A stretch of DNA of 64,000 bases, taken from the NCBI GenBank assembly GCA_905178155.1, contig CAJINV010000001.1, positions 14,157,265 through 14,221,264 on the forward strand, written 5' to 3'. A program made the translations under genes and the position numbers. Below the pieces are notes generated by a model. That model saw only the letters and a list, made by a program, of their open reading frames with translations, was not told the origin of the DNA and did not search any database. How positions within the stretch are numbered: the first letter of the stretch is position 1; every line of letters begins with the position of its first letter. The DNA is from Amoebophrya sp. A120 (lineage: Eukaryota; Protista; Dinoflagellata). Positions 1-64,000 of this stretch are shown here, piece after piece.

Positions 1-1621
1 TAACTGTGTCAAAGCCACCTCTGCGCAAAGAACCGACGAAGTTGCACTTGTAGCAGAAAACTTTCGCTTCTTGATCCGCAGGCAGGAGTCGCTGATGATG
101 GCGGAACCGAACCGGTAGAAGAAAGTCCACCAGTGTGTCATGCAGCCACTTGTCCATCAACAACGCTTCTACGTGTCGCACCCGGATCATCTCTTTGGTC
201 CAGTGTTCGTCCTTGCCAGCAACCAGCAGCAGCGTATCCTCTCCCAGTTTTTGTAGATGCTCCTCCCACCAGGACTCGACTTTCTTTTCTGTTTCAGCAC
301 TCACGGCCCACTCCTTTTCCAACTCACCAAGTAGACGCTCCTGTTCTGGCGTCAACGAGGGCAGCAGCATCACGTCGTCCTCACTTTCCTGGTCGGAAAA
401 ATCCTGTTCCTGTTTGGCCGAGTCTTGCTCCGCTTCGTCCAACATCTGTTCGTCGTTTTCCGCCAGTAAGTTGTTTTCCACAGCAGGAGCTTTCGACAAG
501 CTGGCAGTCCTGCTTTTGTTCTGCTGAAGATCATGACCGGCGCCGAGAAACAAACCACTCTGCTCCTCGCGCATGGTGACGTCAAAGTTCTGGCTTTCCT
601 CCCCAAAAATTCTGCTACCCGGCTGCTCGTCATACAGCAGCGACGAACCGTAAAGGCTGCTCGAGGAGTGCGAGTGGGCGGGGGGTGCCTGTGGGGGCTC
701 CTCGTATGCAGCTCCGTAGGTGTTTGCGGCGGGGGACGATGAAGGAAGGAAATGCTGGGTGTTCAGCACACGATCTAGGTACTCCAACTCAGTGTCGTCA
801 CCGTTTTCGTGGTCTTCTTGTTGCACATTGGAATCCGGAAGAGGGTCAAGCGCCACGGGCTCCTTCGTGTCTGCGGGTTCGAGGAGAAGAACGTTATTTC
901 TAGAACTCGAGCTTGTTAGTGAAGAGACGGCTACATTTTTGCTTTCACCTTTCCCAACTCGTTCTCGTGGTAACAGTCGGGGGTGTCGTTGCACCGGTGC
1001 CGGTTGTGGGTCTGGAGGCCCTGTACGCCGAGCAGCACCGGGGCGCGCGAAATGCGTCGTATCGCCGTCGACGCCAGGGAGCGTAAATGTGAACAAATTA
1101 CTAGAATTGTTAGCTCCGTTGCCGTGGAGCTGCAGTGGTGTCTCGTCAATGTCGTTTTCCGCTCGTTGACGCGTTTCCTCCTGGTTCATCTTCGTGATTA
1201 TCGTTGGAGTGTAGTCTCTCTCGATCTGTCGGATGAGGTGGTTTTGGCAGTCGTTTCTGAATTGAGTCCGCTGCTCCGGGTCCATTTCTGCAAGCTGCTT
1301 CTCGCCGAACAGCCGTAACATGTTGTCGTCAACCTCTGCTTCGATGTGTTCGAGCACGATCCTGTCCTCTTCCTGCCTCAGCATCATCGTCGTTGGGTCG
1401 CGGGACCGGTGCTTATCTGCATACGCGCTCAAATCCTGCGAGTTCTGCATTGTTCCTGTTCGCCTGTTGCCGCTTAGAATGTCAAAAAAAGTGGCAGCAC
1501 ACTCGTCCCCGAAGTCGCGTCGATAAATTTGTTCGGCAAGAACCCAGGCCTTCGGCTCTTCCAGATCCAGCGTTCGGTTGCGCAAGTAGCTGGGTGCTCC
1601 TGCTCGGTCCCGTGTTGCCAT
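1..1621 (-). CDS. Ulp1/SENP-like SUMO protease (peptidase C48), 3' end outside window
   Basis: Not in the ORF track because it runs off the window. My translation from ATG 1621 (MATRDRAGAP...) is open to position 1 and ends ...HVEALLMDKWLHDTLVDFLL...KVFCYKCNFVGSLRRGGFDTV, which matches the C48 'WLNDEVINFY...FF...L...GY..V' segment. The catalytic His/Asp/Cys lie outside the window; upstream exons are possible. Confidence 0.65.
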   Translation of the reverse strand, partial: MATRDRAGAPSYLRNRTLDLEEPKAWVLAEQIYRRDFGDECAATFFDILSGNRRTGTMQNSQDLSAYADKHRSRDPTTMMLRQEEDRIVLEHIEAEVDDNMLRLFGEKQLAEMDPEQRTQFRNDCQNHLIRQIERDYTPTIITKMNQEETRQRAENDIDETPLQLHGNGANNSSNLFTFTLPGVDGDTTHFARPGAARRTGPPDPQPAPVQRHPRLLPRERVGKGESKNVAVSSLTSSSSRNNVLLLEPADTKEPVALDPLPDSNVQQEDHENGDDTELEYLDRVLNTQHFLPSSSPAANTYGAAYEEPPQAPPAHSHSSSSLYGSSLLYDEQPGSRIFGEESQNFDVTMREEQSGLFLGAGHDLQQNKSRTASLSKAPAVENNLLAENDEQMLDEAEQDSAKQEQDFSDQESEDDVMLLPSLTPEQERLLGELEKEWAVSAETEKKVESWWEEHLQKLGEDTLLLVAGKDEHWTKEMIRVRHVEALLMDKWLHDTLVDFLLPVRFRHHQRLLPADQEAKVFCYKCNFVGSLRRGGFDTV

Positions 1622-2963
1622 GCTGCAGTATCAGGAGAGATTGCACTGAGAATTATGTCGCTGCCCCGGGGTCCTCAAGGGCTGTGCGCCAAAAGATTTT
1701 GCCGACTCTGTTGTTGTCCGTCCTGATGACAAAGGCCGGAATTTTTGCGAGGCTCGATAGCGGAAACGTAAAGCGAATGAGCAGGAAGATGTTGTAGGTT
1801 AGAGCCGTCGCGGTGATGAATCCTCACTTGCTCTGGTGCCCAGGAGAAGCGGGCTCGGTGATTTGTGCTTAATGCGCTACCTCCGTCATCATGAAGGAAA
1901 ATCAAACTATCAGTCGTGGTGCTTTAGTTGCTCTATTGTCAGAGGGTGAAAAGGAAAAACATAAGGTCTCACGTTCCATCTTAGTCGTACTCACATGTTG
2001 GCGTCAGTTAGGTTGCTGAATCTGACAGATTGCTGTTGAAGGTGGTTACTCAACTATATCTTCAAAGGACCTTCCTATTTACGAATCTATTTTACGAATT
2101 TCATTTGTTTTCATTGGATTTGGAAAGACTCAGATTCGTAACTTACTAGCCTGAAAAATGAACGAAAAGAAAGGACTAGAATGTGAGTGAAGTAAACTGA
2201 AAGTGAATTTGCCTGCTGAACAAAACTTGAATGCAGGACAAGACCCTACAAATACAGCAGGCCTCAACTTGTACTTGATCGAGATCAGTAGCGGTTCAAA
2301 TTTGAACGAGGAAATCAGTCGCAGAGTCTTGCGCGAGTCGCCATCTTTGTACTCGCTGCGGCCTCATCAGCATTATGTACAAGCTGGCGCTTTCTTACCA
2401 GCTTATCAATCACCAGAAGCGGAACAACTCAGGGCTGTTTATCGGCGATAGTTTTGTCGACTTCAGCTGGATTTCTTTTGCACTCAACGTTCACGACTGC
2501 TACTTCTTTTCTCTTTTTCTGTACAACTACAAACACGTCGTGCGTAGTTATTTGAATGATGTTGATACTTTCGCCAACTTGATGATGCGCTTCAACATGT
2601 CGAAACCATCAAAAGATCTACACGAATGAAATAACTGTTGCTCGTCCCACATCACATACATATATCTTACAGCATCGACTTTGTGCTTGCAGCCCTTGTG
2701 CTCGGTTTTGATGCTGTCTGTGTGGTCTTGTAAGCGTTTCTGAATCCAATGGATCAGATGAGGGACACGGACAAGACTTTATCTTTCACATGAAACTACT
2801 ACATGCGATGTACAGGTGACTCTCACATTTTACATTTTTGTCTGAAACTAAAACGAAGACTAATATGTTTTGATATGTACTAGCGCCTCCACGTGAAGGT
2901 GACGGCAGTTTTTTCCTCTCTTGACACGACGACTGAGTTTGTTCTTCAATTTTCAGTTTCAGC

Positions 2964-5459
2964 TTATTCCTCCAGGGGCGGTTCGCAGTCCACAAGTTCC
3001 AGGCCGTCCACGAGGCGCACAGCTCCAATCTCCATTGCTGCTTCCCCTTCGGACATGTTCGGTGTGGCGACCAGCGACACCGTGAGTGTGATGTTTTTGC
3101 TGTCCAGCAAGGCGTCCGTCAGATAGGCGTGGAGGACATTCCAATCTTCGCCACAAAGCTGTGCAAATTTGACCGCACTGCCGCCGTGCCCCTGGATCCG
3201 GAGCAGGAGTGGTGGTGGAATGTTTAGTGAAACAAGAGCTGGCGGTTGTTGATTTTCATCAACATCGGCTGCTGCGAGTGATGATGCTGACACGGCGCCG
3301 CTTCGTGTCGTCGTTGCAAGCAATTCCGTGCGGCTTGCTTCGACGTCGACAATGTGCAAGGGGCCCTTGCCGGCAACCTCGAGGAAATAGGACCACTTGA
3401 ACAACCTGGGCAGAAGGTTTTTCTTTTTTTCTCCTTTCTGCGGGACAGCGCTCGCTAGGAACGCAATCTGCACAACGACTACGACGATTGCAAACATTGC
3501 GGATTTTTCGGAAAATCAAATACAGAAAAGGCACATTTCATCATCATTCGATTTTCTTTACTTAATACCTCTGCACCCCTTCGAAATCGGTTTCCCCGGG
3601 TTGTGTTTTCAGGCTGCGGAAAAACTTGACAATCGTAGCCCAGGGACAGCCTGGCGCGACCACGCTACTCGGCGGGGCAGTCGGCGACGTGTGCAAGCCC
3701 GCCTGGAGGTTGTGAATCATGGACGGTGACTGCGCGCCGGGATTGTTGCGCGTCTTGCTCGCCAACAGGCTGGAAGAGGGGCCGCCAGGCGTCAGTAATG
3801 TTGGTGCTGTTCCTGCAGTGGAACCGATTGCCGAGGCCGTCTCTCCAGACGACGGACCCGCTACAACAATATTGATTGTATTTTTTGTCGTCGTTGACAC
3901 TTCTTCTTGACCTACTACACCTTGTTTCTTTTCCCGCGGGGATAGAAACACAGCGCCATCCCGATCAGAGCTCGCGGCACTGGCACTTGACCCTCTCGCA
4001 TCGGCACCCAGGCCCTTTCCTTCCGCTGGTGTAGGTTCTTTCTGCAGTTGTACCTTTTCGTTTTCCTCTTCACCACTGAACGCCCCCAACAGGTCGTCGT
4101 AGTTGTCGTTTTCCCGATGGATGCCATCGTACCAGAGCTGGAGCAGAGCGCGCAGCCCGCAAATCATAGGATCGTCCTCGCTGGACACGGTGCGGGGGAA
4201 GACAAATTCAAAATCCAACACCTCCGCCATATCGACTTTCAATTTCCGCACGACCGTCGCGAACCGCGTTTCCAAACGCCCCCAGCGGGCACGGAGGTCG
4301 AGAATTCTCGCTTCCAGCTTTTTCAGTGTAGAGGTTCGTTTTTGTCTCTCCGCGTGTTCGCGTTTTCGTTGGTCAGCTTTTTTCAGCACTTCAACGTCCA
4401 AAGCGCCTCGATCCGTCTCGATGGTTCTCCGCAACAGGGCCCACACATCGGAAAACGTCATCATTTTCTGGAACAGTTGGCCTTCATCTTGCTGGTCAAG
4501 AATGTTGCCGCGTTGATCCACTTGCACCCCAGAAGCTGATGAACCGGGTTCCGCCGATGTCCGTGCCGACTCTTCGGGGTGCAGAACAGCAGTTCCGGGA
4601 GGTGGAGATGTTGACGACGACGCGCGCAAAGTGGGTCCGGAAATTTCGTGGAAGTGTGATTGCAACTGCCCCTCCAGAAACCATTCCTGATCGACAAATT
4701 CCAGAAAGCGTGCTACGTCACTCTCAAGCAAAACTGGATTGGTTTTGGAAAACAGCAAGGAAGCCGGGGCCATCGGATCGCGGCCCACCTCCTGTTTCGC
4801 AAATTTGTGGAACAGTTCCTCCAGTAGGTGCTTGCGCCGCAAGAAGGCACGACGGCTGCGCTCCAGCTCCGCGCAGCGGCGCAATGTGGCCAGGCAATTC
4901 TGGCGCACGGGGTCCCGGAAGGCGCGTGATGCGTTACGCGGATGGTTTCGGGCGAGGTACTGCCCTAACCATTTTATCGGATTCCAATCCTGAGTATCGC
5001 CGCAATCGCTCCGGAAGGCGAGTTTCCGCCCAAGCTCGTCCAGACCTGCAGTTCACGTGGATGGAAAATAACTAAATTAATGCGTAGTGATTCTTGTTGA
5101 CGTTGGGGTTCACACTGACAGCAGCTCCACTCTCGACGTGCGCCGATGCCGCTGCCGTTCTACTTTCATCTATCGTGCACGACAAAACCAAACGACGAAC
5201 TGGTGCACTGGGCTTCGCTACAGATACAGTGCCAGTAGGATCTAGCTACTTACACAGATACAAAACGTTGTGATCGATGTTGACACGACAACGACTCACC
5301 TTCGAGTAGCACAGGCCATACGTCGTTTTGCACGAGGTAAAGGTCGTAGTCGTCGAGCTTCTTGGTGCCACAGCGCCGGTCGGTCAATTCTGCGAACAAG
5401 GCACGCAAGCCAGCGTCGCTTAGAAAATCCGGGACGCGACAGTCAGCGCGGTTGCTCAT
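2964..5459 (-). CDS. Hypothetical protein with N-terminal Dpy-30/RIIa-like dimerisation-docking motif and coiled coil (3 exons)
   Basis: GT-AG introns 5046-5299 and 3406-3568 join ORFs 5250..5459, 3562..4908 and 2964..3497 in frame. The joined N-terminus YLVQNDVWPVLLEGLDEL...NPIKWLGQYLARNHP resembles a D/D motif. Confidence 0.6.
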
Positions 5460-5906
5460 CTTCTTCGTGTCTATGAGGAAGAAGTTCTGTTGTTCTTCCT
5501 TGCGTATGATTCTTGTAGCGAACTTCTGGTCTTGAACAATTATAGGACAGAGACATCAAAGACTATCCCCGTTTCTGGTGCGTCTATGACATCCATGACA
5601 GTGACCAACAAACGCACGACAAAAAAAGGTCAACACGAACACCAGCCCCAAAGGCGAATAGAAGTACGGGAAGATGATCGAGGCCAATGTTTCTCGAGGG
5701 TTCGGCGCTCAATGCGACACCATCGTAGCAGTTGTATGATGCTTCCTTCACACCTTTCTTCAAGTCTACTGTCATTTCTTTTTTCTTACCTGCCAACGTT
5801 CTATCGTACAAAATTATCGGAAGTATCGATGCGATGCGGATCGATAGGAATTATAATACGGCTCATGATCGCAGCCAAAAAATGTTCAGCAAGCTTCGTC
5901 CACGTT

Positions 5907-7945
5907 CTACCTTGCAATTTTCAAGAGTCGGCACATCTCACCGCAGCGGTGCGAGTCGAAAAATTCTTTCATGCCTTGGGCTTTTCTGTCCGCTCTACCG
6001 TACTTGCCATCTAGGGAGTGCAACTGCGGATCGGTGAAGCCCTCGTGAGTTCCTTGGATGTCGACTACCATCTCTGTCCCATTCGTGTGAACGGACGTCC
6101 AATGGGAGAAAGCTTGGGCCAAGCGGGCAGCAAAACCTGTGTGAAAATTGTAGTCGATCGCGTCGTAGGAAAAAAAAAAGTAAATACAACGGGGCGGAAC
6201 GACGAGTTCTATGTTGATCATAGCTGGGGCTAGGGGCTAGCACAGTTCATGGGAATGCCAAACGAGCAAACTACAAGGACCAAGTGCAACACTGAAACGA
6301 TGAAAACCTGCAGCGTCTCCCCGGTCTTTTACTTCCTGGCACACCCATCCGTTGTTGCCGTTGTATTTTCTGTAGTCGCCTTCGAGTTCCGGCTCCGCTG
6401 CCAAGTACCGAAAGCCTCCTTTCACCTTGCTGTCCTTCAACCGATAAACGTGCATGGGCACAAACTGGAAGTTGGAATGGATTTGCAGTTCCTGCAGCAG
6501 CTGTGCGCTTGCGCCTCCAAACATGGCAGCCGTCCGGAGGGCTTTTTTGAAGTCGGTCGACAACACAATCGCGCGGCCTTGGCACTTCGACGTCTCTGCA
6601 TGAAATCGAAGGCGTTCGGCGTACTCGCCCTCGTGCCTGGACTCCTTGGCGACCTGATGATATCGAAGTGGAACTCTTTTTTCATAGAAAACTGTTTCAT
6701 CTTCTTCAAGTTCACCATCTGCATACAAAAAATTGATACCATGTGAATCGCTCCACCGTTCGGCTGCACTACTCGCATCTTGTACACGTTCCGGATACCG
6801 CCCTGGGCGAAGGGGTTGTCGCGAAGAATCACCGTTTTTGCCACTTCCTGTGTCAGTGGAACTGGCTTGAACTCCTCACTGTCGGCGTTCTTTAGCACCA
6901 TTCGCCGCACGTCGGAAAATTTCTGCTCGCCCTCGCCAGCTTCAGAGTTTGATGTAGACGAGGACTGTGCCCGCGCGCTGCTGGCAGAGTTCCTGCCCTC
7001 CAGCTGGACCGCTCGCTCCCGCCCGAGACCGGGATTCGGGGCGTCACTGCGGAAGCACGTAAGTGCCGTACTGATGTTGAAGAACGTCGAGCGCATACCG
7101 GTGGACTGCGTAGCAGCGGACGCTGTGAACAGCGCCGACGGTTGCGGAGCCGCTGGCTGCTGCGCGGCTATCTCATCCATTTGCAAAGTGCTTTCGTGGA
7201 AGGTGCCATCGAATTTCCACGCGAGATATCGCAGCCAGGGAAACCCCTCCGGGTAGATGCCGACGAAATGCAGCTGCAGCTTGTCTTCCCCGACGTAGTT
7301 TTGCAAATCGGCTAGCTCGGTGCCGACGGAAGGGTATTCTTTCCCGTGCGAGCGGTGGTGGGTTTGCATCTTCGGCGCACTTGCATGCATCGCTGGGGGC
7401 GTTACCTGCAAATCACCGGGACGGCCGTCGCTCAAAAACAACAGCAGCACTTTCTCGTTGAAATGTTGCGGCTTCGTCCCCCCTGAGAGGACTTCTCGGG
7501 CTTTCCGAATCCCGGCCGCGAACGTGGTGCCACCACGAGGTTGGTTCGCGCTCGCCGCATTTCGCAGGCGCGTTGCCACGCCGGATTCCTGTCGCTGAAA
7601 CACAACTGTTGCTTCCTCCTGCCACAGAATCAGTGAGTAGTACAGCGACCCGGGCGAGTTGTTGAAAAGGCCCAAGTTCCGGTCTGCTTTCTCCTGCTCT
7701 TCGACAAACTCCTGCGCACAATTGAAAACCGCCTTCCACCGGGTAATTTGTTGACCCGTTGTTCCAACACTCTTTCCGACGGCTACATCGGTTTGCCGCA
7801 TGGACCCGGACTGATCGATGCAGAAAATAACATGACAGGACTTTTGCGAACTATTGCCCTCATGCTTGAGTCGTTTGGCTGCAGGAGCACCGGACGGCGG
7901 AAAGTCGGTGCCACGTTTGAGTGGAAAATTGGAGGAAAGCGACAT
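5907..7945 (-). CDS. vWA-domain alpha-kinase (eEF2K/MHCK family, VwkA-like architecture)
   Basis: vWA MIDAS motifs IDQSGSM, GGTTF and LFLSDG; alpha-kinase motifs PFAQGGIRNVY, VAKE, YRKYNGNNG, QAFSHWT, VVDIQG, TDPQLHS and FFDSHRCGEMC. GT-AG introns 6654-6739 and 6137-6307 restore the frame. Confidence 0.9.
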
Positions 7946-8854
7946 CGTTGGTTATCTTGTGTCTTTTTCGTGAAAACCTAAGATGCTTGCCGCTATGAGT
8001 CCGTACATCTAGTACAGCCAACGCACACGTCGCATTTTTTCTTTTTCTAAATTATTGGTTCGTTTCGTTACCTTCAAGAAAAAGAATGGCCAGCCCCGCC
8101 CATAATGTTTGAAAGTGTAGTGTTGATGGTGCCTGCGAAGATGAACATGAAGATCAGAAGAGAAATACAAAAGGAAAACGAAAATTGGCGATTGGATTGT
8201 TAAGATTCTGTCTGGTTGCACAAGAAAAGGAATCTTATCTCTCCGACAGGAAAGATAAGTTCCATCGTCACCCAACAGAATGCTGTGGTCTTTTTCAATA
8301 AAACTTTGTCAATGGTGCACAATGAACTTGAGAGCTTGCAGTTGCAGACGCACCTTTCCGCCCACTCAACAAACAAAGGAAGCGACCTTGCGCGACATTT
8401 GTGGACCAACACGACTTGTTTGCCTGTTATCCTGCACATTAACAGGTGAATCACGCCTTTGAAACACCACCGAAGTGGCGGAAACTTCTGTTCCCGAGGG
8501 AAGCGCGAAGTAGTTATTAGCGGCCTGCAACCCATGTCTCAGGGTGGACGGCCAAGCGTCCGCTAGTATGTTTCAGTGTACTATATTATTGGATGGTGAC
8601 CACGCTGAGTTCGCTATCGTTTTTGATTTCGTATTGAAATTTATTGCTCTTGTGCTTGGATGAGGGACCAACCAGTTATATTTGGAGACAATGCCACTGT
8701 CTGTTTCTGCCTCGAAGTGTAGCTTTCGCGGATAATACAGAGAGGAGTTATAGTACGGTTCCTCGTCGACCTTGCTGCAATTGACGACTTCGATTCGATA
8801 CTGCTTGTCAACCTTGCACGGGAACTCATCATTTTCTGTAGATCCCTATGATCT

Positions 8855-9991
8855 TCACGGCTTGGAATATTTCACTTTGTTCTCACAGTGTTGGACCCAC
8901 CAAGCATCATTGTCTGGCTCGAGCTCGTAGAAACCGAAGTACGGCTGCGTATCCCGAGGCCCGGGCTGGATGTGATTCCGTCCAAAACGGGTCAGCTTCG
9001 ACTGGCCTGGAGTAGGGGCACCTACCCAAGCTTCGACACCCCACTCCCCGCAAGAGTCAATGATGCAATCCTTGGCAATGACTTCCGGAATGTCTTTTTC
9101 CTCCGATACCGACATGCCATAGCGTCGGACCTCGGTAATCATGCACTTGTGAAACGTGCAAGCCGGGCAGTCTACCTGCACTCCATCGGTACCTCCCCGA
9201 ATGGTGCACTCATGTAGCAGCACAGTGCACAAGTAGGGGGAGCAGCCTTGGCGACGGTACTCTTCCTGGGACGTTTTGTTGAGATGCAGCGCGTCCGGAA
9301 CGCACTCGCCTTGGTTTGCCGAACAGTTAATCGTGACGTTTTGCAGGGTGCACTGTTTCAATTCCGACCCCAGGATCTCCACACTTCCCAAAAGGCGGAT
9401 ATCTGCAATTGTGAGGCGTCCAACGCCCTCCGTCTCGCCCAAAAAGCGAAACTTGGAAAAATGTAGCTTGGTTTCTTCTTGGGAAATTCCGCGCAGAGTG
9501 ATGGCGTGTGTCACGACCAAGCAACTCTCCCCGTCAACACAGACCGGCTGCTCATGCAGATCTCCCTGACCACCTCCGCCACTTTCTCCAGCGTCAGACG
9601 CCTCGTCATCCGAATCCTTCCCGGACGCAGCAGGGGGAGAGCCATCCACCGTGAAGTCACCTTTGGGTAGCGACAGTGCCATGTTCGGCGGGCAATTGTC
9701 CACCCACTTCTGAACTTCCTCGAGCGTGAACTGCACCGGACCCAGAGAAGACAGGTTCGCTTCCTTGACCTTGAGCGCGGTAGCGCGGGGTCCTGCGGCG
9801 GAATACAGACGATCGCACACGTAACGCCCTGCATCGGAGTCGAAGCAGCGAATAATGACTAGTGTTCCATTCAACGCATTTGCCGCCTTCAGACCCTGAA
9901 GCTCGCAAATGGTATTGGTGCAGTAGCTCGTCGCACCAGCAGTGTCCTCACTAGGGCCAATGAGAGCGGCCTCCCCTCCTGATTGCACCAT
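8855..9991 (-). CDS. Right-handed beta-helix (pectin-lyase-like) protein; paralog of the C-terminal part of the neighbouring RING gene
   Basis: Single ORF, likely start MVQSGG at 9991. A small 'GLKAANALNG...FD...GRYVC...LKVKEANL' domain is followed by beta-helix-like repeats (HECTIRGGTDGVQVD, KDCIIDSCGEWGV). Clear similarity to 11180-12080. Confidence 0.7.
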   Translation of the reverse strand: MVQSGGEAALIGPSEDTAGATSYCTNTICELQGLKAANALNGTLVIIRCFDSDAGRYVCDRLYSAAGPRATALKVKEANLSSLGPVQFTLEEVQKWVDNCPPNMALSLPKGDFTVDGSPPAASGKDSDDEASDAGESGGGGQGDLHEQPVCVDGESCLVVTHAITLRGISQEETKLHFSKFRFLGETEGVGRLTIADIRLLGSVEILGSELKQCTLQNVTINCSANQGECVPDALHLNKTSQEEYRRQGCSPYLCTVLLHECTIRGGTDGVQVDCPACTFHKCMITEVRRYGMSVSEEKDIPEVIAKDCIIDSCGEWGVEAWVGAPTPGQSKLTRFGRNHIQPGPRDTQPYFGFYELEPDNDAWWVQHCENKVKYSKP

Positions 9992-11082
9992 TTTCGATAT
10001 CCTCGCAGGTTTGATTTGGGTGTGTTTCCGCTTGCTTCCGCTTGGCGGTCTGAAAAATGTTTTTCCTGAAAAAAGAAAAAGTAAAAAAAGAGGAACTACT
10101 TCGCCTCTACCACTATTCTTTACGCAATACGAGACGCAATTTGTTTCTGGAACAGGTTCGTTTTTCCTTTCTTTCGGCAGGGTAGCCCTAAAAATTCGAA
10201 TCACTTCTCTTCGCTGAAAAAATGCTCCTGCAAGGATCTACGTGTTTCTTTTCCCCTGAAGAAGCAACCTGATGATTTTGATTGCAGATGCAGAGATTTA
10301 TTCCCACATACAACTCCTGCGGACCTACCGCATAAGCTAACCAGCTCGAAACGGAATCGGAAATATCGAGAAGAGGATCACGGAAAAAGATGGCAAGCAA
10401 AGACCTGGGAACTGGCTTGCTCAGGTCCGCGAAGTGGACCATGTTGACCATGTTGCTCACATAATGATCTGCGTTGTGGACAAGATCGCCTTCGCCTACT
10501 CTTCTTCACATAATGATCGTTCCGAAGGTAGTGATCTTCAGACGGAAGGCAGCTAAAGCGACTTTCATTCAGTCGATCAATGGCCTTCCTTAGGCACTTC
10601 TATTGCTGTTGCTGCTAGAGCCACAAGTAAGACTTTTAACTTTGAACAAAAATGACGTGACTTGCACAGGACGGAATAAAAACCGAACTCAAGAACTGAG
10701 CAATGCGCTTCGTGTCCCTTCTAACCCAGAATTGTGAGACTCTCAGAGGCAGAACTGCGAGAAATTTCGCATTTCAGGCGGATTAGGAACTTTTGAGATC
10801 ATGAGCATCCATTGTTATTCTTTGTTCTTGAGGAGATCGAGATCGCTGCACCCAGTCCTGCAATAGCAGTGTTTAGTGTCAGATGCACTCCCTCGGCTTG
10901 ACACGTTCGGTGGCAATGTTTTATTTTGCTCGATCACGAACTACTGACACTTTGACTTCCGTCTGTTAGTTGGAGATTTACTGAGGGAAGGATCGAAAAA
11001 AGCAGCACAAACACAGCCATCGATGACTTTACCAATAGGATTTGCCTCTATTAACTTCATGCTTTTGAATCTACTCCGCACA

Positions 11083-14000
11083 TCATTGCTGCGCGCAGTC
11101 TCCGTCCTGATTGACTCGCGGCGCCCCTCCCCCGAAGTCGAAGCCCATGTCATCATCGAAGTTGTCGTCTTCGTATTCGCTACCACCGTCCTCTTGGTTG
11201 TCATTCCAGGGCTGGTTGTCCCAGGGTCCGGCCTGAATTCGGTTACGCCCAAGACGCGTAAGACTAGCTCGAGTCTTGACACCGTAGGACCCGCAGTGGT
11301 GTATGGTGCAGTCTTCTACGGTGCAGTCCTCTGACACGAACAGACCACGACACCTGGCCTGCGCTACCTCGCAGCCCTTAAACTTGCAGCCCGGACAGTC
11401 CACGTGCACACCATCAGAGCCGCCCAAAATTTTGCATTTTTCTAGCAGGACAGTGCCGACCCTAAACGTGCGACGGAATTCTTCCCGCGTTGTCCCATTT
11501 AGATGCAGCGCATCGACATTGCGGGCGTCCTGCCTTCCCCGACAGTTGATTGTGACCCGGCGAAACGTACACGACTGCAGCTTCTCCCCAAGTACCTCGA
11601 CATTTCCGAGTAGGCAGATATCACTGCACAGCACACTGCCACCGGGTGTGTCTCCCAGAAAACGAAACTTAGGAAAGTCTAGCTTCGTTTCTTCGTCCCC
11701 AATTCCGCATAATGTGATCGCTTTTCTCACTACCAAGCACCCCTGTGCTGGATCAACAGATCCGGCAGCGTCCCGATTGCTGGGCGTACTGCTACTGGTA
11801 GTGGCTGTGCTATGCTGAAACTCTCCTTTCGGTAGACACAGACGCATCTTTGCCGGACACTCATCAACCCACTGCTGGACCTCTTGGAGGGTGAAGTGCA
11901 CGGGGCGCAGAAAAGACAGGTTGCTCTCCTTCAGTTTTATCGCGCAGCGGTCAGTGCCTGCATCTGAATAGAGCCGGTCGCAAACGTATCGTTCGGTGTC
12001 GAAGTCGAAAGAGCGAACTACCACCTTCTCCCCATTCAGCTCTGGCTTCTTCTGAATGGCCTTGACCTCGCAAATCGAGCTGTTGCGGATCTTGTTTGTC
12101 CACTCGGTTCGAGGCTCAACACCAGGCGGGAGCGTTCGACACTCTTCAATTTTGGAACGGCAAACCGGGCACTTGTTGTTACTGGTTCCGCGGGATTTCC
12201 AGCTAGCGATGCAGGAATGATGAAACTGATGGCCGCATGGGCGCAATTCGTCGATCTGTGCCGCTTTGGGATTCAAAAGACTAGCAACTCTGAACTTCCT
12301 GTTCGGCTTCACCTTCTTCAACAAAGGTCCTAAACAGATCTTGCACTGCGGTGCGGTCTCCTCGTGTTGCTCTTCGTCGTCCTCGTCCTCGTCACGAAAT
12401 ACGAAATCAGATGCGTGCGCGTGCCGTTTTAGGGAATCACCATAACCAAACTCCAACAGATTCGGACGCGCTGCGCGGAGCCGCGCTTTCAGGTCAAAAT
12501 CGTAGTGTGGACCAGAGACATCGAATATCCAGCAGGCCTTCAAACTCGGAAAAAATGGAGTGCCACTGGTGCCTTGGTCAACGTCGCCATTTTCGCAGCA
12601 GCTTTTGGTCTGTACTAGAAACTTTTCAATGGAGTCCGCTGTGAAATTCTCGTAACTGCAAAAGTCTTCCTTTTCTCTCGACTTCTGCCGGCTCCCGCAT
12701 CCATCTTGCCACTTAAAGACCTCATATCTCGTGAAGCCGGATACGTACAGCTTCTCCAGATGAGGGCAAGAAGTCGCCAATGCTTCGAATGCTGGATCGT
12801 CAAAGTTCAAGCACTTGTCAAGCTGCACCGCCCGAATGTACCGGCATTGGAGAAAAAAGTCGGCCCACTTGAATGTTATCCAGCTGAAGGGAACTCGATC
12901 GTGAGGAAACGGGTATTCTGACTTGCGCAGACCCGAGGCAAAGTTGTGGTGCCCCGGTCCATTCCCATTCTCAGAGCCAAGTTGTTGAGGTTGGCACGTC
13001 GCATTCTCAGAGCCAATGGTAAATGATCGGAAATAACGTCCAACGGCAGAAGCAAGGTCATTCAGGAACTGCGGTATCGGTTCATCTGGGCCTTCTGCGT
13101 AGACGAAGCCCTCGAGGCACTTGAAGTTTGCGCGACCAAAGTTCTCACCTATCCGGACATTCAGCGAGAGCAAATGCTTGCGCGAGCGGCAGGGTGGCGA
13201 CCCAGAGCTTCTTGATCCACCGGATTCATCGAAGTCGACGTCAACACGTCTTGCGTTCATCATTGGAAAAGCTTGCGCAATTCGTTTCACCAATTCCGTT
13301 TCCTGCTTCTCAACAGATTCCAGCAACTCCTGAAGTTTGTTACCGTGAAACCAAGCACTGGTATCGGGATCCCAATCAGCAAAGTACACGTTTCTTGCCC
13401 AGCACGTCACATCCAGAAGATTCTGCTGCGAGGCAGAGACATCACTGCCGGTGATCTCTGCCAGTAGTGCCTGCTTGTACAATTCGTAAACTTCGGCCGT
13501 GTAGGAGGTGCCGGTCTCCGTGGTGTCCGCGACTGCAGCGCTTTTCTCCGCGATGAGGCACACATCACACAACCCGAGCTCCCACATCAAATTCGCTCCA
13601 TCCGCCGACGCCGACACAATGTCGCTCGGCGCGTCGACAATGTTGCAACAAGGCTTGCAAGTGTGAACGAAAAGGCCGTGGCGAAGACAATTGTCGCACT
13701 CGTAGTCGTGGTCCTCCGTGTCGTCCTCTTGAACAAGGTAGTACTGTTTTTGGAACACCTGCAGATCTTCACAGCGAAGATTAGAAGACCACACCACACC
13801 GTACTTGTCATGGGCAGGTGCGAGGTCTGGCCAGACTTTGGTGATGCTCTGAATGGCTTCCTTCATTTCATTCGGACAGAGCTTCGGTGTCAAACGATTC
13901 CGCAGGAAACTGCGAAACGTTTCTAATTCGGTCTCGCCTGCCTGTATTTCCTCGCTTGAGCCCTCGATCTTGGCTTTTTTCTCTGCAGTCGGTTCTGAAA

Positions 14001-17000
14001 GACTGGCGGCTGCTGAGTCTTTCGGAGTTGTCGGACCACCTTGGCCACCGCTCTCTCTCAGAATGAGCTGGGACATTTTCAAGTAGTCTTGGTAGAGCGT
14101 GTTTCCCGTCCGCTTCTTCCAAACAAAATGAAAAAGTGCGTCACGCGTATCTCCGTAGAAGGTATTGAAGAGCAGACGGCGCGGCTCCTGGTGGTTCCAC
14201 GCCTCTACTTTCTTTCCCCCAAAATCAAATGTCATAGTCCCGAGGTGTCGCACTTTTTCGTCGCGATCAAGTTCGTAGCCGTCAAAGTAAAAGCCAGCTC
14301 TCACCGTCATTCCGCCTGGCACGACCAGCTCCCCTTTGACGTCGAGCACCGGGTCCCGGTCAGCGTGGTTGTCGTACCGAATCCGACTACCCAGAAACCT
14401 TTTGCGCTTCCAGCGCCCCAGCTCCGTCTTGTATTGTTGAAGGCGCTGGCCCGCCGCATCTTCGTCGCTGTCCGTATTTATATTTTCGAACAAATCCACT
14501 GGGAAAAGCATCCAGCTGGCCACGCTCCTTTCGCCACACGAAAAGTCAAGTGCATTTGCGTCATCGTGCTCCAAGATCAAATAGGTGGGCGGATGAAGCC
14601 CTCTCCACAGCGGTCTGTGCGAGGTGTAGCGGCCGAACCGGCCGGTGCAGGAAACCACCTCCAATTCGTGTTTACTTGGCCACGGACAGTCCGGCGCCAC
14701 TGTAATTGTGCAGCGAGTAAACTGCAAAGTCATTGGGTTCAGCAGGAGCGCCTCTGCACCGATCGGAAACTCAAAATCGTGTCCGCACCTGATCCAGTCG
14801 GGCAAGAACAGGTTCGTCCGCGCGAATACTAGATCGGGCCTCACGCGCTCCAACAGAGCCAAGGCGTGGTCTATTCCAACCGTGGCAACAAATTTGGCAC
14901 GGTCCGCCCTCCCCTCGACGGAGAACGATAGTTCCGTTTCCGGTTCTGGAGGCAATTTTTCACAGGAAAGAAAGCTCCTTCCGCCCGCTCGGGGGATGTT
15001 GTAGTCAGGTTGGTTTTGTGGCCAAATGCTAAACTCTACACCCTCGTCTTTCCGCGCCGCGTCGTACTGCTTATCCGAAATCAGCCTGAAGCATGCGTGA
15101 TTCGCGCCCCCGGGTCGGAACGAATCGTACAACTTCCGAGTGCAGCAACGCTCCGGCACTTCCAAGACGACAAGAGACTTCGATCGGTCTTGCTTGATTG
15201 CTTTCTTGCTACTTTTATTTAGAGGACCATGCGTTTCTTCTGTTTGTGGCTGCTTCCCTCCAAAGGTATTGCTTGGAAGTACTTGCGGAAGCTTGAGACC
15301 GATTCGATCAGGAATACCCTCCTCGGGAGCTGGCATGCAGAAACCGCTGCCAGCATTCGACCAGTCCTTGAATTTGAGGACTCGCAGCTTCGTCAACGCA
15401 GAAAGATCGAGAGTGCAAGGGAAGTCCTCTTCGTAGTCGATGTGGTGCAGCTCGCCGACATGGCAAAGGAACCGCAGATTGTGAAGCTTCTCGTAGATTT
15501 TCAGGATGCCGAGATGCCCATGCCGAAAATCTCCCAGCTCCAAGTGCTCCAGCGTGTTCGCGAGAGGCAACAATCCCCGCGCCAGAGTTGAGTTCTCGCC
15601 CTTGTAGCCCTCTTCACCCTGATGAGTGCCACCCAAGCGGAAGACAAACTTCTTCAGCTGAGGCAACTCTGCCAGCGCACTCCAGTCAGAGCAACTACCA
15701 TAGCCGTCCATGCAGGTGTACTCAAAACTGATGAGGTTGGGAAAATACTGACTCAGCGACGTGATCGTGTGGACCATAAGGTCGCCGGAGTCAAAAAATA
15801 AACGCCGCACGGAGCTTCCATCGATGTTTTCTGGACTGAGCGCACCTGATGCAGGTGCGGTGACCGGGTCCGCGTGTTCGCCACTTCCATCGGAACACGT
15901 GGCACTAGTGCTCGCGGCCTGTGCCGCGTCGCTGCCTTTTGCTTACAGCTTGGACGCCCATTAGATATAGGGGCGGTGAATTTCTAGTGATTTTAGAAGG
16001 GGAGTAGAATCGTGGGGCTGGCGTTTCGGGGGGTTATGGTTCGCGAGGCAAGGGCTAGCACAAATAGAGGTAGCGGCGGCATTGTGCTCGTCGCCAAGGC
16101 TCCCCCACATTGAAGGCAATCCCCCTCGCAACCTTGCCCAACCTAGCACACTGCTCCGCGTCTTTTTTCGCGAAGTAGACCTTTTGGCTTCTTCATGATC
16201 TTCTCCATTCCTTGTTAACCCTTCAACTTCCGTGTTCAAATTTTGGGCAACGAAAATCGCAAAGAAAAGGCACTGCCATCGGGAAAAGCTTCCATTTAAA
16301 CATCATTCCCCATGGTATGATGAGGATGGTTTTTTTCCTAAAAATCATCGATGCGGAGTGCCGTGCTGTTTGGCGCCAAAAAGCGGCTTAAATGTACCCC
16401 GTTTACCGATGGCATGCTGCGATCGGTGAATTTAGTGGTGAATTTAGAAACGGCAGGCCGGTGAATTTAGTAAATTTCGGCAATTTCCTAAATTCACCCC
16501 GAGCTGATTCTGGATTCCAGACCATCATCAAACCGGTACCCATTTTGCCTTCGTTTCTAAATTCACCGGAGCCGAAAAACCAAATCCAAAACGATCGTCC
16601 CACATTTGCTTCAAAAAATGCGAAGCCTTTGGCGCATGCACGCACAAATACGAAAGCAACAAAATGCAAGCACGCCACAAGGTCGCGCAAGACATTAAAT
16701 TGTTTTGATTTACCGAAGCAGAGAGCATCTGGCAGACCCAGACGCCCGAGCCCGGCAAACCATCCGCAGCACCCACAAAACGAAAAGCAACGACGCGAAG
16801 CTACTTCATGACTCATCAGCCTAGGGCGTTGACAATGCAGCTGGACATTGCGTCGCCCCATCCCGCTTCTTTTTTGCTTGACAAATTCTGCCACAACCGG
16901 AAGCCTGTTGGAACTTATGTCGCTCCGGCTTTTCCGTCGGGTGGATGTCGATATTTCCGGGAAGAAATATCCGCAGAACCACTTGACTTGCCAAATTCTT

Positions 17001-17490
17001 GCAGACCGCTAAAATCACTTGAAATTCACCGCGCAGAAATCTAACGGCCGTCCAAGCTGTAACCTTTTGCGCCTTTCGATGTCAGGCCGAGGTCTGAGGG
17101 TTTCACTACGGAATTCCAAGTCGAGATGTCCCGCTGTGGAAGGGCTGCTAGACAATGCTCGTCTGCGTGGTCAGAGATCATGTCGAATACGGAAAAGCCC
17201 ACTGCTGGATTCAGATCCACCATTCCTTTATTTGCGGCATTCTTTTTTTTCTCATCCTTGGGGTGAGCGGTGGCGCAATGAAATTTCGCTCCCGGTAACT
17301 CGAGAATGCCAACCATACCCGTCGTCCACAGACTCTCGTACAGATCCTCGTCCACGTCTCCACCGTCTCCGCCGTAGCGGAGAAAAAGCCGCTCGACATG
17401 CTTCTCACCCACAAACTTTGTGTGCGGAGGCATCTCGGGAGCGCGAGTTGCGGGATCAGGACTTTCTGCGGCCTCTACTTCGTCCGACAT
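11083..17490 (-). CDS. Large multidomain protein: LRR (RNI-like) regions, RING-H2 finger, C-terminal beta-helix; putative E3 ubiquitin ligase
   Basis: Exon 17064-17490 joins ORF 11083..15810 in frame (TSKGAKG|SDAAQAAS) after removal of intron 15936-17063. RING-H2 CKIC...PCGHQFHHSCI..W...CPVCR; LRR-like segments LPQLKKF, LEHLEL, LTKLRVL and CPHLEKLYV. Confidence 0.8.
15943..17062. mobile_element. 1,120-bp non-autonomous TIR DNA transposon acting as an intron (8-bp TSD CCTTTTGC)
   Basis: 54-bp TIRs at 15943-15996 and 17009-17062 (47/54 identical, starting TTACAGCTTGGACG). Perfect 8-bp direct repeat at 15935-15942 and 17063-17070. Element plus one TSD = 1128 bp, in frame, with GT...AG ends on the minus strand. 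Confidence 0.92.
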
Positions 17491-18159
17491 GTTGTTGTTC
17501 TGTTCACGTCAAGTTTGATATGTGTGTTTTCCGAAAACTGAGTACAATTCTATTGATCCTGAATCTCTATCTCATTCTCATGCTGTAGAAGTGTATCCAA
17601 TCCCACCGAGCCGCAAAGCAGGATAATAAAATCGATTTCCTAATAAATAAAATGAGTCGCTGTGCTTGTTTCCGAACTCAGAAACTGCCACTTCGTTCCG
17701 GTTCCTGTGCTTCTACCGACAGAAAATCAGACTCACGGAGGGGTGGAGAGACCAAGGCCGGAAAATTTCGTGGGGCTTGTTGATCTACTAGCACATCTAG
17801 GAGCACACAAAAGTAGAAGGGTTCGGGAGATGCTCATGCTGCTGCTTTCTAGTGCTACATTGTCGTCGTAAATGCTGCCGATTACTGAGGAGTTAATCAA
17901 TTCCCGGAGAACATCAACAGCTTTGCCGCGCGCCTAGACCTAGTACTCGAGAACAATGAACAGTGGTTCTTACGGAGGACGCGGCGGCGTCGACCTACCT
18001 ATGAAAAAATGATTTTGATTTCTTGTGTACCCCTTCCGCAAGACAAAAACAAGTCAGAGAGTCTGATTTTTTTAGGAGTTTCCAATTGACAAAAACTGAC
18101 TCATTGAAGAGAACAGCGCAGCTTCTCGGCCGGTACTTATTCTTGTTCATCAACATGCT

Positions 18160-19509
18160 TCACTCACTATCTTCACCACCCGAGGAAAAGCCCTTCTCAC
18201 TCGGCGGATCGTCCTCGTCGCTGAGCGCCTCCGTCCGCGCCTGCACGGCTTTGTTGATGTAGCAGCGATCCTTCTTGAGCATTACCTTGCAGCTGTTCTG
18301 CTCGTCGTCGTCTGTGTGATCGTCTTCGCATTCTAGCGGGCTTACCACCTGCACTGGCCCGACAGCCGACGCGATTCGGCCCTTGCGCACCTTTCCGCCC
18401 GTTTGCGGGACCACGCTTTCCAAAACGAAGTGCTCGAAGAGCAGGTACTCGAGGAGTTCCGTCTGTTTTCGCAGATACCGTCCGTGGTTTTTGACCTTGT
18501 CCGCGTGCGCCGTGTTGCGGATAGACTGCATGTGTTTGACCTGTAAGGGCAAAAGCAGTTTCTTCAGAAACAGCTGCTTTCTGCACGCCCCCCGGTTGTA
18601 CAGAAACAGTGCGGGGAGCGCGGCGGCGGGAAACCCGGGCATCATCTCCTCGGCGGAACCGCTCACGAATTTGACGCTCCGAAACTTCGCCGCGAGTCGC
18701 AGCAAGCTTTCCTCGACCGCACAGTCCACGGCGGGGCCGGTCAGCAAAACCACCACCCAAAAGCATTTCACGTGCGCCGGCACGGTCCGAGCGCACTGTT
18801 CGGCGTGGAAAGCCGCCTCGCCCTCCGGACCACTGGAGGAGTCTTGCTTTTGCGTTGTCCGAGAGGTACTGCCAGACCCGCTGTTGGTGGAGTTGCGCAG
18901 AATGCTTTACCCTTCAGAGAAGAGCAAGTCGTCTTATTTCACGATCGTCTTGGTTCAGCATAACCATAAGAGTGCAGAGCCAACTACCAAATCAAAGAAA
19001 GAAAAATGAAAAAGAAAATGCAGCCAGGCCTGCTTCGCCAAATAGTCTTACCCGCCCTCCCCCACCTCTTCGGCCTCCAGGACTTGGCCAAAGGAATGCT
19101 CCGAATCCTCTGTGCTCCCAGCCGTGTTGCTAGGTGGGAGCGGCACACACGAAGCCTGATTGACTTCCCGCACGAAATCAACCTTTCTAATCCGGTGGAG
19201 GGTGCCAAAGCGGTCCCTGGCCTGCTGCCGCTGCATTTCTTCCATGCGCAACCGGCGAATCGCAGCCAATTCTGAATCCTCGTCCGCGGTTTCTTCCGCG
19301 GCTCGCTCGGCTTTAGAGACATCGGAAAGATTGACATTGCGCTCGTTGCGACAGGCGGCTTCCAGTTGGTTCTGCTTTACCTTGTACATGTAGTCGCTGC
19401 TTTTTGCCTTTTCCTTGGGCGCGAAGTTGCCGAGTTTACGATGCCAGTCCTCCCATTGTGTGGACTCCTCGCTTTTCGCACCAGACACGGCATCCACAAC
19501 GGTCGTCAT
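18160..19509 (-). CDS. Phosducin-like protein (PhLP2/PDCL3-like, thioredoxin fold)
   Basis: TQWEDWHRKLGN, IRRLRMEEM...RFGTLHRIRKVDFVREVNQAS, WVVVLL, LAAKFRSVKFV, LPALFLYNRG. GT-AG intron 18905-19150 (246 bp) is in frame. Confidence 0.85.
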
Positions 19510-20426
19510 TCTTGCAAGGCTTGTGCTCCTTTATTGATGCGATAAAAGAAATGGAGATGATCTCGTAAACTAAAATTGTTCGTCGGTTAATTGCTTCCGA
19601 CAACAGCAACACCCACCCTTATTGAGTTTGAGCTGAAGATCTGAATATGATCCAATCTTCAATGTCGAAAATATCACGAAAACACTGATCAGGTCATGAT
19701 GGAGCTGCAGGAAGATGAGGACCATCCAAAGAAGCAGGTGCTGGTGGGAATAGTCGCCGGCTCCGGCCGTAAGAGAGGAACATAACAGTCAACGTCGAGG
19801 AGACAATGGATGTACTACTGTATAGGGGAATTACTGATCGGAATCTACATCTCCCAAATGCCGAGGGAGCGCGAAACAGAAGTGCTTCAAGAATTAACCA
19901 AATCTCATCTGGCTATCCACATGATCCTACAATAATGATTTCGCATTTTCTCCACCGCTCTATCCTATTCCTAGCTCATTGAAAGTATAACTGTATAGTG
20001 TTTCTTCATCGGCATTACGGTCTCTCTTGTGGCAATCAACATTTTTCAAAAACCATTGTAGCCATTCATTGCTAGAAACACTTCTATTTCCGGTGCGGCC
20101 GGACGGTTGTAATTTAGAAGAAGATGAAACTCAGCAGACATGCAGGGGTTGCGACACCAACTCTGGTATCGAACTAATCCACCTGAAGCTGTGTGTTGCG
20201 TTGAAATTGAAACTGTGTTTGTTGATTGTACTTTGGGAAACTTCTCCAGTACATAGGAGCAGCCCAACGAAGCTTTTATAGTGCTAGATCATTTCGAGTA
20301 GGAGTACGAGTTGGATTCGATTCTGCGTTGTTGAAGAAAATAAACGTAAAAGGAGACGAAAAAAAGTTCTGAAGATGGTGTTGAGAGAGGCCATTTTCAA
20401 GTAACTATGGCAGTGGAGTGCGGACG

Positions 20427-23140
20427 CTACCTTCCAGGTCGTGAGCGGCTTCCAGTCGAGGCACTGGCGGTTCCCGGCCGCGCAATACCTGCCAGACCGC
20501 CGACGTTGACCGCGCTGCTCGTTTGCGAGGTCACCAGGCTGCCGGCGAGAGTCCGACCCGTGAACGCGGACTTTGGTCTGCCGTTGTCGAAAATCGCTGC
20601 GGTCCAGTGCGGTTTGTTTTGCGTGTCCACCTTCAAAAGCGCCTCGCCGCTTTCTGTTGGTAATTGTATAAATGATACAAGGTGCAGGTGCTGTGATCTT
20701 GATTATCGTAGAGGGTGGTAACGCAAAAAATGAAAAACCGAAGCCGAACGACAACGAAGCATTGATTAACAACACGAAATCCATAGAGAAGCCACAAACA
20801 ACTCAGAGTACTTCTTGTTTCTTCGAGCTCCTTGGTTACCGACGGAGCGTCATCGTCCTTGTCCGATGCTGGAGACAAATCGAAGCCGGAGAAGTCGAAG
20901 TCCGGAGGCGATCCCGGCCGCAGAATCGTGCTGCCCATATTGCCGCCGCCCGCGGCGCCTCCCCGCGACGGCGTGCGGTGGTCGGCGCCGCTGCCGGGCG
21001 AGTGGCCGAGCAAGCCGCCGTGCTGCGATTTGGTCAGGTCGTGCCGCAGCAGCGTGTTCTCGGACTCCAGGTCGGTGACCTTCCGCTCCCACCTCGAGTT
21101 TACCAGATTCTGTTCGTAGCGGTACTGGTCCACCATGGTCTCGTACTTTCGCTTTACTTCGCCCTGGTCGCGCAACTTCGTTTTCAGATCCATATCCTTC
21201 GCGATGTAGCTCTTGATGTTGGAATTCAGCGCCGAGATCTCTTTGTCCTTGTCGTTCAGCTTCTCACGCATCACGGCCACCTGCACGTCCGCCACAGATC
21301 CTGTCGCGGACTTTGCCAGCGGTTTACTAGGAGAGGTTTTGCTGCGGGACTTGGAGGGAGACACCAGCTCGGTAGTTTGAGTGAGCAGTTGCGCCACCGC
21401 ATCTAAACTCAAACCCATACCGTCTGACTTCTGCTGCGACGACAGATCGAATTGCGCTGTAAGAGTGTTGTGTTATTTTGTAGTCCAAAGTGTCGTAGTT
21501 GGTGCGTGATGAAGATTCATTGAAGATGCGGCAAAATCAAAAACAAACAAAATGACAAAAACGATGATGCGACTAGAGCACGTACACGAAGGGCTACTGA
21601 CCAGAGGACTGTTCGATCAGGCTTTGTGAACTACAGGATGACCACCTAAGTACGTACCTGATAGCTTTTTCAGCTTGAGCTCGAGATCCCGAATCTTGAT
21701 CGTTTTGTCCTGATTTTCGGCTACAAGTCGCTTCACCTGCTTCTGATACTGCTCGATGTCCTTTGCGCGACTCGCTTTCCTTAAATCAAGAATCAGCATG
21801 TCTTTCTTGGCGCACTCTTCCCGTAACTTTTCGACTTGTGTTTCCAAACTGGTGATATTCTTCATGCTGTGTTCATACCTGAAATGGAAAAAACAAAAAG
21901 GCATCATGTGTTTGGAAAAATGCAGATAAATTCTTCGGCCAGACAGACTAAATGTTGAAACCCAGACCAGAGCGTCAAACAAAAAAAAATCAAACACAGC
22001 AACGCGACATCTGTACTCCTGCTTTTTCGCATTCCAGCTTTTCACAAGTCTGTTGCTCTCGTTTTGGAATCTTGCATCCTGTTCTCGGAGCAGCACTTCA
22101 GTTTTCTTTTGATTCGCGAGCTGCTCCTCCTGCCTCGTCAAAATGCGCATGTTCTCTGCGTTCCAGAGATCCAGCATGTCGCGTTCCTTTTGTACCTCCT
22201 GTAGCTCCTCCCGCAGTTTCTGGTTCTCGACCCGCGCACCGCGCACCCCCTCGGAGGAGGTTCCGATCACGTCGCGGTTTTGCCGTTGCAGGTCGCCGAC
22301 GAGGGCGCTCAATTTTGCGATTTGCCGCTCGCGCTCGTCCATCTTGGCGGAGTGGGCTTTCCGCTCCTCGTCGAGGTTGGCCTTCAGCTCCTTGATCTCG
22401 CTTTGCAGGGACTGCTGCAGCGCCGCCTTCCGCGACGGGCTCGCCGCTTCCTTGGCCATCTGCAGCACGCCCTGCACCGAGTGTACCAGCTTCTTCACGG
22501 TGCGTTCGTCGCGACTCAGCTCCTCCTCGCCTTCCGCCAGACCCGCCGGAATCTCTACGCCACCGAGACTGTGCAGTCTCTTCATGTTGTCGCCCACCTG
22601 CTTGGCCAGGTCCTCCAGGACCTCCCGCCGTCCCTCGCCCTCCGCTTTGAGGTCATCCAGTTCGTGGCGCACGGTGCGTGTGGCTTCCTCCTTCTCCTCA
22701 AGAGCCACCTCCAGCTCGGCAGACCGCTTCTGTGACTCTTCCAACTTCTTCGTGAGGACTGAAGGTTGATATGATGATCAGCTTCAAACACAATGAAGAA
22801 CAGGATCAGATGAAATAACATACTGATTCTTTGTGCGTTTGAATTTCATGGCGTTCATCTTTCTGTAGGTTTGGAACTTCTCGAGAGCACGGCAGAAAAG
22901 CTGTGCAAGTGCAAGAGAGTAAAAACTCGCTTTATTGAACAAAGCGGAAATCCTGTTGAATTTGGTCCCGTATGGTATACCTGCTGCTTTTTGTTCGGCT
23001 TCTTCCTCTGAGGATCCCGACTTACTTGCCATGCGCGTCCCCAGGCTGTCGCTTCCGCGTGCGCTTTTGTCCATTCCATGTCGGATTGGCTCGGGTGCGG
23101 CAGCTCCCGCTGCCGCTTTCGCCTTCGCTTTTGGTGGCAT
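20427..23140 (-). CDS. Long coiled-coil hypothetical protein (5 exons)
   Basis: GT-AG introns 22759-22980, 21879-22016, 21457-21657 and 20654-20811 join the heptad-rich ORFs in frame. Confidence 0.75.
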
Positions 23141-24143
23141 CGCCCAGGTGGGTATGTCCTACTCGGAGTGGCCGCAGTAGGCGTTCACCAGCACAACTCT
23201 CCCGTTCGTTTCACAGGTGCAAGGCGAAGATTCTCACGCATGCATCGAGTAGAACACGGTTGCAGACCGTGGCTTCAGGACATTTTCCAGGTTCTGTAAG
23301 GAACCAAATCAGAAAGACTATTTTTGTTCCACAACGAGGAAAATTTGTCGGCGAAAACGCATCGCACGCGCGACTCTTTTGGTTTTGTTGTATCTGGCTT
23401 TCTCATATAAAGAATCTGAGTTTATGCCAATTACTCTGCGGAGATATCGATTCATTGCAACACAGATTCGACGCTCAAGTTGAGTTAACGAATTCTTGCC
23501 GATCGACTGTGCGAGCGAACTATCGCAAACATCTACCTAGAACAAGAAACCAAACGAACAACATGCGCTCTCTGTCTCTCTTGCAGCTACTTACTGCGTA
23601 AATGTTGTCGATCACAATTTTTGTTTTATCTCCGCGGATGAGTAGTAAAGTAAAGCGGCCGAAGATCTTCCACCTCGAGGTCCATTGCTATCCTGTTTGG
23701 TTCCTGAGCAACAAAGGCAACTAGCTGCGTCAGGTTTTCTTCACGATGCGATAGGATAACATCGATATCGAATTCGAAATTGACGTCATATTAATCGATC
23801 ACAATGAAGCGACGTCTAGGCTTACATTACCGCAGAACACCTCAAGAAATTCGTGGTAGATAATTTTGCTCAGGCATAGTGCAAACGCAATTCATTAGGT
23901 GTCGTTAACCTCCACCTCCTTTTTCGTGACTTAGCGAATCAGCCACAAGTCAATTCTAGCGCAACCAACAACGCGTCGCTCCTGCAGTCTTTTAGTGAGC
24001 GCTCCTCAATGTACTTGTAGGTCGAGCTCGAGCCAGGGCGAGGTAATAGACAGTCTGGCCGACTTCAATGTTTTCGGCATCATCTTGTTCTTGATCTTTC
24101 CGCCCGAGAAAAATAAAACTTTTCCTCGCTCGAAGTAAACGTG

Positions 24144-27100
24144 TCAGGCAAGCATGCCTAAAAATCCTCCTTCGTCACTGGAAGATCCCGCGTCGTAGTT
24201 GGTTCTTCCGTTTCCCGTGGTTTTCTGCCCCTGCATCACTGTGTAGGCCATCGCACCGAGCACCCCGGCTCCTGCGACCGCGCAGACCCCCATAATGGCT
24301 GCTTTGGGTATCCTTGCAAACCAACTGCCACTTCCCTCCTCCCCCGTTGCGTTTGTTGCGTTAGTGCCATTGCCGGTGCCATTGAGGAGGGCTCCGGCTT
24401 CCAAGTCCTCCGGAGGCGCGACCGTGCAGGGCCCGAGGTACTGGTCGCTTTCGGGGCAGGTGGCACTCTCGTTGAAGCCCCCGTGCACTTGGCAGAACGG
24501 CTTTTTCTCCAACCAGTCCGCGATCGAGGACAGCATGCTGGCTCCGAACAGCGCATCGAATAACTCCTGCGGGTTCTCCACACACGGGTGCGCTACTTCC
24601 CCCGTGTTTACGTTACACACCCCGCTCTTCCACTTCTCCAGCGCACAATAGCAGTCCTGACTGAGTCGCGCACAGTTCTCCCCGCCGTGCCACGCCAGCG
24701 CTCCCGTTTTGACGGATGGGTCGCTCGATCCGAAACACGGTTTGCTGATAATTTCTTCGCACTCCGTGGGACAGGCCGGAACGTTTTCCGCGCAGTACTG
24801 CCGCGGGGTCATCTGTTTGGCGACGCTGTACTTCGCATGGCACACATTCGCTTGCTCCGTGATCAAACTGGGATTGTTGCCGCGCAGGTTCGCGGGGTCC
24901 GGGCTCACGGCATCGCCGCAGTCCTGCTTCCAGGCTTCGCTCGTCGAGTTGCACCGTCTTTGCTTTGGCTGATCGGAGTTCGGCACATTGGGTATGCAGT
25001 GGCATTGCAGACTTACCTATGTGTGTAAGTATTATGTACCTCAGACTCTGTTTTGTACCTAACCTTAGAAAACCTGAACAAAATGACACTGAAAAATAAC
25101 AACCACAGATCTTAGTCTGTGTCTGACTTCATTTTTTTCTTTGGACGCGATAATTGAATTGCATGATATCTCCTCTGCCATACATCTTCTGCAATGCCAA
25201 TGCGTACTCGGGTCAAAATAACAGTTTTTCACCTCCTGCTGGGATAGGTTCTCGACGATTTCGCACTATGCATTGCAAAGGCGCGGCGTGTCTTGCTGGA
25301 ACAGCGAGGGCAATCAAAATATGAAAAAAAAAATGAGAATCCTACAAACTAAAATTGGAAAACCATGCCCGTACACATGAACAACCTCTGAGGTTGTTGT
25401 CCCAACTTTATTTTGTATGATGTTTGCCACAGCGAGACCGCACTGTAATAGATTGCCTCATCCGATACGTGCTCCTGCAGCTCGTAGCAGCGCTCGTAGA
25501 AGTTGAGGCAGTTTCATCCAATCAAAAAACACCCATCCCCATCCAATTTGTCACGCACAACACGCATAAATTTTGATTGCTGTGTTTGTCATGCACAAAA
25601 TGGATGGAGATGGGTGTTTTTTCCTGGATAAGCTTTGCGTACATTGAAGGTGAGAGGTCGAGTAGTCTTCCTGCCCGGTGGAATCTTTTTGGTCCAAAAT
25701 GTGCCACTCGTGACAGCGGTTCCAGATCAAATCCATACTTTTGGGGCCGTCCATCCAATAGCAGAACCCGTACTCCTGCCCCGTACACGAACTCTTGTCA
25801 TAGAACTGGTGCTCGCAAAACGGGTTGACCCGGGCCGTGCGGCCCATGCAGATACAGGCGTCATACAGGTTCCCGTCTGCGTCCGTGGTCAACTCGCACA
25901 GCTTCACGCCGTTCCCGTCGTACGTCCGCACGTCCTCGGGGAGTGGTTCCGGGGTGGTCGTTGTTGTTGTGGTATCCCAGGCACACGGTAGCTTCGAGAA
26001 CGCGAACGCCGTCCCTCCGTCTTTGCAGCTTTGCGCGACTTTGTCCACCACTTTCTCCTGCATCACGCTGTTGAAGGTGGCAATATTTGGATCTGCGAAG
26101 TGGTAGTCCCGGGTGGGAATCGCTTCGGTGCACGTGCTCTTCGCCGCCCACTCGGCCAGGGAGCAGTAGCAATCCTGCGAAAACTTTGGGCAGAAACTGT
26201 TTTTCGCGAAGTTCAGCACGTTCATCTCTGTGTTGGGATCGTCGAAGTTGAAACAGGGCTTGCTCATGTAGCTTTTGCACTCGTCTTGACAGCTTGAGGC
26301 GTGCTGGTCGCAATGCAGCGAGGTCGGGGAAATGTAGACAACCGGCGCCGGCGCGGGCGGCGGCGGTGCGGGCGCCGGGTTGCTGGCCGGGGTCGGATTC
26401 GAACTCGGGTACTTGTTGCATTCCGTGTCAGCATTGGAAACGAGGGTTGGAACCATACTGTCCCCGACCGTCCCCCTGCTAGAGCAATCAGTTCGCCACT
26501 TATTGCGGCTCGGCTGGCAACTGCTGCTCTGACACCCGTTTTTGGTCGGGTCGTGAATCGCGGTGTTCAGGTCGCTGTGCAGCGAGTCTGGACTAAATTC
26601 GATGCAGTCGTTGAAATAGTCGGTGCAGGCCTCCGCGCACGTGGCTACTATAATCATAGCACCAATACTGTAATCGTATTTTGGAGCTCCAGTTGTGCTA
26701 TCGACCTCCGCAGAGAGGGAGTCACAGAACATCCAAACCGGCGTTTTAGTCGTCCAGACGCATTTGCTGTCTCCATTGCACGAAGCCTCGTCCCAGTAAC
26801 TGTTCGGACAGCTATCCGGATATGGGTTGGGACGAAATTTACCAACGCAAACAGGCCAGTTTTTCTCTGCAAGTGTCGACGACTCTGTCTGCAAACCACT
26901 AGAGCTCCGCGAATTGCTCATGTCCCAGGAGGAGAAGGATTGCTGGGACGGGGCAGCTACATAGGCAGGGCGTTTGTAGTTCTTTGGATTTGTCTCCGTC
27001 CTCACAACGCCGGCGGTACTGGGCGAGGTACGAGTGGAGCCTATGCCAATCGTTCCCCTTACTGCGTTTCCTGAATCATCGTACTGACCGTCCGTTATTT

Positions 27101-27674
27101 CTTTTTCCTTAAGCGCCTGCTCCCTGTTCTTATCAAAAGTCGCACCGTGGTCTTGGTATTTCTCATCCCGAAGAAACCGTGAATTAGGTCGCTCCACCTT
27201 GGAGTGCCTTCCCATGGCCGGAGTAGAAGGTGAGGTGCTCCTGGTTACTTGCTGTGCCTGCGGGTCCGAAGCCGCATCATCCTGCAATTGATGCCGCTGC
27301 TGCTCAGGCCGACCAGCTTCAGTGCGCGCTTGTGTAGTGGTTTCGCGGCTGTACCGGCTCCGTCCCCTGGCTTGGGCCTCTGGTAATGAGGTGGTCCCGG
27401 TCTCACTAGTAGTAAGCTGTTGTGGAAATGAAATCCTGCTCCGCTCCGGATCCGAATCCGACAAAGAGGGCGCGTTACTTCCGGTGATTGCTATGCTAGC
27501 TGCTCCGCTATCAGCGTCTATCTCCACTACCGCTGCTTGTTCCTTCTGCATCAGAGACTGCGCTGCACGAGAACCTGCTCGCATGCGGTCTTGATCATGC
27601 GGCCCTTGTTCCACAGTAGGCGGCACAAGACTGTAACCACATCGGAGTAGGATTGCGAAGACGATCGGCGTCAT
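24144..27674 (-). CDS. Cysteine-rich type I membrane/surface protein with internal duplicated Cys modules
   Basis: Signal-peptide-like N-terminus and C-terminal TM segment (AAIMGVCAVAGAGVLGAMAYTV). Duplicated modules C...CQDECKSYMSKPCF...SQDCYCSLAEW and C...CPTECEEIISKPCF...SQDCYCALEKW. Three TAT...ATA insertions (25515-25630, 25267-25467, 24993-25206) link ORF 25551..27674 to ORF 24144..24986 via small exons (QSCLNFYERCYELQEH; EIVENLSQQEVKNCYFDP). Confidence 0.75.
24993..25206. mobile_element. TAT...ATA-class introner (non-canonical intron)
   Basis: 19-bp TIR TATGCAGTGGCATTGCAGA / TACGCATTGGCATTGCAGA (17/19). Degenerate 5-bp repeat (minus strand CCGAG/CCCAA). Removing 219 bp gives YFDP|NVPNSD in frame. 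Confidence 0.75.
25267..25467. mobile_element. Degenerate TAT...ATA-class introner
   Basis: Left end TATGCATTGCAAA is identical to family A/D ends; the right end finishes in ATA; the 5-bp repeat matches 3/5 (cgcac/cgtgc). Both a 206-bp removal and a 203-bp GT-AG removal restore the frame. Confidence 0.55.
25515..25630. mobile_element. TAT...ATA-class introner, family B
   Basis: TIR core AAAAAACACCCATC(C/T)CCATCCA at both ends; repeat agttt/agctt. Removing 121 bp gives QCTQS|CLNFYERC. Homologous to 52710-52818. Confidence 0.88.
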
Positions 27675-28844
27675 GGAGAAGTGAATCTACGCCATAAGGA
27701 AACCGCGTAAGCAGTGCGACAAAACAACATCAACATGCTGCTGCGTCGAGCACTAGTAGCACTGCTCGCGAAATACTTACACTCTCAACGAGTTCTTTGG
27801 GCCAGTCATGACAGCTGACGTGGTCCGCACAGACGCTCACGGTCTTGCACTTCCTGCGGGGTTGCTTTGGGTACCGGCACATACATTGATCATCAATATC
27901 AACTTCACGGTAACTGACGATCATCCTGAGCAATACTTAATGTTAATGTGTAAGTAGCTCTTGCATGTGCATGATTTCGGAGTAAAACAAAGATGAATTT
28001 GCAAGTAGGGAGTGAAATAAAAACAAAAACAGCGCCTGCTGCCGAAGCGCATCCATTGATGCTCTGGCGTTCGGTCGATGCGGGATGCGATGCGCCGGAC
28101 CCCCTACTTTTTTCATAGGCCGTACTTTTGAAAAACTCTCTATGCGCTTCTTCACCCTGCGGCATACGCATCGTCATGTTCCCGCTGTGCCGCTATTTCA
28201 CGGCGGCTCAGAATCAACCTGATCTCAACAGCTCAGCATGTTCCCTGTTGCCCGTCAAAGGTCAATCCAGCTCCGGCTGCGGAACATGCACATGCGTCGC
28301 AGCTGGAGTTTTCTGATACGATGATAGATGGAAGAATGTAAAAGAGTGGCTGCATAGAAGTTCCGGCGGATAGGTATGCTGATTTCAATTTCATGCACTG
28401 TATACGTATTCTTGGTGTTGGTATAATCATAGCTTCCGCGAAGCATCAATGTGGGTCATGAGGGTGTTGAGCTTGAAACATGTGTTCACCTGGCAGAAGT
28501 ACTCTGACTACGACTACGTTTTTCTTGGCTTGATGTACATCTAAATCTAGTAGTTGCATGCTGAATTACACAGATGAGATGATGGTAGTCGTACTAGTTC
28601 ATTTGCGATTTTTTAGCCGAGCTATCATCTACTTCTCGGTTGCTAGCAGCCCTCGAATGGGAAGAACTACGAGCAGGCCGGCATCCGAGTAGAAGACTCG
28701 CAAGCGTCGAGCAATGTTGTAGTTTAAAAAGTGTTGCGTGCTGAAATAACATGAAAGACCTTGTAGCTTTGTTACACGGTTGTCAGCGGGGGCAGAAATT
28801 GTACTTCATGAAACTACGTACAAAAGCAGAGAGCGTGTCGCTCA

Positions 28845-31826
28845 CTACACAAGGGGCGCGTAGCTCATGTCGTCTGCAGTGGCGGCAGAACTGCGGCGGC
28901 CGAAGACAAACCCCACACTCAGGCCGAGCACCAGCATCATAAACGGCATCGCGCTTGGGATGGAGAGTGCTTGCTGGTGTGTAACGTGGATCTGTGTGTA
29001 GTCGTTTTGGTGAAGTTCTAAAGTCTTCCGCTGTACAAGACTGGTACGTACTAAATGAAGCCCTTCAAAGTACATCATGAAAGGCATAGCAACTACATCA
29101 AACTGAAGAATCAGCACTCAGCTACCTTCGCATCTTCGCCCGATCTTTCCACCAACGTCACTGCCGGTGACACCGCCGCTGCTGCACCTGTTTCTAGCAG
29201 CTCCGCTTTCTCACCCACTTTTGGCTGCTGGTAGAGCCAGGTGCTTTGCAGCGCGTTCCAGGTGGTTGGCAGTTTGGTTTTCTCCGGAACAAGTTTGCGC
29301 TCGATCGCAATGGGATGAATGTCGCCGTTGAAGCTGATCGCTTCCGCAAACTCCAGCGGGTAGCCGTAGGGGGCGCCGATGGTACCTTTCGGGTCGTTCA
29401 GAAACCCGTCGTTGTACTTCACGATCAGGGAATCCGCGAGGTCCCACCATTTCCGCACGACTTCGCGCTGCAGCTTCTTTTGCCAGTCGTTCCAGTCCGT
29501 CTGGACCCAGCCGTCGTTGCGGGACGTTTATCAGAAGAAAAAATCCCCCCTCCCCATATCGAAACGAAGTTTCTGCTGCTGGATTTGCGTACACAAATCA
29601 GCTGTGTCTTGCAGTGAAGGACTGCAGGCCCATTGCAGGCCTGAGTAGAGAGGGGGGCCTAGGCGTTTAGCATGAGAAACGTCCATGCTGTAGGCACACC
29701 AGCATCACAGACCGCCGGCATAATGCGGCGAAGCCTGTGGAGTTGCCTTCTTGCAATACAGATGCGAGTTGTGGTCACAAATCCGCATTGCAAATTTTCT
29801 GAGGCATGCCGTTTCGATATGGGGAGGGTAGATTTTTTCTTATGATAACGTTTTGGTTTTCATTTTCGATTCGTACTCCTGTTCGAGCATGGCTTGGAGC
29901 TTCTGTTTCTCTGGGTAGACGTCCTTTTCCGCCATCATGTTGAAGTTGATTTTCATCCAGTTGGACACGAAATCAAACGCCCACCAGGCGGACTTTCGCG
30001 TGTACTCGCGGTTTGTCCCCGTGTAGTACGGCTCCGCTACGTGGGAAGACCGCTGTGTGTTGGTTGAGATTTTCAGAAAATCGTGTTTTCGCTGATGAGT
30101 CACTATTTTTGCTATATTCAGGTGTGGTCACAGTTTGCCCGCAGAATTCATCAACAAGTCAAAAAGAAGTACCGCCAGAACGGGCACAAAAACGCTCGTT
30201 GCGGGCGTGTCGACCGCAAACCAGCTGACGGCCTGATCCGCGGGCTGCGCTTCGTTCACGACACCGTATACGGTGCGCGCGATGCTGATCCCCCGGGGAA
30301 TCTGTCCCACGAGGCTGCTCGCCACGCCGCCCTCGACCGGAAAGGGGTTGCCGAAGGGCCCGGCGAGGGCGCCCTTGCCCAGGTCGAACTCCGTGTCCTT
30401 GTACAGATCGCCATGGATCTTGAAGATGTCCTCGCGCTCGATCGCCTTTTCGACGGGTACAGCCCACGGGTAGTCCATCGGGTCTTGCACCAGCGGAAAT
30501 TTCTTGGACGGCGCCACCAGGTTCAAGGCCCGCCACAGCCGGAGACTGGCGTACAGCGGGATCGGCTGCCCCTTGGTGGTGAACGTGACCGTATCTGGCG
30601 CGAAGGTTTTCGTGAAGTGTAGTTGGTTCGTCACGGTCGTCCCGTCGAGCGCGTAGGTCGGCTTCCACAAGCCAGCTTTCTCGGCCACGGCGTGCAGCTT
30701 CGCGGAAAACAAAATGTCGGCGGTGGGCTCCGCCGGTACCTCGCGGAGGATGAAGTTGTTGGCGATGAAGGCCGCGTGGCCCTTCGGCACGCGCTGTGCG
30801 GCCCACACGGACTTCGCTTCGGGCACTTCCGGAATACCGCCCACCACATGGAAAACCCAAGCGTCGCCCGTGGTGTCGGCGATCGTGATCGCCTCGCCGG
30901 CGTCGTCAATGGTCACGCGACCGTCGGCCTCCTTGCCCGGGGTCCACTCGTTGGGCATCGGGTAAAAACCGTACTTCTCCGCCATTTCGCCCATGGTCTT
31001 TACCGCACACATTGCGGTTGCGCAGCGCTCCATGGCAATCTGCATCAGGGACGTGAGATCGAGATAGGCCGCGACGCCAGTGCCGGGCCCTTTCGCTTGG
31101 TCAGCGGGGTAGTTCATCAGACGGGCGGCGCACGAAGACTCGCCCATACCTGAAAGAGGATTTGTTCTTCATAGAAAAAGTTGCGTATGTTTGAGATCAA
31201 AATTCAAACGTAGGGGGCCATCGCGAGCCAACGAAGACGCACTCGCACGAGGGACAGATGTTGATGTAAAAAAAAGCCTATAATCACTCCCAGTTGAACG
31301 ATACTCAGTCCCTTGTCGTTGATTAGCGGCAGCACACCCTCCCAGTAGCCGTTGGTGTGCGGTACTTCTGGAATGTGTGTGATCGGTGGATGCGGCCTCT
31401 CGCCGTCTTTCGGCTCGTAGAAATTACCGCGGCCGTAGCCAACCCATCGGGGCGCGGAGCCCATGAATTGGTACACGGGACGCTTGTCGCTGCTCTCGAA
31501 GTCTTTTGGCGACACGTAGGCCAGGCGCGGGTCGCAATTTGAACAATCCGCATTCATACCCGCAAAAGCCACTTTGTCCTTTGTGCCGGCGGCCTGAAGA
31601 ACAAGAAAGGTTTTAAAAATAATGAATGAGCCGATGTGTTCGCGTTGGTTCTTCTTTCATCTGTAGTTTAGAATCCCAACAGTGATAATGGCCTGATATT
31701 TGTGAGTTGTTCCTGCTCTTCAACGCCAAGCGTTGTTCTCACCTGAAACACTGACGCCGTGCAGGCGTCCACATGACGAACCGACGCGGCGGCCGCGAGT
31801 GCGGCAACTAGTGGCTTCCGCATCAT
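28845..31826 (-). CDS. Peptidase family C69 (dipeptidase/secernin-like Ntn hydrolase), signal peptide plus C-terminal TM anchor
   Basis: Signal peptide ending DA|CT (nucleophile Cys); MNAD, INDKGLSMGESSC, GEAITIAD, SVWAAQRVP, ANNF, SAWWAF, WWDLADSLIVKYNDG. GT-AG introns 31594-31742, 31150-31304, 30053-30172 and 28974-29125, plus introner 29529-29847. Confidence 0.9.
29529..29847. mobile_element. TAT...ATA-class introner (family B-related)
   Basis: 38-bp TIR TATCA(G/T)AAGAAAAAATC(CC/TA)CCCTCCCCATATCGAAACG (35/38). Perfect repeat ACGTT at 29524-28 and 29848-52. Removing 324 bp gives MKTKT|SRNDGW; no AG acceptor is available. Confidence 0.92.
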
Positions 31827-33521
31827 GACGATGCACCTGAAGTGCTGAAGACGAGGCACCAGTAAAGACTCTCTATGTGACTAGAATCTTTATTTTGCCG
31901 AACAAAAAAGTAGATGGTTAGAGCCGGTGGCAGGATCTTCCCACCTGAAGATCTAGCTAGGCCTCTCCCTCTCGTCATGCCGCGACTCAAGAATAAAAGA
32001 CGACGGAATACATCAGAAGATGCAGCAGAAGCCTCGCAACGTCTTCTGAAACTCAGTTTGCACTAGGGCTCTCCACGTTCACCTGCCCTCGCTCTGACTC
32101 AGACTCGTCTGCCTCTGATTTTGATTTTGAAACAGGATGAGGCGAAGATCGCGAAGCACATATGGAAAAAAAAGGAAAGAGTCTCCACCCCGATCACATC
32201 CTCACGACCTAAAAAGTCAGCTTGTCGTCCTGACGGACGGCTTCAAGTCGGAAAAGTAAAAAACGACTCTCAAGCAGAAAAGAATGAGGTGGAACAGATG
32301 GGTGGACAGAGACCTGCAAAAGCTAGTAATGACACGGATTCCACCGCCACCAAATCACTAGTGCTACATCTTGTCTCCGTATTTCGCTTTTTCTCGTAAC
32401 GCCAGGGAAAGTAGGAAAACAAGAAAGCTGCCTTCTTTCATGTCATCGCTTTGGAAAGAATATTCATTCGAGAGCCACTCCCAAGCATCTCCCAAGCATC
32501 TGCGGCAAAAAGACAAGAAAACTCGAACTGAAAATCGCGTACACAAACAATATAACAAAATGCAATTTTGAAATCAATAAATATGTATCTAATATAATAT
32601 CAATGTGCGTATGGTTAGGGGGCTTTGTCTCGATCTCTTAATGTGCTGTAGTGTATTGAAATTGAAGATAAACGGGTCGTGGCTTCAAATGAAAGCCATA
32701 CCTTGGCACCTTTCGCATTTCTTTGCGAGCTGGGCCAGGACGGACGCAACTTCTGTGTTACCTATCATGAGAATGAATATGCTTTCGTCGGGCGTTTGTG
32801 TGTGTATGTGTCTGTGTGGATGTGTGCTATTATCTTTAGGTAGTGCTCAATGCGAGTTCACGCCCGCGTCGCTGGTTGTGCAAACTAGTGCGAATACCGT
32901 ATTTCCGAAAAAGGGAGCCATGAACGCAAATGCAAAACTAGTCAAGAAAATCGAGTTTTCGCGCAGCTGTATTAGTATTCTTGTGCTGGTGTAGTTGTTA
33001 CCGCTACCCATCTGTGACTTACGTCAATTGCGACAATGCCCGTCAATGCCAAGTTCTTGTCTCAACGAAGTCGCGCGCAGTTCGACAGTCCTTGTTTTTC
33101 GCAATACCGTACACCACCGCGCAACAGAGACAGACAAGAACGAGGCAGTTGTGACAGACCATGACATAGTACGCACCGCGGTGGAGGTCGACCTGGTGTT
33201 GCAGGAGAGTTTGCTCCTGCTTTTGCTTCAAAACGTCAAAATCACACGGCTGAAGTAGACCAGCGATCAAATAAGTATTTCTCTGTCTCAGCCAGGAGTT
33301 TCTCGCACACTTAGACGTCCAAACCCTAGTAAAGCAGTCATGACATCATCCGTGCCACCAGTGTGGCCTTACCGCTTGACTGATTTTCCCATGGCACCGC
33401 TTCAACTCCTGGCCTCGGTTGCGTCTGCCTGAGTGATATCATTTTCTCCTCGATGTGAGCGTCATCTACTTCTCTTCTCCTGACGCAGTGGCCAGTAGAT
33501 CTCGCAATCCGTCAGATCTAC

Positions 33522-35095
33522 TCACTCTGCAATGGTTTGCTGAGCGTCCATAATCGTCTCTAATGCGGCGACGGTCAGCTCGTTTGTCTTTTTTGCTGCA
33601 ATTAGTTTTCGCCCCGCCTCCAATGATCCTGATTAGTCATTGCGTAGAACATTTTTGTCTTCATGAACATGATTTCTTGACGGTCACAGCATGAGCATGT
33701 TCCTAAAGCACAAAAAATAAGATTTGAGTTTGACGGCGCTTAGAAAAAATGCCGAAGCTCCTGTTGGTCTGCAAGTCCGCGTGTTGCATTCGCACGCCAT
33801 CAAAAAGCTCAAACCTATACCAGATGCGTCCGCGGGAGGCTTCCTGCCTGTGATTCGGTATCCGCCTAGTTTTCCGGATTCGAACAATTGTGGCGGTGCC
33901 TTGTAGAAGGTTTCCATCTTGGTCACGTGCGCTTCGCCGTGTAGCGCAACTTGCGTGGATTTTTTGGCGAGAAAGCGGTCTCTCCGGGCAACCGTCCACT
34001 TCGTCCAAACGTCGGTCAGGTCCTCAAATTCAACATCGGCGAACCCGATTTCCGTCAGGTGTTTCGTGTACTCTTCAACCGTCGGTACGCAAACGGCCCC
34101 AATCACGTCTTCCAGCAGGTGGCGCTCCTCCTCCGTTAGCTCGCTGACCGAGGGCACTTTCAACAAGTAGTCCTCGATCACGAATGTGGCAGAGGGCTTC
34201 AGCTGGCGAAAAGTGTTCTGGAAACCGACCAGGCGCGGGGCGAGAGGGATGTGCAGGAAGACCTGAGTTAGTTGTATTCTCATCATGTCTCGATTTGCCG
34301 CGATATGCTGGAAAGAATTATGTATGTTGACGAGGTAACACGACAAGTTGTCAATTCTTTTGCCTCCTCAGAACTGCGGGGAAGAAGCGACTACGAATTT
34401 TTCCCTTATGCTCATCGTACCAGGATGCAGTAGAATCCGTCGTAGGCCTCGCCTTCTAGTGGGAACAGGCAATCCGACTGCGTGCAATCGCTCGCCTGGA
34501 ACTGCGTCAGGTGGTCCAATCCTACCTCTTTTGCCACCCGGTTTGCGGACTCCACAAGGTCTGCCTGGATGTCTATGCCGTGGACCTCGCAGCCAGTCTT
34601 CCAGGCAATGTACCTGAGCGGATGTTTTCGCAAACGAGATTGGAAAGGTCGTGAAAGCTTTTTGTAATTATGGGTATGCATCTTCTTCTTTTACTTTTTG
34701 TGTTCTCATAGAAGCATCGGGGAAAGCGGAAGAGACAGAATCCTCAACCTCAGTACACCAGCGACCCGCATGAAGCGGTTTAGTTACAAGCTGCAAGGTA
34801 AAGAAAAAGAACCAGGAACGAAGAAGCAGAAGTCTCACCTTCCCGGCCCTCCGATGCCGCAGCCGATGTCGAGGATTTTCTTTGTTTTGTCAAGCTGCAG
34901 CAGGGTGATGACGTCGTCGTTCGCGTCCAGTCCGAGGTAGTGGTACTGGTCCAAATGGCCCGCGCGCAGCATGGTTTCCATCGTGACGGTTGTTGCTCCC
35001 GCCTTCTCCGCCTGCTTCCGCATCCAGGTCTCCAGCGCTTGCACCCGCCACGAGTACATCACGTTAGGCGTGCTGCTCCCGCTACCGCTCGTCAT
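33522..35095 (-). CDS. Class I SAM-dependent methyltransferase (sarcosine/dimethylglycine N-methyltransferase-like)
   Basis: LDQYHYLG, ILDIGCGIGGPGRYIA, VHGIDI, LVFLHIP, LKPSATFVIEDY. GT-AG introns 34614-34838, 34263-34420 and 33596-33820. The 3' end is uncertain (possible further exons to about 33050). Confidence 0.8.
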
Positions 35096-35991
35096 TTTTT
35101 TTGTTCTTTACGCAATAGGAGCCGTCGGATTGAGATCCGAAATTTAAAGTGAGATTTCTACTTCGCGAAGAGGTTTAGGTTAAAATGGAGAGCGAGAATG
35201 AGTGAGATGATAAAGACAACGCTTCGAGTGGACTTTTTAAAGAAGAAATGATGATCTGGGGAAGTAGACGTCTACCTCGCCGAAGAAAAGCTCTTGGTCT
35301 TACCTGTCCGGATCTACAACTACGCTTGTTCTGCACGTAGTAGAATACCTTTGATCGCCAAACAGAAACAACGAAAGAAATGGATCCTCTTTGAGTATTT
35401 GCACAAGAAAATTTAGCACTTGTAGTGAAGCAGGAGCCGCGGTCGTGCTCAACCGGTCTGGTGATCCTCCTGTGATTTTTAGGATCACACCAGCACGAAG
35501 CAAGGACATCATTTCTGTGCCTCCTCGGCGGAAAGGAAAAACCTACCCATCGTTGTTCCAAATCATGCATGAAAAGGTGCTCTCAGTCTCTTGCTCTTCT
35601 TATTGTGGCTGACGCTATTTTTCCGTTGCAGCTGCAGAGATCGCCATCACTCTGAAGTTAGAATGATGCAACAGCAAGAACGCATTTTCATCTCAACCTA
35701 CGATGACGAAAGAAGTTTTGGGAAAAACAAAAAGCTGAACAAGTTGAGCTAGTGTGATCAGATCGATGATCTTCGTTCTGCATTGCGCTTCGGCTTCGAA
35801 CTAGTGCTCGAGAGCATTTTCCAGAAATTTATTGTGCTGTCGCTGGTGTTGGTGACTGTGTAGGCCTAAAGGAAAGTTCGTATCCGTATGATTACGATTG
35901 GTATTGCTATTAGAGTCAATAAGCTGGGTTTTCGTGGGCGTGATTGCCTTCGCCACGGCGCACGTCAGCCATGCAGGGAGATGTTACTTAG

Positions 35992-38900
35992 TCACTTTTT
36001 CTTTTGCGCTGGTGGTTTCTTCCTCGGAGGAAAAATCGGCTTCGGTATTCCTGCGTTGGCTTTGGAACAATCCTCCGTGACATTCTGTTTAGCGGAACCA
36101 GTTGACCGCGCTTCCCCATTTTGCGAACTTGGTTCCGGAGCACCAGACGCTTTCGCTTTCGCTCTAGCTTTCGACTTGGCCTTGCTCTTCGCTTTCGCGC
36201 TCTGCTTCGGCGCCGCGGACCTCGAAGCAGCTTCATTGCCGTTTCCGCTCTCACTTTCTTGATTGATGTTCAGCGGAACGGTATTTTCTTGTTGCGGTTC
36301 GGGGACGGCCTCAGGGCGGGGCGAAGACCTCACTAGTTCTTCTTCCTCGCCCTCACTATCTAGATCAATAAGCAGTGTGTCTGCGACCACGCCCCCTGAA
36401 CTCGCTTTTGCCTTGCCTTTCGCTTTCCCTTTTGCTTTTTGCTTCGCGCCGACCGCCTTTGCTTTTTTGTTCTTCTTGGAAGCTGCTATGGCGAGATCCG
36501 AGCTGGTAGTTTTTTGCAGTAGCGCAAACACGTCCTCTTTTCCACCGGGATTGTTTGCTGCCGTTCCTGGTCCGCCCGCGACCGATGATCCTGCAGCAGT
36601 GCCTTGCCGCTTATGATTTCCAGAGTCGTCCTCCAAAAACTCCACCTCGCCTTGCGTAGCAGGAGCTGCTTCCACCTCTTCCACGTCGTCCCCGTTGGCC
36701 TTGCGCATCCTGCGGATCGCGAGTTGCAAGCGCTTGCTGCGGACCATGGCGATGGGCTGTTCGTCTTCAAACGTGAAGAATTCCTTCAGGTAGTCCTCCT
36801 GCCGGCGTTGCTGCTGCATCTCGTTCAAGCGCGTGATGTCCAGCGTCCGCAAGACTAACGCATCGGTCATGTAGCGCCCCACGATGGTCGTGATCCGGTC
36901 GACATCCACACCGCCCCAGACGAATTTCTCCTTGCTGTGATCCACCACCGGGTGCTGAAACGCGTTCCAGACCTCGACTGAAGGAAAATCCGGCGGAAAC
37001 ACCCAGTACGGTCGCAGCGCGCGGTGCTTCTTGTGGAAATCTGCGGGAATCTTCGCCGCATCGAAATACTCCTTGTTGTCGAAATTTGCGACGTCCTGGG
37101 CCCATTCTTTCAAGTGACGCAGCTCGGTCAGCCAGTCAAAAGCTACGCCTGAGGACGACGAAGTCCCCGCGGCAGTTTGAAGATGTTGATCGACTTCGGG
37201 GATTATACCTGAAGTAGAGGCGCTTGAAGATGAAGCCACCTGCAGCGCGCCACCGTTCTGATTCGACGCTGTCTGCTCCTCCACGAACCTCTTCGCCCCG
37301 AAGGCCTGCAAAATCTCCAGTGCGTTCACGATCCCGATGCCCTTCACGCCGACGGTGTAGTCGCAGCCGAGCAGCATGGCCAATGCGATCAGGTCGTCGT
37401 AGGCCAGACCCAAATGCTGTGAAATGTTGAAGCTGGTGTACTTCTCGGCGTCGCCCTTGCTGCTGAACAGGTGGCGGTAGACCCGGGTGGACCCGGATTT
37501 TGCGGAGAACACCACCACGTCGCTGTCGTCCGAAACAACGCACTGTGCCAGCTTGGATTCCACCAGAAACGCGCACTGAGCCTCCGCCTCCGAGGGCGCT
37601 TCCACGTAGGGCACGCCGAAGGCGTAAAGGAGCTTTTTGATGTCGTCATACATGTCCTGACTGATAAACTCCTCGTCCCGTTTGGCTTTGTGGAGCTCCG
37701 CGCGCAGATCCGAAACCAAGTTGTCCGCGTTTACGCCCGGGCCGCTCGCTTTTCCGAAAACTTCATCCACCGCGGCCTCCAGATTTTCCAGCTCCTTCGC
37801 TGTTTTGATGTTTTTCCCGTCATTTGTTGTTGTTCCGGGATCTGCAGCTGCATGATTCCCTCCTGCAGCGGAGTTTTGGTTGCTCGAAGTATGCTGTGCT
37901 GCACTAGCTCCAAAACCTGTGCCGAAGGCTGGGAACTTGCCGAAAGAGAAGCTACTTGAGGCTGTTGTTGTATTTGCGCCAAAACCTCCTGTGCCAAAGC
38001 TGCCGAATCCCGTACTCGTTGAGGTACCTGCAGCTGCGAATTGGGAAGGATCAAACACCTTGAAGGCTGAAAATTGCGAAGACCCTGCGGACACGAATTG
38101 ACTCGTGGACGTCGCAACCGCGTTCGAGATGGAAAACTGCGACTTGTTCAACGAGAGTTGGGAAGTATTCTGATTTTCCGCTACTTGAGCAGCCGTAGAA
38201 GAACTGGGCTGATTTTCTGCCGTTGCTGTGCCAGTAGATGTGCTAGTGGTTACATTTGCATCGCCGTCTTTGATCTTGTTTTCGGCTGCTTCGTTCGCGT
38301 GCTTTACGGCGCTTTCACTTGCTGCGTCCGGTGCAGCGATCAATTCCTTTTGCTTTTTCTCCGGCTGCTCAACTGCATAATTTTCGTCCACGTTTATGTC
38401 GTTTTCCACCTGAAGCTGAGTTTGCACTTTCTCCTCCACCTGAAGCTTTTGATTTTTTTCGAAAAGGTCCCCGGGAACTGAAAACTGTGCGGGCGAGAAG
38501 TCTTTCTGTCCAAGTCCCTGTGCGGGAGCTCCCTCGTCCGTATTTTTCTCCATCACTATTTCGTTTATGCTCTGGTCATCGACGGCCTTTACTCCTTCCG
38601 CATTGTTCGGCTGTTCGCCAAACTTGTTCTTGTTGTTCAGCTCACTATTCATTTCCTTTTCCGGATTGTTCCCGTCGATATCTTTATCTTCTTCAATCTT
38701 GCCCAGAATGACAAAAGCCGACAACGACATGCTGCTACTTGAGCGTGCGTGCCTCGTCCTTCCGGCGTCTGCTTGCGATTGCAAGGGTCCATCTTCTCCT
38801 TCTTCTGGAAACTCATTCTTCGAAGGTGACGACTCGAGGCGGCAGCTCTCCATCGTGGCATTTTCTTGCTGAGACACTAGTCTGTCTGGTAGAAGAGGAT

Positions 38901-41727
38901 CCCGCGATGCGTTCTCTTCGACGCCACCACCTGCATGTGCCGGCAGCTCCACGAAATTTTCATCGTCTTCCACATCAACTGAAGCCTGGCTTTTCCTCGC
39001 CGGTCCCGTTTCGTCTTCGTCAAAAAACGCGCCGAAGAGTGGGTCGTCTTCCTCAAGGATGACATTTTCTACTTTCTGATGCAAAGAGGCCCGCCGCCGC
39101 GACGCATCCGAAGAGCCACTGCTCCTTCTACGCTTTTGATCCACCTGATCTTGCTCGTCCCAAAGATCCAGGTCCGCACCCAGAAGAGCGTCGTCGTGGA
39201 TGTCCTCCTCATTTTTCGATGAGTGGTCCTTCTTCAAAGACGAGACTTTCCTTCGTTTGTGATGATCATTTCCATCGCTGCTCTCGTCCTCGTCCTGCTC
39301 AAAAAGCGTGTCGTTCCACATGCTAGAGGACAAAGCCGTCGCACTACCGTGAAAAAACGCGTCCGTACTTGCAGCGGAGCCGGACTCCAGCCTTCGGCGC
39401 TTCATCGAGCTGCTTATGTGGTGTCCTGCAGTTGGCGTCGACACGTCCGCCGTCGTAGCATCGTCCAGACGAAGCATTTGCGAAACATTCATACTGGAAA
39501 AAGTCATGGTAGAGGTCTCGTCCTGACCGTAGCAGACCGCCTGCTGGTACTTGTTTCGCTTGTTGTTTTTTGCGTTCGTAACTGCTTGCTCCCCTGTTTG
39601 GGTCTTTGCTGCGGTACTGGCGGAAGCAGAACTTGCATGGTTCGCATTCTCCATCCTCATGTCTTCTATGTCCAGCTCCAAATCTAGGTCGGCAGCTCCT
39701 TTTTTCCCTCCCTTTTCCTTTCCTTTTCCCTTCTTCCCTGAGCCTGACGCTGCTGGTCCGCCAGCTTTCGAATTCACACCTTGCTGCTCGCGCGGATCGT
39801 TTCGCCAAAAGAAATTCTTTTTTTTGTTCTGATTCGGAGAAGATGCCTCGGCTTTTCCGCCACCGCCCTTCATCTTTCCTTTTCCTTTCGACCCCTTTCC
39901 GCCACCCCGGAGTGTGGATGCAAACCCTGCCGCAATCGGGCGAAGCTTCAGCCAACTGGCCAGGTTGCCGGCATTTTCCCCCGTGGTTTCCCCCGCGTGC
40001 TGGCTAGTAATACCCGTGCTCTCCCCCAAGAGTCCAGGAGCTGCTGCGCTACCACTCAGTGTCAAACCGCTGGAAGCCGCGCTGCTCGAAAGCCCGGCTC
40101 CGTGCTTTGCTGAAGAACTACTGGAGCCTCCCGCGGCGCGCGCTTTCGCAAGCTCAAGTTTTGTCTCTTCGAGTAGTTTGTTGGTCCGGATGTGGCGGTA
40201 AAAAGTTTCCAGCTGCACGTTCGAAAAGGCTTCCCGCGCGTGGCGGCACTCCATGGCTTTCACCCGGGTTTCCGTCATCCAGGCATCGATCAAATTCGTC
40301 AGCGTTTCGTACCGTTTCATCGGGTCAAGCTTGTCGAAGACTTCCGGGTCGATCAGCGTGCCGAGCGGCAGGGTTACCAGGCGCTTCTTCCCGTCCGGGC
40401 CCTCGATTTCGTACCCTTTGCTGTCCCCCTGTTGGTGCTGAACCACATTTTGCGGCATTTTCAACAGGTACTTTTTCAGCTGTTCGTCCGAAATTTGGAC
40501 GTCGTGTGAAGATTGGGGCTGCGCTGCGGACGATGAGGAACCGTTATTACCACCGTTCTTGACACTCGACGTGTAGGACAGGTTTGCCTGACCGACGGAC
40601 ACGCCAAGTCCGTACCCGCGCTGCTTTTTCCGGCGCTCCCACGCGAGGTCGGACACCTGCTCGAGCTCCAGGTCCTCCTCCTCCTCGTCGTCGTCCTCGT
40701 GCATATTTTCCGAGTGACTCTTTCCACCTTGTTGGCGGTTTAATTTCGAGTCAAACGACTCCCCGAAGTTCATTTCGTCCTGGCTGTCATGGTCATCCTC
40801 AGCGATAAGAAGCTCGCGGTCGTCCCGTTTCGCATTGAAGTTCTGCTGCTGCCTTTGTCTAGCTGTACCTGCCGCGGCGCCTGTGGTCGTTCTTGAAGAA
40901 CCCGATTTCCCGGTCGCAGTAGTGGCGCTACTGGATGCGGAACCGAGGCCGTTCATCGACGCGTTGCCGTTGTTTCCGCTGGGCTTCTTTTTCTTGCTGC
41001 TTTCGAGTGCCAAGAGTTTGTTGCTTCTTTCCTGCCGTTCCTTTTTCTTCTGCGCATTGCGTGCGGCCTTCGCGTTTCTCTTTTTCGTCGCCGGGCTGAG
41101 GTCATCTGCCAACAGGTCGTCTTCCTCGTCCTCGACCGAAGACGAATTCTCAGACGAAGAAGACTCTGCGCCGTCACCTTGGGTGGCAGAAGGCAGTAGA
41201 AGTTGTTTTGTCCCTGTCCCAGCAGTAACCCCAGATGAACTCGGGGCGGCACCATCTCCAGTTCTTCCAGATCTTTTGTCGTTTTCACCTCCTTCTCTTC
41301 CCTTTCGCGCATCACCGTCCACATCGCCGTCCCCGTCTTCCGCACTGCTTTTGATTTCCTCTTCTTGGCGTAACACTTCCTCGCGCAGGAGGTTGCGGAA
41401 CAACTTTTCCGTGACCTTCTGCAGATTCAAGCCCCCTTGCTCCCGTTGCAGGCGCCGTTGGTTCAAGGTGCGCTTCTTCACCTCTGGGGGCGGTCCGTCG
41501 AATACGAAGATGGGCTTGATTCCGAGGTGCAACAACCGCACGATGCGGCGGAAGAAACCGAGAATGTGCGCACCGTCTACCATGTTGCCCTCCTGGTCGC
41601 GGATGGCCTTCACGAAGTGGAACATCCAGATGGACGCGTCCACGGCGACGGTTTGGTGGCGCAGGCTCTTCAGGTCGCAGGTCGTACCTGCAGGGGACAG
41701 TAGGTCCCACAATCCGTGTACGCCCAT
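35992..41727 (-). CDS. ERCC5: XPG/RAD2 structure-specific DNA repair endonuclease
   Basis: N-domain MGVHGLW...VAVDASIW...HILGFFRRI...KPIFVFDG; I-domain EAPSEAEAQCA...SDDSD...LLGCDYTVGVKGIG; long spacer typical of XPG. Single 1911-aa ORF. Confidence 0.93.
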   Translation of the reverse strand: MGVHGLWDLLSPAGTTCDLKSLRHQTVAVDASIWMFHFVKAIRDQEGNMVDGAHILGFFRRIVRLLHLGIKPIFVFDGPPPEVKKRTLNQRRLQREQGGLNLQKVTEKLFRNLLREEVLRQEEEIKSSAEDGDGDVDGDARKGREGGENDKRSGRTGDGAAPSSSGVTAGTGTKQLLLPSATQGDGAESSSSENSSSVEDEEDDLLADDLSPATKKRNAKAARNAQKKKERQERSNKLLALESSKKKKPSGNNGNASMNGLGSASSSATTATGKSGSSRTTTGAAAGTARQRQQQNFNAKRDDRELLIAEDDHDSQDEMNFGESFDSKLNRQQGGKSHSENMHEDDDEEEEDLELEQVSDLAWERRKKQRGYGLGVSVGQANLSYTSSVKNGGNNGSSSSAAQPQSSHDVQISDEQLKKYLLKMPQNVVQHQQGDSKGYEIEGPDGKKRLVTLPLGTLIDPEVFDKLDPMKRYETLTNLIDAWMTETRVKAMECRHAREAFSNVQLETFYRHIRTNKLLEETKLELAKARAAGGSSSSSAKHGAGLSSSAASSGLTLSGSAAAPGLLGESTGITSQHAGETTGENAGNLASWLKLRPIAAGFASTLRGGGKGSKGKGKMKGGGGKAEASSPNQNKKKNFFWRNDPREQQGVNSKAGGPAASGSGKKGKGKEKGGKKGAADLDLELDIEDMRMENANHASSASASTAAKTQTGEQAVTNAKNNKRNKYQQAVCYGQDETSTMTFSSMNVSQMLRLDDATTADVSTPTAGHHISSSMKRRRLESGSAASTDAFFHGSATALSSSMWNDTLFEQDEDESSDGNDHHKRRKVSSLKKDHSSKNEEDIHDDALLGADLDLWDEQDQVDQKRRRSSGSSDASRRRASLHQKVENVILEEDDPLFGAFFDEDETGPARKSQASVDVEDDENFVELPAHAGGGVEENASRDPLLPDRLVSQQENATMESCRLESSPSKNEFPEEGEDGPLQSQADAGRTRHARSSSSMSLSAFVILGKIEEDKDIDGNNPEKEMNSELNNKNKFGEQPNNAEGVKAVDDQSINEIVMEKNTDEGAPAQGLGQKDFSPAQFSVPGDLFEKNQKLQVEEKVQTQLQVENDINVDENYAVEQPEKKQKELIAAPDAASESAVKHANEAAENKIKDGDANVTTSTSTGTATAENQPSSSTAAQVAENQNTSQLSLNKSQFSISNAVATSTSQFVSAGSSQFSAFKVFDPSQFAAAGTSTSTGFGSFGTGGFGANTTTASSSFSFGKFPAFGTGFGASAAQHTSSNQNSAAGGNHAAADPGTTTNDGKNIKTAKELENLEAAVDEVFGKASGPGVNADNLVSDLRAELHKAKRDEEFISQDMYDDIKKLLYAFGVPYVEAPSEAEAQCAFLVESKLAQCVVSDDSDVVVFSAKSGSTRVYRHLFSSKGDAEKYTSFNISQHLGLAYDDLIALAMLLGCDYTVGVKGIGIVNALEILQAFGAKRFVEEQTASNQNGGALQVASSSSASTSGIIPEVDQHLQTAAGTSSSSGVAFDWLTELRHLKEWAQDVANFDNKEYFDAAKIPADFHKKHRALRPYWVFPPDFPSVEVWNAFQHPVVDHSKEKFVWGGVDVDRITTIVGRYMTDALVLRTLDITRLNEMQQQRRQEDYLKEFFTFEDEQPIAMVRSKRLQLAIRRMRKANGDDVEEVEAAPATQGEVEFLEDDSGNHKRQGTAAGSSVAGGPGTAANNPGGKEDVFALLQKTTSSDLAIAASKKNKKAKAVGAKQKAKGKAKGKAKASSGGVVADTLLIDLDSEGEEEELVRSSPRPEAVPEPQQENTVPLNINQESESGNGNEAASRSAAPKQSAKAKSKAKSKARAKAKASGAPEPSSQNGEARSTGSAKQNVTEDCSKANAGIPKPIFPPRKKPPAQKKK

Positions 41728-42538
41728 CGTGAACGAACAAGCTCAAGCAGCTTTTGGGTTAGATTTCTTGGAGAAGGCCACGCCTACCCACGACGTTTTA
41801 GCTTCTGAGACCCGGCGGAGATAAATAAAGCCTGGGACGACGACCACTTCTACTCTTGCCGCTTGCTCATTGACCTTCGCGATCATAATAGAGTTTCGCC
41901 GAGAAACAGTGTCGGATCGAAAAAGAGTGCGGGGTTAGAGGTAGTGGGTGATCGTCCACCAACTACATCTCCGTGCCTCTGTGCCTGATTCGTGTTGTGC
42001 TGTTCGTGTTCGTCCATTATCCACATTCCGAAGTCTAAAAGCCGGAAACTAAAGAAGACGAGGTACCTCGTCAGCAAAATGTAAATCAGGAGCCGGCGAG
42101 CGGATATCATTCTACAGTGGCAGCTGTAAACATATATATAAAAGGCTGCAGACCTCTAGCTCTAGAAAGAGCCATATTACATTTACATCGTATTACAGGG
42201 AGCTGGTGGTCGGATACTTTGACTTTCGGTTCATAAAAGTAGGGGGTCCTGGTTTTGAATTGCAACAACACAAGCAAAAGCGATATGATCATGTGTACGA
42301 TGTTATCTTAAGACTTGTCGAAAAAAAAGAGCAAGAATCAAACGTGATCTCGGTTTGGCCAAAGCAAAACTCATCTCGTCGACAGCATGTGTAATTTGCT
42401 TTTCCCTTTGCGTAGTCTCTCGTTTTTTGGGCTGCGTAGCTTCAACCCTCGAGACAGAGGCACAATAAAGAACGCGGATTTTCATTTATTTCGTTTCTTT
42501 TTTGCAACACGCATGAGATTACTTTGCTTTACGACTGC

Positions 42539-43039
42539 TCACAGACGCCGCCCTGTCGCGGGATCGACAACGTAACCATCTCTGTCTTTGTGTACCACCG
42601 TTATTTTTCTTGGCCAGATTCGCTGCATCATGATTGCGATCACAAGCGTTCCAAACATACCCGCAAAAATCATTGCCACCGGATTGCTGGTCGTTGGCCT
42701 AGTACCTCCAAATGGATGCTGCGACATAGCGGGAGGCGCTTGCGACGAGTCATACATAGCGGCCGGCGGTGGCGGAGTTGCGGGCGGTGGGGGTGTTGAG
42801 TTTGCTCTGGCACTGGTCTGCCCCGACTGCCTCGCAGCTTTTTTTCCATAGTTGGGCGACGCGGCCGCCTTTTTTTGGCTGCTGAGCGTCCGTTTATTCA
42901 GGACAGAATGGCATGACTTTTGCAGACGTCGACATATGAGAAATCGAGTCTCGTCACAAGTGGAGCTAGGTGAAACTGCTGGTGAGGCGACAACTCGCGT
43001 GCTCGTTCTGCTGCAAAGACGAACGCCCACGCCCAACAT
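42539..43039 (-). CDS. Small single-pass membrane protein, possible mitochondrial presequence
   Basis: Likely start MLGVGVRLCSRTSTRV (Arg/Ser-rich), Pro-rich linker, TM segment PVAMIFAGMFGTLVIAIMM. Confidence 0.55.
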   Translation of the reverse strand: MLGVGVRLCSRTSTRVVASPAVSPSSTCDETRFLICRRLQKSCHSVLNKRTLSSQKKAAASPNYGKKAARQSGQTSARANSTPPPPATPPPPAAMYDSSQAPPAMSQHPFGGTRPTTSNPVAMIFAGMFGTLVIAIMMQRIWPRKITVVHKDRDGYVVDPATGRRL

Positions 43040-43608
43040 GGCGCCGATACTACGCTCACAAACAATCAGGAGCTGTGCGGAAGACAAGTAGCGAATAAAG
43101 AATGAATGACGTTGAGTCCTCTGTGAGGGCGATATCTGAATTTCAATCTGATTCTGAGTGGATAGAACTACCGGGTCACTATAATCTGATTCGTGACGCG
43201 AAATGGGGTCGCTGTTTGTGCATTGCATCGAATGTCATCTGTGCCAGAAAGAACCTTCAGCGTTCGCGGTGCTTGATCAGTGGCAAAAACATCAGTATCA
43301 ACAACAAGTTAGTAGGAACACTCCTGCCATGACAACAAGAAAAATGCCGTTAACACGAAGTATGATCAGACGCAGGTCGTGCGTGCCGTGGCTGCGGCAG
43401 AGTAAATACTTACTGAAAGGCCGGAGTCGCTGTGACTTCGCATGCAGTCCTCGTCTGTGCGCTTTTTTACTTGTCAATCGTGAACAATGATGTATGTTGA
43501 TGCTATCACAGGGACAGGGGACTCACTGATTCCAAAGCGCTTTCGCTTGTCTGCGACGTCTTGCGGACGCGGAGATGATGTCTCCACAAAAACACAGTTG
43601 ATGAGTTT

Positions 43609-44562
43609 CTACACAATCGCGTCCAGGGCTAGCAGCACAAAAGCTGCAAGCACGAACCAGCACATGAGGTAAAACTGGTAGGCGCTTGACCTGTCTTTGG
43701 CCTTGAGAAACTCGGCGGAAGCGGCTTCGACATTTGCGGTGGCCTGGACACCGTGGTCCATGATTTGATCCAGTTGCACATCCTGCTGGTCAACGTGCTG
43801 CATCATCAGCGTGACGGTGCTCTGGATTGCCTGCAACTTGCGGCTCACGTCCGTCGTGCGTTCGCGCTCGCGTTCTACCAACTGCAGAAACGACTGCGCT
43901 TCCTGATCAAGATTCTGTTGCGCACCAGAGGCGTCATTACCTGACGACTGTATGTCCGCGAACGGAATCGCCGCGCTGGCACCGCTCGAACCGCGGTGAA
44001 GCCAGGCACTCCGTGGACTGATCATCGCCCCCTCAGACAAATTATTCTTCCCCCGGCTGCTGTTGGTCCCGCCCGCATTGGATGGCGACAAGGCAGAAGT
44101 ATGGACCACTTTCGTCGCCTGCAGTTCCGCCGGCTTCTGGAAAAAATCCTGCTTTTCCATTTGTCGCTGCAGTCGCCGGTGCTCCTGCCGTGTGTGCTTT
44201 TGCTCGTGTTCGCGCGCAAGCTGCCGCAGTACCGCCAGAACATTGTCGACCAGGTCCGGCGGGAGTTTTTTCTCACCGTGGTAGAGCGCGCCTGCTGTTG
44301 AACTTGAGGAGGGGGACGCTCCTGTCGTGATCTTCGATGGATTACATAATCCTACTACCAGTTCCCTCGCGTGGTCTAGTTCGTCTATTTGCTGCTTGAG
44401 AGATCCGACAGCCGCCACCGAGTCTGCGGTTCCGAGTTTTCGCCTGACCTGCAGCGTTCGCGCTATCCAGGGGTGCTTCGCGGGAGCAGAACTCGACTTG
44501 CTCGTACCGGACCGGTTTGCCGCTATCCCAGCAATGCGGCAGTACTCGCGCGAGCGATCCAT
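43609..44562 (-). CDS. Qa-SNARE, syntaxin-18/SYP81-like
   Basis: N-terminal MDRSREY; SNARE heptads around QHVDQQDVQLDQI...ANVEAASAEFLKA; C-terminal TM ending LLALD. Confidence 0.8.
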   Translation of the reverse strand: MDRSREYCRIAGIAANRSGTSKSSSAPAKHPWIARTLQVRRKLGTADSVAAVGSLKQQIDELDHARELVVGLCNPSKITTGASPSSSSTAGALYHGEKKLPPDLVDNVLAVLRQLAREHEQKHTRQEHRRLQRQMEKQDFFQKPAELQATKVVHTSALSPSNAGGTNSSRGKNNLSEGAMISPRSAWLHRGSSGASAAIPFADIQSSGNDASGAQQNLDQEAQSFLQLVERERERTTDVSRKLQAIQSTVTLMMQHVDQQDVQLDQIMDHGVQATANVEAASAEFLKAKDRSSAYQFYLMCWFVLAAFVLLALDAIV

Positions 44563-45157
44563 GACTTGGCGTGTGTGTACGTGTGACTGCTTAGGAAGAT
44601 TAGGGCAAGAATCTTGTTTCATCTGAACTACGTTTACGTTATCTCAATCTCAAACAACTACACGTAGTACAAGTTAGTACTTACTTTCTTGCCGTAATGT
44701 AATCCCTGATCGCGGCGGCCGGCCCCGGCCTCTGAAAAAATCAAATTGAAACGTTTACTCGACTTCTGTTTGCGGTCATCTACGTGACTACAACCATTAG
44801 CAGCGTGAACTACATGTTGAGTACAAAGTGTAGAGGTGATACAGGTCGTGGCAGCAGCTCATAGGATCATTGATCAAGAGGCTTTCATCTGCATGGAGTA
44901 GCCTTCGTGTAGTTCTAGTTCGTCGGCTGAACACGTTCTTCTAAATCGTTCGCTTTCAACACCTTGTTCGGGCGCACGTTGCATCTGTCGCTGTTGTAGA
45001 GAGCATGGCCGCTGTCTTTGCTACATTCAAAGAAGGATCTTTATCGTCTTTCGTCTTCGCGATCGTGAGGGCAAACGAAAACAATGCTCCATGGAAAGAT
45101 CGGCATCGGGTCTATCGAAACAATGTGAAAAGTCGCACTAGTAGTTGTACAACTTAG

Positions 45158-47172
45158 TTATTCCGCGGGCTGTTTTCCCGGGACGAGTCGCAGAACGTAC
45201 TTGCAAAGTAACGGCATGCAGTACACACTGCCGTCCGCACCAAAAACGCCGCCTTCCCACTTGTTGTTGCCCTCGCGCACGAAGCTTGCGCCCGGACAGG
45301 GGTCGGGAATCTGCACCACGGAAGTTTGGTCGGTCACCGTGCAGATCCGCAGCATCGTCTCGGCCTTCAGGGGGATGCCGTAGATGCAACCGTCTTTCTT
45401 CGAGAAAAAACCGTTCTGCCACTTGTTTTGCACCTTCTTGCCGCACTTTTCATGCAGCGACTCGCCGACCAGTTTCAGCGTGACGATGGTGTTGTTCTCG
45501 GCAAACTCGTGCTGCGAAAGAATCGTAACCCAAGGTTGATCAACATTCCCTTTGTTCTCGGTGGGCGAGGTATGCGCTTGATCAGCTACTGCAGGGGCTT
45601 GTGACGAGGAACTTGCTCCTTTCCTCTGGGAAATTTCGATCTTCAAGACTCGATCCGCGTCTCCAGCGATGCAATACACGTTTCCGGCACCGTCCGTCAC
45701 GCCGCCGAGAAATTTGTACTTGCCGTCGTCGCGGTGCCGTCCTCCCGGAATGTTGGCGCCGATTTCGCAGACGGACAAGGTCTGCGGGTCGATTCGCAGC
45801 ACGGTGTCGTTGTTGTTGGGAATCCCGTAAATGCACCCGTCGGCACTGGAAAAGTTGCCGCCGTGCCACTTCCAGCCGCTTTTGCCGAGGTCCGGACCAA
45901 TCAGGGAAACCGATTCGGTTTTCGGACAAATGCGCAACACCCGACTGCTGTTCTGCGGGATTGCGTACATACTGCCATCAAGGGCCATCTGCCCGCCGTA
46001 CCACTTCGCAGCGTCTGTTGTGATCAGATATATCTTGATTGATTTTGATGCTGGTGCTGCACTCGCACAAGCTACAAGGAATCAGATGGACTGCATGTTA
46101 GTAGAAGAACAAAAAAACTATATAGTAGGTGGTCGTTGCGTTAAGGAAGGTGTTCGTAGATTCAGACTCTTCGACAAACGTGTCCGCTCTATACAGCAGT
46201 ACCTTGTGTCAGGAGGTCTTTGTCGCCGAACATGGTAATCTCCCCGTTCTTCTGGATGTCGATCTTCAGCACCTGGTCTGCGTTGCAGGGCACACCGTAA
46301 ATGTTTCCATCCTGTCCAAGAATTCCCCCGTGCCACTTCCAGATCCCCTTCATCGGCCCGCTGTCGGGGTAGAGCTGCTCCACCTCGTTGTACCTTTCCC
46401 GGTGCTGATTCGTTTTGGACGTGAAAATGCGCAACACGGACTCCCCGTGACTCGGGATGCCGTAAACGCACCCGTCGCTGGCCAGCACGCCGCGAAGCCA
46501 CTTGAATTCCCCGTCGAAGGGGCCGCCGAGCAGGCTGGTTTCCCCCGTGTCTGGGTCGATCTTCAGGACCTGCTTTGCGTGTCCCGGAATACCGTAGATG
46601 CAGTTGTCAGCGCCGAGAGACCCGCCGAGGAATTTTTCCTTGCCGCGCAGCGGCGCGTGGACGTCGAGCAGCTCAGCGTAAGGGTGACCGGCCTTTTTCA
46701 GCGCTTCGTCACAGACATTGGTAATGTTCTTCCGCGGGCTTAGCTTTTCGGTGCAGGAGCTGCTAGCGGATGCCGCCGAGTTTGCGGACGGAGAGCTGGA
46801 AATTTTACCGTCTCCATTACCGTTTCCTGTTGCCTGCCGGTCATAAAAAAGCTCGCGTTTATCTCCTCGCTCCTGCCTTTCACTTTCTGCGCCGCGCTGC
46901 TCCACGCGCAGCAGCTCCCTCGCTCTTCGCTTCACCTCGTTCTTACTTAGTTTTCTTGCCGGCGCTCCTGCTGCGTCCTCATATTCGGCAGCCGCCACGT
47001 CGGCCATAAGCTCTCGAAGACGGATGTTCCAGCTACAGGACTGGAGGTCGATCGTGTTTGACAGGGTAGTTCGTGCGTTTTCTCCAACTTTTAGCGCGGT
47101 CGCAGAACCATGCCGTGGCGACAGTACACCGGGCTGCTCAGCCAAAAATTCAATTCCACCAGGATTCGGCAT
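45158..47172 (-). CDS. Beta-propeller repeat protein (KW-GG...DG-IYGIP...VLKIDP repeats)
   Basis: About 8 repeats such as KWLRGVLASDGCVYGIPSHGESVLRI. GT-AG intron 46015-46202 joins the two ORFs. The start may be 47172 or 47007. Confidence 0.8.
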
Positions 47173-47781
47173 TTTTGGAAAAATATGAAAACGATAAGCG
47201 CGCAATCGTAAAAACTTACTTAAAAACAAGCTGAGTTGTGACTACACCAATAGCCAGTGACGTTGAAACGAAAAAAGTGCGCGGGCAATCCTGGCGTAGA
47301 TCTCAACATAAGTCGCTTTTTATATATTCAATCGCGCAGCGGCAGCTCGTGTTCCAGATCTATGTCCCATCGAGAGCAGATCTAGATTAGAGTATGAGGG
47401 TCCAGGAGTACGATCTTGATGTAAAGGGCAGCATGGTAATCGTGATTATCTTCATCAATGGTAGAGGTGGATCAGCGGACAGTGGCTGACCAGTTTCCGT
47501 TTTGCATTTTTCTTTCGACAACACACCACCATGAACACGCAGCGGTCGACGAGGGGGTTTGATCTAGCGCGGCCGGTCATAAATGGATCATCGTTACTTT
47601 CTGTCGATGTGTAGAGATCTGATTCTGCGCGATGGATTCTTTGGCGTGGATTTTAAAAAATCTAGGGGTCGTGGGGTAAGACTTTCTTTCTATGCGTTTT
47701 TGCTTCACAATCAAGATCAAGAAGAACAATTCACAGGGTAGAACAGGGGATCTTCGTCGTGCAAGATGAGCATTTATTAGT

Positions 47782-50700
47782 TCACAAGTTCTTTTTCTCC
47801 CTCAACTCTGTTTCTGCCTCGTCGCTAGGATTGGTTGTTCCTGCTTTCACCGCGAAGCTCGATCGCAGTTGCCGCATGGAACGCCGTCGCCAGTCGCGAT
47901 AGCTTGCGCGGCACTGTATCCCGAGGGCTTGTGGCACGGAAATGTTTTCTTGTCGACTCATGTTCCGGGTTCTCCGAGCCTGACCTGTGTAGTGGTCTTC
48001 CTCAAATGTCCTATTTGCACGATCCTGCTCGTTCGCGCTACTTTCATGGGCAGACAAGGCGCTCCGCGGCTGTGCCGTCGTTCCGTCTGAGCGCGGGCCT
48101 GCCTTGGACGACCTCATATCGCCGCCACTCGCTTGAAAAAACGTCGCACCTGCCTCCGCCAAAGCACCTTCGTGCTCCGCTTCCTGATCATCCGCCAGAA
48201 TCGCTTGCAGCACCTGCCCCTTGCGCGTGTTTTCCAGGAAGTCCTCGAGCAGTGGGAATGCGTAGTGGTACCCGAGGGTCTTCAGTTCGTCGAACTTGTC
48301 AAAATCAAGCAAGTTGTAGGTGTCGATCGGCGGCCGGAGGGAGAGATCAACGAAGCGAAAGAAGTCCTTGTAGATCTGCACGTTGGCCATGTTTAGCACT
48401 CGGTCCTGCACCATGGAGCTCGTCGGTGGCTGCGGAGTAGCCGGGTCTGTATCACTTTTACTTCCGAACCACTTGTGCCACAGCATCTTCCACCCACTGC
48501 AAGTGTCGCCGTAGTTGGGGTCGAAGTGGTCGTACAAGGCCGCGACGTCCACGGTGAGCACGACCCCGGCCCCCAGATCGCGGGCCGTCTGGATGGGAAA
48601 ATTGTTGCTGTAGCAGCCGTCGACAAGGAGACTTGTCACATTCCCGTCGGCATCGCGGTCCCCCGGAAAGGGGGGTACGAACCCAACCAGACTCATACTC
48701 GCCCGCACCGCCCGCCACAACTCGCCGTCGCGGTGGAGTATCCTCTGCAAAAGTATAGCATTACTCCAACGAGGACTCGTAGCAATTGCAACTGCTGGTG
48801 ATCCTGCAGCGGGAGCGCTAGTGCATCATGACAATAGATCTCATTCTTGTCATGATTTCTTCGCCGGTCGTAGTTTTAAATCAGCATCACTACAAACTTG
48901 ATGAATATACATCTTTCATACCCCAGCTGTTCAAATGGTCTTGCAGCTCCTACAGCTGCTACGAATAGGTCGGTAGTTGTAGCGCAGCTATTTTTTCAAT
49001 GCATATGGATGACGGGCTCGCAATTAAGAATGTCGAGCGAGCTACAGGCGAAGGGGACAAGCAGGTCCTCCAGGTGGACACGGGCGAAGGTGGATTTAAG
49101 GAGGTTGTTGTGAAATGCGCCGGAAAAGTAGGACAAAATCGGCCAGGTGAGATCGCTGTACATTTTGGTTCGCGTGAACTGGGTCGCGAACAACCACTTC
49201 GCTTTGTTCAAGCAGATGTCGAAGTCCGGGTAGAGGGCGTAAATCCCCGCGGCCATCGAGCCCATGCTGGTGCCGCATATGATGTCCACTGGCACATCAA
49301 GCTCTAGCAGCGCCTGCAGCACGCCGAAGTGCGCGTGGCCCTTTGCGCCACCGCCACCCAGGATTACCCCGACGGCGCGGTTGTGCAGGATCCTTGCGCA
49401 GCGATCGAGGTCGTGGGCCAGGGTTTTCGCGCCCAGCCGGGCGTGGTGGCAGCGCCGCATGCTCGTGTTTTGGTATTGCCGCAGTTTCTGAATGCGGACC
49501 TTCAGGTAGTGGCGGGTGCTGAAACGACCGCGGATGTTCTTTAAGAGCTTCAACTTCTTCTCCACTTGCGCCTTCACGGCGTTTCGCATCCCGGGGGCCA
49601 GCATGTCACGCCGGGAGCCAAAGGCGAACCGGTCCAGCTGCCCGGCGCCAAATCCTCCGTCCGCACGGTGGTCGCTTTGGATGTAAAGTTCCGTGGCGAA
49701 GTTTTCCAGCTGCAGCTTCAAGTTCTCCGCGGTCAGAGCGCTTGTTGCTGCAGCTCCAGCTTCGCCTTTAGGTTCTGCAGCAACATTAGGAGCGCGTCGA
49801 CTACTTGGATCCCCCCGCTCGTCGAACAGCGGATTTATGTTCAAGGCTTTCGCTTTCGTGTTCTCGCCAAGCTGCTGCATCCCGTCGGCTGTCTCCTCCT
49901 GGAAAACGGCTAGCTTCTTCGGCTCCTTATCCATTTTTGCGCAATCAATACTTGGATGATTTTCGTCCTGATGGTCTGCGGAACCTGTACCAGCGGGCTG
50001 CGCTCCTGGCCCAGTGGCTGAGGAGGTAGCTGCTCCGCCGTGACCGGTGACCAATTCCTCCAACGCGGCGAGGTGCGCTTGCTCGTCCTCGCATGCATCG
50101 CAAAAGTATCGCACTCGTATTAATTACAACGCTTTCTGAAGAGTAAGAGAATTTGCATGACAAATAATTCCAACATCGTTCCTATTCTGAGAAGATTCAT
50201 TGCCATGCAGCTGTTCACACATCATACATACTATGGGTATACGTACAATCCTTTTGCATTGCATACCTCGTGGACAAGGACAAACTCGAGCGGCACGTGG
50301 CGCTTGGTGTACTTCAGCGCGTACATCTCTGCAGTGCCGAGTCGCGGGTTTGGCGACACGTCGTCTTTGCGCACCAGCACGCAGATAAGCACCAGGTCCG
50401 CTTGTCGCAGGCAGACGCGGGTCCACTCGGAGGGAGTGGCGTCCGCGACGTACAAAACACAGTCACTGCGGTCCTCCAAATCGCCCAGCGTGCGCGCTAG
50501 AAGCTGCTTCCCGATGCGCTTGTTCATCTGCGCCTGATCTGCTGCGTCCTTCGTTTTGTTCCGCATTGCAGTCGCCTGCTCCTGGCGATGTCCTCGTTTA
50601 GTCGGTGACGTCGACCCGCCTCCTGTAGCGCCATTCCGATTTGAGTCCGTGTCCGTGGTGCTTGCTGTGAACAACGAACTATCCTGGTCGTGCGCTTTTG

Positions 50701-53700
50701 CGTGGGGCGGCGTGACGTTGCCATCAATATCATCCGGCAGAAAGTTGGCAGTTGACTCCGTCGTGACGTTGTCAACGATCAGGCTTCCCTGGTCGAAGAC
50801 TGGACGAGGCCTGGGCGCCCGGGCACCACGCGACCCACTAGTACTACTGCCGGTGGCCATGGCAAGACGCACATCGTCAAAGCCCGTGAGCCGGTGCGTA
50901 GGCCGCAACTTTCCAATGGATTTTTGCAACTGCGCGCCACACATTTCACGCGTGGCGCTATCGCCTGGGATGAGACATATGGACTGCATATGCGGCCAGG
51001 CACACACACCCGGTTGCTTGGTTGTGCCACTTGCCGTGCCCGTGTCGCGTCCCGTCCAAGGCTTGCCATGCCAACCATTAGGGGCTCTCGCGCCGAGCGA
51101 AGAAGATGCGGGTGTAGGCCCCTGGGCCACGTTTTTGTTCCCGTGATGCGCGAACAAGTTGTTGTTCTCGTCACCGCCCCCGAGAGAATCCAATGAGGCC
51201 GTCGACGATGTTGCGCCAGTTGCCTTGCTGCCCTGCGACACACCTACGCCGGCTGGTGGGCTTTGCATTCCGGGATCGTGACCAAGATCGGCTTCGTCCA
51301 AGCTGCTTTGCCGCGTCAAATTGCTGCCCGAGGTGATGCGCGGGAGCGCCGAACCAGGAGTACTAGCCTTCGCTTTGGCACCGGGAATAGCTGCTGGTGG
51401 TACGACCGCACTACTGGCCCCTGAAGCGGTTGTTGCTCTTCGGTCCTGATCTTCCGCAGTTTCGTCAAACACGAGGCGGGAGCCCCGGTGGACGATGGAC
51501 TTCAAGCGTTTTGTTACGCGGTCCTCGATCTGCGCCTTCAGATTTTGCGTGTTCTTCGTCACGTTCTGCAACACCGTCTGGAAAGGAATGAACCGTGTGA
51601 GATTCTGGCGCGCGCCGGTTAAACGGGCGGCGATCGAGGCGCGACCGTGGCTTGTGGCAGGCTCGTCACCATGCCCCCCGGGCGACAACTCCTCATCCGT
51701 CGACAGACTACGCTTCCGCACGCGCGAAGGCGACTCCGTTTCCAGTGCGTCGGACGAGGAACGCCTCAGTCGATTGGTCGAGGACGCAGGGCTCATGCCC
51801 GAAACTGGACCGGACACGGACGCGAAGTTTATGCTGCGCAAAAGTATCGTACTCGTATAAATGCAGGTCTTGCATTACAAGTTTCTTTATCAAGGCAAAT
51901 CAGCATTACAAATTTTATTTCTCATGCTAAGGAAATTTGTAATGCATTTATACGAGTACGATACTTTTGCACTTCATAAAGTTGTAACTGGTGCGAAAGT
52001 CGTCGCCGTCCCCGAGTTGTTGTGCCGCCACGTTGGCAGCCGCACTATGGTTGGTCCGCTGCTCGAGCTTCTTGCTCTGGTCCTTCGAGAGCAAGTAGGT
52101 TGTGAAATTCAATATGCAGTGCGGGTGTTCCTGGGACAAAATTTGCAGCAGAGTCCGGCTGATGCGCACGACGTGGGAATCCCGCGCAGCATAAGCGGTG
52201 TTGTTGTAGGGGAGCCGCGAAAAGCATTCGCTCTCGCCACAAATCCCGCCCTTGCGTACCAGTTCGTACTGCGACGGCTCGAGGTACTTTGGCTTCTTGT
52301 CGTACAGCTGAAATCGTGGCTGGTACTTCTTTTCCGAGTTTGCTATGATTCTATTCCCGCTACGAGGAGGAGGACCACTTGTTTCATACGCCTGCTGATG
52401 GTGTATCGCAGTTTTCGAGGGCGATGATGTGCTCCCCGAGCGCGCTCCGCCGCCGGAAGCAGCTGTGTGGGATGATCGGTAAATCCCGAGCTGGCGTTCG
52501 GGCACCAGCCACAGCTTCCCGCTGCTCACAATGTAGAAGCCCTGCGCTGACGACTCACCCTCGCGAAACAGCTGCCTGCCGCCGGTCACCAGCCGGGACT
52601 CGACAGCCGCTTCGATGCGCCGCACGGAGGGTTTCACCTTCGGAATCACCGTCTGCAGCAGGTTGAGCGACATTTGCAGGGGGTAGCGCTGGAGCAGCCG
52701 GTCGACCTCTATCCAGGAAAAAACACCCATCCCGATCCATTTTTTGCATGGCAAATAGTGGACTTCATGCATATTTTGCATGACAAATTGGATGGGGATG
52801 GGTGTTTTTTCCTGGATAACCTCGTCGCGATCGATCAGGACGAATCGGCAGGCGGTACGGCATATGCATTGCAAAAGTATCGTACTAGTAGAAATAGCAT
52901 TACAAATTTTTCCAGAAGGAAAAATGGAATTTGTAATGCTGAAAAAGCGAAAGAACCAGACTTGTCATGCATGACTACAATTACTACGAGTGCGGTGCTT
53001 TTGCACAGGATACGGCACCGGTACTGGGAGTACTGCGGGATTCCCGCGAGCACGGCCAGCACGCCGAGCAGCTCGCCCGGCACGGTGATGGCGTACGCCG
53101 CCCGGCCTGAGTGGGGCAGTCCGGAGACGACACCAGGATTGCTGCCGTCTGCAGCGGAGTGCGCTGAGAACATGCTGCCTCGCTCGTCTACTGTGCCGCT
53201 TCTCCCGCTTCTGGGCTGTTGCGTTGACGAAGACACTACCTCCTGCTCATCTACACGCACACCAGCAGACGAGATAGTATTAGGATCAGCGACGACGTCC
53301 ACCGCTGGACTTCTTGCGTTGTGGGAAGGAAATAGCGTTGCGAAAACGCTTGTTGGTAGGTCCATGGAACGGGGGCCGGTGCTCCTCAACCCTGATTCCT
53401 CTTCGTCGTAAGCATTCAAGGCTGAGACCGGCAAAGACGGCGGCTGCTGGTCGTTCTGCGCGCGGTTGGTGTCCGGGTAGTTGTTTGCAGGGTCTGTCGA
53501 CACGGGGTCGCCGTTGCTCGACGCCGAGGCCGACACGAACCGCCTCTGTTCTCGCCGCGGGCGCGGAAAAAAACTGTCTACTTGCCCTTGAAGCAAGATG
53601 GCCAGGGCCGTGGCATTCTTTGGGCCGGAGGAAATCGTGCCTCCACCGGTGACGATCATTTCCGTAACGATTTGTCCAGCTTCCTTGTCCAGAAACCGGA

Positions 53701-55939
53701 CCTTCTCGCCGTTCACACAGTCCGTACTAGGTAGGCCCAACCGCGCAGTCAGAATTTTCTGGGCGTCTTTGTCCTTCTCGATGCCTTTTGTCCACGAGAC
53801 GGGGGGAACTTTTTTGATTTCGCTCAGCGTCGTCTCGCTTTTCGTCGAGGTTGTCCCGCTGGCAGAGTCCTCATCTTCGTCTTCTGCCGGTGCCTCCTTT
53901 GCTCCAGATGTTGCCGAATCGGGACGAGTACCTTGCTGGGCGGCTATATCCTGTGCAAAACTTCTATCGCACTCGTACGAAAACCAAAACGAATTGCAAG
54001 TTTGCATGACAACAAGAAATGATCCTGATAGATCCCCATCCTTATCTGAACCTGCCTAAGAGGAACGAAATCGTATCTATCTTTATGTTAATATCTTGGG
54101 GAGTCTCATTGCCTTGCCGCGATTCATAGTACTAGTGCGATATTACTTTAGTTGCGACGCATAGGCTTCTACGTCGCGAAACAATTTTGCCAAGTTCACG
54201 CCCACGTCGCTGACCTCCCCGGTGTGTAGCAAGTCGTTGCTGAGACCGAAATACTTGTGCAACGTGCTCACCACGATGATCATGCGCGCCAGCAGGTGCC
54301 GAACCAGAAGAAAGACTGCGGTGGGAAAGTAGGCCAGCGCAGGAAGAATTGCCTCTTCTGCCGAGAGCTCGTAAATTTCACCGCCCTTTGCAGAAACGCA
54401 CCGAACGCTGCTTTCGTGTCGCACAGTAGTATCTCCCGCGATAATAGAAGCGAGAACGAAGAGGAAGCCGGCCTGTGTGTGTGGTGGATGAAGTTCTTGC
54501 TTGCGATAATCTCTTGGACCACGTGACGCATGGAAATTATAAGAGTGATGAACCACTTCCAAGAAAGTAGGTATCAATGATTGTTTGAGATGGTGCGCAA
54601 ACAACATGATTATTCATTCTATGTATTGAACCGGATAAGGGTCTTTTGTCACTGCAGGAACGTCTCCGTATGTATTTATGTCTGTACCACAGTTTCGCCC
54701 TTGTGCAGCGTCATAGCTTGCGCGGGCCCGGTGTGCCCGTCGCCTTCGGTATCACCGTCTGCCAGTGCTTGATCTTTCTGGTCGTGGTGGCGCGCATGGA
54801 AAATCTCGAACTTTTATACCATGAAATTACGCCCAAGCCCCTGTCCCCAAAATCTTTATGCAGAATGTGCGTTACATTGATATTGTGGTGAACAACTTGC
54901 AAGCCAGCCTCAGACACAACAAAACGTGTTGGTGCTGCAGTGGTTTCGACCAAATCAGACTCGACGTCACCCGCCAGCACGGCAATACATTCAGTGGGCG
55001 ACGCCGACGCCGACGTCGTGTGTTCCTCATCTCTTTGACGGTCTATGCTGAACGAAAACAAATTTCGGGACCAACACGCATGGCCATGGGAACGATCGAC
55101 GGGCATAATTGTGTTGCATAATTCCCCTCGCTTCACTAGCAGGAAAGCGTCCCGCTTAGCGCCTCGGCGAACCGCAAATTCTCCGCACTGAAACTCACGC
55201 ACACGGACGCGGGAGAGTAAAAACTGGAGACACTTGGGATCCTTGATCAACCTCAGGAATTCGCAGTCCTTCAAAAACTCGGCTTTGACGCCGGAGCCTT
55301 GCTGTAGGGCGGCGTCGATAAGTGTAGCCTCCTGATCGCTCTCCAGCTCCGACAGCGCGTGGTCTTGGTCCCCATCGGAAGCGACTATCGAGGCAACGTC
55401 GTCCTCTTCGCCCGTGATTAGCGGATCGGTCTGTTTTGGGCAATAGAGTTCCAACTACATCTACAGGTTGTAGATCGACTCATTCGACGTCAAAACACTT
55501 CGGCATAAACACATGTTGACCATAACCACGCAATGTCGAGCAGCTAGTGAACTACGAATAGATGAAGCACGGTGCTTCTTGCATCCAGCCACCTTCAGTA
55601 CTACACCAGGAGCGGGCCCTGCGGCCATCCAATATTTGCGGAAAAAGAAAGCAAGAAGCTTATTTTTGAATTCTATCGCACCAACGTAGTAATATTAAGA
55701 AGTGATTATAAGCAGCTGAGTACCTCCATTTGTTCCCATTTTTGCCATACCCAAAATTGGATGAGTTTTCCCAGACACCAAATGAGAATCGCCGGAACGT
55801 AGAGCCAAGCGAATTCCAAGAAGAGAGAAAATCCTCCATGGAAAAGGTAAACGTAGCCGCAAGCCCCGCCCAGAACCATCCAGCGTTGGTCCCAAATCAG
55901 GTTGCTCGCGGAGCCCAGAGAAGGCGATGCTGCGTCCAT
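47782..55939 (-). CDS. NTE1: NTE/PNPLA6-7-type lysophospholipase: N-terminal TM, cNMP-binding domains, patatin domain
   Basis: Patatin motifs GGGGAKG, GTSMG and LLVDGCYSNN; SEWTRVCLRQADLVL; cNMP-like segments (AFLLVKRGEFEI, PGELLGVLA, FYIVSSGKL, GESECF...TAYAARDS). Seven TAT...ATA introners plus GT-AG introns 54473-54687 and 55455-55723. The true start is probably further upstream. Confidence 0.88.
48739..49005. mobile_element. TAT...ATA-class introner, family A
   Basis: Ends TATCCTCTGCAAAAGTATAGC and (rc) TATGCATTGAAAAAATAGC; repeat tggag/tggat. Removing 272 bp gives EPVIH|RDGELWRAVRASMS, a conserved patatin segment. Confidence 0.85.
50092..50265. mobile_element. TAT...ATA-class introner, family A (GT-AG compatible)
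   Basis: Ends CATGCATCGCAAAAGTATCGCAC and (rc) TATGCAATGCAAAAGGATTGTAC; perfect repeat CCTCG. Removing 179 bp gives VLVHE|DEQ; the minus-strand repeat CGAG|G yields GT...AG. Confidence 0.9.
51830..51978. mobile_element. TAT...ATA-class introner, family A
   Basis: Perfect 28-bp inverted repeat at 51838-51865 / 51943-51970 inside TAT...ATA ends; perfect repeat AAGTT. Removing 154 bp gives TSYNF|ASVSG; no GT-AG solution at these ends. Confidence 0.93.
52710..52818. mobile_element. TAT...ATA-class introner, family B (in frame, stop-free)
   Basis: 30-bp TIR TATCCAGGAAAAAACACCCATCCC(G/C)ATCCA (29/30); perfect repeat ACCTC. Removing 114 bp gives IDRDEV|DRLLQRYP. Confidence 0.92.
52863..53012. mobile_element. 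TAT...ATA-class introner, family A
   Basis: Ends TATGCATTGCAAAAGTATCGTACTAGTA and (rc) TATCCTGTGCAAAAGCACCGCACTCGTA; perfect repeat CGGCA. Removing 155 bp gives QYRCR|TACRF. Confidence 0.92.
53947..54163. mobile_element. TAT...ATA-class introner, family A
   Basis: Both ends carry TAT-N5-GCAA and TATCGCACT(C/A)GTAC; repeat ggcta/ggctt. Removing 222 bp gives RDVEA|AQQG. Confidence 0.85.
54815..55120. mobile_element. Degenerate TAT...ATA-class introner
   Basis: Ends TATACCATGAAATTACGCCC and (rc) TATGCAACACAATTATGCCC; repeat decayed. Removing 311 bp gives LLVKRGE|FEIFH, which restores a cNMP-domain strand; boundaries TT...AG. Confidence 0.7.
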
Positions 55940-57486
55940 CCTATTCGTTCCTGCCGCGTCCGCGACGACGAAAAGATTCTACGAGCTCGACATCTATGAT
56001 TACACCCGGTGGTCTGAAGAGAATAGAAAATGGACCATCAATACTGGCAGTCGATGACAATATCAGGCACGGGCACCTTTGCAGCAGGCCAATATCAATA
56101 AAACAATCACAAAATCTTTACCGAAGTACAGATTGATACAGCAAGCGAGAATAGCAACCACAAATTCTGACCATTAAGATGAGCGACGTAACACCAAAGT
56201 ACGCACAGGATAGAAATGGAGTGACTGGTTGACTGACAAGTATAGAAGTCGCCTACATGCTGAGGTAACTAGGACCGGCTATATTTCCTGCTTTCAAACA
56301 GTTTAGTTTGTCTACGGAAACCTCCGCTGATCAAATCAATCCATCCCTTCGCTACGTATCATAATTAGGGAGCTCTCGAAGCTAAGGACTAGTAGGCACT
56401 AGGTGCTGCTTGGACGGGCCACTGTGGTAACATCTTTGGGAGTACAAAATACGTACATATTCCTGACGACAGAACAAGGCCTTTCTGTGCATGCGTATCG
56501 CGAAAGTTCCATCCAGTCGTGTGGTGGAGCTTGGAACTCGCAAACTACGAAAGCATATGCCAATCCGACGATCCTGCGTTTACTCCTATTTGAGCAGAAC
56601 CACAACTACGTCTCAACCGCATCATCGGGATCTTGAAATCAAAATCATACACGGTGAAAATAATTCGTAGCTTTCCGGTAAAGCGGGAACGCGAGAAATG
56701 GGAACGGATTCCACTAGCAGAAGGTGATCCAAACTAAATCCCTTTTTTTGGGTATCCCTCCCGGCAATGGTTGTGATAAAAATCGAAGAAGTTACGTTAG
56801 ACTGATAAGATTCAACAGACTGTCGAGGCGACATAAGCATTGCTGCAACCGAAAAGATAGTGGTGTGGGCAGGGGATCGCTCATTGTTATGGCCACTTTA
56901 GACCTTTTTGTTTTTAGCTGTCAGTCTCCTTCTTGGTTTTACTTTTACCGAAGTCAGAGCAACCGACTCAGTGCCGACCGACTCTTTTTTGTACGCGAGG
57001 AGGCGCGCGCGCGTCTGCATTGGTAATAGACATCGTAGAACAGTTGCTCCTGTATCACTTCGCGCACGCGCGACGTCGAAAAGGCAAAAGTATTGCTCGT
57101 AGCGCAAGCAGCTGGGCTTCTTTTTCTCCCTTTCATTGCCATGTTGGACGTGGTTTGCTTTTTCATCTAAAAGATAAAAAGTCGCTCAAAGATGTTGCTG
57201 AAGTTGGTCAGCTCCGTATGGAAGTTGTGATAGTATAGAACCCAGCAGATCTTCATCAGTCTTGATAGTCGCTTGTAGTCGAAAGAAAATCGCTTTTACA
57301 GATCGGAGACTCAAATCAACACAGCAGGCTTTCTTGATGATGATACCCCCATCATCAATTAGACCCATAATTCGCCGTGATACCGGTTCATTCTTCTGAT
57401 GGTCATCGTCATCACTAGCTCAGCAGAAAGAGAATGAAAGACCCGCAGCCTGCGTCTGTGCTTCGCAAATCGAAAAAAAAACGAGG

Positions 57487-58739
57487 TTAGTTAAAGGGAT
57501 TGTTTGCGTTAGGGCCCGCGCTGCCGGGGGCGGCCTGGTTCCAGAGCTGCAGCCCTTTCTTTTCGCCGTGGTACTTGATGAAGGATTCTGTGGTGTCGTA
57601 GACGTAGTCGTTTTTCATCGCGATAACATCAAAAAGCATGTTGACACAGGAAATCGCTACGCGCCATGTAACATTACATACTACTAAGGCCACCGCCACG
57701 GGTTCCTTCTGTTTCTTCTATGAAACAGAATGACTTTTTCATTTCAAACCATTACTGCAAGGTGCGCTATGCACATGCTGCAACTGCTACTTCTACTGCG
57801 CCAGTGCCTTTATAATATTTGATTCAAGTATACCTTTCGTGAAAGGCCCATTTCCGTCGCTCGGGTCGATGCGCTTTTCCTTTTTCATCGGAGCGGGGCC
57901 GCTCTGCTCCGCGCCGCCCTTTCCACCCTTCTTCTTCATGGAACTCAGACTCTTGGCAACTTCCAACGCGGGCTGTTTCATCGGCTTCGCCTTTCCCTCC
58001 CCTTTGTTTTTCTTGCTTCCATCGTTCTTTCCACCCTTCTTCTGCTCGCCCTGTTTTGGGGCAGCGGACGCCGACGCATTCTCCTGCTTCTTCGACTCGG
58101 GCCCGCCCTGCTTCTTCCCCTTCCCCGGACCCTTCAGCTTGCGCTTGGCCTCCACCATTTGCGAGGACTCCACTGTTTTTATTTTGGTTTGTTTTATTTT
58201 TGCGAAATTGTAGCGAGTCTTTAGCTCCTGCTCCAGTTTCACTTGTTCTAGTTCCTCAGCAGTGACTCAATATCTACAATTCCAAAGACGAGCAGGGCGA
58301 ATTGGGCAAGCAAGGAGGCAGGAGAACCACGGGAAGAAAAAACATCGGAAAACAAACAAGGAAGAGCGAAGGTTGCAACAATGCCAAACAAAACAAGGTG
58401 GGAGAGGGAAAGGGTGAAGTATGTGCATGTCATCATAGTATTCTTGTTGTTCGTTCCACTTGAAGGAACAGGTGGAGAAAGGTACAGCTTCCGTGTCGAA
58501 TGCAACGAAAACGCATCACACTTCTTACGTGCCTCATCCCACAACTGCTGACCCTTCTCTTCGCCGTGGTACTTCAAAAAGCTTGCGTGTGTAAAGGGAC
58601 CATTGCCATCACTTGGGTCCATACGCTTTTCGATCATCTTCACTTCGCCGACGGGCTGCGAGCTGCCCTTTCCGTGGCGGGGCTTGTCATTGGATTTGAT
58701 GACCCCCTTCTGGCTTCCTTTCTTGCCCGGCTTGCCCAT
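57487..58739 (-). CDS. Lys/Gly-rich protein with two copies of a ~35-aa EKRxDPSDGNGPFT..SFxKYHG..KGxQLW motif
   Basis: GT-AG introns 58266-58528 and 57588-57833 join three ORFs; the second intron splits and reconstitutes the second motif copy. Confidence 0.8.
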
Positions 58740-58848
58740 TTTATTGCAGCGTGGTTGTGAGAAGTATTCAAGGATGAATTAGAAGAAAGACCTCTTAGCA
58801 AAAGTCGGTGTTGGAAAAAGAAGGTCCGTGTCGTCGAGATACTACAGA

Positions 58849-58913
58849 TAATCTCAGTGATACAACTCAGGACAGGAACAACTAATCTCAGTGATACAAC
58901 TCAGAACAGAAAC
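58849..58913. repeat. 34-bp-period tandem duplication upstream of the 57487..58739 gene
   Basis: TAATCTCAGTGATACAACTCAG(G/A)ACAG(G/A)AAC at 58849 and 58883. Confidence 0.85.
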
Positions 58914-60437
58914 TGAAACAACGAACAGCAACTACAGGAGTAGATACTGATATCGATATTTGCAGCCATACATACGAGAAAAACTGGATGAATTGTTGAT
59001 GAAGCAAGTCAGGGAAAAATAGGGCAAAGCCATACATATTATACAGAACAAGAACTTGGCTAGAAATTTGTAGCTAGAAAGGCGGTGGAAGCGATTTGCG
59101 CGAGTGTAGCGTCCTTGCGTGCGCGACTCCGAAACTGCAACAAAGGCAACTCGATAGGCGGGGCGGGCTGCTATGTCTCATTTGTCAGCGACCTAGACAA
59201 ATCGCCCCCTAGTTAGCTTTCTGCTGTGGATCGATCGCTGCGGAAATTCCGAAATTTTAACGAACTATATTTCGTTGCGTATTTTTCCACCTTCTTCTTC
59301 TTGTACTAGCCGAATTTCTATTTCAATATCTGAACTTCATGACTTTCTACAGGTCGAATTTCTCGCTTGCAAACTTGCATACGATCGAGCACCAAAATTT
59401 GAATTTTTCCAGAGGTCACTGGACAAAGCTTATCATTGGAACAGTTCCATTTGGCGTGGCGTAGGATCGGGCGGTTGCACGCCAAAAATCGGCTCAAGAT
59501 ATGAAGCGCATTTATTTGAGCCTCAGGCACTTCGTTGCAATTGGGGCGCTGCGCCAGCCTGCCAACTACTGTGTTTATTGTAGATACGTATGTTTTGCAT
59601 CGCAATCTAGATGTACAGGACTGAAATTTCCTATATTCGCAAACACGATTATACTTGCATGGAAGGGAACAATTTGAGGAAACGGAAAGCCAATGCCAAC
59701 TACTCTACAGATAAAGAAGCGATGAATAGACTAAAAATAATTTCCCTACATTTTGCCTTGGCGCAAGTAGGCAAAAATCTAGTCTTGGCTTCCCGCCAAA
59801 ATCCCTGGGCTGCTGGTGCGGCAGCCGACCTGGGGGCCTGCAAATCTCCTCGCAGAGAACGAGAATGAAGCTAATTTGTACAGGTTCGGATAATGATCGT
59901 TTCTGTACCTCAACGAGGGCATCTAGTAACAGTAACAGTAAGGAGCGACCTTTCATCAAACACAGCCTTTGCGAGGCTGCTAACCTGCCTTGGCCGCGTG
60001 AAGAGACAGTAAAAGTGATCTAAAACGAGTGAAGCGACTGCGCGCTAGCAAAAGTACAAGTAGTCAACTCAACATCCGCAATGATTGTGACCAACCTGCG
60101 TGGAGTTTTAGAGTGTGCGTCGCGCGAAAGGACGAAGTAGCTCAAAGGGACTTGTTTATTCTGCCCATCGGGCTTTTGAAAAGAAAAAGAATATATCAGA
60201 ATAATTTCAATAAAAATCACTCATTTACTGCAGTTCCAGTGCATGCAGCTACTCATCTCTTTCTGTCGCACTAAAAATACAGAAAATACTTATACGGTTT
60301 CACGAAATAGAGATATACTTCTGTAGCGGATGAAGGATGAAGGAAAAGTTGTATTTGTAAATGAAAAAAAAAGTGCCTGGTGTACAAAAGTATCTACGCA
60401 TATGTTTTTTTCTCTAGCCCTAAGACCAGCGCAGCCC

Positions 60438-63400
60438 TCACTGCGTGACGCAGACCAGGAAGATCCAAATGCTGCAGATGCGCTGCGAGTACGGAAACAC
60501 GCGCACGGCCATGGAGAACTCGGCGTCGTCGCTGCCGAGCGCCAGGAGGTCTGTGTTCGTCACCGCCTGCCAGACCTGTCCGAAGTCGCTCATCCCGAGG
60601 TTGAGCGGCACCCCGTACACTCGCATGCCCCGGTGTCCGCCGAACTCCTCCTCCAACTTTAGGTATAGAGGGAAAGTAAGTGAGTGGTTTTAGGATAATG
60701 TGCTGCTAGTAGAGACAAGAAAAGTCGCAGTCTGCCATGCGGATTATATGCCTACGCAGCTGTTCTTTATCAGAACCAAAAAGCACATCAGAATGGAATC
60801 AAAAACCACTCAATTCCATGCGATGCCGAGTAGGAGTGATTTTCGCTCGTGTTGAGAGATCAGAAAAAGCTGCGTCGTGTATCACATAAAAAGCCGCGTA
60901 GGTGCATCTAAATTCGCGAGACAAGATGGATTTTTTCTTGCGAAAAGCAGCAGTCCGGAACATCACTCACTTCCCCTCCATATCAGGAAAAAAGCGTCCA
61001 CATCCGGCTTCTTGACGGGTACTTCATTGGCAGCTCGCAGCGGTGGTGGTGCCTCATTGCCACCCTCCCGCCGCGTTTGCTTGAATTGCTCCAGGGTCTC
61101 GAGTATGCATTGCAAATATGTCTGCGTCTGGGTCCGGAAACTTGTGACGCGAGTCAGGGAAAAATGAGAATGAGCACACTGTAAGTATTACTGCACTGCC
61201 AAGCATGACAAGTTTTGCCATGCTTTTCAATTGCTTATTACGCATTAGAGATTGCGTTTTTCCATGGCAGGCAAGAGGAGCTCACTGGTGCGGCCACGCA
61301 ATACAGAGCTCAGAGTCCTCATGCCAGACGAGTATGACTACACTTCTCGCAATCAACTACACCCAGACAAGAACATATTTGCATTTCTTGGATATCGAGC
61401 ATTTCTCGGCACTTTCCTGCAATTGCGGCGTTGCTACGGGTCCGCAGGTTTCGGCCGGCACGTTCGCGAAGAAACCGTTTCCAGATATCATCTTCCAATT
61501 GGGCTTGAAGCGCCTGTGTGGAGAGATTAAGGCTCAAGTATGATCGCAAATGCTGTTGTGCAAAGAAACAATCTGTCTAGGTTCACGTTTCCTTTTGATG
61601 AAAGCATCAAAAATCAACATCACGCCATGTGCGATGACAACATCGACATTCTGCAAATTGCATACAATTCTGCATCAGAAAATGCTTTTACGCGTGCCGT
61701 CTACACAGTTTGTGCGTGTAGATAGCACAGTGTGAAATTTAAGAAAAAACACATCACGATGACCAACACATTATATTAGTTGCAAACTTGTGAGGCTGAC
61801 GCCGATACGAATGAAACAAAAGCTGGAGGTCGTCGTTTGAAGTAAATAAAGTTAGTACCTTCGCCCTGGAAACGTTAGGTGGTTCATACCGCAGAGCTGG
61901 CTGGAGCGTTTCAATGGTTCCATCGGGAAACAAATGCTTCTTCTCACTTTCGTCCACGAACAAGGGGCGCCACAGCGCATGGTTCTCCAGGTCCCAATCC
62001 ATCTTCAGCACGCAACTTTCTGCCGCTGTTCCTGGCTCTCGTGCTGAAGATTAGTGATAGATCATACACACCACGAACATGAGCGTTACACCAGCATTCT
62101 CCTTGCTGCAGGAATCAAGGTTGAGTGACCCAAGCCAGGAAAAAGGACGACAGATTACAGAAGTAATTTGAATTTCTGCGAGATCACACAACACAAGGAA
62201 ACTGTGAAAAATTATTTTTTCAATCTTTTCATCAAGCAACGAGCGACTCTTGAAACATCAAGGGTGGGCAACATAGATAGTTAGTACTACTAGAAGAATA
62301 ACGAAGCACGTGAGTTGTACATTCTGCCCGGTGTCGCAGCGTGTTGTACCAAACATTTTCCGCGGAGAAGACGACATTTACTTTCTGAATCGGGCAGGTG
62401 AGGGCGTACGGTGATGGTCCCGCTATGGCAGATCCAGTAAATCGACCTGAGATGATAGGCAGCACAGGATTTCAAAAATTTTCGGAATATGACAAGGTTT
62501 CTTGTTATTAATTTGGTTATTTCGCATTGGATTCAGACTGTTCCAACTCACTGTCACAGCGTCCTTGATCATGAATGAAATATCTTTTTCAATACCCTTC
62601 TTCGCGGCTTCGTGTCGCTCGCGTAGGCGTTTTATGATAGTGGACAGTCCCCCTCGCCCAACTATTTTTCCGCACACATAAACGCAAAACTTCCAGCATT
62701 TTTCTAGCGCTTTTCAGCAATACGACCTTGCGTGAGAGGAAATCGCATTTACAAGACTTCGCACAGTACTGTGATCCACACCAATGTCGTGCTTTGGTCT
62801 GTCAACACATAAGGTTGATCTACGTGTCCTCTGATGTTGTCTCTGTTGCTCGCTCTTGGCCTTGCGCCGTATTAAACTCTACCCATTAAATATTCGAGGG
62901 GATGAAGCTGAAGCAAGGGTGGGTGGAGTAGAGATGTCCACCTTGATACGCTTTACGCACCCCGTGATCGCCCCTACCGGTCCTGCTTGGTCTGGGTCGG
63001 CAGGTACGGCATTGTAGTAGGTCTCGCCCCGGCGCGGCACAAAGTAGCAACGGTTGGTGATTGGGTCCCAGAACTCGGTGTTGCCGCTCAACTGGTCCTG
63101 GCGCATCACATACATGCCGTCCCCGTCAGGAATCGCATCCACTGCCACACAAAAGCTTTTTACTTGGTGCCCAGGGTCCACCTGAAGGTTGTGTGATAGA
63201 AGGCGCGCTGTAGGAGATGTTCTTGCAACTTCTTACGATTCCACCACGTCGGTGAACCAATTGCAACGCGACATTCATCGAGAACAGAACAGCAAACTTT
63301 TTGACAAAACAGTGAGCAAAAACAGGAAAACCATTTTGAAAACGTCGAACAAGAAAATCCCTCCTATTAATACTTCCCCCCGCTTCGCGTCGATGTAGTT

Positions 63401-63849
63401 GAAGTAGTTGCACAAGAGTATGGCGTGCTCCTCGTAGTCCCCACACGAGATGTCCAGAAAAGTTTTGGAGGTGCACCAGAGATCCACAGCCCGGCCTTCG
63501 AACATCTGCCCGTCCGTCATGAAAGTGATCAGGGAGACGAAGCGAGCGCATTTTTCGATGGCAAAGGGGTCCATCATGTCTGCCACGATGTCCTCGGGTG
63601 GCGCTTGGGGCGTGATGAACCGCGTCACCAGCCGCGACCGGCCCTCGATGTCCGTGCCGAGAGCTTGGGCCAGGTTCTCCTTCACGATGCGATCGGAGCC
63701 TAGGGATGCCATCCACTGGTGCACGTGGTTCAATATGGCTCGGGATTCTTTTCCGGGAATGATCGGCGCATTGCCGCTCTCGGGCTCCGTCAGCACGCGG
63801 TCGAGCGTCACACTGGCAAACAGGAGCATGGGCTCCTCATTCTCTTCGC
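60438..63849 (-). CDS. CC2D2A: CC2D2A/MKS6-like ciliary transition-zone protein, C-terminal part (5' end outside window)
   Basis: CARFVSLI, DLWCTS..FL...GDYEEHAILLCNYF, FWDPIT, CPIQKVNVVFSAENVWYN, WRPLF, and the C-terminus AEFSMAVRVFPYSQRICSIWIFL. Several GT-AG introns plus introners 61104-61394 and 60664-60982; one junction near 62400-62550 is unresolved. Confidence 0.85.
60664..60982. mobile_element. TAT...ATA-class introner, family C
   Basis: TIR TAT(A/G)GAGGG(A/G)AAGT(A/G)AGTGA; repeat ttagg/tcagg. Removing 324 bp gives VDAFFL|KLEEEFG. Confidence 0.85.
61104..61394. mobile_element. TAT...ATA-class introner, family D (A-like end)
   Basis: Inverted TGCAAATATGT....GTCTGGGT at both ends inside TAT...ATA; perfect repeat TCGAG. 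Removing 296 bp gives CREML|ETLEQFK; no GT-AG solution. Confidence 0.88.
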
Positions 63850-64000
63850 CTGTTTTTTTTTTAGTTTTTACATTGACGGCGCTAGCGCTTCCTCGTGAGC
63901 ATTGCGCTCGTGAATGACGTTATCCACGAGCGTATACTTACAGAAATATTTATAGTATCTTATCTGTTTGCTTATGCTTCGACTTTCCATGCGTCAATCC

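What the first reader, a model, noticed from the sequence alone, without database searches (positions are those of the whole stretch)
24993..61394. A system of 13 transposon-like non-canonical introns with a fixed structure: 5-bp repeat + TAT...ATA TIRs + exact frame restoration
Seen: 13 insertions in four genes (Cys-rich protein, C69 peptidase, NTE patatin, CC2D2A). Each begins TAT (CAT in two cases) and ends ATA (GTA in one case), usually as TAT-N7-AA, has 19-38+ bp TIRs, and is flanked by a 5-bp direct repeat (perfect in 6 of 13). In all 13, deleting the element plus one repeat copy restores the frame and sensible protein sequence. Only three can be read as GT-AG. Several unrelated TIR families share the same terminal rule. 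Established: Amoebophrya genomes carry invasive inverted-repeat intronic elements (Farhat et al. 2021), and to my knowledge their excision mechanism and transposase are unresolved. Inference: these are MITE-like elements of one mobilisation system that are precisely spliced from conserved genes by a structure-guided mechanism. TAT ends with a 5-bp TSD do not match the usual eukaryotic superfamilies (Transib has 5-bp TSDs but CAC ends).
Basis: partly seen in the sequence, partly recalled or inferred. Interest (0 to 1): 0.92.

Follow-up and report, generated by a model that had tools for sequence, protein, structure and literature searches.

The report
Known parasite introners, fixed cut rule
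These thirteen small hairpin-ended jumping elements inside genes of the marine parasite Amoebophrya A120 are its already published 'introner' elements; all nine directly checked are missing from transcript sequence as exactly their own length plus five bases, and the cut is likely made by a relaxed spliceosome that reads only the symmetric element ends.

Summary
All 13 insertions are present. Nine of nine in the RNA-laid right part are skipped by exactly the predicted length, in contigs that also lose normal GT-AG introns. The other four have indirect contig or gene-model support. The organism is Amoebophrya sp. A120. TAT-N7-AAA ends, 3-5-bp repeats and the MITE likeness are already in Farhat 2021.

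Added here: (1) The only single cut register that fits is one base before TAT and four after ATA. This gives N-TAY, like host GTAY donors; the scan found this register before on other windows. (2) In 421 related metagenome elements the repeat is a true 5-bp duplication (two empty sites). Target choice shows no GT/AG bias, and both orientations are equally common, so the signal is symmetric. (3) A 14th element (TTA ends, 8-bp duplication, 15943-17062) is also removed as length+5 in the gene model, leaving a codon scar. 

No transposase was found, and spliceosome involvement is untested. 'Matches no superfamily' is overstated: hAT5 makes 5-bp duplications, and IS3EU and IS481EU have similar ends.

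The parts
24993..25206 (-). Element 1 (214 bp, TAC...ATA in transcript sense), repeats CCGAG/CCCAA; removed as 219 nt, best register 24989-25207
   Evidence: Contig ends at 24989 (X1) and 24988 (X3) fit registers +1/+2 only; gene model P0003 reads DPNV, which needs register >=+1
25267..25467 (-). Element 2 (201 bp, decayed TIR), removed as 206 nt rather than the nearby 203-nt GT-AG
   Evidence: P0003 is reproduced only by 206-nt deletions; a 56-nt contig remainder fits 25208-25263
25515..25630 (-). Element 3 (116 bp; same family as 52710, opposite orientation), 121 nt removed
   Evidence: X1 piece starts at 25631 with 42 nt left over; P0003; 19-20 DNA contigs have loose ends at its termini
29529..29847 (-). 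Element 4 (319 bp, perfect TSD) in the C69 peptidase gene, 324 nt
   Evidence: X3 piece resumes at 29523 with 575 nt upstream; the joint row itself was not shown; 32 DNA contigs have loose ends at 29529; 6 near-full relatives in metagenome loci
48739..49005 (-). Element 5 (267 bp) in the NTE patatin domain, 272 nt
   Evidence: RNA joint 48733>49006 in X1 and X4; splits the Patatin match in two
50092..50265 (-). Element 6 (174 bp), 179 nt; reads GT-AG at register +1
   Evidence: RNA joint 50086>50266 in X1 and X4
51830..51978 (-). Element 7 (149 bp, abundant family), 154 nt
   Evidence: RNA joint 51824>51979 in X1; 105 near-full relatives
52710..52818 (-). Element 8 (109 bp), 114 nt; no in-frame stop if retained
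   Evidence: RNA joint 52704>52819 in X1 and X4
52863..53012 (-). Element 9 (150 bp; same family as 51830, opposite orientation), 155 nt
   Evidence: RNA joint 52855>53011 in X1 and X4
53947..54163 (-). Element 10 (217 bp), 222 nt
   Evidence: RNA joint 53941>54164 in X1 and X4
54815..55120 (-). Element 11 (306 bp, repeat decayed to 2 of 5), 311 nt; register -1..+1
   Evidence: RNA joint 54808>55120 in X1, X4 and X5
60664..60982 (-). Element 12 (319 bp), 324 nt; register 0 or +1
   Evidence: RNA joint 60658>60983, 1 ambiguous base, X1
61104..61394 (-). Element 13 (291 bp), 296 nt
   Evidence: RNA joint 61098>61395 in X1
15943..17062 (-).
   Evidence: gene model P0001 is reproduced only by 1125-nt deletions (length+5), not by the scarless 1128-nt GT-AG option; no reads laid here
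24147..27674 (-). Cys-rich membrane-protein gene, 994 aa after removing elements 1-3
   Evidence: Equals database protein P0003 from Amoebophrya sp. A120; no Pfam match in its two long exons
29127..31168 (-). Peptidase C69 gene (exons seen; ends approximate)
   Evidence: PF03577, E 9e-15
47782..55939 (-). NTE/PNPLA6-like patatin gene: 7 elements plus 2 GT-AG introns; 2080-aa open frame after the RNA joints
   Evidence: Patatin, NTE_Ploop and cNMP_binding matches
60438..63919 (-). CEP76/CC2D2A-like gene (partial) holding elements 12-13
   Evidence: PF24652 and PF24656; RNA joints

Best explanation
These are the published introner elements of Amoebophrya sp. A120: short non-coding TIR elements flanked by a 5-bp duplication that are absent from mRNA-derived sequence as their length plus five bases, likely cut by a relaxed spliceosome one base before the 5' TAT and four bases after the 3' ATA. 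Shown: insertion makes a 5-bp duplication at near-random exonic targets in either orientation, and removal restores the frame. Inferred: a cut-and-paste transposase supplied in trans moves them (hAT5-like or IS3/IS481-like; not found). Inferred: the 5' cut is read as N-T-A-Y, the host donor GTAY without the need for G, probably through U6/U5 since U1 was not detected in this strain. Inferred: the 3' cut needs no AG and is placed by distance from the paired ends. Because TAT...ATA reads the same on both strands, any orientation splices. Confidence is about 0.97 for the identity, 0.75 for the register and 0.55 for the spliceosome.
For: Identity: 100% matches named Amoebophrya sp. A120; TAT-N7-AAA and 3-5-nt repeats published. 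Removal: 9 of 9 RNA joints, in contigs that also skip GT-AG introns, with piece arithmetic closing exactly on the NTE contig; 2080-aa frame; DNA-like run X7 keeps elements 1-2 in one ungapped contig. Duplication: 257 of 421 perfect at 5 bp; 0-1 at 4 and 6-10 bp, 8 at 3 bp, 38 at 2 bp; two empty sites with one copy; 42 of 45 same-strand flank pairs need a gap of 2 mod 3 (P 4e-17). Register: 60664 allows {0,+1}, 54815 {-1,0,+1}, 24993 {+1,+2}; the intersection is +1. Host GT-AG introns start GTAY in 9 of 11; oriented 5' ends were TAT 232, TAC 2, CAT 2 of 236. The nine predominant non-canonical sites listed for A120 all begin NT and those for A25 all begin TT. Orientation within families 21:20, 14:11, 8:6, 7:6, 7:5; 51830 and 52863 are opposite yet both skipped in one contig. 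U1 not detected in A25/A120 but present in the GT-AG strain from Karlodinium.
Against: No lariat, branch point or spliceosome dependence was tested, and equal use of both orientations leaves no room for an internal branch signal. Host canonical introns end CAG in 11 of 11, whereas at register +1 only 13 of 157 elements end AG and 49 of 157 start GT, with no enrichment over coding background. The register rests on three junctions, one of them indirect, and assumes a single register; Farhat calls the sites variable relative to the hairpin, and its Table S4 comes from aligner output that can shift within repeats. A codon test of which repeat copy is exonic was not decisive (upstream copy favoured 19 of 32 at positions 1-4, 2 of 7 at position 5). 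5' versus 3' end decay is not significantly different. The 14th element needs 6 or 7 bases after its inner GTA, not 4. 48739 splices with 0.5 predicted bp between its ends. No transposase in 82 of 217 long frames.
Confidence: 0.6

Rival explanations
1. A separate, non-spliceosomal endonuclease-ligase (or a dedicated euglenid-like machine) recognises the base of the TIR hairpin, cuts with a 1-nt and 4-nt stagger, and releases a linear or circular RNA.
For: No GT or AG need; both orientations equal; 11 of 13 have 7 or more expected bp between their ends. Euglena non-conventional introns use a paired motif with fixed 3-nt and 5-nt spacers and are excised as circles. [quoted passage not shown]
Against: The match of N-TAY to the host GTAY donor would be a coincidence. 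The spliceosome is nearly complete in A120. Fritillaria removes transposon-like non-canonical introns with a modified U2 spliceosome. No G-U bias in the stems.
Confidence: 0.3
2. The joints are reverse-transcriptase template-switch artefacts across hairpins flanked by direct repeats, and the elements stay in the mRNA.
For: Direct repeats plus structure are the known cause of false non-canonical introns (PMC4176328). All RNA evidence here is cDNA-derived contigs, mostly from one study.
Against: Retention would break 12 of 13 frames (8 frameshifts, 4 with stops) in genes with intact domains on both sides. Joints with only 1-2 ambiguous bases (60658, 54808) and with almost no hairpin (48739) are still skipped by exactly length+5. 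Flank frames in an independent population need length+5 (42 of 45).
Confidence: 0.03
3. Removal is precise in length, but the cut slides within the duplication from element to element, so there is no fixed register.
For: Farhat reports variable sites. 22 of 39 mismatches between the two repeat copies are synonymous, as if both copies were partly coding. The 14th element departs from the +1/+4 geometry.
Against: All 7 imperfect repeats in the window are compatible with +1. The synonymous excess is also expected from exon-side drift and was not tested for significance.
Confidence: 0.2
4. The shared TAT ends and 5-bp duplication reflect a splicing filter acting on several transposases, not one mobilisation system: only elements whose removal as length+5 keeps the frame persist in exons.
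For: Two elements with 8-bp duplications (window 15943-17062; L004:1352-1874). 8 and 5 are equal mod 3, and the gene model removes length+5 from the first. Gozashti 2025 attributes A120 introners to diverse classes.
Against: Across ten or more families the ends share T-A-T, A at 11-13 and a poorly paired spacer at 4-7, which looks like one transposase's cleavage and binding sites (inference). An end-free scan found no abundant second class, though those loci were selected by one family's pattern.
Confidence: 0.3

Closest known systems
Introner elements of Amoebophrya sp. A120 (Farhat et al. 2021, PMC7789003; Gozashti et al. 2025, PMC12130899)
   Same: Same organism, TAT-N7-AAA inverted repeats, short direct repeats at the borders, non-canonical RNA-supported junctions, repeated families, MITE comparison, 'TIR DNA, unknown superfamily'.
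   Different: Those papers give repeats as 3-5 nt (automated) and the cut as variable. Here the duplication is strictly 5 bp with empty sites, one register fits, orientation is free, and an 8-bp-duplication element loses length+5 in its gene model.
Euglena non-conventional introns (PMC12501133; review PMC11282704)
   Same: Works alike: paired ends, no GT-AG, slidable direct repeats, cuts at fixed spacers from a paired triplet.
   Different: CAG/CTG with 3- and 5-nt spacers and circular products, versus TAT/ATA with 1 and 4; product unknown here; unrelated lineage.
Fritillaria borealis non-canonical introns (PMC13326754; review PMC11282704)
   Same: Transposon-like introns with TIRs and TSDs removed by an altered U2 spliceosome.
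   Different: Fritillaria has preferred AG-AC/AG-AT borders, keeps U1 and has duplicated U2AF; A120 shows no dinucleotide preference beyond T at +2, and U1 was not detected.
hAT5 (PMC12730594)
   Same: 5-bp TSD; hAT usually makes 8 bp, and both lengths occur here.
   Different: No hAT transposase seen here. The YA..TR end rule for hAT is recalled and comes from no call.
IS3EU/GingerRoot and IS481EU (PMC10045372, PMC12730594)
   Same: TA..TA (TAYGG..CCRTA in rusts) and TNT..AYA ends.
   Different: TSDs are usually 6 bp (IS3EU) or about 4, 15 or 25 bp (IS481EU); here 0 of 421 at 6 bp and 1 of 421 at 4 bp.

Membership tests
A120 introner elements (Farhat 2021) | Genome is Amoebophrya sp. A120 | tested here: met
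   100% protein matches named so by their sources
A120 introner elements (Farhat 2021) | Inverted repeats starting TAT, 7 looser bases, then As | tested here: met
   element 25267 is decayed
A120 introner elements (Farhat 2021) | 3-5-nt direct repeats at the borders | tested here: met
   5 bp; perfect in 6 of 13 and 257 of 421
A120 introner elements (Farhat 2021) | RNA-supported removal at non-GT-AG borders | tested here: met
   9 of 9 joints; only 2 of the 9 can be read GT-AG
A120 introner elements (Farhat 2021) | Repeated in the genome as families | tested here: inconclusive
   6 of 13 have near-full relatives in metagenome loci, 1 only at the ends, 6 none (loci biased to one family); loose DNA ends for elements 3 and 4; own genome not held
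MITE (non-autonomous TIR transposon) | Duplication made on insertion (empty site has one copy) | tested here: met
   Two empty sites in L021 versus L002
MITE (non-autonomous TIR transposon) | Cognate autonomous element with the same ends | tested here: inconclusive
   None in 612 kb of loci; candidates in earlier notes not checked
hAT5 | 5-bp TSD | tested here: met
hAT5 | hAT-type transposase | not testable with these tools
   No autonomous copy in hand; whole genome not held
IS3EU/GingerRoot | TA..TA termini | tested here: met
IS3EU/GingerRoot | 6-bp TSD | tested here: not met
   0 of 421
IS481EU | TSD near 4, 15 or 25 bp | tested here: not met
   1 of 421 at 4 bp, and the 5-bp signal dominates; lengths above 10 not examined
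Transib / CMCT clade | CA..TG termini | tested here: not met
   TAT 369 of 421 and ATA 371 of 421; clade rule
Canonical U2 intron of this host | GT at the start and CAG at the end | tested here: not met
   4 of 157 GT-AG at register +1; host introns 11 of 11 GT..CAG
Canonical U2 intron of this host | T-A-Y at +2..+4 | tested here: met
   Holds at register +1, which is inferred from three junctions
Canonical U2 intron of this host | Lariat with a branch adenosine | not testable with these tools
   No raw reads of this strain (X11 gave 2 reads)
Euglenid non-conventional intron | CAG/CTG with 3- and 5-nt spacers | tested here: not met
Euglenid non-conventional intron | Excised as a circle | not testable with these tools
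   Needs RNase R or back-splice reads

The most novel reading that the evidence does not exclude
A120 has evolved a general 'hairpin-plus-five' splicing rule: a U1-independent machine cuts one base before a TAY at the foot of any terminal inverted repeat and removes five unpaired bases in total, whatever the flanking sequence, the orientation or the length of the target duplication. That would make almost any TIR transposon with a 5- or 8-bp duplication a tolerated intron, and would explain the ends of both the A120 (N-TAT) and A25 (TTA) introners with one rule.
Probability: 0.3. Interest if true: 0.8.

Novelty: already known. Interest (0 to 1): 0.42.

Why it matters
The elements are published, but how about 65% of this parasite's introns are cut without GT-AG is not. 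A fixed N-TAY start, free orientation and no target bias narrow the options to a symmetric end signal and name the bases to mutate or to look at in lariat data. The 8-bp-duplication element separates two things that coincide in all other copies, the duplication and the splicing ruler, so one RT-PCR can show which sets the cut. If the rule holds, it shows how a host can neutralise exonic transposon insertions wholesale and gain tens of thousands of introns.

Tried and rejected
Whole-genome tests were not possible: no G000, and metagenome records are not held for extension.

The first loose scan was too noisy to use. Viral contigs had 0 matches to the family pattern. Raw reads X11 gave 2 reads and were no use; X5 gave 10 contigs.

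Selection toward G at +1 and AG at the 3' end was suggested by two window cases but not seen in 157 oriented elements; rejected. RNA-level selection on the stem (G-U over A-C) was not seen, 155:169, P 0.47. The codon-likelihood test of register was not decisive.

One search had a sign error in the frame test; it was corrected. The strand classifier scored 13 of 13 on the window but was trained on window genes. 157 of 421 elements passed the orientation filter, and 50 of 325 had both flank frames callable (5 of the 50 disagreed on strand).

Transposase hunt: long pairs L009:505-1608, L037:6184-6998, L037:1255-9905 (a chance pairing of two elements with the same 5-mer) and L038:5888-7905 (not examined further). 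L009 has no convincing frame. No transposase family in the 82 frames scanned of 217.

The 203-nt GT-AG reading of element 2 does not reproduce P0003. Of 9 blast rows spanning rebuilt empty sites (336 queries), 2 are real, 6 are self-matches and 1 is low-complexity.

Literature: five searches showed no paper stating the +1/+4 register or an A120 transposase with these ends. Subscription papers (Roy 2023, Henriet 2019, Huff 2016) are not in the library, figures were not visible, and I read only two parts of Gozashti's family table.

Full report
1. Observation. A scan of the whole window for TAT-like inverted ends plus a 5-bp repeat gave 7 hits with score 10 or more, all among the 13, against 0-2 in each of 8 shuffles. 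The other six have gapped or decayed arms. Element 25267 has almost no TIR left, and 48739 and 53947 pair weakly. Eight of 13 would shift the frame if kept, four more carry stops, and 52710 would add 38 residues. Pfam confirms C69 peptidase, NTE-type patatin and a CEP76/CC2D2A-like gene.

2. They are removed from RNA. On 47500-61800, run X1 shows all 9 predicted skips (272, 179, 154, 114, 155, 222, 311, 324, 296), X4 shows 6 and X5 shows 1. X1 is only guessed to be RNA, but its contigs also skip four GT-AG introns, and the pieces of the NTE contig add up with no base between them. Applying these joints gives a 2080-aa frame. On 20500-35500 the four joints were not among the rows shown, but contig pieces end where the deletions predict, and the database protein P0003 is reproduced only by deletions of 219, 206 and 121 nt. 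X7 behaves as DNA (flat depth near 27), keeps elements 1-2 in one ungapped contig, and has 19-32 contigs with foreign flanks at the ends of elements 3 and 4. X1, X3 and X4 are one study, and the gene models may rest on related data, so these are not independent lines.

3. What it is. Database proteins 100% identical to window exons are named Amoebophrya sp. A120. Farhat 2021 (abstract, parts 2-5 of the body, passages of methods and supplement) already reports 65% non-canonical introns in A120, inverted repeats starting TAT + 7 bases + As, 3-5-nt direct repeats, hairpins, the MITE likeness, no detected U1 and no transposase in A120. Gozashti 2025 (passages, and parts 15-16 of one supplementary table) lists 58 A120 families, many as 'TIR DNA, unknown', and one with Copia/Gypsy-like frames. 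The system is known.

4. More copies. One metagenome scan with a pattern from the commonest family gave 151 loci, 612 kb, nearly all from one assembly. Ends were called without using the flanks: of 421 elements, 257 have a perfect 5-bp repeat and 68 have 4 of 5; lengths 4 and 6-10 give 0-1 each. Length+5 is spread evenly over the three frames (143, 129, 149). Two empty sites carry one copy of the 5-mer. Where both flank frames could be called (50 of 325), 42 of 45 same-strand pairs need a gap of 2 mod 3, that is removal of length+5. In 157 oriented exonic copies the target shows no G or AG enrichment, and families lie in both orientations about equally. In the window, 51830 and 52863 are one family in opposite orientations and both are skipped. 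Any splicing signal must therefore be in the symmetric ends (inference).

5. Where the cut falls. Perfect repeats hide the cut; imperfect ones do not. 60664 allows shifts 0 or +1, 54815 allows -1 to +1 (RNA joints), and 24993 allows +1 or +2 (contig ends at 24989 and 24988; P0003 needs at least +1). The other four imperfect cases are compatible. One register fits all: one base before TAT, four after ATA. The intron then starts N-T-A-Y, and the host's GT-AG introns start GTAY in 9 of 11. I stated this register before seeing the earlier notes that report it on other windows; they are repeats of the idea, not support. Independent tests in the metagenome set were not decisive.

6. A fourteenth element. 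An end-free scan found a 1120-bp TTA...TAA element with an 8-bp duplication at 15943-17062, inside a RING-finger gene. Gene model P0001 is reproduced only by 1125-nt deletions, starting at TTAC or TAC, not by the scarless 1128-nt GT-AG option. The models were built from transcript and protein alignments, with BLAT used to allow non-GT-AG borders, but I had no read-laying run left for this junction. If right, the five extra bases are set by the splicing step, not by the duplication; the N-TAY start holds and the 'four after RTA' rule does not. This is one unverified case.

7. Mechanism. Shown: random exonic insertion with a 5-bp duplication, either orientation, removal of length+5. Inferred: mobilisation in trans by a cut-and-paste transposase; a 5' cut read as N-TAY by a spliceosome without U1; a 3' cut placed by distance from the paired ends. 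For the spliceosome: the donor match, near-complete machinery, U1 present in a GT-AG strain (passages of PMC12005148), and the Fritillaria precedent (abstract of PMC13326754; passages of PMC11282704). Against: no AG, no room for a directional branch signal, and the Euglena precedent of fixed spacers from a paired triplet (passages of PMC12501133) with circular products. Strong pairing is common but not required in prediction (48739), and stems show no G-U bias. An RT artefact (passages of PMC4176328) is unlikely because retention would break 12 of 13 frames.

8. Superfamily. No transposase was found. hAT5 has 5-bp TSDs (passages of PMC12730594). IS3EU has TA..TA ends but 6-bp TSDs, and IS481EU has TNT..AYA ends but other TSD lengths (passages of PMC10045372). 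Two earlier notes name long candidate elements; I could not check them. PMC11453091 was seen as passages; other papers only as search listings. Figures and the rest of the supplements were not seen and may bear on the register claim.

9. Verdict. Real and RNA-supported, but already known as a system. Interest 0.42.

Noticed in passing
window 15943-17062: A 1120-bp TTA...TAA element with 54-bp TIRs and a perfect 8-bp duplication sits in a RING-finger gene. The A120 gene model removes 1125 nt (length+5, one extra Gly) although a scarless GT-AG option of 1128 nt exists. No relatives in the loci or in earlier notes.
   Followed up: partly
L004:1352-1874: A TAT...ATA element with a perfect 8-bp duplication, apparently inserted into the left end of another element.
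   Followed up: partly
L002:2990-3700 versus L021:1775-1980: Two copies of one locus, about 91% identical, share one element and differ by two, giving clean empty sites; alleles or paralogs not resolved.
   Followed up: yes
window 57113-61400: One 6361-nt RNA contig of X1 runs from the CEP76/CC2D2A-like gene through about 1.4 kb without a long frame into the downstream Lys/Gly-rich gene, which X4 holds as a separate 1253-nt contig: read-through, long UTR or an assembly join.
   Followed up: no
metagenome loci, TIR positions 1-14: The two arms pair at 97% or more at positions 1-3, 42-65% at 4-7 and 87-97% at 9-14 (236 elements), like a cleavage site and a binding site with a free spacer.
   Followed up: partly
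window 1-64000: Nineteen of the 23 frames of 250 aa or more and all 11 GT-AG introns in the joint rows shown are on the minus strand. The 13 TAT elements cluster in four genes, while a 1916-aa XPG-like frame (35995-41742) and the 1619-aa exon at 11086-15942 have none.
   Followed up: no
L036: One match to the family pattern comes from a different metagenome set than the rest and lies near Sel1/MYND frames.
   Followed up: no
metagenome loci, imperfect duplications: 22 of 39 differences between the two repeat copies are synonymous and 24 of 39 fall at third codon positions.
   Followed up: partly
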